Assembly (NCBI GenBank): GCA_051362555.1
Contig: CM120647.1
Span: forward strand, 14,732,651-14,796,650
DNA from: Lingula anatina
Taxonomy: Eukaryota > Animalia > Brachiopoda
Direction: 5' to 3'
DNA: 64,000 nt
Program-made: the position numbers and the translations under genes
The notes under the pieces: model-generated
What the model saw: the letters and a program-made list of their open reading frames with translations, nothing else
What the model was told of the DNA's origin: nothing
The model's database searches: none
In this document: positions 1-64,000 of the stretch, one piece after another
Numbering within the stretch: the first letter of the stretch is position 1
Layout of the letters: every line of letters starts with the position of its first letter

Positions 1-590
1 GACGTTAAGGTTAGGTGGCGAGTTTACTTGGTCACTTCAGTCTTCCCTTGACAGAGCATTCCCTCTACTGTCTAATTTTGCTTAGTATGGATAGCATCAT
101 GTCACCGTTATCAGTCGTTATCGCTGCACCACGCAGTGTTATTGCTTACATTTCCTCGACCCCCAATGACCTGTTCCGTGATTCATTAGCTTCAAAACGT
201 TGTATTGCTTTTGATGTCGTAACCACGCCGGCGCTACTCTTGTTAAAAATCTGCACGGAATTTTACGTTGGAAGTGTTGATTTATGGCAGTACCGGTAAG
301 TGGACTGTACTTGGGAGACCAAAGGCGTGTTCCTACTAGGGCGGATGTGGATCGATTTTAAGGTCGAAGACTCCGTTTTCATTATGATGATTGAAACGGT
401 GAATATTCAGGCACGTGAGAAAAAGATTTTATGAGTTCAGACTAACCATTCAGAAAAGAATCGGCTAATACGCGAGCACGTGTGTGTGTGAATGTGTGTG
501 TGTGGGGGGGTCCCAATGGCGCCCCCAGCTCCACCTGCTCGAATGATTGACTTGGCTGCAAAAGTAAGAAGTTGGTGCTGACATCGCTAG

Positions 591-635
591 CCCCCCCCCC
601 CACCCCCACCCCCCCCCACCCCCCCCCCCCCCCCC
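591..635. repeat. C-rich tract (G-quadruplex-prone on the minus strand)
   Basis: Runs of C interrupted by single A. Confidence 0.8.
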
Positions 636-2798
636 ACCGCCACTTTCCCCGCCAAAGTCATTAGGGATATGTTATTAACTTTGTGTTTTCCCATGTACGA
701 GCATGCAAGTCAGTATATCCATAATTCACACACCCATTGTTAATGCATTCCATGCGCGAGATAATGCTGTTAGACCACGCATGAGACATTCCCTGCTCGT
801 ACACGTTTCTGGGGCTATGTTAAATACATGGTAGATCTTATTTTTAGAAAGTGTTCGTACATTTAGTATTTTATTCCAACACGAGACAAATTGAAACTGA
901 AGCTAGATAGAAATACCTTGTTCTCGCAACCTGTGACTTTATGCGTTGCTCTTCACGTTGGAAAAGCCTTTTCGTCATGCGTGAGAAGCTCCATGCAAAA
1001 TGGTAATTTATATCACATTACGACTATTACATGTATATTTGATCAAACAATACACTGCATGGAGTCAAATGCACCACTTTTTTTCATAAATAAATCAGAT
1101 TTAATCCTGTAGTACGCTTTTGTAACGGAAGGCATGTCGGTATGAGGCTTTTACGTAAACGAGGACCGCAGTCGCGTCTCCCGGTCACATTAATGGCCGC
1201 CTCAGGCGGGTGGCCTAACTGAAACAGATGGTATCCGTACAGGGTTCTTTCATTCTATGGCACAAATCATTGAACAGCAAATGTTCCTGTGTTTATTGCG
1301 TGTAGAATGAATCACGCTCATGCTTGTCTGTGATCATGTTTCATCGAAATGTTATTTCCACCGGCAAATCCAAGGTTTTTTGGAATTTTGGAATGGCAAA
1401 GTTATAAATACTAAATGTCAAATATCCTCAACCCAGAATGTGTTGCAAGCGCGTTGGCTGCTGCAAAGCTCATCTATACAACTATGCCAAGGTAGAAAAT
1501 GAGCCTAACATAAGTCACTGTCATTAAGCAGCACATGTGCTCCTACTCTATCACATTAAGTAAGGTTACAATTAAATAAGACATGCTGATTGGTATTTAT
1601 TTGTCATGTTATGTTCTCATTATTATGGATGTATACTACTCTTCGTAAGTTAGTTAGCCAGCAAATGTCAAGCCATGCACACATTCAGCGCTCAATAACC
1701 ATTATAACAATACTGAAATAATCCACTGTTACACCCCCCTTGCCATCCCTTGAATGAAGGAACCTGTGCCCACCCTTACCTCTTCAGAGTTTTATTTGTC
1801 AATATTTGGTAGTCAACATCATGTCCATAAATCAGTATTATTTAAATATTTAGATGAATATCTCGTCTACTTCCTTTCGACCCATGGCCATTGGTTTTAA
1901 AAATAAGTCGTGTCTAGCATTATGTCGATTTAATTTGTGCCAGAGTTAGCAAAGAGTTTAAGAATTTTTTTTTTGACGCGGCTTATTCCTGAAACAGGTC
2001 CCTGGTAATACAAAAAGGGTTTTGACCGTAAAATGAGGACCAGTTTTGAGGGCGCGGATATGTCTTGAAACAGATACATGGTATGTTGCTGTATTTGTTC
2101 TAGGGACAAACCATCCTGGTAATTCAGTGTAAGTTATTTGTCTGTCTGCTAAAATAGAAACACACGTTTTTATCTTTTTGTCCAGTAGTACTCCCTGGAA
2201 AAAAATCTCAATAGAGATGCCTGGGTTAGTGATTGTTTGATGTCTCAAAGAACACTATGTGTTTTGTTAGCACAACGTCCTATGTCTAGTCTAAGTGTTC
2301 CGTCTGTTTGAAGTGACACACGTTTAGAACAGTTGAAGCAAATTCGCAAGAAAAATAACTATTGTGAACATCTAAATTCCATTTGAGTGCATGAAACCCC
2401 ATAAAGAAAAAAAAAACATTCATCGCGTGTTTAATAACCATTGGGGCTGTTTTACAACAACTCGTAACAGTATTGATTGCAATTATTTTTTGTATTTCGA
2501 AAACAAATACGAATATGTAGATAAAGGAAATGTGTTTGTTTTCTCAAATTGTTGAATAGGAAGGTACTAATGCATTACTGTTTATTCTCTGGCTTTCGTG
2601 CGTTTAATTTCCCCAAAGTAATCGCTATCAAAGAGCCTTTGGTTATGTTTATAAAGTATTTTTTTTGCTCGTAATTTAAATTAAAGATTAGATGTCCATT
2701 TGCCATGAAAATTTGCTTTCGATCTAGAATAAAAATGGAAGAGACTTTGCACCATTATTCCCACGGATGTAGATAGTTTTCTTTTTTAATTCATTTTC

Positions 2799-2838
<40 letters not shown>

Positions 2839-5800
2839 TTTTTTTTTTTTTTTGCTTTTCAAGAATCAAACATAGAAAACAAGTGGGTAGATAATGTTTG
2901 GAATAAAAATAACTCTGACCTGGCCCTGATTTTCTTGTTTGCCTTAAAGTGATGTAAGAAAATTACACCACAGAAGAATACTAATAAATTGGTTTGTACG
3001 GCATGAGATGGATGTTATGTTGAAGTAGAGGAAATATTCGGAGTTTGTTTCAAGTGTTTTCTTTTTAAGATTTAATTGCCCTCCTTCAACCGTGTGATTC
3101 CTCAACTCGTACAAGAACGTGGGACTTTGTAACCAGAATTAACACTTATTCTTGCTTAAAAATCTTGGAGACCGTTCAAATGCTTTTTCCACTCCATAAT
3201 TCGAATGCAATACAAAACCATTACATGTTTTATCTTCGAGCGGATAACTCTGTTGACAGATAAAACCCAAGTGAAGAAAACATTAAGGAATTAGCGTGGG
3301 GGGAAAGTTTGCTGGAAAAACGGAATTTTGGTTCTATAGGGTCTGTTACACCTAGCGTGAAGAGGCGACAGAGATTATACGAAGTATGAAATCACCGTGT
3401 TTCCAGCGTAACGAAATGAAGATATAAGCGGCATATGAAGTTGTTTTTAACATGCACAAAACATTAAATCTCTCTCCGGGTATGCCTAAGTACGTCAACA
3501 ACCTGTGCTCGAGACGTGCACATGTATACGTCTTACGAACCATTTGCCTTTGTCCGCATATGGGCAATTTTTTGTACCTTAGTGCTATACGCTATGTGTT
3601 ACAGTGCCTTTACTTGCCCCGAGGGTAGATGACATTGCACTTTCAATGATTTGATAATGGTATCGATGACAATTTTTGTCCAAAAATAATTCTGTTTGTT
3701 ACAAGGCCCCTATTACTGAGTCCCACGGACGTTTCAGACACGTCCAGGATTGATGCGTTTAGGGGCGAGGGGAATTAGATTTCATAACTCCGTGCAGAGA
3801 ATAAAGAACTGAATTTACTATGAGCCAAGACATCCTGATCCATCCAGGACCTGTGTCATCCGTGTGAAGAATGTTCTTGGTGATTATAAGAAGGCGCCGA
3901 TATATTTTCACGTCTCTATAAACCTGTTAGTGAATCCTTCATGACCTGTTAACGAAAGAGTTGGCGTTTTCATCAACGTCGCTATGAAGACATGATGCTA
4001 CAAATGTTCTTCGCAAATTTAAATTAAATAGGGGCCTAACAAGGATAGTTAGATATCCAGATTGGAAAAAAAAAGCGATTAAATGATTATAATTATAAAT
4101 TCAGCAAAATCAACTCAATTTTTATTTTATTTTACGTCATTGTTTTAAATTTAGCTTTGGCGGAGTTGGTGGAGAAATCTCTAAATGTAATTATATAATT
4201 CAAACATGAAAAGAAAGGAAAAAAAACTACATGTACACTGACCATACAAGCACTTTGTAATTATACATGAGAACACATGGTGTAGTTGTCACGTGTTCCC
4301 CAGTGCTGGATTTCTACGCCTTACGAAGGCTGGTTATTCCTTACATGCATAGGTACATGTACGTACCTCAAGTCTGGTTCGCTTTCCAGAGACCAGCATA
4401 CCTAGCTCACAAATCACTACGTTTATTTATCTGGCTGAGATCGAGTTCGCAGAAGACAGTCCGGAAAATCTACCTACAGGAGCGACTGACTATAGGCCTA
4501 TAGGCTTCTCAGACAGTAAAAAATATACTACCTATATATACCCTACACTACATGGAAGACGAAGCACATATAAGATGTCGGTATTGACTGCAGTAGAAAT
4601 TATATTAAGTCATTTAATATGCATTTGGCCTACTAGAGACATTTGACACAGTTAACCTTAAGTTTACAATGTAGCTAGAAGATGAAACCATGTTTGACAA
4701 GAAAGAAATTACTTCTTTCTACAATTGAAAACACATTTAAAAACACGATGGCAATTCCTTCCAAAAACAGCATATATACTGGTACGCGTCCGTTTTGCGC
4801 TTCCGGTACTGGCAGATCGTACATGTAGCCTACAATGTAAATGTAGCCTACATGTAGGCCTACATGAACTCTGTTGATGCCATTTTATCTAAGATAAATA
4901 ATTTACCAAATGTCGATATATAACAGAGCGAAAATTTCTTAAGTGCAATAGGACCATGAAATCAACACAATGATACCAATTATTCCCTAATTGACAAAAC
5001 TTTGTGCTATTCCAACAAAATGACAGTCGAGCAGAAGTGGAAAAAAAGGGAAAAAACTTAGATCGATGCAAATAGCTTACACAAGACACCCCAAGAGGAT
5101 TTTCTTAACGATAACATCAAGAATGCGACTTGCCTCAACAGCTATCAATTTGTTCTTCTTAATTGTAATATCTCTGAGGAGCGAAGATTGATAAGCCTGA
5201 AGTGTATTTTAACAGTGGTATTGATTTTTTTTCACTCACTGTAGGTAACCAGACTCAATCCGACCTAACAGCAGGACACTTTAGACATACGCTGTACACG
5301 TTTATAAATCCTCCAAAGTCACATTGTTCTATGTCTACACATCATGCAAATGTCTTATGTTTCCCAATTAAGTCTTTGAAACCCCACAATTAAAAGTACC
5401 TGATATCGTTGTCCGTCTTGAAATGTACAGACAGACACCTCGTTAAAAATGAATGACCAGTCATTCAGAACAGCATGTAAATCACGAAATTGAAGATGTA
5501 ATAAAACATCGCACCCAAGTGCGGGTTGAGCAAGGATTCGTGAATATGGGATAAAAATTGCTTTTCCCCAGCATAGTACATTGTGGAAAATGCTCTGAGA
5601 CTTAAACACGGGGTGAAGAAATAACTCGAAACTCCCCCAGGCCACCAAAGCATAAAACTGGATGAAAAGACGATAAAAATTGATAACAAAATAAAGAAAA
5701 TCAAACAGCGTAACGACCAAATAACCAAATAGAAAGCCCCAAGCCGATGGTTACATGCTGACAACTGTGAAATCACTGCAAACTTACCCTCGGTTTTCGA

Positions 5801-7575
5801 AATTAAAAAAAAAAAGGACAGGAAAATTAGATATAAAATAATTATCAGAAAAAGCATTGACTTACATTACAATCACTATTATTGACAAACTTGAGCGACA
5901 TTAACGATTTTGCAATCTAATTTGGCGTGTTTGTCCTATTTGAAGCAAACCACTGATCATGCAAGATAGCAGTATTTTTATTGCACGTACATGTGTGTTA
6001 TCGCACGTGTATCACACACTCACACTCACACACACACACACACACACATACGGATTATTTCATGGAACTTATATTACCAAACAATAGATCGGTATTACTC
6101 TTTTGTATAGAGTAATACCGCAAAGATCTGATTAAATCCATCGCACATTCAGACAATGTAGAAATGGTAGGAGCTACATGTATTATTTAACAGGTCCACA
6201 AGCTAGAGATTTGGTTTTAAAATAGGGTCTTTCCGTTATGTATACATATATTTGCTAAGTCCAGGCATTTAAGCAGGAAACGCACAAACAAACAAGGAAA
6301 GGAAAGCATGAAGAAATCAAGAAAAAAAGAAAGAAAGAAAGAAAGAGGAAAAGGGAAGGAGAATAAAACGGTAGAGGCACTTAAAAGAACCCAGGAAAAA
6401 CTCATTACGGACGCTCAGTCCTTATCATAATAAAGTATGACACAGATCGAGTTCGGTCAGCTTAAATGTCTGTAGATACAAACCAAATATGCGTCTTCTC
6501 CATCAACATGACAAGTACGATCATCTGAACCCATATCAATCTTAAATCAAATTATTACATTTGCATATTGCACGAGCTACATGTATGCCTGAGATAGATT
6601 GGGACTTAACGAAGAAACCAACAACGTAATTCTCAAATTACGAGTAATCCATTCGGATTGATCCTACGACCTTGCCCTGTAATTATTCCCTGGGAGTTTT
6701 CATCAGACTTCGTTACAAAGAGTCTCGGAGAACACGTAGCCACTAATTACACGTATCAATCCATTCTGTAAAACCATGCTAATTACACTGCAGTACCTAT
6801 AAGCTCATCAGATAAGGAGAAAACAGGCGAAAGAAATACGCGGTCTTTCAAGCTGTTGAGGTCATGGGCTCCGCCGTATACATAAATATTTCCTGATCGT
6901 GAAGGCGGTGGGAGTAGATCAACTGACATTTTGGCATGTTGGCATGATGTGGCACTGGTAATTCAACAAGGTCAAGCGAAAGGTCATAATGGCTTGCGAT
7001 CCACAGAGAATACACATTAAATCATTTAACAGTGTTTTTATCAAGATATATGGCAAAGTATTTTTAAAGATTTTCTTATGAAAGACGACAGAAATTGTTT
7101 ATCTTTGGATGAACCAACGCTCACGATTGGAAAAATTTTTAAAATTGTTTTCACACATGAAATGATCGTTACTTGTTTTTCAGGTACATGTACTTCTAAA
7201 TGCACGAGTAGTCGTCTATACTTTGGAAGTTTTATAGTCTGCACCTATACAATGCAGCATATACATTAAGATAATGGATTCAAGCGATATTGTAACCTTA
7301 CATCATTGTGTATAAGAACAACCAAATTCAATAAAGCAAATTTATTTAACTTTGTTTGTTATCAGTGCTGAAATCATTGGATTATAAATCGCATCCAACA
7401 TAATTTGAAAAGCATTATTTCCCAAAAATTAACGTGTATTTTCCCTTCCAACCGTCTCTCTTTCCCACACTGCCCGCACTTTTGTTCGCCTTCCTATCCG
7501 TGCACCTTTTGGTCCGTCTGACTGACTGTCTTTCTTTTTGTCTGCCCGCGTATCCATTTAACATTTCCCTCTCTC

Positions 7576-7578
<3 letters not shown>

Positions 7579-7621
<43 letters not shown>
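7579..7621. repeat. (CT)n microsatellite
   Basis: Read directly from the sequence. Confidence 0.95.
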
Positions 7622-7623
<2 letters not shown>

Positions 7624-7662
7624 AGTCAAGTTTTTTATTATTATTGATTCAGTCGACTTTAA

Positions 7663-7928
7663 AGGGAAACTCCAATCCGATTCACACAGACACACCACGC
7701 GCAAAACAAATAGAAATCGACTTCACTCTGAGGAAATTAATCACACAGTAAGAAACTCGCCTCGTACAAATTAGAAACTGTATGAAAGGATACACAAAGT
7801 CACGGGTTATCAGTCAGCCGTCGGCGAGATTAAAGGAAATCCATCAGTTTACCGTGATCCACCTGCAGCCAGTGTCCAGAATACCAATAAACCATAGTAC
7901 CAACACACAGACTGCTTTGGTTTTTCCT
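7663..7928. mobile_element. Possible degenerate TTAA-flanked MITE
   Basis: ttaa-agggaaactccaa ... ttggtttttcct-ttaa, imperfect TIR. Confidence 0.45.
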
Positions 7929-9122
7929 TTAAGCGTCCAAACTCAAAATTTAATGAACCTTGGAGAAAATAAATGTACATAAAAATGGAGAAAACACAGA
8001 TATTAAGAAATACATATACTAGTACTGACTGTCGAAATAACAAAACGGCGAGGAGTGCTTCTGAAATGCATTGTACAGATGACATTTTCTAAAAGAAAAA
8101 GACGCGTACTTATCTTTGTTTTTCAATCCTATCAAACCTCAAAGCAAAAACCGTTCCTGCACCACTCTCTCGTCGGATGTTGGCATTTATCAACTATTAC
8201 ACTAAAACTGTCTATTTGATTCAAATATGAATCATTCCACTAATGCAACATTGTGCCTTTTGCATTTTATCCAGACCTGATACAAGCATATGTAAGTTAT
8301 AGAATGGCGATAATACACGGTTGAAGAGATGATGAGATAAAAAAAAAAAAAAAAAAAAAAAAACAATACAAAAAATAAATAAAGAAGGAATGGAGGAAAG
8401 GAGCAAGGACTCACTAAATGACTGACGAAATGGCTGACAAAATGAAGGAAGGACGGAACAACGGAAGAAAAATACAAGAAAAATAATAACAGAAACTAAG
8501 GTAAATAGATCGGCGAAATCGACAGCGGGAAAGCAAACGTGTCATTTCCCTGCTTCGCCTTAATCACCAACACCCAATTAAATTGCAATTATACAAGCAA
8601 TCACCCATGGAACAAACACATTTGACTAATTAGCTGTCGACGTTTCGCAGTTGGGCAGCCACAGTGCTTTTAAAACTCTGCATGTCAAGACGAATGAACA
8701 CTTCAAAAGAAACTCATTTCCATCGATTTTTGCCGTCTTTTTTTTTCTTTTTCTTTTTCTCTTCATTGTTCACATAGCACTTACTCCTAGCCAGTTATGT
8801 TTCAGAGAGGATAAGAAGTACATCCATCATTTCTGTGCACAGCTCCACGAATACGAGAGTGAAATACAAACCCAGACTCTGGCAAGATGTACTTTAGCTT
8901 GAATGCCTCAGTGTGCGGCTTTCTCCTCTTGTGAAATAGGGCAAAAAAAGTCGTTTGTTAAAAAAATAAACACAACCTTTTTGCCAAGCTGCAAACAGGC
9001 ATACATGTACATGTATTGGGAATTACCCTTATCATCTGTCATCAGATTGGGGGGAAACGAAGAATAATAATGGCATAAATATAGCTACAACTGGGTCATA
9101 ATTGCATTTCGACAATGTACAG

Positions 9123-9977
9123 TGTAATTTGTAAGAAGAAACCCTCTTTAGCACCAACGAACAAAGCGTTATTTCATAAGGGTGGTGTCGTAGAGCAGCT
9201 GGTTTTAGTTTATACGGGTTATTTCTTCACACGCAAATGCCAAAGGTACCTGTAGTGTGAAGATGATACCGGTAAGTCGAGAATGTCCATGGTCAAAGGC
9301 AAAGAGGGAATTTTAGAAACAACAACATTTGAGGCAACTGTAGGCGGCTCGAGAAAAATGGTTTGCAGGAAGCTTAAGATATAAATATACGCAAGCAGGG
9401 TATGTGTACCGCCTGTGGTACTCACCAAGACGGTGAATGAAGGGGAATAAGAAACGTGTTATGGACTGGAAGAAGGACAGAAGTTAAATACTTTACAAAG
9501 ACGCCACCCACCCCACACCTGTTTCCCCACGGCCCTGAATAATGTCTAGGCACAAACGTGCTTTCTGATATTTCTTGTTTAACTTTTTTTTTTAATTTCC
9601 GAATCAATCAATATGTCCTTTGCATTTGCAAAAACTGTAGTTGTAGCTATGTCAGTACTTCTACGAGATCATATAAGCAAGGACGAAACACACCCAAGAT
9701 ATCTTTGGATCGTTTTCTCAGAATGATGGTATTCATACCTAGGAATTTTATGTGACCGTGGTGATATACGCTTTATTCGGTTTCGGGTTTAATCTGTGAA
9801 GTGTGACCACATGTGTTATCTCACTTTTACGTTACCATACGCTCCGCGTTCCCTAGGTTTTGTAATTTGTCAGAAGAAACCCTCTTTAGCACCAATGAAC
9901 AAAACGCAGTTTCACAAGGGCGCACGGTGTCAGTTGGTTTTATTTGATACAGGTTATTTCTGCACACGCAAATGCCA
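9123..9977 (+). repeat. ~120-bp direct repeat pair (9123-9243 and 9860-9977)
   Basis: tgtaatttgt(a/c)agaagaaaccctctttagcaccaa ... ggttatttct(t/g)cacacgcaaatgcca occurs at both sites. Confidence 0.8.
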
Positions 9978-10109
9978 GAGGGAGAATATTGAGGACATGA
10001 TGACATCATTGTTGTTAGTGAAACAGGTAACTATTTCAGGAACCTTATATAGCAAAAATAACAAGGATAATAACAATAATATTAATTAATAAAGAGAGGA
10101 ATACCATAA

Positions 10110-10320
10110 TTTTTATACCTACTTTATATAATGGGAAATGTGTTCTCATGTTTTTCTAGCATGCCAACGTCTTAAATATATCTGATACTTTTAAACCAGG
10201 TTGTAACAATGATCGGTGGCAATTTACACCTACTTTATATAATGGGAAATGTGTTCTCGTGTTTTTCTAGCATGCAAAAGCCTTAATGTGTCTGATATTC
10301 TTAAACCACGATGTAACCAA
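10110..10320 (+). repeat. ~112-bp tandem duplication
   Basis: acctactttatataatgggaaatgtgttctc.tgtttttctagcatgc occurs twice in tandem. Confidence 0.85.
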
Positions 10321-13300
10321 TACATCTTACCGCGTTGTGCTTAGAATCAAAATCAACGAATCCATTCTTTGTTAAACCATACGACTCATTAAATCCATTC
10401 AGCATACAAAGCGTACAGCAGTCATCCAAACATTATTTGATGTCGGAATTTAAAAAGCTAGTTTAAAAGCATTCCTGACCCATATTCACCCGGTTCATTA
10501 ACGTTATCACTGTGTAGCACTACACTAAGTACAATATACTAGTGGCAAAAAGCTATTAGGCGGCAGTAAAGTCATTGTGTCATGCTAGAAAATAACACAG
10601 ACTGAATTAACACTAAAGATTTGGATACGGAAGTTTGGTTTACTGGATATATTTTAAGCACGTATTTTACTGTCTGTGTGTTTATATAAGCTATCATTAG
10701 TCTTGGATATTGTTATCTTATACTGTGTACATTGCATGTTTTGGTAATATGTTATAACGAAGACTGAAAGGAAATAAGACCAGAATTTGATCTTATGACT
10801 TTACCCTTTATCTTTCTTCGTGCTTTCCCTCTTTTTTTTTTTTTTTTTTTTTTTTTGGGTTTCATGAAGTTTTGTAAGACGATTCTTCTGAAGCGTAATC
10901 TGAGGACGTGAATGTCACGATCATGCAACAAGCTTTCATAAGTTCTATTTATTTATTTATTTATTATTTTTTGGTCGTAAACCTGTATGTCAAAGCACGT
11001 ATTGTACCATATGTGGTCAGTCAGTGTTTAAACGTGTAAATTAAATCTAATTTCAGTTTTGCCCTGGAACAACGGTATGTCTGATATATGCGAATTAAAT
11101 AGGAATCATGGGAATTAAATAGCTAGCAAACAGTGGATATCGAAAAAGAGGGGAAAGGTGCTCGTGGACTTCTGAAGAGTTGCCGTACACGTCGGCCGGC
11201 TTTGGAGGAGGTGAACTGTACATTTCCAACACCGCAGAATTTGTAACGGATTGCACCTTCTTTACCAAAATTCAATATACATGTAGTGCTTAATGAAGAC
11301 ACTTTTTGTAGTTTAAATTATATATATTGTCAGATTCCCGTTGGCTTTTGTTAAATGTCGTGAATACAAACGTCTGCATGGTTCTGCAACACAATACCAT
11401 GGAAAAAAGATTTTTGTGCTCTTTAGATAAAAAAAGGCGTATCGAAGCAGTAATGTCAAACCTTTGCCATTTAGTATTTAAACAAGCATAACAGTATAGT
11501 TTTTGCTGAAACAGGTTTGTTGTTGCCGTAAAATCGTTCTTCCATTAGCACCAAAGGTTCCAACCTCTCTCCATGTTGTTCATTTTATTATTATTCTTTC
11601 TTCTCTGCATATTTTCCATGCATATTCTACAGTATCTACATGTAAAACCTTTTATTTCTGCAAATAATATCTATTTAGATTCCGTGGCCTATGTGTTCAA
11701 GATAAATTTGAAATTTCCAGATTGATGACATAAAAATCTCATCATCTTGGGAGTAATTGTACTATCATTATTATACGAACCAAATCTTCTTATGATAAAC
11801 ACAATCTAACTCTCTCCCTCAAGGTATGTAATTTGGCATAATATCTTAATTACTCCGCCAAGAATCCTCAATTACAGAACATGTGTAATAGATATCGAAA
11901 TACCTATAAATGACTGTGTATTAGATAAAGTGAGAGCCGCGGAGCTTTAATGGGAATAGAAGAGATAATTAGCAAAGTTGAGGTAATTACCTTGGCTATT
12001 TCGCGCAAAACTCTGCGAGGAGTGGTTTATATTGCATAAACTTTTGAGTATAGAAAACAAAAAGTTGTTCCATACTTTAAATCGTGTGTTCGTGTATTTG
12101 AGCGTGCTGTTAGTGCACGAGGGAAAGAGCACGACGCGTCCTGTTGTTTAAATAGGACCTATGGTATAAATACTGATACAGAATTAAAGAACTGTGGTAA
12201 TTATATATGTGTGCATGGTTTCTGTCCGTTTGCGTCCATTAAAATTGTGCGATGTTTATTCAAATTTATGGTATAACGATTCAGAAAAGAATGGATTATT
12301 AAGGCTCAGGTTGTGACTCATAATGAGATCTACTATATCTGATGACAGAATCTAAAAGGAAAAGTTTGTGCTGATTAGGATGTAAGTTTTAGTTTTTTTT
12401 CCACTTTAAATGGAAACCAGTAGCTGTACGAATCGTAGCACAAGCTCCGAATCTGTTCAATAAAATATCTGATGTGTGTAAGGGGTGTCGTTAGCTAGAC
12501 CCAAAATATATGTGGGAGGAATGCATATTCTTTATATTATTTAGTTCAAAAGGATCATAACTATCAGAAAAACGACGAGTTAAGTGGTTACCCGAAGCCA
12601 AAGAATGATACCAGTGTACAGGTTGCAAACTGAGAAAACAGTCAGTGACAACAGCTGATCAAGGCCTACTATGTACTATACTTGCAAGCAGGGTATCTAG
12701 GATGCCTATAATGCAGATCTAGACGCTGATTAAAGGAAACCTAAGAGACTTAATTTGAAGAAGAAGTACAGAAATACACAACGTCTATGATTACCTTGTT
12801 ACGTAATCACGAATTTAGTCTAGATGCAGTATAATAAAACATGAAGTTACGTAAATGTTACACACAACCACTATAAACGCATTCCACACATGTTTATTTA
12901 GGGGCTTAATGAACCCCCAGTGGCCAGGAATGTGAATGATGGGCATGGGCAAGATTGAGTCATATCTCTGAAAGAGCAGGATCGTGATTTAGGGAGCGTA
13001 TCGTAAAACACATTGAAAATTCATGGGAACTGAAGCGCGAAAATTACGGAAGCAATGAATCAAACTATCTCATTATACACCACTGGATCCGACCGATATG
13101 AATGCTTCAGGTACTGATTGATGACAAGTCCTTTTTTTAAAGTAGTTTGTGACGCAACTTGATGACATAACAATGGATTACCATCTGTTTATAAGGCACG
13201 GTGAAGAGTTACGACGCGCGATTCTATGGGGCCATTCAGAATAGATGGTCCGAGTACTAACTGATCCGCTGACTAATTATGGCCGGCCCCACTTCCAAAG

Positions 13301-14092
13301 CGTTGTCGCTGATTTCATGATGGTCTCCCCCACTCCACAATGTTTGCATGTTTTAGAGATCTGGCAACCTCGTTGGAATTTCCCGTTTAGAAGCATGACT
13401 TATTCATTAATATACAAGACAACCAAAAGGTTATTTTAATTTGATGCGCATTCCACATAAATCATTTAAAAGTGTGAAATGACATTAACACCTTGTAATT
13501 GGCGCTATCCTGTTGCGAAAATGACTAACGACGCGTGCTATTTTTTTCTCACGAGGACATGTAAAATCTAATCAAAACCTATTCAAATCATCCGTTCCGA
13601 TGCGGTCATGATAAATGCTATTAATCTTTGTTATCACGAATAATCATCGTTTGATGCTAGTGGGTGTTTTCTACAAATAAAAAAGATTAGGTGGTGCCGG
13701 GCCTGCTGAGAATAGTCTCCACTGGGGGTTCTTCTCTTGCTTCGTTAGTCAACACGTGCAAGATAATTGCGTCTGTCGTTTTGTAAATATGATTTCCGTT
13801 CTTTGCATTGAGCAGTAAAAGCGCTTAGCATGCACCGTGTCAGCTGGAATAAGATTACGGGTTATAGAGCTACTAAGGTCCTTGCAGAAAATTTGGTGGC
13901 AACGCAGAGAATGGATAGCAAAAAGAAAGAGAGGAAGAAAGAGATAATACATGACAGCTTCAAAAGAATGAACACACCATAAGGCTTATATTGTTATTAA
14001 AATCGACTGCTTATAGAGACGAATAGAGTGGCATAATGTCCTATACTGGTCGACTGAACAATTGATGCTGACGATAATTAAAAAAAAAAAAA

Positions 14093-14333
14093 ACTAGAAA
14101 AGCACTCCGAGAGAGCAGACCTCCGCCAAGGCAGCGATTTTTTTATTATTATTGATTGATTATTGATCCGGATCACCACCAAAAACTAATATTCTCTTCC
14201 TTGGCCCACTTCCGACAGTTCCTGAAAATTTCATCAAAATCAGTCCATAACTTTTTGAGTTATGTTGATGACAGACAGACAGACAGACAAACAGACAAAA
14301 AGGGGTAAAAACATAACCTCCTTGGCGGAGGTA
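14093..14333 (-). mobile_element. Short non-autonomous Helitron/Helentron-type element
   Basis: Internal inverted repeat acctccgccaagg / ccttggcggaggt, (GACA)n tract, and a hairpin plus CTAG at the minus-strand 3' end, inserted in an A/T run. Confidence 0.65.
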
Positions 14334-16599
14334 AAAAAAAAAAAACTATGGTTGTAATTCAGTAAAATGTTGAAGTGTTTTTTGTGCGAAGAGACCGTAC
14401 TGTATTGGTATGATTTGAGATATTGGATACTTGAGGGTTGAATCAATCAATCAAATCTCGTCAACAGCAGAAAGCAAAACTTTTTTATCCACCAGTAGTG
14501 TACAAGTGCACTGTTACAGGTGTTTCTCATAGATATAACACTTGATGTTAAGACAACGTCTGTCCTTAACACGATTTGTCTAGTACCTTAAAACAATTCA
14601 AAACCTTCGAGATATCTTTAATCAAATACGATGACATTATCCAAGGTGCAAGGCTTTTCGATATACACGTTGTCCAATCGGATGTAAATTTTTGCCCATT
14701 TTATTTCCAATTCGCCAATTTGCCAATAATATGAAATTGCCAATTTTATTCCATTTTTCGGGTTTTGATAGAAATAGAACATCATTTGAAAATCATCCAC
14801 AGAAATGGTATGATCAGCCAAAGGAAAAAAAAGTTTTGTACAGTAATCTACCTGTCGACAAAAGCTTTGAAACGATGCAGGTGAAACCTAGAGCAGAAGG
14901 CTTATTTCAATAACTTTCACCAAAAGTTACAAATTACTCACTTGGAAAAGAAATCCAACGTTTTCTTGTCTTTCTTTCCTCGTTCATAAGTTAAGGAAAT
15001 ATAGATGAATCACGTCTGTACTGAAAACGCCCTGTACGTCCCAAAAACAAACAAATCCAAAAACGCTTACCCCAGGCGGCAACTTACCAGAACATGTTTG
15101 TTTTCGAAACTTAGTGTAAACTGATGATGAAAGACATGGGATCTTTGCGAACTACATTCCAATACGCTAATAGCTTACTCTTTGATAAAATAGCACGATG
15201 GTTGACATCAACCATTGGACATTTTGGGACTAAAAGCAACCAAATTGGAAGCATAAATGTAGTATATGCATGGATTTTGATTTGTATGTCGTAAATCCTT
15301 TAATTGTTATTTTCAAATCTTTCTCACACACATGTTGTTTACAAACGACCCGAATGGTAATACATGCAGGCTTCCACTTATTTCAGATTCCATACAGTAC
15401 CAAATCTGTACACTTTAGCCAATCTTAAAACCACGGGGATCCATAACGTATATTGAGAGATTCAATGGACCTTGCATACCCAGTAGTATTAGAGAAAATG
15501 ATGCGTCCAGACGCCGTGAATGGTTTGTACAGCATCTCCAGCCATGTGCTCACAGGGCAGAAACACAATGTATCCATGAACCAGCCAATTGAACTCGTCA
15601 CATGGAAGCCATTATCATTGGTGATAAGTTATACGTAGCATCAAACAAGCTAAGGGACGGCTCTAAGGGACGGTTACATAAAAGTACTTAAGACCAAAAG
15701 TTAGTTGTCCATAAATGTAGACTATTTTTTGGCTTACTAAGGTCTAATATATGACAAAACAGTGGCCTACTCTTTGATATCAGGTGCCAATAAAATAGTA
15801 TACAAAAATGATTATGATACAATAATTGTGTAACAGATTACTTTGCTGGCGACCCCTGTAGTCAGAAGGTTGCAGTACCCTATGTATATAAAATGTTGCG
15901 TATATTTCATAAAAGGAAAGAATTTACCAATACTTCAGACCAGTTGTTATTTTGTAAAAGTAGATCAGTCATTGCTGATATATGTAGACGACCAAAATTG
16001 TTGATCTTTCAGTTTCAGTCTTATTTCAGGTGTAAGTTCAGTGGCTAATGTCTAGGTTCCGAGACGAGGCCCTCCTAACGTGCGTTCATTCATTCAATAA
16101 CAGGTGCTGTTTAGAAGCGTGTTTCCAGACCCCTGATTCTTGGAGACCTGACCGCGCGCCACATGTGCCTTTGTCTTGGATAAAAACCATCTTTATGGAT
16201 AATCTCTGCGTGTATCTCAAAGGCATATTACTAAGATCATGTTTTTGAAATGTAATCCATTTACCCTACTCTAAATTGCTCTTCACGTCTTGTGTAAATG
16301 CTGCGTATGCATGTCACCACCGTCTACTTGCCCGTGGGCCGAGTGTAAAAACATGTAAATTGGAGAATTGTATTCATTCAAAGTCGTAGGTCGAGAACAC
16401 TGCTGCAGGAGACAGCTAGTAAAGGTCCACAGCTCATGCAAACAGGTTATTTGTAACGCTTGTGACGCTGACTGAAGGCAATGTAAGAGACCGCTGGCAT
16501 TAAGGGAGACAGGAGGGAGAAAGGCTTACACTTTTTAAAGATCGAAATAAAGATGAAAAATACCTAGAGGCTGTTGAGCATTCTCTTTCTTGTGAAGAC

Positions 16600-16775
16600 C
16601 ACTTTTGCGGTCTCCGAAGCTAAAGTTGAAGAAGCATGAACGAGTGTTATACCGTCTGAGAGCAGATTTTTTGTTGAGCATATCAGAAAAAGATGAAGGT
16701 ATTGACCGAAGGACTGTTTGTAAAACAAAAAGACTGCAAACAATTACCTTCTCAATATTACCCATATCAGAGAGG
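16600..16775 (-). mobile_element. Probable CR1/L2-type LINE 3' remnant
   Basis: Minus-strand peptide ...LRSIPSSFSDMLNKKSALRRYNTRS resembles the LP..F...F..N...H.YNTR tail of CR1/L2 ORF2. Confidence 0.45.
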
Positions 16776-17201
16776 AGGATGGGTGGGGTGGGGGGTGGGG
16801 GAGGGGCTCGCAACAGTTGATACCTCCAGTTTCTCTCGGATCTTTTAAACTTTTAAGTTATAAGTGATTCTATTGAACAAGTCGGGTATCATATCTACTC
16901 CAAGAGGTGTTCTCATGGAAAAACAACTCCATGGACGAGGCCAGATTTATGTACTAATCAAACTAAACACGTGCGTATAGGACACTGCGGTTTAGGGGGT
17001 GCCCAGAATATGAAAATATATATAGGGAGGAAAGTTTAATAAAAATTACTGAAATGATTTAAATTGGACGACAAAGAATAAAAAAAAATTAAAAAATAGA
17101 AGAGAATTAGGGGTATGTGACAAGTATACGTATAGCAATGAGGTGTTTTCTGTACAAAGTATGCTTGAAGTACCCCGGGTACAGTGTATATTACCTGTCC
17201 A

Positions 17202-17369
17202 GGTGAGGCAGGAATGGTAGTCATAAGAATGGAAGTCCGGGGTCCCATATGATTAGTACAGGCTAGGGTTAGTCGGAGTATATGGGGTTAGCATATAGGA
17301 CGATATCACCTGTACAAAGTAATGGGAAACGGACAACGGTTTTGAAGGGACAATCATTCCTGTCACACC
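17202..17369. repeat. Short TIR-bounded element
   Basis: ggtgaggcaggaatggt / atcattcctgtcacacc imperfect 17-bp inverted repeat. Confidence 0.5.
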
Positions 17370-17921
17370 AGTATGGCGGCACCACGATATTGGGTGTGTT
17401 AATTGAGAGCTCCATGAGACCATAACCATGTACTGTCTGGGGGGAGGGGGTATGGGATCCTAGCTAGGCTACATCTTGTACGTGATAAATCAACCCGATA
17501 AGACACTTTGTCAAAATATTTCAAATATTACTTTTTCTTTCTGTTTAATTATATATTTAAAAAACAATGCCTTTAATGCATGGCACATATTTTCAACCAG
17601 ACTGTGAAGCAGTGCTTTATAAATTCCTATTTTGTACATGAGATAATACCAGTATCTTTGAGTCCTACCGTATCTCATTATTTTCACGTGGTCTTCACAG
17701 TCAAGATGTCCGTAAACACTAGAATTAAAAACTCATTTGTCATTGCTATCTGAGCCAAGCAACGACACGAAATGTATCATGTGACTTGTTGGGACGGATT
17801 TCGCAAAACAACCATCTTTCCAAAATCGATTTCAACTTTTAGAAACAAAATAAAATCTTCTTCAAATCGAATTAGGTATATAAATCCACACTTATCTACT
17901 TTAATGAAATAAGTATTAGTC

Positions 17922-18108
17922 GAAAACAGAGATGGGGGGAGGCACCAATTGTCACACATGTGGGACAACACAATCACCAAAGCACTGGTGAGCAGTGATC
18001 GTCCCATATGACATCACACTGAAGAAGATCACGGATGTGATCGAAAGCTCTGTCAGGTATAGCTCTATTTTTAGTGTAGGAATTGAAAAGTTTAATACTT
18101 GAATCATT
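17922..18108 (+). mobile_element. Penelope-like retroelement 3' fragment (GIY-YIG C-terminus plus pseudo-LTR)
   Basis: 17925-18011 translates to NRDGGRHQLSHMWDNTITKALVSSDRPI*, resembling the NRDxG...L...WD end of PLE endonucleases. It is followed immediately by a hammerhead core. Confidence 0.7.
18014..18055 (+). ncRNA. Minimal type I hammerhead ribozyme motif
   Basis: aca-CTGAAGA-a-GATCAC ggat GTGATC-GAA-AGCT-C-tgt: catalytic boxes CUGANGA and GAAA, 6-bp stem II, palindromic AGCU stem III, short stem I (aca/tgt). Predicted cleavage after C18050. Confidence 0.68.
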
Positions 18109-19399
18109 AGTTGTAACCCTCCTGTTGAAAAAAATGCAGAGATTCACTACATTTGACTCCCACCAATTTATATTGTGGACAAAGATTCGGTCTCAAAGTT
18201 AAAACCAGGTTGCAGGCCATAGCTCTTTTATGAATCAGACCCCCGGTTAACTAAGGTTATTTAGTAAGGACATAAAGAATGACCGGGGGTCAAAAACTAA
18301 TCACGTATGCCATAAAGCCCAATCTCTAACATGGTAGTGCTGGCATGCTGTTATTTTTGAGTCAATCTGGCTTGAACATATCCCCCAAGGGATAAGGCAA
18401 AGATTTATTTTCAAAACCAGTTCATTCAAACGCGAATCATTTTTACTGGTGGTGCGTTATCTTTAACGATAATGCTGCCCTTTCATATCGACTGGATGTC
18501 ATCCGAGCAATGCATTACTGTACACTTTCTAACTAGAAAGTACAGAACGTTTAGCAAACCTGATTTACATATATATTCATTTTTCTCTGTTTTACTGTGA
18601 ACGATTTCACAAATATCTCCACACAAATATAAAAACGTCCGTTATACAATGATCAAGTTAACAAAATGCTTAGAGTAAAATACTTAAATGAGTTCTGCAC
18701 ATAAGGAGGTTGATCAGAATACAAGGTCGAATGTGTGTTTTAATGCATCGCAATGCAATGAGGCGTGCAGTGGCAATCTACATTCTGTTCAGCACATTTG
18801 AAGGGTGATAATACCTCCTCTTAAGCTGTGGTCAGATTAAAAGTTATCAATCCAGCAGGATTGATCTATTGATAACTTAATTAGCTGGGATTCTCGCTAA
18901 GGCACATTTAATGTACTCAGCTTAGTTGTCTGGCAACCCCCTCGCGAAGTAACATGAACAACATCATGGACCACAAAGTTCTTCCGAATTTATCCATGTA
19001 CGTGTCACACTTTAAACGTGTGCTGACTTATTTTCGTGTTGTAGGTCCACTCCTGCTTACTAATCTTATGTGTCCTCATCTTTATCTTTAGATTTGCTCT
19101 CTGACTCTTTACTAATTTATGAATTTCACGTTGCATTGAACACATCTCTACAATATATGTTTATTAGAACATCTTATTTAGCTTTTAATTATGAATATTT
19201 TGAAACAAGAACCTGCCTCTACATCCCTCTCTCTCTTCGTTTCTGGTAAGAACACATTGACCTGAGAACTTATTATATAGACAGACAGACAGACAGATAT
19301 AATTTTAGATCAGGACAGACAAACAGACAGATAAATTTTTATCAGGGGAGTTCCAAATGGCGTGTGCCTCAGACCAGCAGGTTGTTTAGTTGAGAGGAC

Positions 19400-19615
19400 T
19401 GGCAGCATTCAGATCCACATTGGTTGGTATGACGAACTTAATTGGAACTGGAGTAAAGAAAACAGTTTGGTCCCGGTGCTACGGATTTGTGAGAAGATCA
19501 GATGGTCTAGCTTGCAATGGCCATGCTGCAAGGCATACTTGTAGGTGGAAGAGGTAAAGGCAGACAAAAGAAGCTATGGGAAGACAATATAAAAGAAAGG
19601 ACAAATATGAGTTTC
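19400..19615 (+). mobile_element. RTE-clade LINE 3' ORF2 remnant
   Basis: Translates to RCYGFVRRSDGLA...MLQGILVGGRGKGRQKKLWEDNIKERT, matching the RTE C-terminal pattern WYGHV.R...ILQG.V.G.R.RGRQ.K.WEDNIKEWT. Confidence 0.7.
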
Positions 19616-19638
19616 AAAGTTGGAACTCCTTGATTGAA

Positions 19639-19682
<44 letters not shown>

Positions 19683-20405
19683 TAAAGACAACATGATTTT
19701 TTAACTGAAGTAGACTAAGCTTTTTGGTCTTCAAGATAAGAGGTACTCTCAGTTAACATGTTCCAAAGTAACTGGATTATCAGTTGTGTTTTGCACTCAA
19801 GTTATCATTATAGTTCCTTAATTCAAACAACAACTAAACTAGCTTAGACTCATTACCAAAACAATATTATTTCTTTGTCAAACAATATTACTCACTATAC
19901 TAAGTTTAGCTTTTTAGATGCTCTTTGAGAAAGCCTTTTCTTGTAACTCTCAACTGTACATTCTCTTTTTGAAACATCCCCTGAAAAAAATTCCCATGAG
20001 TCAGATCAAGATAAAGTGTTGAAATATTCCCTACCAGGTCGGGTCCCGGGGCGTTGATTTCACACATAATCCCTCCATCGTGTGACCTCCCTTTATTCAC
20101 CCTAACCTAATGGATAGCGCGGTCTGATTTATGAGAACGACTTCTGTCCTCACACATTAGTGCCGTCACTTGATACGTATTCCCGGCTGTACTGATAACG
20201 ACTCGGTTCAGGCTGCGCACGGTTGGATTGTCACGCAACTTTTACATCGTGTTATAAATGTGTTATAAAATGATTCACAGTGACAGTGTGGGCGGCGTGA
20301 TTTGTTAAGGCTGTAATTGCCAGACTGTCACGTAAGATATATCCGGTTGATCTAGTGTTAATTATTCATTTATTTATTTATTTATTTATTTATTTATTAT
20401 TATTA

Positions 20406-20407
<2 letters not shown>

Positions 20408-20444
<37 letters not shown>
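20408..20444. repeat. (TG)n microsatellite preceded by (ATTT)n
   Basis: Read directly from the sequence. Confidence 0.95.
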
Positions 20445-20446
<2 letters not shown>

Positions 20447-21749
20447 GGGACAAGGGAAGAGATGTTGACCCTGTATGCCACGTCCTCATCCAAACAAAAA
20501 TAAGACTCCTCAAGTAGTGCAGTGAGCACCTCTTTACCCATACACACCTTGTAGATGTTATGTGAACGTGACTATTTAAGCTAGCGTTTTTCGGTTTTAG
20601 GGGTGGTTTTCGGTGAAATTCGGGTAATTTCTCTAGTTATGTATGTATGTCAAATAATACACTGCAGGCCTCTCCCGCTATTCTGGTATGCTCTGGTCAC
20701 CACTCTAAAGCTGGAAGTGTTCTGGCAAATATTGCTTGGGTGACAGTGCATGTTATGTCATATCTCACACATAACACGCACACGCACACATGCACAAACA
20801 CACACACACGTGGATGCGCACGTATTTATAAACACATACGCACAAACACATACAGCAGCCCGATACGCTAACACGTGCAGATACAAACACACACATACAT
20901 ACAGGAACGCACAGCACACGCGTGAGTGCGTGTCACGCTCTACACTTCCCGGATTCCATTTTGCACAGAGTACAGATATGTGTGTGTGTGTGTTTAGGTC
21001 AAGGTCGGTTTTAACAATTCGCTTTGAGCCAGTAGATATGACATCAGGAAGAAAAAAATGAACTTGACATCTTCAACTCTTGCAGTAAATCGATCTGTTA
21101 CCACCTCTAACGTTATTATGAGCGTTTCTTTTGGATTTCTCTCCTGGGCATTAGTTTCTTCAGCCACGAAATTAGCTTCATTCTCGCTTGAACGGTGATA
21201 ATGTAATATTGTCTAACTGGTGGCTTAGTCAGCTATAGGATATTGTCACTCTTCGCCCAAAACGCCTTATGTACTGACTTACATACTTTCTTTTGGGTAA
21301 TAAATAAATCTTCACTGTTCAGTGACTAAGTTAATTAGCATTTGCACATATATCATCTTACTGGTGACGTGATAATTGCGATTTGGGGAAAAAACTGAAA
21401 AGTCGGTTTCTCAAATTTTTCTTTTACCTGAGCACCCACGATCAGCGTTTCAACGCCGATTTAATGACACCATTTAGTACTGCAAATCCACGCCAGCGAT
21501 TTTTCTTAAAAGTCTTAGTTCAGATTTTATCGTTGATGAAGCAAAACAATGATTTTGTTTGATGAAAATTTGTAATTAGGCTTTTATAACTCCATGACAA
21601 AATTGTTTAAACCAAAAAGACAGCACGGGATTGTAGCCTAAGCACTCCTGGTCAACTCTGCCAATTTTCCTGATATTTAATGGATTAAATCTCAGCTTCG
21701 AGGTTTAATTGCAAGGCCCCCTGCAGCGAGGGGGCGTGTGGAGGCGAGG

Positions 21750-22145
21750 AGGCCATCATAGAATAAGTCGGCGCTGCTTTGAAACTCGGTCGGCCATATT
21801 TTGTCGGCGGATCAGTTAGTCCGCGGATCATCTGTTTTGAATGGCTTCTATGGCCTCATTCACAATATGGGACTAACTAGTCCGAGGGTCAAATATGGCC
21901 GCCCACTTCCCCACGGGATATCTATTCAGTGTCTGTTAGCGGATTAGTCGGCAAGCTTTCGCAACAGCGCATTCGGAACAGTAGACTAACATATCATCGG
22001 ATTAAATATGAACGATCCACTTTAATGCTTGTTGCGTAATCCCCGCGGGGAATCTATTCAGTGTCTAATCGGAAATTAAGCTGCAAGCTTTTCACTGTGT
22101 CGCCATATTTGATCCGCGGATCTGTAAGTCGGCTGTTCTGAATAC
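21750..22145. repeat. GC-richer dispersed repeat with internal direct and inverted sub-repeats; reverse-orientation relative at ~13225-13330
   Basis: ggatcagttagtccgcggatcatctgttttgaatggc matches the reverse complement of gccattcagaatagatggtccgagtactaactgatcc. atctattcagtgtct is repeated at ~21920 and ~22052. Confidence 0.55.
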
Positions 22146-23798
22146 GCTCCTTCTCATTCTGCTGTCAACATTTAGAACAATTGCGCTCTCCGGCAATCTA
22201 GTACGATGGTGGTAAATTATTATAAACTTAATCGTCAAGTGACGATTTTTGGACCTTAACCAATTCAAGCCACGTATTTATGTCTTATTACCCGGTAAGG
22301 GACTCGTTACGTTCGGAAAATTATTTTGTAACTTGAAATGTTCCTCCGATACTTTATTCTCACGATAATCCTATAACTTAATTTGACAAGACCTTAAGAC
22401 AAATCACCGACCTCAAAACATCGCTGCAAGATTAGAAATTGCCTTTCTCTATTTCTCCCATTTATTTTTATTTTCTTGACTTAGATAAGCTTATTGATTT
22501 CGTCTCATGTCTGGTATTAGGTTCACAATACACAATATTTTCTCCTGTACTATATGATTACTAAAGAAACATTTGATGATTCAGTCTTGATAAAGACACG
22601 ATGCAATACTTAATTATGATCAAATTGAAAAGTGTGGATAAAAGATTGGCCGAGTGCCAGTGGTAATGCCGGTATCTAATCAATACAGAAAAAATATTAA
22701 AAAAGAAAAGAAAAAAAAAAAAAAAGAAAAAAGAGAGAAATTTGGCTTATCTTAGAGCTAGGAAAGGCTAACTGGTGGATAGATGGCCCGGTCACACTTC
22801 CGGTCTAATTTAATTACTCCTGCTTAAAGCGAGATGCAAGAAAAAACATACTGAATTCACTAAGTAGAATAACTCTCGGTAATCCGTTGACTTAATTGTC
22901 GTGAAGTCGGTCTTAGACAATAATGAACAACATTATTCTGTTAAGTCGATTAAGACTAGAGGCTCAGTGTTTTAGATTTTATCTTTGGGGTTTAATCTGT
23001 CAGACTGATCAAATCGATCATTACATTTTTTAAACTCGGCTGCTTTTTTCTGTTGTTATGGGAACTGAAAAAATAAAGGCCCGTTGGTTATTGTGCGCGC
23101 CGGCATCACAGGAAACCTGTTTAATGAGTTAATTTTGGCCTATAGACATGGAACTGCTGACTCACACATCTACACAGAAGGTGGCCGACAATATAATGAC
23201 CGTTTTGATTATCTGGCGGGTATGTCGTCCGTAGAGAGCAACCCGTGCTGTCTCCGGACAATACTTTCCCGCGAAAAATCTATTTTGGATAACACGTACA
23301 ATGGACAAGGCCTTGATGATAATCTGCATTACTTCCTTTTTTCAATAGTTAATCTTGCGTTGGTATCTAAGTACTTTGTGACATAGGAAATAAGCAACGC
23401 GCCGATTTAAAATGGTGTTAAGGGTAGAGGCAAAACCAATTTGTATAGGCTATCTCTGGCCGGTGGAATTAAAGCAATTCTAGCATGGAATCATTATGCA
23501 CCTGTATCCAATTTACAGAGAGGAAAGAGGATAATTTGCTTCAAGATACATGTAGGGAGAACTGATATGCGTTTGCTTCTTTAGGGACATTAAAGATAAA
23601 ATCAAACGAACCCAGTTGAATGTTCATGTACTATTGGTTGCCACGTGGTCAGCGTGCCCGGGAGGAAGCGGGTTCGACCAGTCATTTATAAACGGTACTT
23701 GCATGTTGTCTCCGTTCTTGGCTCTCAGCACTTTGGGGTTGAAGCAGGGTTCCTGGTCAGGCAGGGAACGGTATTGTAGCATTGTTAGCACTCAGCAC

Positions 23799-24042
23799 CA
23801 GATTCAGATTTAGAGGGGGGGTCCGGGGGGTCCTGACCCCCTCTTCGATTTCTGGTCCCCTCTTGAAATTAGAATTAGCTAAATCATAGTTCTAAACCGT
23901 GCCAAATGGCACCGTTCGCCCTCTAAAATAACAAATTTTTCGGGGGGGGGGGGGGGGGGGATCGGCTTCTTCAAGTTGGGGGGGGGGGAGGTCGGCTTCG
24001 CATCCGCGGATCCCCCTTCAAATAATCCTGGATCCGCCCCTG
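23799..24042. mobile_element. hAT-type MITE with 8-bp TSD
   Basis: CTCAGCAC duplicated at 23791-23798 and 24043-24050, CAG...CTG ends, G-rich interior. An opposite-orientation relative lies at 32849-33280. Confidence 0.8.
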
Positions 24043-24138
24043 CTCAGCACCTTATACGGTAGATGGGCGCCAGGAGGAGAGATCGTCATCACATCGTACT
24101 TATTATAAGGTTCACTGAACAGATTAGGAATTGAGACA

Positions 24139-24141
<3 letters not shown>

Positions 24142-24202
<61 letters not shown>
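24142..24202. repeat. (AT)n microsatellite
   Basis: Read directly from the sequence. Other (AT)n tracts are at 24956-25020, 25915-25970 and 48468-48516. Confidence 0.95.
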
Positions 24203-24203
<1 letters not shown>

Positions 24204-24755
24204 TCATGTACGTGTATGTGTGAGAGTCTAAATGTATGCTCCTGCTTCTCGACTCTCACAGACATCTTAGTCAGTCACACACTTATTAGTTCAGATATAA
24301 TCACAATTCTTACACACATATCCCCCCCTCCCTTGCAGGTTCGAACCTAGGAAATATCTAAATAAAACAGAACTATGAATCATTACAAAAGAAGGCATTA
24401 ACGATATATTCCCTTTAGAACATATCAGTCATACATGAGGCGTAACGAACGCGGGGTAGGTACTAATTACAGTATGTAATGAAGTCAATTAAGACTTAAT
24501 TGAGTATTAAGAACCTCTGACCTTTAGTCATGATGAAAAGCACGACTTCGTTCCGATAGATTATTTTTATGACTATGGATAACTCGAGTCGCAACGCAGT
24601 TTACTCCACAGGGGCAATTTGGCATCTAGTTTCATAGTTTTTAATTCTATAGCTAGACAGAGTATCTACGTCTTATCCCCGATCAAAAGGGATATAAAGT
24701 GATTTTAATATGTTTTTGTTTCGGTTCATAAGCAAACCATTATCTAGAAACGAAC

Positions 24756-24756
<1 letters not shown>

Positions 24757-24810
<54 letters not shown>
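24757..24810. repeat. (TC)n microsatellite
   Basis: Read directly from the sequence. Confidence 0.95.
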
Positions 24811-24812
<2 letters not shown>

Positions 24813-24954
24813 AAAAAGCCTTTCATATCTCAAAGAGTAGAGAAAGAATAAGAACAATACAGAGACTGAAGAACCACAGAGCAACGTTTCAGGTCGACTC
24901 AACCATCATTGTTATTGCTGAGTGGGGTTATTGTACAATGAATTTATTAACCTA

Positions 24955-25023
<69 letters not shown>

Positions 25024-25899
25024 TGAAATCGGTATCCTAGCCACGCCTAAATGAAATCCACATGCAGTGCCTGTTATTTGTTAAGGTGTAGACACTGCTT
25101 TGTCCAGCGACATGGTATTCAATTTTTTATATATATTGCGGAAAGTACACAGAATGAAAAAATGCATACCATGGCGCTTACTTTTTTAAAACACCGCTTT
25201 TTTTCACATAGATTTATTTCCGTAATCTGATGGATTGCTGGAGGTGCTTAATCATTGCCGCGGTGTTATTTCAGATTGTCGTAAAGATTGTCGTGATTTA
25301 GGCCGTACTTAATGGCATTTTAATGCTCTGCTCCCGTGCTCTCTTTGATTCAAAGATTTCTCGGGTTACGTTTCCTGCCATTACTCTCTGAACAGTCGTT
25401 TTAGTCTTTCCTAAAATAAATCAAGCGTAAAATACCGAGAGTAAGTATACATATAATAATAGCACCTTTAAAACGCAGATATCGCGCTATTGAATAGCAT
25501 TATTACTTTACATGCAATCCTCGCTGTCCAGTATCGTGTCTTTCAGTAAAAAAAAAAAATAAAAAAAAAAAACAGTGAGCCCAGGGCTGGCAATAGAGGG
25601 TCACATGGGGGGGGGGGGGGGGGAGGCCTACCCAACTACCAGACTCTGCACCGAATGATCCTGCATTCACCGGTAGATCGAACAACACTATCCGTTTTCG
25701 TTTACATGCATGAATCTCGGGAAATAAATAAAAGTGTCTTTCACGGGTAAATAATAAACCCAACGGCTACTGCACTCGCAATAGAAATAGGAAGATATGA
25801 AAAAGTAAAGAAAGACTTTATAATTAAAACCCAAAAAAACAATTTTAGATGTAGATAACATATTGGCTGCATTTATAGATCATGCATCGGAAGCTAGAT

Positions 25900-25975
<76 letters not shown>

Positions 25976-25988
25976 CTGTTATATGTAG

Positions 25989-26148
25989 TAAGAATGATGT
26001 GATTTTTCTTCAGTCAACAGCTAATATTGAGATAGTTTGTTACCTCCAATATTTCGATGACTATCAGGACATCTCCCTTTCCTAAGACATCTCCCTTTCC
26101 CTATCCCAATATTAGCTGTTGACTGAAGAAAAAATCACATCATTCTTA
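25989..26148. repeat. ~47-bp inverted repeat (MITE-like hairpin)
   Basis: taagaatgatgtgatttttcttcagtcaacagctaatattgagatag / ctatcccaatattagctgttgactgaagaaaaaatcacatcattctta. The loop contains a direct repeat gacatctccctttcc. Confidence 0.85.
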
Positions 26149-26582
26149 TAACTTAACACAGCTGATGAAATTCCTCTCTCTTATATGCGGTGATTGTAAC
26201 TGATTGTTTAATATTTAAAAGCCGTTTGAATACATAAACTTTGAAGTTCTAAATGTAATGATCCTTGACACGACGGATAGAAGTATAGGTTTCGCTATAA
26301 TTATGGCATTTGAACTTTAATTCTGGAATATCTTTCTTGGAATAAACCAATCCTGAGTAATCAGTGAAGCAGTGACCTGTGACATGGTGCAATCATATAT
26401 CTTCGTGCAAACTGATACACGCAAAATGGGTTTTCTGTCCTACCAAATTCCTGTTAGCCTTTTAATATTTTCTATTTGCTTCGGTGATCTTGTTTGGAAA
26501 GCGATTTTGATCTGGTGATTATGAAAAGTACTGAACCGTTGAAACATGGGTCGCCCTACATGGGAACGTTAAGTGTTGATTC

Positions 26583-26617
<35 letters not shown>

Positions 26618-29600
26618 GAGATAGAAAGAGAGAATTAAAGGGCCAGACAATAATGTCGGCATGATCTCCTATAGCCAAAAATATGAGCATGACGATAATT
26701 ATGTGTTGGATCTCAGTCAAAGTGACAGACATTTCATCAGAAAGTATTGAGAAAATGTGATTGCAAGAGCTGTACATTAGACAGCAAGGAGACAGAACAA
26801 TATTCCATGTGCATATTACCTCCAATAACAACAGCAAAATATAATAATAAATCATTCAAAATGATGATAGTGGATGAAATAGATTGTGACGTCTTTTTTC
26901 TGCAGTTCCATTACAGAACATTAAACGCTTCTCAATCATCATTATTGGGTTTTCCCAAAGACGTGATACTTAAGAATTGATCCTTGGTGATAAAAAGAGG
27001 CAGATAAAATAATGACCATACCTTATATTTCATCTCAAAAGGCAAAAAAACAATAACCTGTCTTTGTGTTGGAGATTGCATAGGGCAAAACGCTTTCAAT
27101 CAACCTAAGAGCATTTTGCCAAAGACCTTATTCTTAACGGCACTTAACTGTCTAAGGACGTGACATTTAGAAGGTGCAATGACAGCGTGAAGGATGATAA
27201 AATTAGTGAAATATAAATATTGGACTGGAAAAGTTAATTTAGCAGTCAACGACCTGGTACATCGGATCAAGCTTTAAGAGTTCTAGCATCACTGCAATTT
27301 ATTGCCACGTTGCGCCCAGCAGGCCTTTGTGTTCTGATACGTGTTTTTTTGCCACTCATTTGAAATTGATCAACAGAATCGTACCAAATCACGCCATCTG
27401 TTATTGCAAAGGATGATAGCGTTGACAAGAACTCGTGAAATATTGAGACATTCTGTTGCCTTGCAGTTGTTTTTGATTGCAAAATTGCGTTTTCAGAAAA
27501 TTGCAGGTGGAGAGGACTGATTGAATTGGACGCAGGCTCTAATATACGCGTTCTAATGTAATTTTCCCTTTGGCCGTTTTGTCAAACTATCCTCTGTCCT
27601 GTTCCGCGAAATCAATGAAGCGATCGAGATTGTTAAAATTCCACGCTATTTTTTATTTGTACGGCAATGAAAACACTATTGGAGAGCGGGTCCGCGGGCG
27701 GAGGTAGAGTATGGGGTTAGGATCAACAAAATTCTCTTTTGAGCCCGAATAGGTCCACTTTTAATCACAATTTGATCTAGACTCTGTGCCATTTTTCAAA
27801 ATAGGTCAAATAAGGAGTTTAAAATACCCATTTTTTTTCAGAAATACGACCCCCCCTCCCATTGAAATAACCGGCTACAATATATTGATTTAAAAAGACA
27901 CTTGATCTATCACGTTATGGATAGATTACGATACCCTTTTTGCGTTCGGTCTAACCGGTACACGACAATCCACTCCATCAATATTACAAAATGCTACGCA
28001 ACTAATGAAATTTCACTGATCATGCTGCTGCTAAAGCAGAATCCACATAGGCAAAATATACACTGTACCACATGTTACAATGTTCAGGAGAGGCGGTTAA
28101 AGCGAACGCAACTACGGGCTTTCGGGACAGATACGATCAAAGGTCATGTTAATAGATTGATTTTCGTCTATGATCCCCTTTGCATCATTAATGGAAAAGC
28201 CGTCCTAAACAGCGGTAGTTACAGATGTCTATTACTCATCACTTAAGAGTAAAGAAAGATAATTACTGAAGGCACTATGTAAGTAAGAAACAAGAATTAT
28301 TTTTTAATGAGAGTTATTTACTGATGATGTAGAACGCGCATCCCCTCAAATCTGCTGTTAAACAATGATTTCCACAGAGGCAAAATTATCCAAAAGAGTG
28401 AAAAGACATCGCCGAATATCACACAATTTATACACAATAAACAGCAGAATGCAGTCTTTAAAAAATTACGAGCTTGATTCTCTTTTGCACTCTAAATTAC
28501 CCCTCAGATGCTCAATAAGTTTAGAATCAGGGCTCAGATATGATTGCTCCATCTTTAAAACGCTGCCTCCCTGCAGACAATAAAAGAGAGCAACTGTGGG
28601 TCACAGGGAAATCTGTATTTGGCAGGCTTCCCGCTGCTATTGGACTGGTATTTCAACAATAGTTAGACGTTTTCATTTAATGTTCTTTAACACTATTCAC
28701 ATCTATACATTTTACATACATTTACAATAATTCAGTTTCCGAGGTTTCCCTATTCAGATTTTACTTACCAACTCCTGAATTCCTATTGTGATATTACTCA
28801 TATGTAAGTTATAATTTGTACAAAGTGACGTAAAACAAAGGAAGCGTGCTTTTCAGATATTTTAAGCTATTGTCGCGACTGTGGATATGATGGCAGTTAC
28901 CTAATATGGAGCCCATAACACTGCCAGACACCATCAACTTGATTTGCCTCTTAACACAAGGAATCTTAACGTACACAAAGGATGTTATCATCCAATGGTT
29001 TCCGTACTTTACAAAGGGCTTTGCATCTGTTGAATTTGCATGAAGTCTAAAGGGGAGTAGAACGTTTGAACGCACACATCAAAGTAGTCTGAAGAATTCT
29101 TGATCTTGGACACTTATGAACTAACTACCGGCTCACGTAAATGACCAGCGTTCATGCACAGTTCAGTGGGCGCTTTATAGAGGAGAGGAATAAAGTACCA
29201 TGGACCATTCAAACGTTATACAGAAATTGCATGTAATACATCATAACCAAAGGCTATTAACAACTAAAAAGCGCAGTGTCAGATGTCTTATCTAAAATTG
29301 TCCTTAAAATCACTGAAACGCATCTTTTCCACGTGGCACTTTACGAGTACGGTTTGTTTCCACTTCAACTTCTTTCAACAATCAACGTCCCGTAACCATG
29401 TCCGAGCCTAACGGCGATTTCTAATGAAATAAAAAGATTAAGTCCAGAGTAATTTATAAAAAAATCTTTTTTATGGCATCAACAGACATTGACAATGGTA
29501 CATTCAATGGACCAGGTTGATAAAAGAGCTACACAGTTCAATTGGACTTTAATCGAGTCTTAACGACCATCCGGCACGGGCTTTAATTTCCAAGGACACT

Positions 29601-32229
29601 AATGGTCAAATGAAAGCCATCAATCATTGATGAACAACTAGCACATGCACTGCATGAGTCCAGGTGTAACGAAACTGAGGTCCGTGTAACAGAAACTCCG
29701 TCCTCCATTCTTGAATGGTTAGGGTTAGCCTGACATAATCGGGTCAAAAACTGGGGCGAAACTAAGCAGTAAAAATGAATGGGAAAATGAAGTGTCGGTT
29801 AGAATAAATAAATAAATAAATAAATAAATAAGTTAAATATAAAAAAAAAGCATTTTCCATTTTTCATGACGAAAACTTAAGGGCGAAGAGGTAAAACTCA
29901 AACAATTTCATCCAAGACACTGCTTTCCCATTACCCTAACTATAATGTCATCAGCCAGGGCTTGAGGTGGACCCACAAACTTAAGGTTGCCAGCAAAGTG
30001 CGGCCATCTTGCCAGATTATCAAAGTAATAAATCATTTTGTGTGAAGTAAACGGTGATGGATCAACGTATTTCCAACTTGACAACTCTTTAATTTCGGGC
30101 TGCTAAGCACGGGTTTACGTGCACACGAAAAGCGATTGCTATGCGTGCAAGTAAACTAATAAAATAAGGTTATTATCCGCCACCAAATTCAATTTAAAGA
30201 TCATGGAGTGATAGAGCTCATTCCCATTGAAACTGTCGGTGTACTTAGATCGATCCAAGTCCGTGGGAACTCATGTTGACTGCAATTAGATCAGCAGATT
30301 GACACGTCTCCTTCTGTTGTTGAGTAGAATACAGACAAACAGGTGATTATACGAGGACGTCGGAAACAAGAGGAGGCATGTTTATCTGTTAAACTGCTTG
30401 CATTCAGCGATAGTTCGCGCGGAGGTGGATTGATCTTACGTAGACCTAACGTTACATTGGGAATTAGCCCATAAAATAATAACTGTACTCTGACAGATTG
30501 TCCTTGATTTAGGGCATATGATGGGAATGGGCCATATTTCAATTTTTAAAAGGACTCAAGGTGATTGGCTTCCAGCATTTAATATCTCTGTTTTATTCTG
30601 GAAAACTCTCACGTGATTTCTCGTGATTTCATTTTTTAAATGGTTCAATCCACCATAAAGAAAAATAAAAAAAGCATTTCGGTCACATCATTGGCGTAGA
30701 CATTTTGTGTAAATTTTGCATTTATAAAACTTCAAATATACTGGTATACTTTCCATATTGAAGGGCAGCATAGTTTAAAACGGCTTACACGGTATATAAT
30801 GGGGCAAGTGAAAATTATGCAAATATTACACAAAATGTGCGCGTCACTTACATGACACACACGTTCACTTTTTGTGGAGCGATCCTGACAGACAACTTTC
30901 CGAGTTCAACAATGGTTAACCGCCCAACTGTCACATTTGCTATCAGCGCATATACAACAATGGACTCTTATAACATTCAACATATAACATATGCATATGT
31001 ACCACCGTGGCAATGTTATATTTGTCCTGTCCGATCTAAATAAGAGTCATCTGTACCAAAGTGGTATCATACGCGTTCACGATTTATCAAGGGGTATTCC
31101 ATAGCAATTATAAACTAAAATCACAAAATAGTGTAGGCAAGTCATCTGTATTTTAAATTACAGATATAAAGTTTTCGAAGATAAAAAAGACAGTCCATTG
31201 ATCAATTTAAAAAAAAATGTGTACAGTTTTTTAAAGTAAATGAAAATGCTAATTTTTGTTATCGGCTGACGATCTTGCTATTTTTCAGAACGTTGGAATT
31301 CCTTCGGTAGTACAGGGGACAGTAACGAACTTTAGATATACACCGTAAATCCAGTAAAAAAATAAAAAATAAAAAAACTGATTATTTATTATCCGTCTCA
31401 AGTTGCGATTTAACGCATCCAGTCGCGTAACTCCAACCTTTAAAAGACGCCAATCGGTCGTGTTTAAACCTCTTTCTCTTTGGCGCTTCACTCCACAAAT
31501 ACGTGAACATTTTGGTCATTTTGGTCATACGTTTGAATACAATATTTGAATAACAGCGTTATACCACATTTTCTCTGGTACAATGTTGCACATGGAAGAG
31601 TGCGTTGCAGTGCAACTATCACATTTCTCAACACTTGCAATAATTGAAGATAAAATAACTAAACCCTTTTTTCATAGGTATGGCATTGAAACAGTTTTAA
31701 AGGTTACCTGTTAAAGGCCTGGGCCTGATAACAAACACTTAGTATGATCAAAAGAAAAATAATAATAACTACAGATTTACAATTCATTTGTGACCAGTAT
31801 TTTTAGATCGCGCGAATTCTTAGCGATAGTTTCATGTCCTACACATCTTGTATTGCAAGCAAGTTTTACAATATACATGTATGTCCACGCAGACGTAGAC
31901 CTAAGTTTCTTTTAAAATGGGTACCACCATCACAACTACATGTCTTACTGTAGGTACCAGTATAGCATACAAATAGCCTTACTGTACCGTATGTAGCTTG
32001 ATAATAACGCGATTACTACGGTTTATATCAACCTCGCTGTTGTGAGCAGTTGACTCGGTGGTGAGATTATGTAATGGTACGGTATTTATATTTACTCTAT
32101 ATACCAAACTGTATCACGTTCTTATTTATCTATTTATCTGTTTAATTGTAATTTTATAATCACGTACATGTAGCTTGAGAATACCATGTGCTAGTACAAA
32201 GTGGTTTATATCAATAAAGTTTTTCCTAT

Positions 32230-32564
32230 ATACGCTAGCAGAGATCTGACCGTATGCAGTGACATAACTGCCCCGCTCAGGGAACAATAATCCCTACAGG
32301 CCATGTTGACCTTCTTGACGACTCCAGTAAACACTGATATCGAGACCCATTTTCTGCCACGACGACTGCCCCGGTTTTTGACCCTCAGCTGAAGGGGGGC
32401 AGGCTCTTTTCTCCTTTCACGGACTTTGCGTCAAGGGGTTTAATATCCATTCTGTCTTTAATCCGTTAAAGATATTTCCCGCTTCCCTTGCACAAGCGTC
32501 GGCTGAAGCGTGTGGAGAGAAACCGCACAGTGATCGCAGCCTGATAGTTGAAGTGCCGGTAAGT
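32230..32564 (+). promoter_or_regulatory. Conserved promoter and putative non-coding first exon of ACS1, ending at donor GTAAGT 32559-32564
   Basis: Block conserved upstream of all three ACS copies and ending in a consensus 5' splice donor that pairs with the acceptor just before the ATG. Confidence 0.6.
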
Positions 32565-32848
32565 GTAGATCTACGTGAAGCTTACAATGTCACAAAGGCA
32601 TTATGCAAGTTTTATGTTGTTAACCTCCAATATTTCGACATATTTTTGTAGAGCTTCTCTTTCAAATTGCCCCATAACGGCATCCCAGTATTTAAGGTTA
32701 AGAACTTTGTCCCCATCAGCTGATGATATAAAAAACATTGTTTTATATTTTGGGTGCATAGAAAAGCTGGCAGAATTCTCGGCAAACATGTTTTATATAT
32801 ACAGGTACTTGATACATCAGAAACACAGCATCACAAATTGCAAGAGGC

Positions 32849-33280
32849 CAGGAGCAGATCCAGGGTTATTTGAAGGGGGGGGGGGGGGGAGAGGGGTCCG
32901 CGGATGCGGAGCCGACCCCCATCTCCGGTATGCTTGGGGTTCGGGGGCCACAAAAGGGCCCCTAAAATTTTGGGTGTTTTAGAGAGCGAACAGTGCCATA
33001 TTTATATAATCTTTATTGAGCACTAAAATGCATACACATTACATTTTACAGGCTCTCTACACTAGTCATAACAACTTAACAACAATTATACAAATCTATA
33101 CAAATACTTATGGAATGATTACTGGGAAGTAGCACAGAATAAAATATATTTGGAACGGTTTAGTATACCGGTAAATCAGCTTGTCAAAATTCTAATTCCA
33201 AGAGGGGAATATTAGTGTGATTTTTTTCAGAAACCGAAAAGGGGGTCAGGACCCCCCTGACCCCACTCTAAATCCGCCAC
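32849..33280. mobile_element. Second copy of the G-rich hAT-type MITE in the ACS1 5' intron, with a secondary AT-rich insertion (~33000-33150)
   Basis: Reverse-complement match to 23799-24042 (ggggtccgcggatgcggagccgacccc; ggggtcaggaccccc...ctctaaatc). Absent from the ACS2 homologous position. Confidence 0.7.
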
Positions 33281-33821
33281 ACCGTGTTACCCAACAGCAA
33301 CAAGCACCTACTCTTTGTGATCATGACCTACATTATTACATCTACACCTGTATAGTAACCCCATGTTTGTTTAATATTGCTTGATTACATAATACTTTTG
33401 ACCTCCAGCGTTCAACTGCTAATGAGGCTGTAGACTGGAACGTACAAGAATTGTCTGATTAAACATACAGCCAAAATCTGAATCAGAAATCGATCTATCT
33501 GCCTATCTCTCTCCAAAGTGACGGAAGAGGACTCTAAAATGATTACATCTCTTTTGTACAAGACAATTAATCGCTTCACATAAAAGTTTCTTTACCCTCC
33601 ACCAGGCCCGCAGATTAATTTAATTATGTGCACTTTCTCTAAAGCGACACACAGAAAAGAAATGTGACAGGAATTAACTATGGACATGATTGTGATCATC
33701 TAGTGAAAAATAAATCTCTATAAAGTATTTTTTAAATAAAAGTTTTTTTATTGCTTTGATATTTACCGTTGAGGCTTTTTGTTTTAGTTGAGCAGTTTAC
33801 TCTTTTTCAGCGAATCCCGAC

Positions 33822-35513
33822 ATGGCAAGCATGGAGAAAATAAATCAGGCCCATCTTAACAAGAGAAGCTACTACCACATTCCTCAAGTAACGTCAAACG
33901 CTTACGTCACCTTGCACGAGGCGTTCGACATCACAGCGCAGCTATATCCCACCAAAAATGCCGCCATTTTTTACCAGACCCGAAAACAGCGAGAGACTAT
34001 GACATTTTCTGAACTTGAGAAACAGTCCATCTCATTGGCCGAGTCACTCCGTCGCCGTGGTTACTCACGTGGCGACCGCGTGGCATTTAGCTCACCGAAC
34101 TGCATTGAGTTTTTCCCGCTCACTTTGGCTTTGTCTCGTCTAGGATGCAACATGTTCATGTTGAGCAATTTGAACAATCTTTGCGATGACGTGTTGGAAT
34201 ACAAATGCCGCGCTTTAATGTTGTACGTGGGAAATGATAAGGAGAGGGAAGTATACAGAGAAATCGCCTCCAGGGTACCTCAAGGAACCAACCCACTGAG
34301 CGACATCGTCGTTTTTGGACCTTACGGCGACGATGTTCTTGGGACTGGTGCTTCGCTGAACAATCTAATCAAGGGAGAAGGAAATGGCACCCCGATAGAT
34401 GGAGCAGCGGGTCAAGCCGACCCAGACGACCCCATGTGCGTCTTCTTCACGTCTGGTTCTACTGGGAAGCCAAAAGGCATTCAGTTAACCCACAATGCCT
34501 ACATCAACTGGGCCCGAATGGAGGAGGCGTCCTATGCAAGCGCCGACAGCGTCTTTTTTAACGACCGCCCGATGACCTGGATAGGTGGACATCAACTGAT
34601 TCTGGGAATGGCCCTCTATGGGACAACTGCTCTCACTGTCAACTCCAGTATGGTTGTGGCGGAGGGAGAGGTTGACTTCGTTTTAACCATTTTGAACAGA
34701 GAGAGTGTCACCCACACCGCTATGATGCACTACTTCATCGTGGACCTTTTAAACTACAGTGATGCCGTTTCGTTCTGTCAGGTACCCAGTCTGCGCTATA
34801 TCTTAACAGGCGGGCAGATGATGGACAGAGATCAGCTTAAAAAGCTCCTGGCCCTTTTCCCAAACATCAAACACATCACGATCGGGTATGGATCCACCGA
34901 TGCCGGACCCATCGCCCTGCAGGACGTGACGCACGACACCAACAGTGACAAAATGCAGGTGACATACGGCGTTGAAGTGAAAATCGTTGAGCCGGACACC
35001 AATCGCGATGTACCTCTTGGGTCCGCGGGAGAAATATGCGTCCGTAATCCCTTAATATACCACTGCCTTTACGTGGACAACCAGGCGGCTTCCCAGGCAG
35101 CGTTTGACGAGGCGGGCTGGTTCCATACCGGTGACATCGGCACCATGACAACCGACGGTCAACTCTCTGTCTCGGGCCGCAAGGACGATATGATTAAACG
35201 GGCAACTATCAAGGTCTTCCCAGCTGAAGTAGAGGCCGTCTTCGCTCAACACCCAGCCGTTAAAGACGTCATCGTGGTAGGCGTGCCGGATATCCGGTTA
35301 CGAGAGGAGCTCTGCGCATGCGTTATCATGGAGAGCAGCGGGGATGTAGCGGAATTGGAGAGGTGGTGCAAGGAAAAGTTTTCTGTGGGGCCGGATGGCT
35401 TGTCACTGGCGCCGAAGTATTATCTCCAGTTCGAAGAATTCCCTTTAACAGGCACAGGAAAGACGCAACGAAAGACTATTAGACAAAAAGCCATGGAAAA
35501 ACTGAAATTATGA
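33822..35513 (+). CDS. ACS1: AMP-dependent acyl-CoA synthetase/ligase (ANL superfamily, ACSF2-like), CDS in a single exon, 563 aa (560 aa from the ATG at 33831 shared with the paralogs)
   Basis: Uninterrupted ORF with the adenylation motifs FTSGSTGKPKG (P-loop), GYGSTD (YGxTE equivalent), GEICVR, GWFHTGDIG, GRKDDMIK, PAEVE and PLTGTGK (catalytic Lys). The C-terminal segments GVPDIRLREELCACV and EKLKL resemble ACSF2-type enzymes (from memory). Acceptor tctttttcag at 33801-33810 lies just upstream and AATAAA is at ~35583. Confidence 0.93.
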   Translation: MASMEKINQAHLNKRSYYHIPQVTSNAYVTLHEAFDITAQLYPTKNAAIFYQTRKQRETMTFSELEKQSISLAESLRRRGYSRGDRVAFSSPNCIEFFPLTLALSRLGCNMFMLSNLNNLCDDVLEYKCRALMLYVGNDKEREVYREIASRVPQGTNPLSDIVVFGPYGDDVLGTGASLNNLIKGEGNGTPIDGAAGQADPDDPMCVFFTSGSTGKPKGIQLTHNAYINWARMEEASYASADSVFFNDRPMTWIGGHQLILGMALYGTTALTVNSSMVVAEGEVDFVLTILNRESVTHTAMMHYFIVDLLNYSDAVSFCQVPSLRYILTGGQMMDRDQLKKLLALFPNIKHITIGYGSTDAGPIALQDVTHDTNSDKMQVTYGVEVKIVEPDTNRDVPLGSAGEICVRNPLIYHCLYVDNQAASQAAFDEAGWFHTGDIGTMTTDGQLSVSGRKDDMIKRATIKVFPAEVEAVFAQHPAVKDVIVVGVPDIRLREELCACVIMESSGDVAELERWCKEKFSVGPDGLSLAPKYYLQFEEFPLTGTGKTQRKTIRQKAMEKLKL

Positions 35514-35950
35514 AAAGTTACTCTGTTTGTAGAATGACTATTTGATGTAAAATCATCAAATAAGGGGGACGGCTAGTATTATAATAAAGCTGTATTTTTT
35601 GCTCGTGAATCAACTGCTGCAGTGGCCTGTTTGTACTTAAACGTCGTATGGAATACTTTTTGATTTCTCTGAAGCCCCAAACCCTTTATTCCTAAACGGT
35701 TGCATGCCTTGTTTTACACAAGCAAATGCAGGCGGACAGTGTACTTAAACAACCTGCTTAGAGCGGGCCTCAGCAACCACAACCATAACTTCACAACATC
35801 TTTCCTATTCAAAGCTAAACATTGAAATACTTTTCTCTTTTTTTTCTCTCAGGTAAAAATTGAACAGCTTTTTTGATTCGAAACTAAACATTTTAACATT
35901 TTATTAGGCCGAGTATTTTTCTCCACAAAAGGACAAACAAGTATTCTTAA

Positions 35951-36289
35951 AGGGATAACATCTGTTCATTTTTGACAAAAAAATGAATTTTCCTGGAGTA
36001 AAGGACAATTTTCCAATAATTCCCAATGGTTAATGAATCTATTCACGCATCCAAAGTTAGTCCCTGTTTTTTTAAAAAAAAGTTTGGTTTTTTTGTATTA
36101 TTCTCTTAAGAGATTATTGCAGAGTGTTACCATCTTTGGAGGTCACGTGATGTGGTGGCAAGCTCAAACTCCAGAATAAACGCGTTAACCGTCGTTTTGT
36201 TGGTAAAATAGGATTTATTATATTTCCATCAGTTGTTTGACACGTATTTATAGTGAAATATGGATATTTTACAAACAGTTGTTATCCCT
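35951..36289. mobile_element. TTAA-flanked MITE (Kolobok-like AGG termini)
   Basis: TTAA-agggataacatctgtt ... aacagttgttatccct-TTAA. A partial relative is at ~48145-48350. Confidence 0.78.
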
Positions 36290-36553
36290 TTAATGTAAAA
36301 GGAAAATATTTTTGGCCTTGCCAGTAAAAATTTAACATCATTTTTCCGCTTCAAAGTAAAGCTACTCATTTCCATTCCTATTCTTCTCTTCTTGCATTCA
36401 GCGAGATTCGCTGCGGAGATGGATCGATCTCCAAAGAACGATAGTTCCACTGGGAATGAGCCTATTTCTACGACAAACGCAAGAGTGACGCAAGCTCTAG
36501 CATGGGATTTATAATTTATAACTCCATTTTATCTTCGGTTGACTGTGATTTAG

Positions 36554-36784
36554 GTGGAGAGAGCCCAAATGAACTTCACTGAGGCTCAGAGGGAGTGGGC
36601 GGCAGGCTGTCACATGTTGAACCGTCAGGGGGAATCTTCAGAAGTTGCTGCCGCCACTGCCTTCCTCTGCAGCAGAGACGCTTCCTTTATCACCGGCGCT
36701 GATCTCCCGGTAGATGGCGGCTACATAGGCCCTGAAAGGCATGGAAAAGATCGGCCAGATTTCACTGGAATTATTCCTGACTAG
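36554..36784 (+). pseudogene. SDR-A1 remnant: orphan terminal exon 4 only
   Basis: Close match to SDR-A2 exon 4 (51382-51618), with its tttag acceptor and ~170 bp of upstream intron, but with a 6-nt deletion (GGY--IGPE versus GGYTVIGPE). No exons 1-3 are present between the ACS1 stop (35513) and this exon. Confidence 0.85.
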
Positions 36785-37147
36785 TTGATATATGGAAGAA
36801 ATTTAAAGAATGAATAAAAAAAATTAACTGATGATTATGTGTTGTTCCACTAGACTTCCCTGGTTGAACATAAAAATAGACACAATCTCCATCAAATAGA
36901 CACAATCTCCGTCAAACGCTTATCATTTATTTATTTATCTTCCATCATTATTAGGAGAAGAATGTCTCTTGTTGAACCGGAACAGAACCATATAAATCTC
37001 CCGTATGAAATAACGCTATGACATAGGGGCCTATATATGTACAAAAATAACGTAAATAAGTATTGGAGCTGGTATCTATATAGAGACCTGTGCATATTTG
37101 ACATACATAATAGTGCTGTATATACTGGTAGATACTGGAATTACAAA

Positions 37148-40100
37148 ATGGAGCGTCGTCAGCCTAAACTAGACCAGCCGCATACAAAAGACAGGTTTAA
37201 AGGACGTGTTGCCCTGGTAACCGGGGGAGCCTCTGGTATCGGTAAGGAGTGCGTCAAACGCTTCCTTAATGACGGCGCGTCCGTGGCCTTTCTAGACACA
37301 AATCAAGAAGCGGGCAAACTGCTAGAGGCGGAGCTGAAAGCGGCCGGATTTGACGCCATATTTTACCATGTTGACGTCTCGGACAGGGACGCATGTTTCG
37401 GGGCCGCAACAGACATAGCAGGCAAGCATGGCGGCTGCATCCACGCTGTTGTAAACTGCGCTGCAAGTTTCCTGTTTAAAGGTAATTAGTGTCATTTCCA
37501 CTGGGGAGAAAGGTTATGTCTATGCTCTTATGTACATATAGCAGGTGCACACAAAGGGCAATAGAAATGTCACCTCTACTGAATCAATACTTTGGGGGAG
37601 ATAAATGACTGTGGAATGATATGCTCCTGGTATCATTTTATTTACATCAAATTTCACAAAAAGAATGAGAACAAAATATACGTTTTACCAAGATATGCAG
37701 TTTCAAGTCCAAAATTAGTACTTAGTGGGATAGCCACGTGACCTTATAATAGCTGCCAGTCTACGAGGCAAGGATTCATATAATTGCCTGAGCATGTGTT
37801 TTGGGCTTATGCTGGCCCAAACATGAAACACTGAAGCTAACAGAGTTTGTCTGCTGGTTCGACGGGCATTTGTCAAAAGTTTTGACATATCATTCCACAC
37901 ATTTTCTACTATGTTTTCATCCGGACTCAGGGCAGGCCACATCGAGTATGAAAATTCAGTGAATGTGGTTCAAAGGCTTTACCAGCAGTTCGCCAGTATC
38001 GGACCCGTCTGTCATCAGAGTTCAGACCAAAGCAACACTCATCAAAACAAGTTTTATAGGACCAACTGTCATGGACTGTCCAGTTCCAGATTCTGTTGGC
38101 CCTAGTTCACTCTACGTTGCCTGTTTTGTAACGATTTAAGAGGTTTCAGTCTTGCTACCCTGCTGTACACTCTCTAAGCATGTAACCGACGCCTAGCAGT
38201 TTTTACAGACACATTCTTATGTGTGAAATTGTTCCACTGTGTTCTCAAGTGACAAGCAGTGTCGAACCTTGACAACCTGGACATCAATATCAGTCGTCGG
38301 TCTTCAAGGTCAGTAGTTTTTCTTGGACGACCCATCAGAGGCATTTTGTCTCTTGATCCAGTGTTTCTATACCGACACCAGACCCTCTGCACGATTCTGA
38401 CTGAACAATTCAACTGTATCGATATTCTGACATTGCTTATTTTCCACCTCTTCAGGTTAATACCTTGACATCCATAATCGTAAGATAATTGCCTGTATCT
38501 TGCCATATTGGAGAAAGACAGGAAGAACATTTGCTGTACATGTACAAGACCAACAATACAAATCCATGGTATAGCGGTTTTATACTCATTAGTCACATTA
38601 TAAGTAGACCAGGCATTATAACTACCCAAGATCTGCCTACTTTGATTTAGGGGCCTACTGTGATTTAGGGGGTTACACTTCTATTGTTCAGTGTGTGTAC
38701 TAATGGACTTGTGTCCTTTATTCTCTTTTCACAAGAAAGCACGCCTTATTGACCTTGAAAAATACATTATCGATGGCTAATTTCCACGGTAGTTTTCGAT
38801 CTGTAGAGAGGGAATGTGAGCAAGCACTGTTTCAGCTGTTTATACAACTTCAGATCATTTCAGAGATTTTACAAGGCAAGAACAAAACGCTCCGTTGTAT
38901 TATAATATATTTGGTCATATGTCATGGCATCTTTCCCAGGTTTAGATGCGTCCATGTCCGACTGGGGAAAGATAATGGGTGTGAACGTGGGGGGCTCTTC
39001 AAATGTGGTACAGGCATGTTATCCTTTTATGAAGAACGGTAAGTGAGTCACGTGGACTCCGCTCGTAATGCCTCAATTAAGAGCTTTAATTGTGCCAACA
39101 ATTGGTGTCGTATCAAATGCGTTGAACTTATTCCTCTTACTTATATAATTACTTATGAAACATTTATAATTTACAGCTTAATATGTAACAAAGCGTAAAA
39201 GACATTAGCAACGTCACTGTTATTTCTCTTCTGAATAGATAGCTTCGTCTCCTCCAACACAATGCATTGCAACTACAGGTTATCTTGAACGTACTAGAAT
39301 ATAAACACGTCCATGCATCACAACGATGATCCCAATCAAAGCATCCATTGTCTTCTCTAACATAATGTATTTTCGTTTTCCAACAGACGGACGGGAAACG
39401 CGCGCCATAGTAAATATCGCCAGCATATCTGCCCATTGCAGTCAGAAACAGCGATGGACGTACAACAGTAGCAAAGGGGCGATCTTGCAACTGACGAAAT
39501 GCATGGCGCTTGACCTAATTAAAGACGGAATACGGGTCAACTCTGTTTCTCCTGGAAATATATATACCCCTGCAGTAGGTAGATTTGAGTGACAAATATT
39601 GTTCAATTTATATATTTATGTAAAGTAATTGAATTTAATTTATTCATGAAATAAGTAAAGTATGAGTTATATTTTCTACGTTATCATTTGTTTACATCAA
39701 AAACATATGGAATTTTTTGCAGTCAGTTCATGAAGACATCATCTTGTGGATTATATGATTTTATTAGCGTAAGTTTCTTCTTGCCGTGCTTATTTATGTT
39801 ATGTTAATATATTTCAACTTTGTCGTTTGTTTTTTCAAAGCCTTAATATACTTTTCTTCTTTTCTTTTCCCCCTTCTTTCTTTTCTTTTTTTTTTTTTTT
39901 CTCATCTCACTGCTTTTTCTTGTAGTTGTACGCTGTCGTTGGAAATGACGAAACCCAAAGAGCGTGGCTCGACAGCACGCACATGATGAATCGCATCGGT
40001 GAAAGCTCAGAAATTGCTGCCGCCGTTGTCTTCCTCTGCAGCAGAGACGCTTCCTTTATCACTGGCGCTGATCTCTCGGTAGATGGCGGTTACACAGCGA

Positions 40101-40159
40101 TGGGACCTGAACGACACGGCCAAGACGGCCCTAATTTTACCGCAGCCGTTCCGGAATAA
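37148..40159 (+). CDS. SDR-B1: classical short-chain dehydrogenase/reductase, 284 aa. Exons 37148-37481, 38940-39038, 39387-39574, 39926-40159
   Basis: Manual splicing with GT-AG sites (phases 1,1,0; 334+99+188+234 = 855 nt) gives a continuous ORF containing TGGASGIG, acidic FLD after beta2 (NAD-type), NCAA, VNIASIS, YNSSK catalytic motif, RVNSVSPG and [18 protein letters not shown] at ~40258. Confidence 0.92.
37545..38700 (-). mobile_element. Degenerate Tc1/mariner (Tc1-like) transposon in SDR-B1 intron 1
   Basis: Minus-strand ORF fragments with GRPRKTT (paired-domain linker) and [15 protein letters not shown] (WPxxSPDLNPIENxW), ending GYPTKY. Degenerate TIRs cacacaaagggcaatagaaatgtcacc / ggttacacttctattgttcagtgtgtg. 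Absent from the same site in SDR-B2 (catatagcag|taat). Confidence 0.88.
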
Positions 40160-41279
40160 GAGCAACAGCAGATGAACACGGTTGGGGCGTTGAGCAAACT
40201 ATGTTATACCTTATATAATATTAAGTATGCTGGAGAGTAATTGTATCATCATCTTGCAATAAATACGTTCAAAATTTTCTGAAGTAAAAAAATTTAGAGT
40301 ATTGTAAAGAAAAAAATTCAATTGCGTCTGTCTTTGTAGGTTTCGGATAATTTCAAAATGCAAATAATCACAAGAAAACTGGTAGTTAGCCATAGTCAAC
40401 GTTACGCTTTTCAATTGATGCTTACCAGTATTTGCGCAAACCGAAATTTCTCGCCAGATATTTTCCGAGGAACTTGAGAGAAGATAGCCACTGTTAAATA
40501 TGTATTTAATGTGTCACTGGTTACGTTTTTCCGCAATTCACCTTTTATATGAGAAAAAATACGAACAATATGTTGTACTCCGGTTTATTGCTGTCAAATA
40601 TTTATAATAACCAATTGCAGAATTTTTCATTCTTCATGACAAGTTTTTACTTTATATCGTATATTATATTATTTGAGTTATGGTTGGTTAAGAATGAATG
40701 TAATCCACTTAATTTTGACACTACCTATGGAAAACGAGTCACTGCCTCCTTTAGGTTAACTGGGCTTGGAGGACTGCGACAGTTTTATCTTGGGTCAAAA
40801 TGGGGTAAATTTTCTGGTCTTATAAGTAAAGATCAATATTTGGCTTTATTTCATTTGTAAATCCGACTTGCACAGTGACAGTATCGTGTCCTAGACAACT
40901 TGTATTGAAAACGATAAAGAAACGATAATATAAGTCCACGCAGACGTACAGTGTATGTTTCTTTTAAAGTAGGTCCAATCATCACAGCTAGACGTCTTGC
41001 TGTAGGTACCAGTCTATAGCATACACGTAGACCTTGCAGTACCTTATGTAACTTGATAATAACATGTTAACTACGGTTTATATCAATTCATTGAACATTA
41101 ATTGTGGGATTATTCTTATGCTTCAATATTTATATTTACTCTTTATATAAAACTGTATCATGCATTTATTTATCTATTTATTTGTGAAATTGAAATTTTA
41201 TGATCACATACTTGATAATGATCGATAATACCATGCAGTAGTACACAGTGTTTTATATCAATCAAGTTTTTTCTATATA

Positions 41280-41584
41280 CGCTAGCTGAGGTATGACCGT
41301 ACTCAGTGACATACTTGCTCATGAATCAATAATCCCGACAGGCCATGTTGACCTCCTTGACGGCTCAAGTAAACACTGATATCGGGACCCATTTTCTAAC
41401 TGCCCTGGTTTTTAGCCCTCGGGTAAAGCGGGACAAGTTCTTCTGTCTAGCGTCACGGACTTTGCGCCAAGGGGTGTGTCATTCATCCATTTAAACATAT
41501 GTCACGCTTCCCTTTGCACAAGCGTCGGCTGAAGCGTGTGGAGAGAAATCGCACAGTGATCACAACCTGATAGTTGAAGTAAGT
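41280..41584 (+). promoter_or_regulatory. Conserved promoter and putative non-coding first exon of ACS2, donor GTAAGT 41579-41584
   Basis: Homologous to 32230-32564 and 58608-58944. Confidence 0.6.
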
Positions 41585-42037
41585 GTAGATCTAGGTGACA
41601 TTGTCACAGACGGTGTCACAGAGGCATTATATGCATGTTTTATGTTGTAAATCTCTAATATTTCGGCATTTCTTTGTCGAGCGACAGTCATCGCAGTATT
41701 TAAGGTGAAGAACATATAGTCCACATTAGCTGATGATTAAAATGCATTGTTTTATATTCCGGGTGATCATAAAAGCTGGCGGGATTCTTCGCAGACATGT
41801 TGTTAATAGTGTATATTTAATACATGTGAAGCTCAGTATCGCAAATTGCTGAATGCCACCTGGAACAGTTACAAGCACACACTCCTGTTATCATGACCTA
41901 CATGTACCTTACTACTGTGAACACCTGTATCGTAGTCCCCTGCTTGTTTAATATTGCTTCACTAGTGCTTTTGACCTAGAGTATGAAACAGAAAACAATA
42001 TATCCCCCCACCTGTCCCTAACGTTAACTTCCTAAAA

Positions 42038-42742
42038 TAGTGTGACGGGGGCTTCTACGTGTGCTAAAAGCGCGTCACTGTAGAGTTATGAACAACTCTC
42101 TTTTCCCTCTAAAAGAAATTTTATTGTGCGCACACGGACTACATCAAGTTAAAGATGTGACCACAATGTCTCTCCCTCAATGTCTCCTTCCAACGGCTTG
42201 GGTACGCTGTTATTTTCCCGACTCGCCGAACACACCGAATGCGGCAGAATGCTGCATTTTTTTAACAAAATAAGGGCGACAGGTGGTTCACATCTCACGT
42301 CAAGGATGGACATTTTTGATTCAACATTTACTTAATTATTGGAAATACTGATTCTAGACCTTCGATTTAAATAGTGTGATTTGCCCGGTTCTTTGATTCT
42401 TAATATTTAATTTTGACCGAACCGGAACTGGTCATTTTCCTGAACTAGCGAAGTGCTTATTAAATACTAATACATGACACCAAGAGATAATCAATTAAAT
42501 CTTTCTATATCTATCTGCTGTTGCTCTGTCCTCTGCTTGCAATTTAATTGACGCGTTTGCCGACCACTAGAGGTCATTAATTACGGCACTCATTCGCTGG
42601 ACTGAGATCGGAAGGTTATTATGTTTGGTCAGTGCTTGAACGGCTAATGAGACTTATGTTGTTTTTGCAATCTTATTGTAACTAATGAATTTTAAATGTT
42701 TTTAAAATTTAAATTAAGTTCTTACTTAAATTTGTAACACTA
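42038..42742. mobile_element. Insertion in the ACS2 5' intron (unclassified TIR element or solo LTR)
   Basis: Absent from the homologous ACS3 intron (~59475). Ends tagtgtgac ... gtaacacta form a short imperfect inverted repeat. No clear TSD. Confidence 0.4.
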
Positions 42743-43296
42743 CCGTGTTATAATAGACAAAATCCTATGGGGAACTATTGAACATATGCCCTATAGGAAT
42801 TCTATAGGACGCCAGTTAAAAATCAATATATAGAGTCAGACAGATGTCCGTCTTTTCTGTCTTTTTCGAAATGGAGTTAAATCGAGTGTCACTTCTGGGG
42901 AGTTGAATGGATTGTTCCAAACATAACATTTTGGTTGATGTAGAAATCTCGTGACGGAAGAGGACTTTAAGATAATTAGCTCTCTTTTATGCACGGCAAT
43001 CGCCTCACATAAAACGGTGCAAAATTCTGACCTGTTTAATCCCTATAAACTTTATTTACCCTCCACCAGGGCCGAGGAGTAATTATATGCACTTTTCTCT
43101 AACGCGACACATAGTAAAGAAATGTGCCAGGAATTAACTTTAGAAAGGACTGTGAATATCAAGTGAAAAATAAATCTCAAGAAAATATATAAAAAAGTGT
43201 GTGTTTTTTTTCTTTCTCTGTTATGATATTTACCGTTGATGCTTTTTGCTTTATTAAGGTAGTGTACTCTTTTTCAGCACACCCGACAGAACAAGC

Positions 43297-44979
43297 ATGG
43301 AGAGGATTAATCAGGCCCATCTTAACAAGAGAAGCTACTACCACATTCCTCAAATTACGTCATACGCTTACGTCACCTTGCACGAGGCGTTCGACATCAC
43401 AGCACAACTATATCCCACCAAAAATGCCGCCGTTTTTTACCAGACCCGAGAGCAGCGAGAGAGTATGACATTTTCTGAACTAAAGAAACAGTCCATCTCA
43501 TTGGCCGAGTCACTCCGTCGCCGTGGTTACTCACGTGGCGACCGCGTGGCATTTAGCTCGCCGAACTGCATTGAGTTTTTCCCGCTCACTTTGGCTTTGT
43601 CTCGTCTAGGATGCAACATGTTCATGTTGAGCAATTTGAACAACCTTTGCGATGACGTGCTGGAATACAAATGCCGCGCTTTAATGTTGTACGTGGGAAA
43701 TGATAAGGAGAGGGAAATATACAGAGAAATCGCCTCCAGGGTACCTCAAGGGACCAACCCATTGAGCGACATCGTCGTTTTTGGACCTTACGGCGACGAT
43801 GTTCTTGGGACTGGTGCTTCGCTGAACAATCTAATCAAGGGAGAAGAAAATGGCACCCCGATAGATGGAGCAGCGGAACAAGTCGACCCAGACGACCCTA
43901 TGTGCGTCTTCTTCACGTCTGGTTCCACTGGGAAGCCGAAAGGCATTCAGTTGACCCACAATGCCTACATCAACTGGGCCCGAATGGACGTGGCGTCTTT
44001 TGCAGGCGCCGACAGCGTCTTATTTAACGACCGCCCGATGACCTGGTTAGGTGGACACGGACTGATTATGGAAATGGCCGTCTGCGGGACAACCGCTCTC
44101 ACTGTCAGCTCCAGTCTCGTTGTCGCGGAAGGAGAGGTGGACTTCGTCTTCACCATCTTGAAAAGAGAGAGTGTCACCAACACCGTTATGATGCACTATT
44201 TCATTGTGGACCTTTTAAACTACAGTGATGCCGTTTCGTTCTGTCAGGTACCCAGTCTTCGCTATATCGTAACGGGCGGGCAGGTGATGGACAGAGATCA
44301 GCTTAAGAAGCTCCTGACCCTCTTCCCTAACATCAAACAGATCACAGTCGGGTATGGATCCACCGATGCCGGACCGATCGCCCTGCAGGACGTGACGTAT
44401 GACACCAGAAGTGACAAAATGCAGGTGATAGATGGCGTTGAAGTGAAAGTCGTTGAGCCGGACACCAATCGCGATGTACCTCCTGGGTCCGCGGGTGAAA
44501 TTTGCGTCCGTAACCCCATGATTTACCGCTGCCTTTACGTGGACAACGAGGCGGCTTCCCAGGCAGCGTTTGACGAGGCGGGCTGGTTCCATACCGGTGA
44601 CATTGGTGCCATGACCATCGACGGTCAACTCTCTGTCTCGGGCCGCAAGGACGATATGATTAAGCGGGCGACTGTCAAGGTCTTCCCAGCCGAGGTAGAG
44701 GCCGTCATCGCTCAAAACCCAGCCGTTAAAGACGTCATCGTGGTAGGTGTACCAGATATCCGGTTACGAGAGGAGCTCTGCGCATGCGTTATCATGGAGA
44801 GCAGCGGGAATGTAGAGGGACTGGAGAGTTGGTGCAAGAAAAAGTTTTCTGTGGGGCCGGATGGCTTGTCACTGGCGCCGAAGTATTATCTTCAGTTCGA
44901 AGAATTCCCTTTAACAGGCACCGGAAAGACGCAACGAAAGTCTATAAGAGAAAAAGCTTTAGAGAAACTGAAATTATGA
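43297..44979 (+). CDS. ACS2: acyl-CoA synthetase paralog, single coding exon, 560 aa
   Basis: Colinear with ACS1 and ACS3 with all ANL motifs intact. Acceptor ttttcag ends at 43277. Confidence 0.93.
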   Translation: MERINQAHLNKRSYYHIPQITSYAYVTLHEAFDITAQLYPTKNAAVFYQTREQRESMTFSELKKQSISLAESLRRRGYSRGDRVAFSSPNCIEFFPLTLALSRLGCNMFMLSNLNNLCDDVLEYKCRALMLYVGNDKEREIYREIASRVPQGTNPLSDIVVFGPYGDDVLGTGASLNNLIKGEENGTPIDGAAEQVDPDDPMCVFFTSGSTGKPKGIQLTHNAYINWARMDVASFAGADSVLFNDRPMTWLGGHGLIMEMAVCGTTALTVSSSLVVAEGEVDFVFTILKRESVTNTVMMHYFIVDLLNYSDAVSFCQVPSLRYIVTGGQVMDRDQLKKLLTLFPNIKQITVGYGSTDAGPIALQDVTYDTRSDKMQVIDGVEVKVVEPDTNRDVPPGSAGEICVRNPMIYRCLYVDNEAASQAAFDEAGWFHTGDIGAMTIDGQLSVSGRKDDMIKRATVKVFPAEVEAVIAQNPAVKDVIVVGVPDIRLREELCACVIMESSGNVEGLESWCKKKFSVGPDGLSLAPKYYLQFEEFPLTGTGKTQRKSIREKALEKLKL

Positions 44980-45607
44980 GAAGTTACTCTGTACATGTGA
45001 AATAATTGACTAAAAGCATCTAATTAGGGGGGAAATTTTGATGAGTTATAATTGTTTGCAAAAAGAAATAGTTAATGACAAAGGACACATTTCAGGAAAA
45101 AAAAACATAGGTTCTGTACGAGAAAAAGAAATGTGTGATGAAGACAAACGGTCTTTAATTATATTGGATAGTTTCGCTATAGTGTATTTGCAAATTCAGT
45201 AGAATTATAGAGATACTAAAGCATGAAATGCTACAGCATGTAAAAAAATAAATATTTTTACCAGCCAGTATTTCATCTGCATTCAGATATTGGCAAGATA
45301 TATAATCAATTTAAAAAAAGAAATGGCAAAATATTAGGTGTTTAGGTATTATTGTTTCGCAGAAACTTAGAGTCCGAAATATTTCCTTTATTTTCTTAGA
45401 TCTGGTCCGTCTTTTCCATCTGCTCGACCGTGCCTTATTACAGCTATTACTGTTGACTAGTAAGAGCCATCTACTGGGACATCAGGGCCAGTGGTGAATG
45501 AACGCGTTTTTTTCTGCAGAGAAAAGAATTAGTAGCTGCTGCATCCCGCAGTTCATTCTTTGTGCATCTCGTGGAAGTCGATATGGTTACGCGCGAGGCA
45601 GGATTGA

Positions 45608-48465
45608 TTTTTATGTACAGACACAGATGTGTCTGTACATATAGCCGTCATCTGCGTCTGTCGTCGCCGTCGTCGTCGCCGTGCACTTTTACCGATAACA
45701 CGATAAGTGAAAAACTGTTTTACGTTTTGGCTTGAAACTTACAGAACTGATGAATATTCATTATACGCCGGTCAAGTTCGAAAATCAGCATGATCGGGTC
45801 ACTTTTAGGTAATTTAAACTGTTTTTTTAAACTTTTTTCAGCATATATGCAGCACCGATAACACGATAAGTGGAAAACCATTTTACCTTTTGGCTAGAAA
45901 CTTACAGAACTGATGAATATTCATTATACGCCGGTCAAGTTCGAAAATCAGCATGATCGGGTCACATTTAGGGAATTTATGCTGTTTTTTCCCTTTTTTC
46001 AGCATATATGCAGCACCGATAACACAATAAGTGGAAAACCATTTTACCTTTTGGCTTGAAACTTACAGAACTGATGAATATTCATAATACGCAGGTCAAG
46101 TTCGAAAATCAGCATGATTGGATCATTGTTAGGGAATTAATGCTGTTTTTTTACTTTTTTCAGCATATATGCAGCACCGATAACACAATAAGTGGAAAAC
46201 TGTTTTTTCTTTTGGCTTAAAATTTACAGAACTATTGAATATTCATAATACGCAGGTCAAGTTTGAAAATCAGCATGGTCAGGCAATTTTTATGGAAGTT
46301 ATCCTGTTTTTTTTTTTTTTTTTTTCAATTTTTCAGCACTTTTATAACACTGATAACATGATAAGTGTAAAAATGTTTTTCCTTTTGGATTGAAATTTAC
46401 AGAACTGGTGAATATTCATAATACGCAGGTCAAGTTCGAAAATTGGCATGATTGGACTATTTTTACAAAAGTAATGCTTTTTTTTCCTTTATTCAGCATA
46501 CATGCAACACTGATAACGCATTTTAAGGAAAACCAATCAGCCGTTTGTCTTGCAACTCACAGGAGTGATCAATCTGACCAGTATACAGATCAAGTTTGAA
46601 AATAAGCTTGATCAGTTAAGTTTTGATGAAGTTATTAGCCTTTTTGTATATAAGTGGTTTTTCTTCAGATTTAATTCTTAAGCATGTTAACAGTCTCATT
46701 ACGGAACTAATTAGATATGTAAAAGTGTTGTTTTAACATTTTCTGCTTCTTAACAATATTGTTAGTTGATTATATAAAAATGACGGTAAACTTGGAAAGG
46801 AACTCATCATTGCAGTTCGTCACATTCAATCATTCACTATGTTCAGAATCTCCAAATGGAGCAAATTGGACATTATAAATTGTTCTATTGATATTTTTCC
46901 TATGTCAACAATTTTCCTAGTTGATCATTTAAAAATGACAGTAAATTGATTATTTTTTTATGTTAAAAAGGTGTTGAAAATGGAAAGAAAATCTTTTTAG
47001 TACAGTTATCTCTTGTTAACATTTTGGCATTTTGAAACTGTGACTCTGAACTTCCATGTCCTTGGAGACCTTTCCATATCACATTTTCTGAATATCCATG
47101 ATAGTTTTATTTTTTTATAAAAAATTGATGGTTTATTGCTGTTAAGTATTATGTTATATTGCATGAAAGTTGAAGAAAACCCTATTTTGGACACTGCTGC
47201 CAGGATGGCAATTAAGGGAAAACCATGTTACTTATGATAATCAACCTTACCAAAAAGACTGAAGTGCAGCTTGTGTTGGAAAACCATTGTAATTGTTTTC
47301 TGTTTTGAAAGCAATGCAGTAGAGTGCTATTTGGTGCAATAAATGTATATGGATAGTAGGCAATTAATTCAGGATTATAAAGTAATTTGCTTAATTAATT
47401 TTCAAGTTATTTCAGGGTTATAAAATAATTTGCTTAATTAATTTTCAAGTGGCCATTAAATGAGATTACATAAACACACATTGAGATTTCATTGTAAAGT
47501 CCCATAGGTTTAGCTCTGTTAACTGTGTCACATAATTAGGAATCGATGATTATTATGCAGGTAAATGTTATTTAATATTGAAAATAAGTTTACAAAAGAA
47601 AAATTTTGTGTAACGCTTACATTAATGCTAAAGATGAATAACAGTGCCTTATTATTCTCAAATTAATAGGGTTATTCATATCTTGTTAGTAATTGTACAG
47701 CCAGATTAAAAGTTTGAATAGCAGCTTTATTGGTATTTTTGTTATGTTTTACATTCTCTTTTAATTTTTTTTTCAAACACTAGCATCTTCAAGATGACAC
47801 TTTCAACTGTCATCCACCAGAAGCGCTGTGTATTTTGTTTTTGCACATTAGCAGTTGTGTTGGTTTTTATGTCTTTAAACATTGTGTTATACAATATTAT
47901 TTTATGCACTGTCATCATTTTTCACATACTGGGATTTTTCATTTTGTGAATTTGAACTCTCACATATGGTCCTGAAACTGTAATCTTATTGACCATGTTA
48001 TTCTGTTGTATATATTTTTGAAATTTATATCTTTTACCTACTGGCATTTTCAGTGTGGGACTTATAACTCCCAAGGGTATGTAACAGTTCACTTTTATTG
48101 ATACTACCTATTGTGCAATATTTGCAACTTGACTTTGCAGTTAAAGGGATAATAACTGTTCATTTTTGGCAAATAATTAATTTTTTTTCTAAAAAGTGTT
48201 GTTTTTTTTTGTTATAATCTCTTAAGAAATAAGTATAGCCACCTATGTAGGTCACATGGTCTGATGACAAGTTCAGATATCAGAATAATAGCTATTACTG
48301 CCCTTTTTGTGGTAAAACAAAATATATTATATTTCTGTGAGTTGTTTACACTGTTTAAACTCAAGTTGGATGATTCATATCATGGTTATGCAGCTAGACT
48401 GAATGGCAGCTTTAGTGGAATATTTTTGTAATTTTTTCTTTAATTTTTAATTTTTCAAACTGGCA

Positions 48466-48518
<53 letters not shown>

Positions 48519-48836
48519 TGGCTTAGCTGTCTGTCACGCCTACTGAAACTGGCATGCCAGAATCCTAAGCCGCTTAAGCTGAAAACAATTTAGTGAGAAA
48601 CCCCTTGGAGTTGGTTTGATCCTGTTAGATTGATCTAGGTATGGGAACTCGGTCTAATGTTTGTTACACATTTTACCTTCATCCTAATCCACTGTTATGC
48701 AGAATTAGAATTTGATGTTGGCTATGCAGTTACAGTAAGCATAATACATTAGTGCATCAAAATTGACAGTATCCTTTTTCCTGTGTTTTTATTTTCTGGT
48801 TTTTCTCTGTACATTTGACAGCTTTGCTGCCTTGTT
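45608..48836 (+). mobile_element. Non-autonomous Helentron/HINE-like element with internal ~161-bp tandem repeats
   Basis: 5' end tttttatgtacagacacagatgtgtctgtacata (hairpin), 3' end tctgtacatttgacagctttgctgccttgtt (subterminal inverted repeat plus small hairpin), T-rich ends and no TSD. About 6 tandem units at 45691-46620. The same termini occur at 53422-56145. Confidence 0.7.
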
Positions 48837-49185
48837 TAGCATTAAGGATCTACCGGTATGAAGCTCAATGCATCGTTAATGTTTTAAAATACATAAGTTA
48901 CATGCACCTTTGAGTAAAAAGAAACATGCGTTTTAAATTTCACTTTTTATCCTGTTTGGTAAACACAAGCCGTAAAATCTCCATAGATAAATTAATACTG
49001 TCAGCTTTTTTTTTGTTGCAGTGCAACGCATTTTAAATTCTAGTCTGCCATTATTTTCTCTCCACTCCCTTCCAAATCTCGCAAAGTATCGTTTGATTCC
49101 TCGTTAAGTCACGATGTTTTCGATCGTCTGTCTCGGATCAGGGCCTATGTTAAAGCACTGCATGCGGGCTTCCATGTGTTACAGC

Positions 49186-51618
49186 ATGGCGCGACCTCAA
49201 CCAAAACTAGATGCAAATCACACCAAGGGAAGGTTCAACTCATGCGTGGCAGTAGTCACCGGGGGAGCCTCGGGTATAAACAGGGCGTGTGTCAGTCGTT
49301 TCCTCAATGACGGTGCGTCCGTTGCCTTCCTCGACATCGACCAAGATTCGGGGAAACAGTTGGAGTCTGAGCTTAAGGGGGAGGGGTTAGACGCCGCATA
49401 TTACCACGTCGATGTGTCTAACAGGGACGCGTGTTCCAAGGCCGCGGTAGACATAGCAGACAAACATGGTGGCAGCATTAACTATGTGATAAACGGCGCT
49501 GCGTGTTTTATCTTCAAGGGTGAGTAATCTCGTGCAACACAACTCTTACGGTGCATAGGGCCTTGCAAACAATATAATAGACCTACAACAGTAGTTGTAT
49601 GTAGGTCAACCCAAATGTGCCCTAAGTGTCAGGGCACTATATAAAGCTAGCTTGCTCGCTATAACTTTTCACGTGGTAGCTTTACAGTATTGCTGATATG
49701 GGTTATATATGAAATCAAGATCGAGCTAACAATTCTAAAATCTAGAACCTAGGGTACCAAATGTAAAAAAAAAGTTGGACAAACTTCCTGCACGTTCGCC
49801 TGCACTAAAAACAGTGACTGTGATTTAGATATTTAGATAACATTTTTCCAGGTATGGACGCATCCACGTCAGACTGGGAGAAGACGCTGAATGTGAACGT
49901 GGTTGGATATGCAAACATGGTACAGGCATGTCACCCCTACATGAAGAAAGGTACATAGAGAGCTTGGGACACACTGTCTGGACTTATGTGTTGTGTTTCA
50001 ACTAGCGCAACAGTCTAGCAGTCTCGACTAGCACAATAAACTGCATACCTTCGCCTTATATGCCCCTCTCATGTGAAATTCGTTTACCAAAAATTTACTG
50101 TCAAGATAAAGACTTAATCTATATATATAAAAAAAAAACGCCTTGATATTGACCCTAATTATTGTGTCCTCACAGTTGTATACATAAAGTCATACCATTT
50201 CCAAATATGTTTTAATTTATCATCATTTTCATCAGCCGAGCCGGGCTGCCGCGCTGTCGTTAATATTGCCAGCATCACGGGACACGTACCAAAACGAAAT
50301 CGCTGGACTTACGACGCCAGTAAAGGAGCTGTCTTGCAACTGACCAGGTGTATGGCTCTTGATCTGGCCAAAAACGGGATAAGGGTCAACTCGCGGTGTC
50401 CCCGGCAGTAATAAATACACCTTCGGTGGGTACTCTAGGTAGTAGGCCTACAGTGTATACTGAGTACATATATATTTGTATGCTCATATAGATTTGTGTT
50501 TCCGCCTATGAAAATAACAGCTTGTAATGTAAACATACATTTTCACATCATATGTCATCGTAAAAAATATAAATTAATTATTTTAATACTGATGGAATTG
50601 ATTGCAAGAATGATTCTAATGTGTAAATTATGTTCTACATTCTTCTTTTTAGACCCACTAAATATTCACAAATTTTGAATTTATATCATCTGTGTTCTTT
50701 CTCTCTGCAGCCATTTTCATCTTCCGTTTCCAGCTATCGTATTACTCACTCTTGGATTTGCTGTAGAATTACGCAAGGTCGTCTTATCTGGGCCGTAGCG
50801 ATAGTCCGAAGGTTCAATAGTCCAACGGTTCATTGGTCCGAATGTTCACTATAGAACCTTCGGACCAATGAACCCTTGATTAAAAAAGCGATGAAAATGT
50901 TACCACTTTTCGGACCAATGAACCTTCGGACCAATGAACCTTCGGACTATCGAGACGCCCCCGTCTTATCGACGTGTCAGTGGCAGCACGTTACCTTCGT
51001 TCACCATAAGAAGGCTTTGTGATAAGGCTAAAAGCAAGGGCTCATTTCCAATGCAACAATCGTTTTACGTAAATCGATCCAACTCAGCGGGAACTCTCGC
51101 TGAATGCAATCAGTTCAACAGACTAACACGCCTCCTCCTGGCGTTGAGTAAAATATAAAAAGCTTGCGATTATACGAGTACGTTTGCAACAAAAAGGGGC
51201 ATGTTAATCTATTAAACTGATTGCATTCAGTAAGATTCCCTGCGGAGATCGATCTACGTAGAAAGATAGCTCCAGCTCGGCTGAGTGTAGGCCTAATTCT
51301 ACAGCAAATGTAAGAGTGACGCAAGCTCCAGTGTGAGATTTATTTATAACTCCATTTTATCTTGGGTTGACCCTGATTTAGGTGGAGAGAGCTCAAATGA
51401 ACTTCACTGAGGCGCAGAGGGAGTGGTCGGCGGGTTGTCACATGATGAACCGCCAGGGGGAATCTTCAGAAGTTGCCGCCGCCATTGCCTTCCTCTGCAG
51501 CAGAGACGCTTCCTTCATCACCGGCGCCGATCTCCCGGTAGATGGCGGCTACACGGTGATAGGCCCTGAAAGGCATGGGAAAGATGGGCCAGATTTCAGT
51601 GGAAATATTCCTGACTAG
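49186..51618 (+). pseudogene. SDR-A2: SDR gene with a +2 frameshift in exon 3 (pseudogene, null allele or assembly error). Exons 49186-49519 (possible upstream ATG at 49114), 49852-49950, 50236-50425, 51382-51618
   Basis: Exon structure matches SDR-B, but exon 3 is 190 nt instead of 188. It reads AAC TCG CG GTG TCC CCG (extra CG at ~50392-50395), giving a premature TAA at 50409-50411. Motifs TGGASGIN, NGAA, VNIASIT and YDASK are otherwise present. Confidence 0.82.
50789..50961. mobile_element. Foldback/Mutator-like MITE with 9-bp TSD in SDR-A2 intron 3
   Basis: TSD cgtcttatc at 50780-50788 and 50962-50970. Inverted arms are built from 16-bp units (ttcggaccaatgaacc and its complement). Confidence 0.8.
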
Positions 51619-52220
51619 TTGATATAAGGGAGAAAATTTAATAATGAATAAAAAAATTAACTGATTATGTGTTGTTCCTTATGATTTCTCCAGTTTAACA
51701 TAAAATGGACGCGATCTCCATCCTTACTGTAACTTAACTTCAACTGGGCTCATATGAGCTACTGCTGTGCTGGCAACTTTCTTATTTGTAACTCTTTCTT
51801 AATCATTAACGTGTGAAAGAAGTTTGTATCGTTTACCAATTAGAATGTTATTTTCTTTAATTATAAATGTTATTTTTCTAGAGAACTTGTATGCAAAATA
51901 GTTGTTCTCATAAGTTATTAAGTGCACCTTGTTTATTTATATATTCATCTGTTTATATTTTAATTAATAAATTAATTAATTAATTAATTAATTTATTTAT
52001 TTATTTATTTATTTATTTTTCCATCATAAGGAGTAGAAAAACGTCTCTTGCAGTACCGAAGGAGAACATTACATTTCTCCTATATTAGTCGCAAGGCGAT
52101 GACACATGTGCCAAGATAAAGTTGAATAAGTTATTTCATTTGGAGCTGTTATCTACATAGAGGCCTGTACATATTTGACTACATAATAGTGCTGTAGCAG
52201 ATAGATACTGGCATTACAAA

Positions 52221-55200
52221 ATGGAGCGTCGTCAGCCTAAACTAGACCAGTCGCATACAAAAGACAGGTTTAAAGGACGCGTTGCCGTGGTAACCGGGGG
52301 AGCCTCTGGTATCGGTAAGGAGTGCGTCAAACGCTTCCTTAATGACGGCGCGTCCGTGGCCTTTCTAGACACCAATCAAGAAGCGGGCCAACTGCTTGAG
52401 GCGGAGCTGAAAGCGGCCGGACATGACGCCATATTTTACCATATCGACGTCTCGGACAGGGACGCATGTTTCGGGGCCGCAAAAGACATAGCAGGGAAGC
52501 ATGGTGGCTGCATCCACGCTGTGGTTAACTGCGCTGCAAGTTTTCTATTTAGAGGTAATTTATATCATTTCCACCGGGGAGAAAGGTTATCTATGCTTTA
52601 ATATACATATAGCAGTAATAACTGGATTTTAATTTTCATGTACTCAGTTTGCTTAACAATAAAGCACACCTTATTGAGATTGGTAATTACATTATATATA
52701 TATTAGTGACTAATTTCCACGGTCAGTTTTTGATCTGGTAGGGAGGGGCTTAATGGGAGGTTGAGATATGAGCAACCACTGTTTCAACTGTTAATAAAAC
52801 TTCAGATAACACAACTCCAGGTCACCTAAGTTATTTTGCAAGGCAAGAAATAAACAGACAGCCCCATACATCGTATCACATATTATGTGGTCGTATTTCA
52901 TGGCATTTCCCCCAGATTTAGGCTTCGTTCACATGCAATGTCTATTTTCTAATTTCTATTTTCTATTTGCGCTATCTTATGATCACGGTCTGTGCCCTGA
53001 ATATCCCGCCGCGTAATTATTGGCAGCGCGAGCCAGTTACTTATAGTAACTTATAGTAACTGGCTCGCGCTGCCAGTAATTACGCCGCGGGATATTCAGG
53101 CCACAGACCGCAAATAGAAAATAGAATTTAGAAAATAGACATTGCATGTGAACGAAGCCTTAGATGCGTCCAGCACTGTTTCAGCTGTTTATACAACTTC
53201 AGATCATTTCAGAGATTTTACAAGGCAAGAAATAAACAAAAATGCCCAATGTATTATAATACATTTGCTCATATTTCATGGCATTTTTCCCAGCTTTAGA
53301 CGCGTCCATGTCCGACTGGGAGACGATAATGGGTGTGAACGTGGCGGGCTCTTCAAATGTGGTACAGGCATGTTATCCTTTTATGAAGAACGGTATGTGA
53401 GCTGCGTTAACGTTGACTCCATTTTTATGTACAGACACAGATGTGTCTGTACATATTGCCATCACCTGCGTCTGTCGTCGCCGATGCCGATGCCGATGCC
53501 GATGCCGATGGCGATGCCGATGCCGATGCCGTCGCCGTGCACTTTCCTTGTAAACACGATAAGTGGAAGGCAGTTTTACTTTTTGGCTTTATATTTACAG
53601 AGCTGATGAATATTCATAAAACGCAGGTCAAGTTCGAAAATCAGCATGATCGGGCCATTATTGTAGAAGTTATGCTGTTTTTTCACTTTTCAGCATATTT
53701 TTCACATTTCCTCAGATTCAATTCTTAGGCATGTTAACAGTCTCATTATTAAACTAATAAGATACGTAAAAGTTTTTGTTTGACATTTCCTGCATCTTTA
53801 CAACATTGTTAGTTGATTTTGTAAAAATGATGGTAAACTTGTTATCGTGTATTGTGTAATAAAGTGTCAAAAATGGAAATAAACTCATATCATTGCAGTT
53901 TGTCAGATTCAATCATTCATTATGTTCAGAATCTCAGAATGGAAGAAATTGGACATTTAACACTGCTCTATTGATATTTTTCCCATCTCATCAATTTTCT
54001 TAGTTGATCATATAAAAATTGCAGTAAACTGTTAATTTTGTTTTATGTTAAAAATTGTTAAAAATGGAAAAAAAAAACATTTCAGAACAGTGCTGTCTTG
54101 TTTACATTTTGGCATTTTCAAGTTGTGACTTAGAGGTTCCATGGGCCTGAAGACCTTTGCTAGTCACATTTTCTGAATATCCATGATACTAATATTTTAT
54201 TATTAAAAATTGATGGTCATTATGCTGTTAAACATAATGTAATATTGCATCAAAATTTGAAAAAAACCTATTTTGGGCACTTCTCCCATGATGACCATTT
54301 AAGAAAAACCATGTCACTTACTGTTCTCAAACAGTACAGTAAATATATATATATATAGATGTGTCTGTACATATTGCCATCACCTGCGTCTGTCGTCGCC
54401 GTCATCGCCGTCGCCGGTGCCGTGCACTTTCATTGTAAACACGATAAGTGGAAGGCAGTTTTACTTTTGGGCTTTATATTTACAGAGCTGATGAATATTC
54501 ATAAAACGCAGGTCAAGTTCGAAAATCAGCATGATTGGGCCATTTTTGTAGAAGTTATGCTTTTTTTTCACTTTTCAGCATATATGCAACACTGTAAACA
54601 CATTCCAAAGAAAACCGATAGGCCTGTTGTCATGAAACTCACAGGAGTAATCTATCTTACTAAAATGCAGGTCAAGTTCGAAAATCGGCATGATCGGGCC
54701 ACTATTTTAGTAGTTATGCTGTTTTTTCATTTTTCAGCATATATGCAACACTGTAAACACAATATAAGAAAAACAGATAGGCCAATTGTCATTAAACTCA
54801 CAGGAGTGGTCAATCTTACTAAAACGCAGGTTGAGTTCGAAAATCAGCATAATCGGGCCATTATTTTAGAAGCAATGCTGTTTTTTCACATTTCCTCAGA
54901 TTAAATTCTTAGGCATGTTAACAGTCTTATTGTTTTACTAATAAGATACATAAAAGTGTTTGTTTGACATTTCCTGCATCTTTACACCATTGTTAGTTGA
55001 TTATGTAAAAATGATGGTAAACTTGTTATCGTGTATTGTGTAATAAAGTGTCAAAAATGGAAATAAACTCATATCATTGCAGTTTGTCAGATTCAATCAT
55101 TAACTATGTTCAGAATCTCAGAATGGAGGAAATTGGACATTTAACACTATTCTATTGATATTTTTCCCATCTCATCAATTTTCTTAGTTGATCATATAAA

Positions 55201-57168
55201 AATTGTAGTAAACTGTTTATTTTGTTTTATGTTAAAAAAGTGTTAAAAATGGAAATAAACCCATGTCAGAACAGTGCTGTCTTGTTTCACATTTCCTCAG
55301 ATTCAATTCTTAGGCATGTTAACAGTCTCATTATTTAACTAATAAGACATGTAAAAGTGTTTGGTTGACATTTCCTGCATCTTTACAACATTATTAGTTG
55401 ATTATGTAAAAATGATGGTAAACTTGTTATCGTGTATTGTGTAATAAAGTGTCAAAAATGGAAATAAACTCATATCATTGCAGTTTGTGAGATTCAATCA
55501 TTCACTATGTTCAGAATCTCAGAATGGAGGAAATTGGACATTTAACACTATTCTATTGATATTTTTCCCATCTCATCAATTTTCTTAGTTGATCATATAA
55601 AAATTGCAGTAAACTGTTTATTTTGTTTTATGTTAAAAAATTGTTAAAAATGAAAAAAAAAAAACATTTCAGAACAGTGCCGTCTTTGTTTACATTTTGG
55701 CATTTTCAAGTTGTGACTTTGAAGTTCCATGGGCCTGAAGACCTTTGCTAGTCACATTTTCTGAATATCCATGATACTAATATTTTATTATTAAAATTGA
55801 TGGTCATTATGCTGTTAAACATTATGTAATATTGCATCAAAATTTAAAAAAAAAACTATTTTGGGCACTGCTCCCATGATGACCATTTAAGAAAAAGCAT
55901 GTCACTTACTGTTCTCAAACTTACAGGAAAGAAACATGGGACTAAAATACAGCTTCAGTAGGCAATGCAGTCTGTTTGGTAATTCTTACTGCCAGTTAAA
56001 CGGTTTGACATATTGGCATTTTCAAAGTGTGACTTTGAAGTTCCACGGGCTTGTTTATTATTGCATCAAAATTGGCAAAATGACCTCTTTTGCATCCTTT
56101 TTTCTGTTATTTTGTCTGTACATTTGACAGCTTTGCTGCCTTGTTAATACCTCAAATGACATTAGATGTTTGAAATGTGCAAAAAAAGTGTCGTATCAAA
56201 TGCATTGCACTTATTTCTCTTACTTATATAGTTTCTTGCGGAACACAAAGATGTGCTTACCAACGTCATTGTGATTTCTCTTCTGAATAGATTGCTTTGT
56301 CTCCTCCAACACAATGTATTGCCTCGCCTAGCGTATTTCAACTGCAAATCATATTGAATGATTTCATGCACATAACATGTGAATATCCGTTGACGATCAC
56401 AATCAATGCATTATGATTTTTCTAACACAATGGCGCTTCATTTTAAACCCAGAGGGACCAGAAACGCGCGCCGTAGTAAATATCGCCAGCGTATCTGCCC
56501 ATTGCAGTCAGAAGCAGCACTGGACGTACAACAGTAGCAAAGGGGCGATCTTACAGCTTACCAAGTGCATGGCGCTTGACCTAATCAAAGACGGAATACG
56601 GGTCAACTCTGTTTCTCCTGGAATAATTAATACCCCTGCTGTAGGTAGATTAGATTAGAAAAATATTTTTTTGCCTGTCTATATTAATTAATTAAATGTT
56701 GCACCGGTAAGTCAAGGAAACAAATAAATGAATCATTTTCTTTTCTAGATTATCACGTGCGTATTCATCTTCTGTTATCGTTTTCTACTTTTCGCTCGTC
56801 TTTTTTGAAAACTTATTTTCATTTCTTACTTTTCTTATATTTTCCTTTCTTTCATTCTCGCAATATAACACTGTTTATACGGTTTTTAAATACAATATTT
56901 GTAAATATCCACTTATCTATTTGAATTTCTTTAGCTTGACGCTATCGTTGGAAGTGACGAAATTCAGAGAGCGTTTTACGGTAGCACCCACATGATGAAC
57001 CGAAACGGTGAATGTTCAGAAATTGCCGCCGCCATCGTCTTCCTCTGCAGCACAGACGCTTCCTTTATCACTGGCGCTGATCTCTCGGTAGATGGCGGTT
57101 ACACAGCGATGGGACCTGAACGACACGGCCAAGAAGGGCCTAATTTTACCGCAGCCATTCCGGAATAA
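52221..57168 (+). CDS. SDR-B2: classical SDR paralog, 284 aa. Exons 52221-52554, 53294-53392, 56453-56640, 56935-57168
   Basis: Same exon sizes and phases as SDR-B1 (334/99/188/234), continuous [11 protein letters not shown] and YNSSK intact. Intron 2 is expanded by a ~2.7 kb repeat insertion. Confidence 0.9.
52921..53159. mobile_element. Near-perfect palindromic MITE with TTA target-site duplication (PIF/Harbinger/Tourist-like) inserted in a defunct copy of SDR-B2 exon 2
   Basis: ggcttcgttcacatgcaatgtctattttcta ... tagaaaatagacattgcatgtgaacgaagcc, with TTA at 52918-52920 and 53160-53162. The internal arms are also inverted-complementary. Confidence 0.9.
53422..56145 (+). mobile_element. Second, composite copy of the same HINE-like family in SDR-B2 intron 2
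   Basis: Same termini as 45608-48836. The element restarts at ~54358, has an internal ~380-bp tandem duplication (~54890-55660) and a (GATGCC)n tract at 53482-53530. The empty site is visible in SDR-B1 intron 2 (gactcc...taatgcctcaa). Confidence 0.72.
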
Positions 57169-58029
57169 TAGCAACAGTTGATGAATAGGGTTGGGGCGTT
57201 CAGCAGTCCAAGCAGCAATCCCCAACAAACTATGTTTTATCTTATACCTGTATAATATCAAGTCATGCTGGAGAGTAATTGTATCATCATCTTGCAATAA
57301 AAACGTTCAAAATTTTCTAATGTCAAAAAATTTAGAATATTGTAAAGAAAAAAAATCAATCGCGTCTGTTTTTGTAGGTTTCGGATAATTTCAAAATGCA
57401 AATAATCACAAGAAAACTAATAGTTAGCCATAGTCTACGTTACGCTTTTCAATTGATGCTTACCAGTACTCTGCGCAGACCCAAATTTCTCGCCAGATAT
57501 TTTCCGATGAATTTTAGGGTAAATAGCCAGTGTTAAATATGTATATAATGTCTCATTGGTTAGGTTTTTCCACAATACACCTTTAATATGAATAAAAAAT
57601 ATGGGCAATATGCTGTCAAATATTTATGATAACGAATGATAACAAATTGCAGAACTTTTTTTATTCTTCATGATAAGTGTTTACTTTGTATCGTATATAT
57701 CATTATTACCTAGTCACTGTTTATTAAGGATGAACTAGGCTTGGAGGACTGCCACAGTTTTATCTTGGGTCAAAATGGGGTAAATATTCTGGTCTTATAC
57801 GTAAAGATCAATAGTTGGTTTTATTACCTTTGTAAAGCGGACTTGCACAGTTGCAATTGTATTGAATACAATAATATGCGCACACAGACGTACGTTTCTC
57901 TTTAAGTGGGACCTATCATCACAGCTAGAATTCTCACTGTAGGTAATGGCATACCATATACAAGAAGACCTAACAGTACCTTATGTAGCTTGATTATAAC
58001 ATGTATATTACGGTTTATATCAACCTACT

Positions 58030-58468
58030 ACCCTCTACCAGGGTGGCATGCAGACATTACAGGAAAAAACGCCAAAAGCCACCCTGTGATTTTTGGCCAC
58101 ATGGAAGTGATTAAATCCTCACGCGCACTGAAGGCATTGTACCCGCTCTGTGGGGAACAGTTACAGGAGATTCTTCAGTCTACTTCAATAAGTAGCAACA
58201 AGCTATTCAGCAGGGGCTATTTTTATCTGTCACAAAAGAGCAAGTTATTTAAATCAGATCAAATAACTGTCTTGGTTGCTGTCAAAGGAACTAGGCTGGG
58301 GTCTGTTAAGTGGCAGTACCTGAGCAGCTACGCAAACAATTTACCAGCCATGTAATCAACCTAGAGATTTTAGCACAAGATCAGAGATAGTAGACTGATC
58401 GTTAAGCAAATCTAAAGACATATCTGTGAATACCTTGTGAAAAGAAATCTGTGGCCCTAGTAGGGGGT
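58030..58468. mobile_element. TIR element with 11-bp TSD upstream of ACS3
   Basis: TSD atcaacctact at 58019-58029 and 58469-58479. TIR accctctaccaggg / ccctagtagggggt (12/14). The empty site is at ~32027 upstream of ACS1. Confidence 0.75.
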
Positions 58469-58607
58469 ATCAACCTACTGTTGTGAGCAGTTGACTCGGC
58501 ATATATCTATTTATTGGTGAAACTGAAACTTAAATTGATATATGTAACTTGATAATACCATGTACTAGTACACTATGGTTTATATCAATCAAGTTATTCC
58601 TCTATAA

Positions 58608-58944
58608 GCTAGCAGAGGTATGACCGTACGCAGTGACATACTTGTCCCGCTCATGGATCAATAAACCCGACAGGCCCCGTTGACCTCATTGACAGCTCCA
58701 GTTCACACTGATATCGTGACCCATTTTCTGCCAGGACGACTGCCCCGGTTTTCGACCCTCAGTTGAAGGGGAACAAGTTCTTCTGTCTGGCGTCACGGAC
58801 TTTGCGTCAAGGGGTGTAATATCCATTCTATCATTCATTATATTCATTCATTAACGATATTTCACGCTTCCCTTTGCTCAAGCGTCGGATGAAGCGTTTG
58901 GGAAGAAATCGCACAGTGATCACAACCTGATAGTTGAAGTAAGT
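58608..58944 (+). promoter_or_regulatory. Conserved promoter and putative non-coding first exon of ACS3, donor GTAAGT 58939-58944
   Basis: Homologous to the blocks upstream of ACS1 and ACS2. Confidence 0.6.
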
Positions 58945-60040
58945 GTAGATCTACGTGAAAATGTCACAGACGATCGGAATCACAGAGGCATTATGCATGT
59001 TTTACGTTGTTAACCTCCAATATTTCGTCATGTCTTTGTAGAGCGTCTATTTCAAGTTGCTCCAGACAGGCATCGAAGTACTGAAGGTTATAAGAACATA
59101 TAGTCCAAATCAGATGATGATTAAAAACATTGTTTTATATTCCGGGTGATCATAAAAACTGGCGGGATTCTTTGCAGACATGCTTTAACTTCTATATACC
59201 GTACTAGTATTAAGAATGTGTATATTTACCCCGTGGACCATTTGAAGATTACACTGCGATTAATGCGGTGGGAAATACAAAAGAGGGAGTGTATAATGAT
59301 AGGGTCGCTAAACGATTGTTGACGGCATATAGTAACTAGCCTAATCCCCTGGTCGCCTGGGTAGCCAAACGATTGTTGACGGCATATACAGGTACAAGAA
59401 TTGTCTGATTAGACATGTATCCAGACTATGAAACTGAAACCGATCTATCCCCCACCTGCCCCTAACGTAAAATTCCCCCCAAAAATGGACAAAAACCTAT
59501 GGGGAACTAACGAGCATACACTGTATGTCCTATGGGAATTCTTTAAGACGCAGATAAAATCAAAATATAGAGTCTGATAATGACAGATGCGTCAGTGGGT
59601 TTATGTCCGTCTTTTCTGTCTCTTTCGAAATGGAGTTCAATCGAGTGTCACTTCTGAGGAGTTGAATGGATTGTTCCAAACATAAAATTTGGGTTGATAT
59701 AGAAATCTCACGACGGAAGAGGATTTTAAAATAATAAACTCTCTTTTACGCACGACAACCGCCTCACATAAAACGGTGCAAAAAGCTGACCTGTTTTTCC
59801 TCTTAAATTTCTTTACCTTCTACCAAGGACGCGGATTAATTTAATTGCACTTTTTTTTCTAAAGCGACACACAGTGAAGAAATGTGACAGGAATTAACTA
59901 AAGACAGAACTGTGAACATCAAGTGAAAAATAAATCTCTAGAAAAAAAATTTGAAAAGTTTTTTTTCTCTCTTTCTATTATGATATTTACCGTTACTGCT
60001 TTTTGTTTTTTTAAATAGTGCACTCTTTTTCAGCGCAAGC

Positions 60041-61723
60041 ATGGATAAAATTAATCGGGCCCATCTTAACAAGAGAAGCTACTACCACATTCCTCAAGTA
60101 ACGTCAAACGCGTACGTCACCCTGCACGAGGCGTTCGACACCACAGCGCAACTATATCCCACCAAAAATGCCGCCATTTTTTACCAGACCCGAGAGCAGC
60201 GAGAGAGTATGACATTCTCTGAACTTAAGAAACAGTCCATCTCATTGGCCGAGTCACTCCGTCGCCGTGGTTACTCACGTGGCGACCGCGTGGCATTTAG
60301 CTCGCCGAACTGCATTGAGTTTTTTCCGCTCACTTTGGCTTTGTCTCGTCTAGGATGCAACATGTTCATGTTGAGCAATTTGAACAAGCTTTGCGATGAC
60401 GTGCTGGAATATAAATGCCGCGCTTTAATGCTGTACGTGGGAAATGATAAGGAGAGGGAAATATACAGAGAAATCGCCTCCAGGGTACCTCAAGGGACCA
60501 ACCCACTGGGAGACATCGTCGTTTTTGGACCCTACGGCGACGATGTTCTTGGGACTGGTGCTTCGCTGAACAATCTAATCAAGGGAGAAGGAAATGGCAC
60601 CCCGATAGATGGAGCATCGGATCAGGTCGACCCAGACGATCCCATGTGCGTCTTCTTCACGTCTGGTTCCACTGGGAAGCCGAAAGGCATTCAGTTGACT
60701 CACAATGCCTACGTCAACTGGGCCCGAATGGACGTTGTGTCCTACGCAAGCGCCGACAGCGTCTTATTTATCGACCGTCCGATGACCTGGTTAGGTGGAC
60801 ACGGGCTGATTATGGAAATGGCTGTATTTGGGACAACCGCTCTCACTGTCAGCTCCAGTCTTGTTGTTGCGGAGGGAGAGGTGGACTTCGTCTTCACCAT
60901 CTTGAAAAGAGAGAGTGTCACCAACACCGTTATGATGCACTATTTCATCGTGGACCTTTTAAACTACAGTGATGCTGTTTCGTTCTGTCAGGTACCCAGT
61001 CTTCGCCATATCGCAACAGGCGGGCAGGTGATGGACAGAGATCAGCTTAAGAAGCTTCTGTCCCTTTTCCCAAACATCAAACAGATCACGGTCGGGTATG
61101 CATCCACAGATGCCGGACCGATCGCCATGCAGGACGTGACGTATGACACCAGAAGTGACAAAATGCAGGTGATAGACGGCGTTGAAGTGAAAGTCGTTGA
61201 GCCGGACACCAATCGCGATGTACCTCCTGGGTCCGCAGGTGAAATTTGCGTCCGTAACCCCATGATTTACCGCTGCCTTTACGTGGACAACGAGGCGGCT
61301 TCCCAGGCAGTGTTTGACGAGGCGGGCTGGTTCCATACCGGTGACATTGGTGCCATGACCACCGACGGTCAACTCTCTGTCTCGGGCCGCAAGGACGATA
61401 TGATTAAACGGGCTACTGTCAAGGTCTTCCCAGCCGAGGTAGAGGCCGTCCTCGCTCAAAACCCAGCCGTTAAAGACGTCATCGTGGTAGGTGTACCGGA
61501 TATCCGGTTACGAGAGGAGCTCTGCGCATGCGTTATCATGGAGAGCAACGGGGATGTAGCGGAATTGGAGAGTTGGTGCAACGAAAAGTTTTCTGTGGGG
61601 CCGGATGGCTTGTCACTGGCGCCCAAATATTATCTTCAGTTCGAAGAATTTCCCTTAACAGGCACCGGAAAGACTCAACGAAAGTCTATAAGAGAAAAGG
61701 CTTTAGAGAAACTGAACTTATGA
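60041..61723 (+). CDS. ACS3: acyl-CoA synthetase paralog, single coding exon, 560 aa
   Basis: Colinear with ACS2. Motifs intact except GYASTD. Acceptor ctttttcag ends at 60033 and AATAAA is at ~61747. Confidence 0.93.
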   Translation: MDKINRAHLNKRSYYHIPQVTSNAYVTLHEAFDTTAQLYPTKNAAIFYQTREQRESMTFSELKKQSISLAESLRRRGYSRGDRVAFSSPNCIEFFPLTLALSRLGCNMFMLSNLNKLCDDVLEYKCRALMLYVGNDKEREIYREIASRVPQGTNPLGDIVVFGPYGDDVLGTGASLNNLIKGEGNGTPIDGASDQVDPDDPMCVFFTSGSTGKPKGIQLTHNAYVNWARMDVVSYASADSVLFIDRPMTWLGGHGLIMEMAVFGTTALTVSSSLVVAEGEVDFVFTILKRESVTNTVMMHYFIVDLLNYSDAVSFCQVPSLRHIATGGQVMDRDQLKKLLSLFPNIKQITVGYASTDAGPIAMQDVTYDTRSDKMQVIDGVEVKVVEPDTNRDVPPGSAGEICVRNPMIYRCLYVDNEAASQAVFDEAGWFHTGDIGAMTTDGQLSVSGRKDDMIKRATVKVFPAEVEAVLAQNPAVKDVIVVGVPDIRLREELCACVIMESNGDVAELESWCNEKFSVGPDGLSLAPKYYLQFEEFPLTGTGKTQRKSIREKALEKLNL

Positions 61724-62369
61724 AAAGTTACCCTGTAGAATGATTGAATAAAGACATTTAACAAGGGGGGGAATATTGATTGGTTTGAATTGTTTGCAAA
61801 AGGAAATATTTATTGACAAAGGACACATTTCGGGAAAAAATATCATTTGTACGAGAAAAAGAAATGTGTGATGAACACGAAAGACCCTTACATTGTATAG
61901 TTTCGCCAGCTGAAGTGTATTTACAAGTTCAGTAGAATTGTGGAGATACTTTTGGTTAAAGCATGTCAAAAATAAATACTTTATCAGACAATATTACATC
62001 TGCATTCAGCTATTGACAAGATATAATCAATTAAAAAAGAAAAGGCGAAATATCAGGTGCTTAGGTTTTATCGTTTCGGGTAGTTACACAATGTACATGT
62101 ACCCTTGTGTAAAAAGGAACATGCGTTTCAAATTTTACTTTTTATCCCTTAAGGGTAAAACGCAAGCCGTAAAATCTCCATAGATAAATTAATACCGTCA
62201 GCTTTTGTTTGTTGAGGCAACGCATTTTAAATTCTAGTCTGCCATTATTTTCTCTCCACTCCCTTCCAAATCTCGTTTGATTCCTCGTTAAGTCACGATG
62301 TTTTCGATCGTCTGTCTCGGATCAGGGCCAGTGTTAAAACACTGCATGCGGGATTCCATATGTTACAGC

Positions 62370-62703
62370 ATGGCGCGACCTCAACCAAAACTAGATGCAA
62401 ATCACACCAAGGGAAGATTCAACTCGTGCGTGGCAGTAATCACCGGGGGAGCCTCGGGTATAAACAGGGCGTGTGTCAGTCGTTTCCTGAACGACGGTGC
62501 GTCCGTGGCCTTCTTCGACATCGACCAAGATGCGGGGAAACAGTTGGAGTCAGAGCTTAAGGCGGAGGGGTTAGACGCCGCGTATTACCAAGTCGATGTG
62601 TCTAACAGGGACGCGTGTTCTAAGGCACTGGTAGACATAGCAGACAAACATGGTGGCAGCATTAACTATGTGATAAACGGCGCTGCGTGTTTTATTTTCA
62701 AGG
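62370..62703 (+). CDS. SDR-A3 exon 1 (possible upstream in-frame ATG at 62298); remaining exons not in the window
   Basis: 334-nt exon nearly identical to SDR-A2 exon 1 (MARPQPKLDANHTKGRF...TGGASGIN...NGAACFIFK) ending at donor G|gtgagt. Confidence 0.82.
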
Positions 62704-62775
62704 GTGAGTACAACTCATGCAGTGCACAGGGCCTTGCAAACAATATAATAGACCTACACCAGTAGTTGTATGTAG

Positions 62776-62880
62776 CAGGGCGTCAAGTTCCTATTTTTTC
62801 CTATTTTTTCCTATTTTTTGGAGATCTACCTATTTTTTTCCTATTTTCTAGAGAAAATTCCTATTTTTTCCTATATTTTG
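62776..62880 (+). repeat. (TTCCTATTTTT)n array at the start of a probable CAGGG-terminal DNA element in SDR-A3 intron 1
   Basis: Homology with SDR-A2 intron 1 breaks at gtatgtag|cagggcgtcaag and is followed by tandem ttcctattttt units. Confidence 0.55.
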
Positions 62881-63074
62881 GTCTAAAAATGATGTTATGT
62901 ATCAGGTCGCGTCGGTTATTGAAAAAAATGAGGATCCCTCAGTCAATGTTTTGATGCAGCCAGTTGTATTTTAATTAGGATAATGAAAAAAATTGAATCT
63001 GATACTGGATCGTACTTGAAATGAGAATCACAATGTTTTAAGTAAAATCCAGTATACATAAGACCCAATTTTAA

Positions 63075-63810
63075 TGTAGCCGTCACCTGCATCTGACGTT
63101 GCCGTCACAGTGCAATTTCAATGATAATATTATATATGATAAGTGGGAAACCATTGTAGCTTTTGTCTTCAGATATGCGGAACTGATGAATATTTATAAA
63201 ATACAGATTGAGTTCGAAAATCAGCATGATCGGGCCATTTTTAAACAGTTACGCTGTTTTTCAGGATGTATATTGATGACACAATTCAAAGAAAACCCAC
63301 AGGTCAATTGTTTTGAAACTCACAGGAGTGATCACCCTTAGTGAAACACAGGTCAAGTTAAAAAATTGGCTCGATTGGACCATTTTTACAAATATTATGC
63401 TTTTTGGGGTCCTTTTTTCATGTGTATATGCAATACAGATAATACATAAAGTGTAAAAACGGGTTGACCTATTGTCTTCAAACTTTCAGGAGTGATCAAT
63501 GTGACTAATTCAGCTCGAGTTTGAGAAAAAAGCCTGATCAGATTATTTTCTTTGTTGTCATGCATTTTTTACTGTACACTTTTCACATTTTGGCAATTTT
63601 AAGAATTCCATGGGCCTGAACACCTTTGCTGATCACATTTTCCATTTATCTGTGTTACCTGCAGTGCATAATTAAAAATTGGTCGTGATTATGGTGGTAA
63701 GCACTATGTAATATTGCATCAAAGAAAAATCCTATTTAGGGCACTGATGCCATAATGACCATTAATGGAAAACCATGTTACTTATGAATCTCGAAATTAC
63801 AGAAAAATCA
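63075..63810 (+). mobile_element. Degenerate partial copy of the HINE-like family
   Basis: Shares gccgtcacctgc, gttcgaaaatcagcatgatcgggcc, aactcacaggagtgatca and aaaaccatgttactta with the other two copies. Confidence 0.6.
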
Positions 63811-64000
63811 GTAAGAGAATGACCTGATTGCAAATTTTTTTTCTGGCAGTAAACTAGTTTTTAAGCTTATACCGGTATTATAATATGCAGGCCTATTGTT
63901 TTCAAGACCCTTACATTGAATAGTTTCACCAGCTATAGTGTATTTACAAGTTCAGTAGAATTGTGGAGATACTTTTAGAGTTTACAGGAGTAGTCATTGT

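What the first reader, a model, noticed from the sequence alone, without database searches (positions are those of the whole stretch)
31800..62703. Tandemly amplified ACS + SDR-A + SDR-B module: candidate animal metabolic/biosynthetic gene cluster
Seen in sequence: two unrelated enzyme families alternate in fixed order and orientation (ACS1-[SDR-A1]-SDR-B1-ACS2-SDR-A2-SDR-B2-ACS3-SDR-A3...), with homologous intergenic DNA, so the three-gene unit was duplicated as a block at least twice. Established: ANL enzymes activate carboxylic acids to acyl-AMP or acyl-CoA, classical SDRs perform NAD(P)-dependent carbonyl/hydroxyl redox, and this pairing is common in microbial catabolic and biosynthetic clusters, while clusters of non-homologous enzymes are uncommon in animals. 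Inference: the module may encode a linked activate-then-oxidise/reduce pathway for a specialised acid (diet-derived toxin, pheromone, pigment or defensive metabolite). The substrate cannot be read from the sequence.
Basis: partly seen in the sequence, partly recalled or inferred. Interest (0 to 1): 0.85.

Follow-up and report, generated by a model that had tools for sequence, protein, structure and literature searches.

The report
Duplicated enzyme block in a brachiopod
A block holding one acid-activating enzyme gene and two dehydrogenase genes was copied three times in a row in the genome of the lamp shell Lingula, but the two kinds of gene are switched on in different RNA samples, so they are likely neighbours copied together rather than a single pathway.

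Summary
The array is real: ACS1-[SDR-A1]-SDR-B1-ACS2-SDR-A2-SDR-B2-ACS3-SDR-A3, all on +, in Lingula anatina (proteins 96-100% identical to RefSeq). Flanks are homologous and synonymous divergence is the same for ACS, A and B copies (dS 0.14-0.20), so one block was copied; the three repeats are one juxtaposition, not three. A and B are paralogues. A1 is only a last exon; A2 is frameshifted here but whole in RefSeq. The pathway reading failed the tests I could run. ACS-to-SDR-A read depth differs about 45-fold between RNA runs, and SDR-B is near silent where ACS2 is expressed. Sixteen of 22 Lingula ACS records lie on scaffolds without this SDR family. Bacterial relatives of the SDR sit beside sugar-catabolism genes (0 of 128 nearest neighbours is an ANL enzyme). 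No scaffold-forming enzyme was found. One oddity stays: only these SDR-linked ligases carry Asp at the normally invariant Mg-binding Glu (9 of 135 sequences). Best reading: a young tandem duplication joining two independently expanded enzyme families. A real cluster is not excluded (about 15%).

The parts
31822..32841 (+). Upstream region of ACS1 (promoter and inferred untranslated exon 1); start of unit 1
   Evidence: 75% to 40874-41849 and 79% (32124-32795) to 58501-59187; donor-like site homologous to the one used in ACS2; splice not seen directly
33822..35513 (+). ACS1, ANL-family ligase, 563 aa, one coding exon
   Evidence: Pfam; 98.7-99.4% to RefSeq XP_013404922/XP_013404923; depth 1-5 in X1, X2
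36554..36784 (+). SDR-A1 remnant: last exon only, with a 6-nt in-frame deletion
   Evidence: the same exon with the same deletion is fused behind ACS1 in RefSeq model XP_013404922
37148..40159 (+). SDR-B1, 284 aa; exons 37148-37481, 38940-39038, 39387-39574, 39926-40159
   Evidence: 98% to XP_013401239; introns 2 and 3 skipped in a few reads
40874..41849 (+). Upstream region and untranslated exon 1 of ACS2 (donor at 41578); start of unit 2
   Evidence: GT..AG joint 41578-43278 in 24 (X1) and 17 (X2) reads
43297..44979 (+). ACS2, 560 aa, the most expressed copy
   Evidence: 99.8% to XP_013404926; depth 9-20 in X1, X2, 0 in X4, under 3 in X7
49186..51618 (+). SDR-A2; exons 49186-49519, 49852-49950, 50236-50425, 51382-51618; frameshifted in exon 3 in this assembly
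   Evidence: whole in RefSeq XP_013404936; exon 1 depth about 10 per bin in X7, X8
52221..57168 (+). SDR-B2, 284 aa; exons 52221-52554, 53294-53392, 56453-56640, 56935-57168
   Evidence: 99% to XP_013404950; depth 0-2.4
57886..59187 (+). Upstream region of ACS3 (donor-like site at 58938); start of unit 3
60041..61723 (+). ACS3, 560 aa
   Evidence: 99.5% to XP_013404927; reads laid here in X1 carry ACS2 letters at 7 of 7 listed sites, so its own expression is not shown
62370..62703 (+). SDR-A3 exon 1; gene runs past the window end
   Evidence: 100% to the first exon of whole RefSeq models XP_013404952 and XP_013380981

Best explanation
The array is three tandem copies of one block holding an acyl-CoA-ligase-like gene and two paralogous short-chain dehydrogenase genes, which likely became neighbours once and were then copied together while working in separate reactions. 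Shown: block structure, equal age of the copies, purifying selection, loss of A1, uneven expression. Inferred: the SDR family had already split into types A, B, C/D and E in Lingula; one member of a separately expanded ligase family came to lie at the edge of this SDR array; unequal crossing-over then copied ACS+A+B as a unit, with birth and death since. Predicted chemistry: the ligases adenylate a small aromatic or medium-sized acid and transfer it to CoA; the SDRs are NAD-preferring dehydrogenases of a sugar, polyol or other alcohol.
For: Equal dS for ACS1/2/3 (0.17, 0.19, 0.14), B1/B2 (0.20) and A2/A3 exon 1 (0.15) against 1.05-1.34 for A vs B; dN/dS 0.16-0.29. Depth per Gb on the stretch: ACS 7.6, 0, 0.75, 0.8 and SDR-A exon 1 2.0, 1.2, 9.7, 9.3 in X1, X5, X7, X8; SDR-B exon 1 0, 0, 3.2, 1.1. 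In one search ACS2 is at 9-20x in X1 and X2 while the B1 exon-1 bin is 0 in both. Of 22 Lingula ACS records, 16 lie on 7 scaffolds with no record of this SDR family; of 26 SDR records read, 14 lie on 11 scaffolds with no ACS record; only 2 scaffolds hold both, and their ACSs are the window's types (scaffolds told apart by length only). Named animals in the ACS list (Actinostola, Owenia) and in the SDR list (Liolophura, Corticium, Nematostella, Desmophyllum, Styela, Dysidea, Lineus) do not overlap except Lingula. Nearest same-strand neighbours of 80 bacterial SDR relatives: arabinofuranosidase 14, solute-binding protein 12, 2-hydroxyacid dehydrogenase 11, Amidohydro_2 10, other glycosidases 6, AMP-binding 0 of 128 scanned; the amidohydrolase's best model is L-fuconolactonase, below cut-off. 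No Pfam family above cut-off in 150 of 196 upstream reading frames.
Against: All intact copies are under purifying selection, which also fits a selected cluster. The Glu-to-Asp change marks exactly the SDR-linked ligases. SDR-A is expressed at low level in X1 together with ACS2, and reads from another SDR type (C/D-like by two codons) reach 18-23x in X1; C/D genes share the 190-kb RefSeq scaffold with ACS copies. An ANL gene lies within 5 kb in 7 of 80 bacterial loci (no background control). The runs come from three studies with different libraries and unknown tissues, 6-26% of each was read, and paralogues cross-map. Both homologue lists are cut at 120 rows and only about 8000 candidates were scored, so non-overlap of species is weak. 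Bacterial relatives are only about 50% identical and are related to each other.
Confidence: 0.65

Rival explanations
1. The block is a true two-step pathway module: an SDR would oxidise an alcohol, aldehyde or sugar to an acid that the Asp-type ligase activates, or the SDR would act on the acyl-CoA; amplification diversifies or raises output.
For: Fixed order and strand; dN/dS 0.16-0.29; derived Asp only in the linked ligases and derived Gly-to-Asn in the SDR-A cofactor motif; animal clusters with a CoA ligase exist (oro bundle, PMC12833800); a C/D-like SDR is expressed with ACS2 in X1.
Against: About 45-fold swing in ACS:SDR-A depth and near-silent SDR-B where ACS2 is on; A1 lost while ACS1 is kept; no scaffold or acyl-acceptor enzyme found in the window; sugar-type bacterial context.
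Confidence: 0.15
2. The block was kept because more copies of both a ligase and dehydrogenases would help clear dietary or sediment compounds: a detoxification locus under dosage selection, with no shared intermediate.
For: Both families are expanded in Lingula; RefSeq has four ACS models on one scaffold against three here, two of them ACS1-type, which may be copy-number variation; structure matches are aryl-acid ligases.
Against: Only one ACS copy is clearly expressed; no induction or population data; copies have diverged rather than stayed identical.
Confidence: 0.15
3. The repeats are an assembly artefact from uncollapsed haplotypes.
For: RefSeq records of these families often come in near-identical pairs on two scaffolds.
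Against: Units differ by dS 0.14-0.20 and by different intron insertions, while the paired records differ by about 1-2%; all three ACS types recur in RefSeq.
Confidence: 0.02

Closest known systems
Class I adenylate-forming (ANL) CoA ligases: 4-coumarate-CoA ligase, aryl-acid adenylating CahJ/FscC, ACSF2-like
   Same: PF00501+PF13193; predicted fold matches 4CL 5BST, TM 0.80, 22% identity; P-loop, Asp438, Arg453, Lys547 present.
   Different: Belongs to a separate marine-invertebrate clade (Lingula, Actinostola, Owenia); below every NCBIfam cut-off shown; Asp360 where 374 of 374 published sequences have Glu (PMC6122825, passages read).
Classical SDRs, PRK08265-like (NF006121; PDB 8EH2)
   Same: Best NCBIfam and PDB match; TGxxxGxG, Asn127-Ser157-Tyr170-Lys174 and Asp50 in B.
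   Different: Score 226-237 is under the 294 cut-off; closer relatives are an uncharacterised animal family and Chloroflexota/Armatimonadota proteins at about 50%; type A has Asn at the last Gly.
Animal biosynthetic clusters and bundles (sponge oro; octocoral terpene clusters)
   Same: Non-homologous metabolic genes close together; oro includes a CoA ligase (PMC12833800, parts 1-2 of 5 read), octocoral pathways use SDRs (PMC12685057, four passages read).
   Different: Those are conserved across producer species, hold a scaffold or coupling enzyme and were tested in vitro; here linkage is seen in one species, with two families and no known product.
Tandem segmental duplication with birth-and-death of gene copies (general model, recalled)
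   Same: Head-to-tail units, equal age, one decayed copy, unequal expression.
   Different: The unit holds two unrelated enzyme families, and intact copies remain under purifying selection.

Membership tests
Class I adenylate-forming enzymes | AMP-binding and C-terminal domains, two-domain fold | tested here: met
   Pfam above cut-off; model pLDDT 86.5, Foldseek E 8e-41 to 4CL
Class I adenylate-forming enzymes | Invariant Gly, Asp, Arg, Lys and the P-loop | tested here: met
   G403, D438, R453, K547, K218 in ACS1 and the same in ACS2, ACS3
Class I adenylate-forming enzymes | Mg-binding Glu of the YGxTE motif | tested here: not met
   Asp in all 3 window copies and 6 RefSeq counterparts; Glu in 125 of 135, Ser in 1. 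Acidic group kept; effect unknown. Glu-to-Gln and Glu-to-Ala cut activity 50-fold or fully in other enzymes (PMC6122825)
Acyl-CoA synthetase (activity) | ATP- and CoA-dependent thioester formation | not testable with these tools
   needs an assay
Classical SDR | TGxxxGxG cofactor motif | tested here: met
   met in B1, B2; type A has TGGASGIN, last Gly replaced
Classical SDR | Asn-Ser-Tyr-Lys tetrad (motif recalled) | tested here: met
   present in A and B
PRK08265 subfamily | Score above the curated cut-off of 294 | tested here: not met
   236.7 and 226.1 bits
Animal metabolic gene cluster | Adjacent genes from non-homologous enzyme families | tested here: met
   two families; A and B are one family
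Animal metabolic gene cluster | Co-expression of the members | tested here: not met
   six runs of unknown tissue, low depth, so provisional
Animal metabolic gene cluster | Linkage conserved across species or older paralogues | tested here: inconclusive
   absent for older Lingula paralogues; no other animal genome could be read for gene order
Animal metabolic gene cluster | Scaffold-forming or coupling enzyme nearby | tested here: inconclusive
   none in 150 of 196 upstream frames; short exons can be missed and DNA past 64000 was not available
Animal metabolic gene cluster | Members act in sequence on one metabolite | not testable with these tools
   needs assays

The most novel reading that the evidence does not exclude
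This is the first brachiopod metabolic gene cluster: a re-tuned ligase with Asp in place of the otherwise invariant Mg-binding Glu, co-amplified with an SDR array (including the C/D types just outside the window) that supplies or modifies its acid.
Probability: 0.15. Interest if true: 0.65.

Novelty: new member of a known kind. Interest (0 to 1): 0.3.

Why it matters
As a plain tandem duplication it matters little, but it shows that repeated ACS-SDR order is one event copied and not repeated evidence for a pathway. Two leads are worth an enzymologist's time: an uncharacterised marine-invertebrate ligase clade whose Lingula branch changed a residue reported as invariant, and a widespread animal SDR family whose bacterial relatives point to sugar oxidation. 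If the pathway reading were true it would be a cluster caught while forming, in a phylum for which my searches found no described cluster.

Tried and rejected
No whole genome was held, so the array could not be extended and gene order in relatives could not be read. The exon-1 search missed the A, C/D, E and F types and briefly suggested that no intact SDR-A exists; the full-length search overturned that. The run index listed no RNA holder; raw-read runs of the same species label were laid instead, 6 of 9. The A2 frameshift could not be checked in reads: the indel table was filled by repeats and 9 rows were hidden. Recent horizontal transfer of the SDR was considered and set aside: it has introns and relatives in sponges, cnidarians, a chiton, a nemertean and an ascidian (quick tree, careful search unfinished); the origin of the ligase clade with its intron-free coding region was not resolved. 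Luciferase or NRPS identity: matches are no better than to other ANL enzymes. The representative search added no names. Earlier scan findings: none. Literature searches for Lingula with acyl-CoA synthetase or SDR, for a like cluster and for brachiopod metabolites or gene turnover (listings only) found nothing on this locus. Two cluster papers (PMC12490828, PMC10262820) were not held and were not read. No complex prediction was sent, since binding is not claimed.

Full report
Identity and anatomy. The three long ORFs are AMP-binding enzymes. Their closest database relatives are Lingula anatina RefSeq proteins, 98.7-99.8% identical to ACS1, ACS2 and ACS3, so the window is from another assembly of L. 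anatina or a very close form. The SDRs have four exons. B1 and B2 are whole 284-aa genes, 98-99% identical to RefSeq models. A1 is a lone last exon. A2 has two extra bases in exon 3, whereas three RefSeq A2-type models are in frame there; this is a private null allele or a sequencing error, and the reads did not decide it. A3 continues beyond the window and is whole in RefSeq. A and B are paralogues at 64% identity.

Duplication. Non-coding homology crosses the SDR-B to ACS junction and repeats at about 9 and 17 kb. dS is 0.14-0.19 among ACS copies, 0.20 for B1/B2 and 0.15 for A2/A3 exon 1 (10 synonymous, 7 non-synonymous differences, so imprecise), against 1.05-1.34 for A vs B; dN/dS is 0.16-0.29 throughout. 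One ACS+A+B block was therefore copied at least twice, long after A and B split. RefSeq holds four ACS, three B and two A gene models on a 481,582-base scaffold, and two ACS, two A and four C/D models on a 190,326-base scaffold. The locus is thus an SDR array wider than the repeated block. Gene order on those scaffolds could not be read.

Is the linkage old? Lingula has 22 records of this ligase clade on 9 scaffolds and 26 SDR records read (one more unread) on 13 scaffolds; only the two above hold both. These counts include isoforms and probable haplotype pairs, and scaffolds are told apart by length only. Quick trees show both families expanding within Lingula: SDR types A, B, C/D and E have stems of 0.26-0.41 changes per site, the window's ACS clade a stem of 0.44 and inner branches under 0.05 (the SDR tree used 59 rows, the ACS tree 40, chosen from the hit lists). 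The adjacency could have arisen anywhere along that stem; it is not shared with older paralogues. Named animals in the ACS list and in the SDR list overlap only in Lingula, which is weak evidence because both lists are cut.

Expression. Six of nine listed raw RNA runs were laid; tissues are not given. ACS2 is transcribed from the + strand with an untranslated first exon, at 9-20x in X1 and X2, 0 in X4 and under 3x in X7. Reads on ACS3 in X1 carry ACS2 letters at 7 of 7 listed sites. On the second stretch, depth per Gb was ACS 7.6, 0, 0.75, 0.8; SDR-A exon 1 2.0, 1.2, 9.7, 9.3; SDR-B exon 1 0, 0, 3.2, 1.1 for X1, X5, X7, X8 (from bin means). The ACS:SDR-A ratio moves from 3.8 to 0.08. Against my reading: A is not silent in X1, and reads piling on A2 exon 4 in X1 (18 of 18 at one site) carry letters that give Ala-Val as in C/D-type proteins, so another SDR type is expressed there with ACS2. 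The same letters are also common in X7 and X8, where ACS is low. Libraries differ and depths are small.

Likely chemistry. The ligase model (pLDDT 86.5) matches 4-coumarate-CoA ligase and aryl-acid adenylating enzymes best, at 20-25% identity, with many other ANL enzymes close behind; the substrate class is an inference only. Four of five residues reported invariant in 374 ANL enzymes (PMC6122825, passages) are present. The fifth, the Mg-binding Glu, is Asp in 9 of 135 aligned sequences, and these nine are the window's three and their six RefSeq counterparts. Purifying selection argues against a dead enzyme, but activity is untested. The SDRs have the catalytic tetrad and an Asp after strand 2, which by the recalled SDR rule favours NAD(H) and so oxidation. 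Eighty bacterial loci of the closest relatives were fetched (best 80 of 202). Of 131 nearest same-strand frames, 128 were scanned (three overlapped the SDR itself): 14 arabinofuranosidases, 6 other glycosidases, 10 amidohydrolases, 11 2-hydroxyacid dehydrogenases, 12 solute-binding proteins, one enoyl-CoA hydratase, no AMP-binding enzyme. An ANL gene lay within 5 kb in 7 of 80 loci. This suggests an ancestral sugar dehydrogenase, not an acyl-CoA enzyme; the loci are not independent, and Lingula copies may have drifted.

Surroundings. 150 of 196 upstream reading frames of 52 codons or more gave four weak Pfam hits, all under cut-off. No scaffold or coupling enzyme was seen.

Comparison. Validated animal clusters are conserved among producer species and were tested in vitro; the oro bundle includes a CoA ligase and its acyltransferase, and the same paper notes conserved neighbourhoods that are unlikely to be pathways (PMC12833800, parts 1-2 of 5). 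Octocoral clusters pair terpene cyclases with oxidative enzymes (PMC12685057, passages). This locus meets only the adjacency test. Searches found no paper on it; subscription papers and supplements were not seen.

Verdict. Observation confirmed; pathway reading unsupported but open. Best explanation 0.65, true cluster 0.15, dosage-selected detoxification locus 0.15, artefact 0.02. Interest 0.3.

Noticed in passing
window 34899-34901 and homologous codons in ACS2, ACS3 (residue 360 of ACS1): Asp replaces the Mg-binding Glu of the YGxTE motif, only in this subclade; ACS3 also has Ala for the motif's Gly.
   Followed up: partly
window 49186-49519, 62370-62703: All SDR-A copies, here and in RefSeq, have Asn at the last Gly of TGxxxGxG yet show dN/dS 0.19 in exon 1.
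   Followed up: partly
window 45600-47250, 53420-56150, 63070-63810: A dispersed repeat with 159-163-bp tandem units in introns and spacers; RNA reads from many genomic copies pile up to 800x.
   Followed up: no
window 52920-53160: MITE-like element with 52-nt inverted ends (98%), flanked by TTA, inside a duplicated piece of the SDR-B2 exon-2 acceptor; Harbinger-like by recalled target site.
   Followed up: partly
window 37600-38690: Decayed Tc1/mariner-like transposase remnant in SDR-B1 intron 1 (PF01498, E 0.006, under cut-off).
   Followed up: partly
RefSeq XP_013404922 (P0122): The RefSeq model fuses ACS1 to the orphan SDR-A1 exon; no such splice was listed in four runs, so it is probably a prediction error.
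   Followed up: partly
L001-L080: Uncharacterised bacterial SDR family (Chloroflexota, Armatimonadota, Actinomycetota) beside arabinofuranosidase, lactonase-like and 2-hydroxyacid dehydrogenase genes: candidate aldose dehydrogenase of non-phosphorylative sugar breakdown, with animal relatives at about 50% identity.
   Followed up: partly
window 1-31800: No recognisable protein family found; microsatellite-rich DNA.
   Followed up: partly
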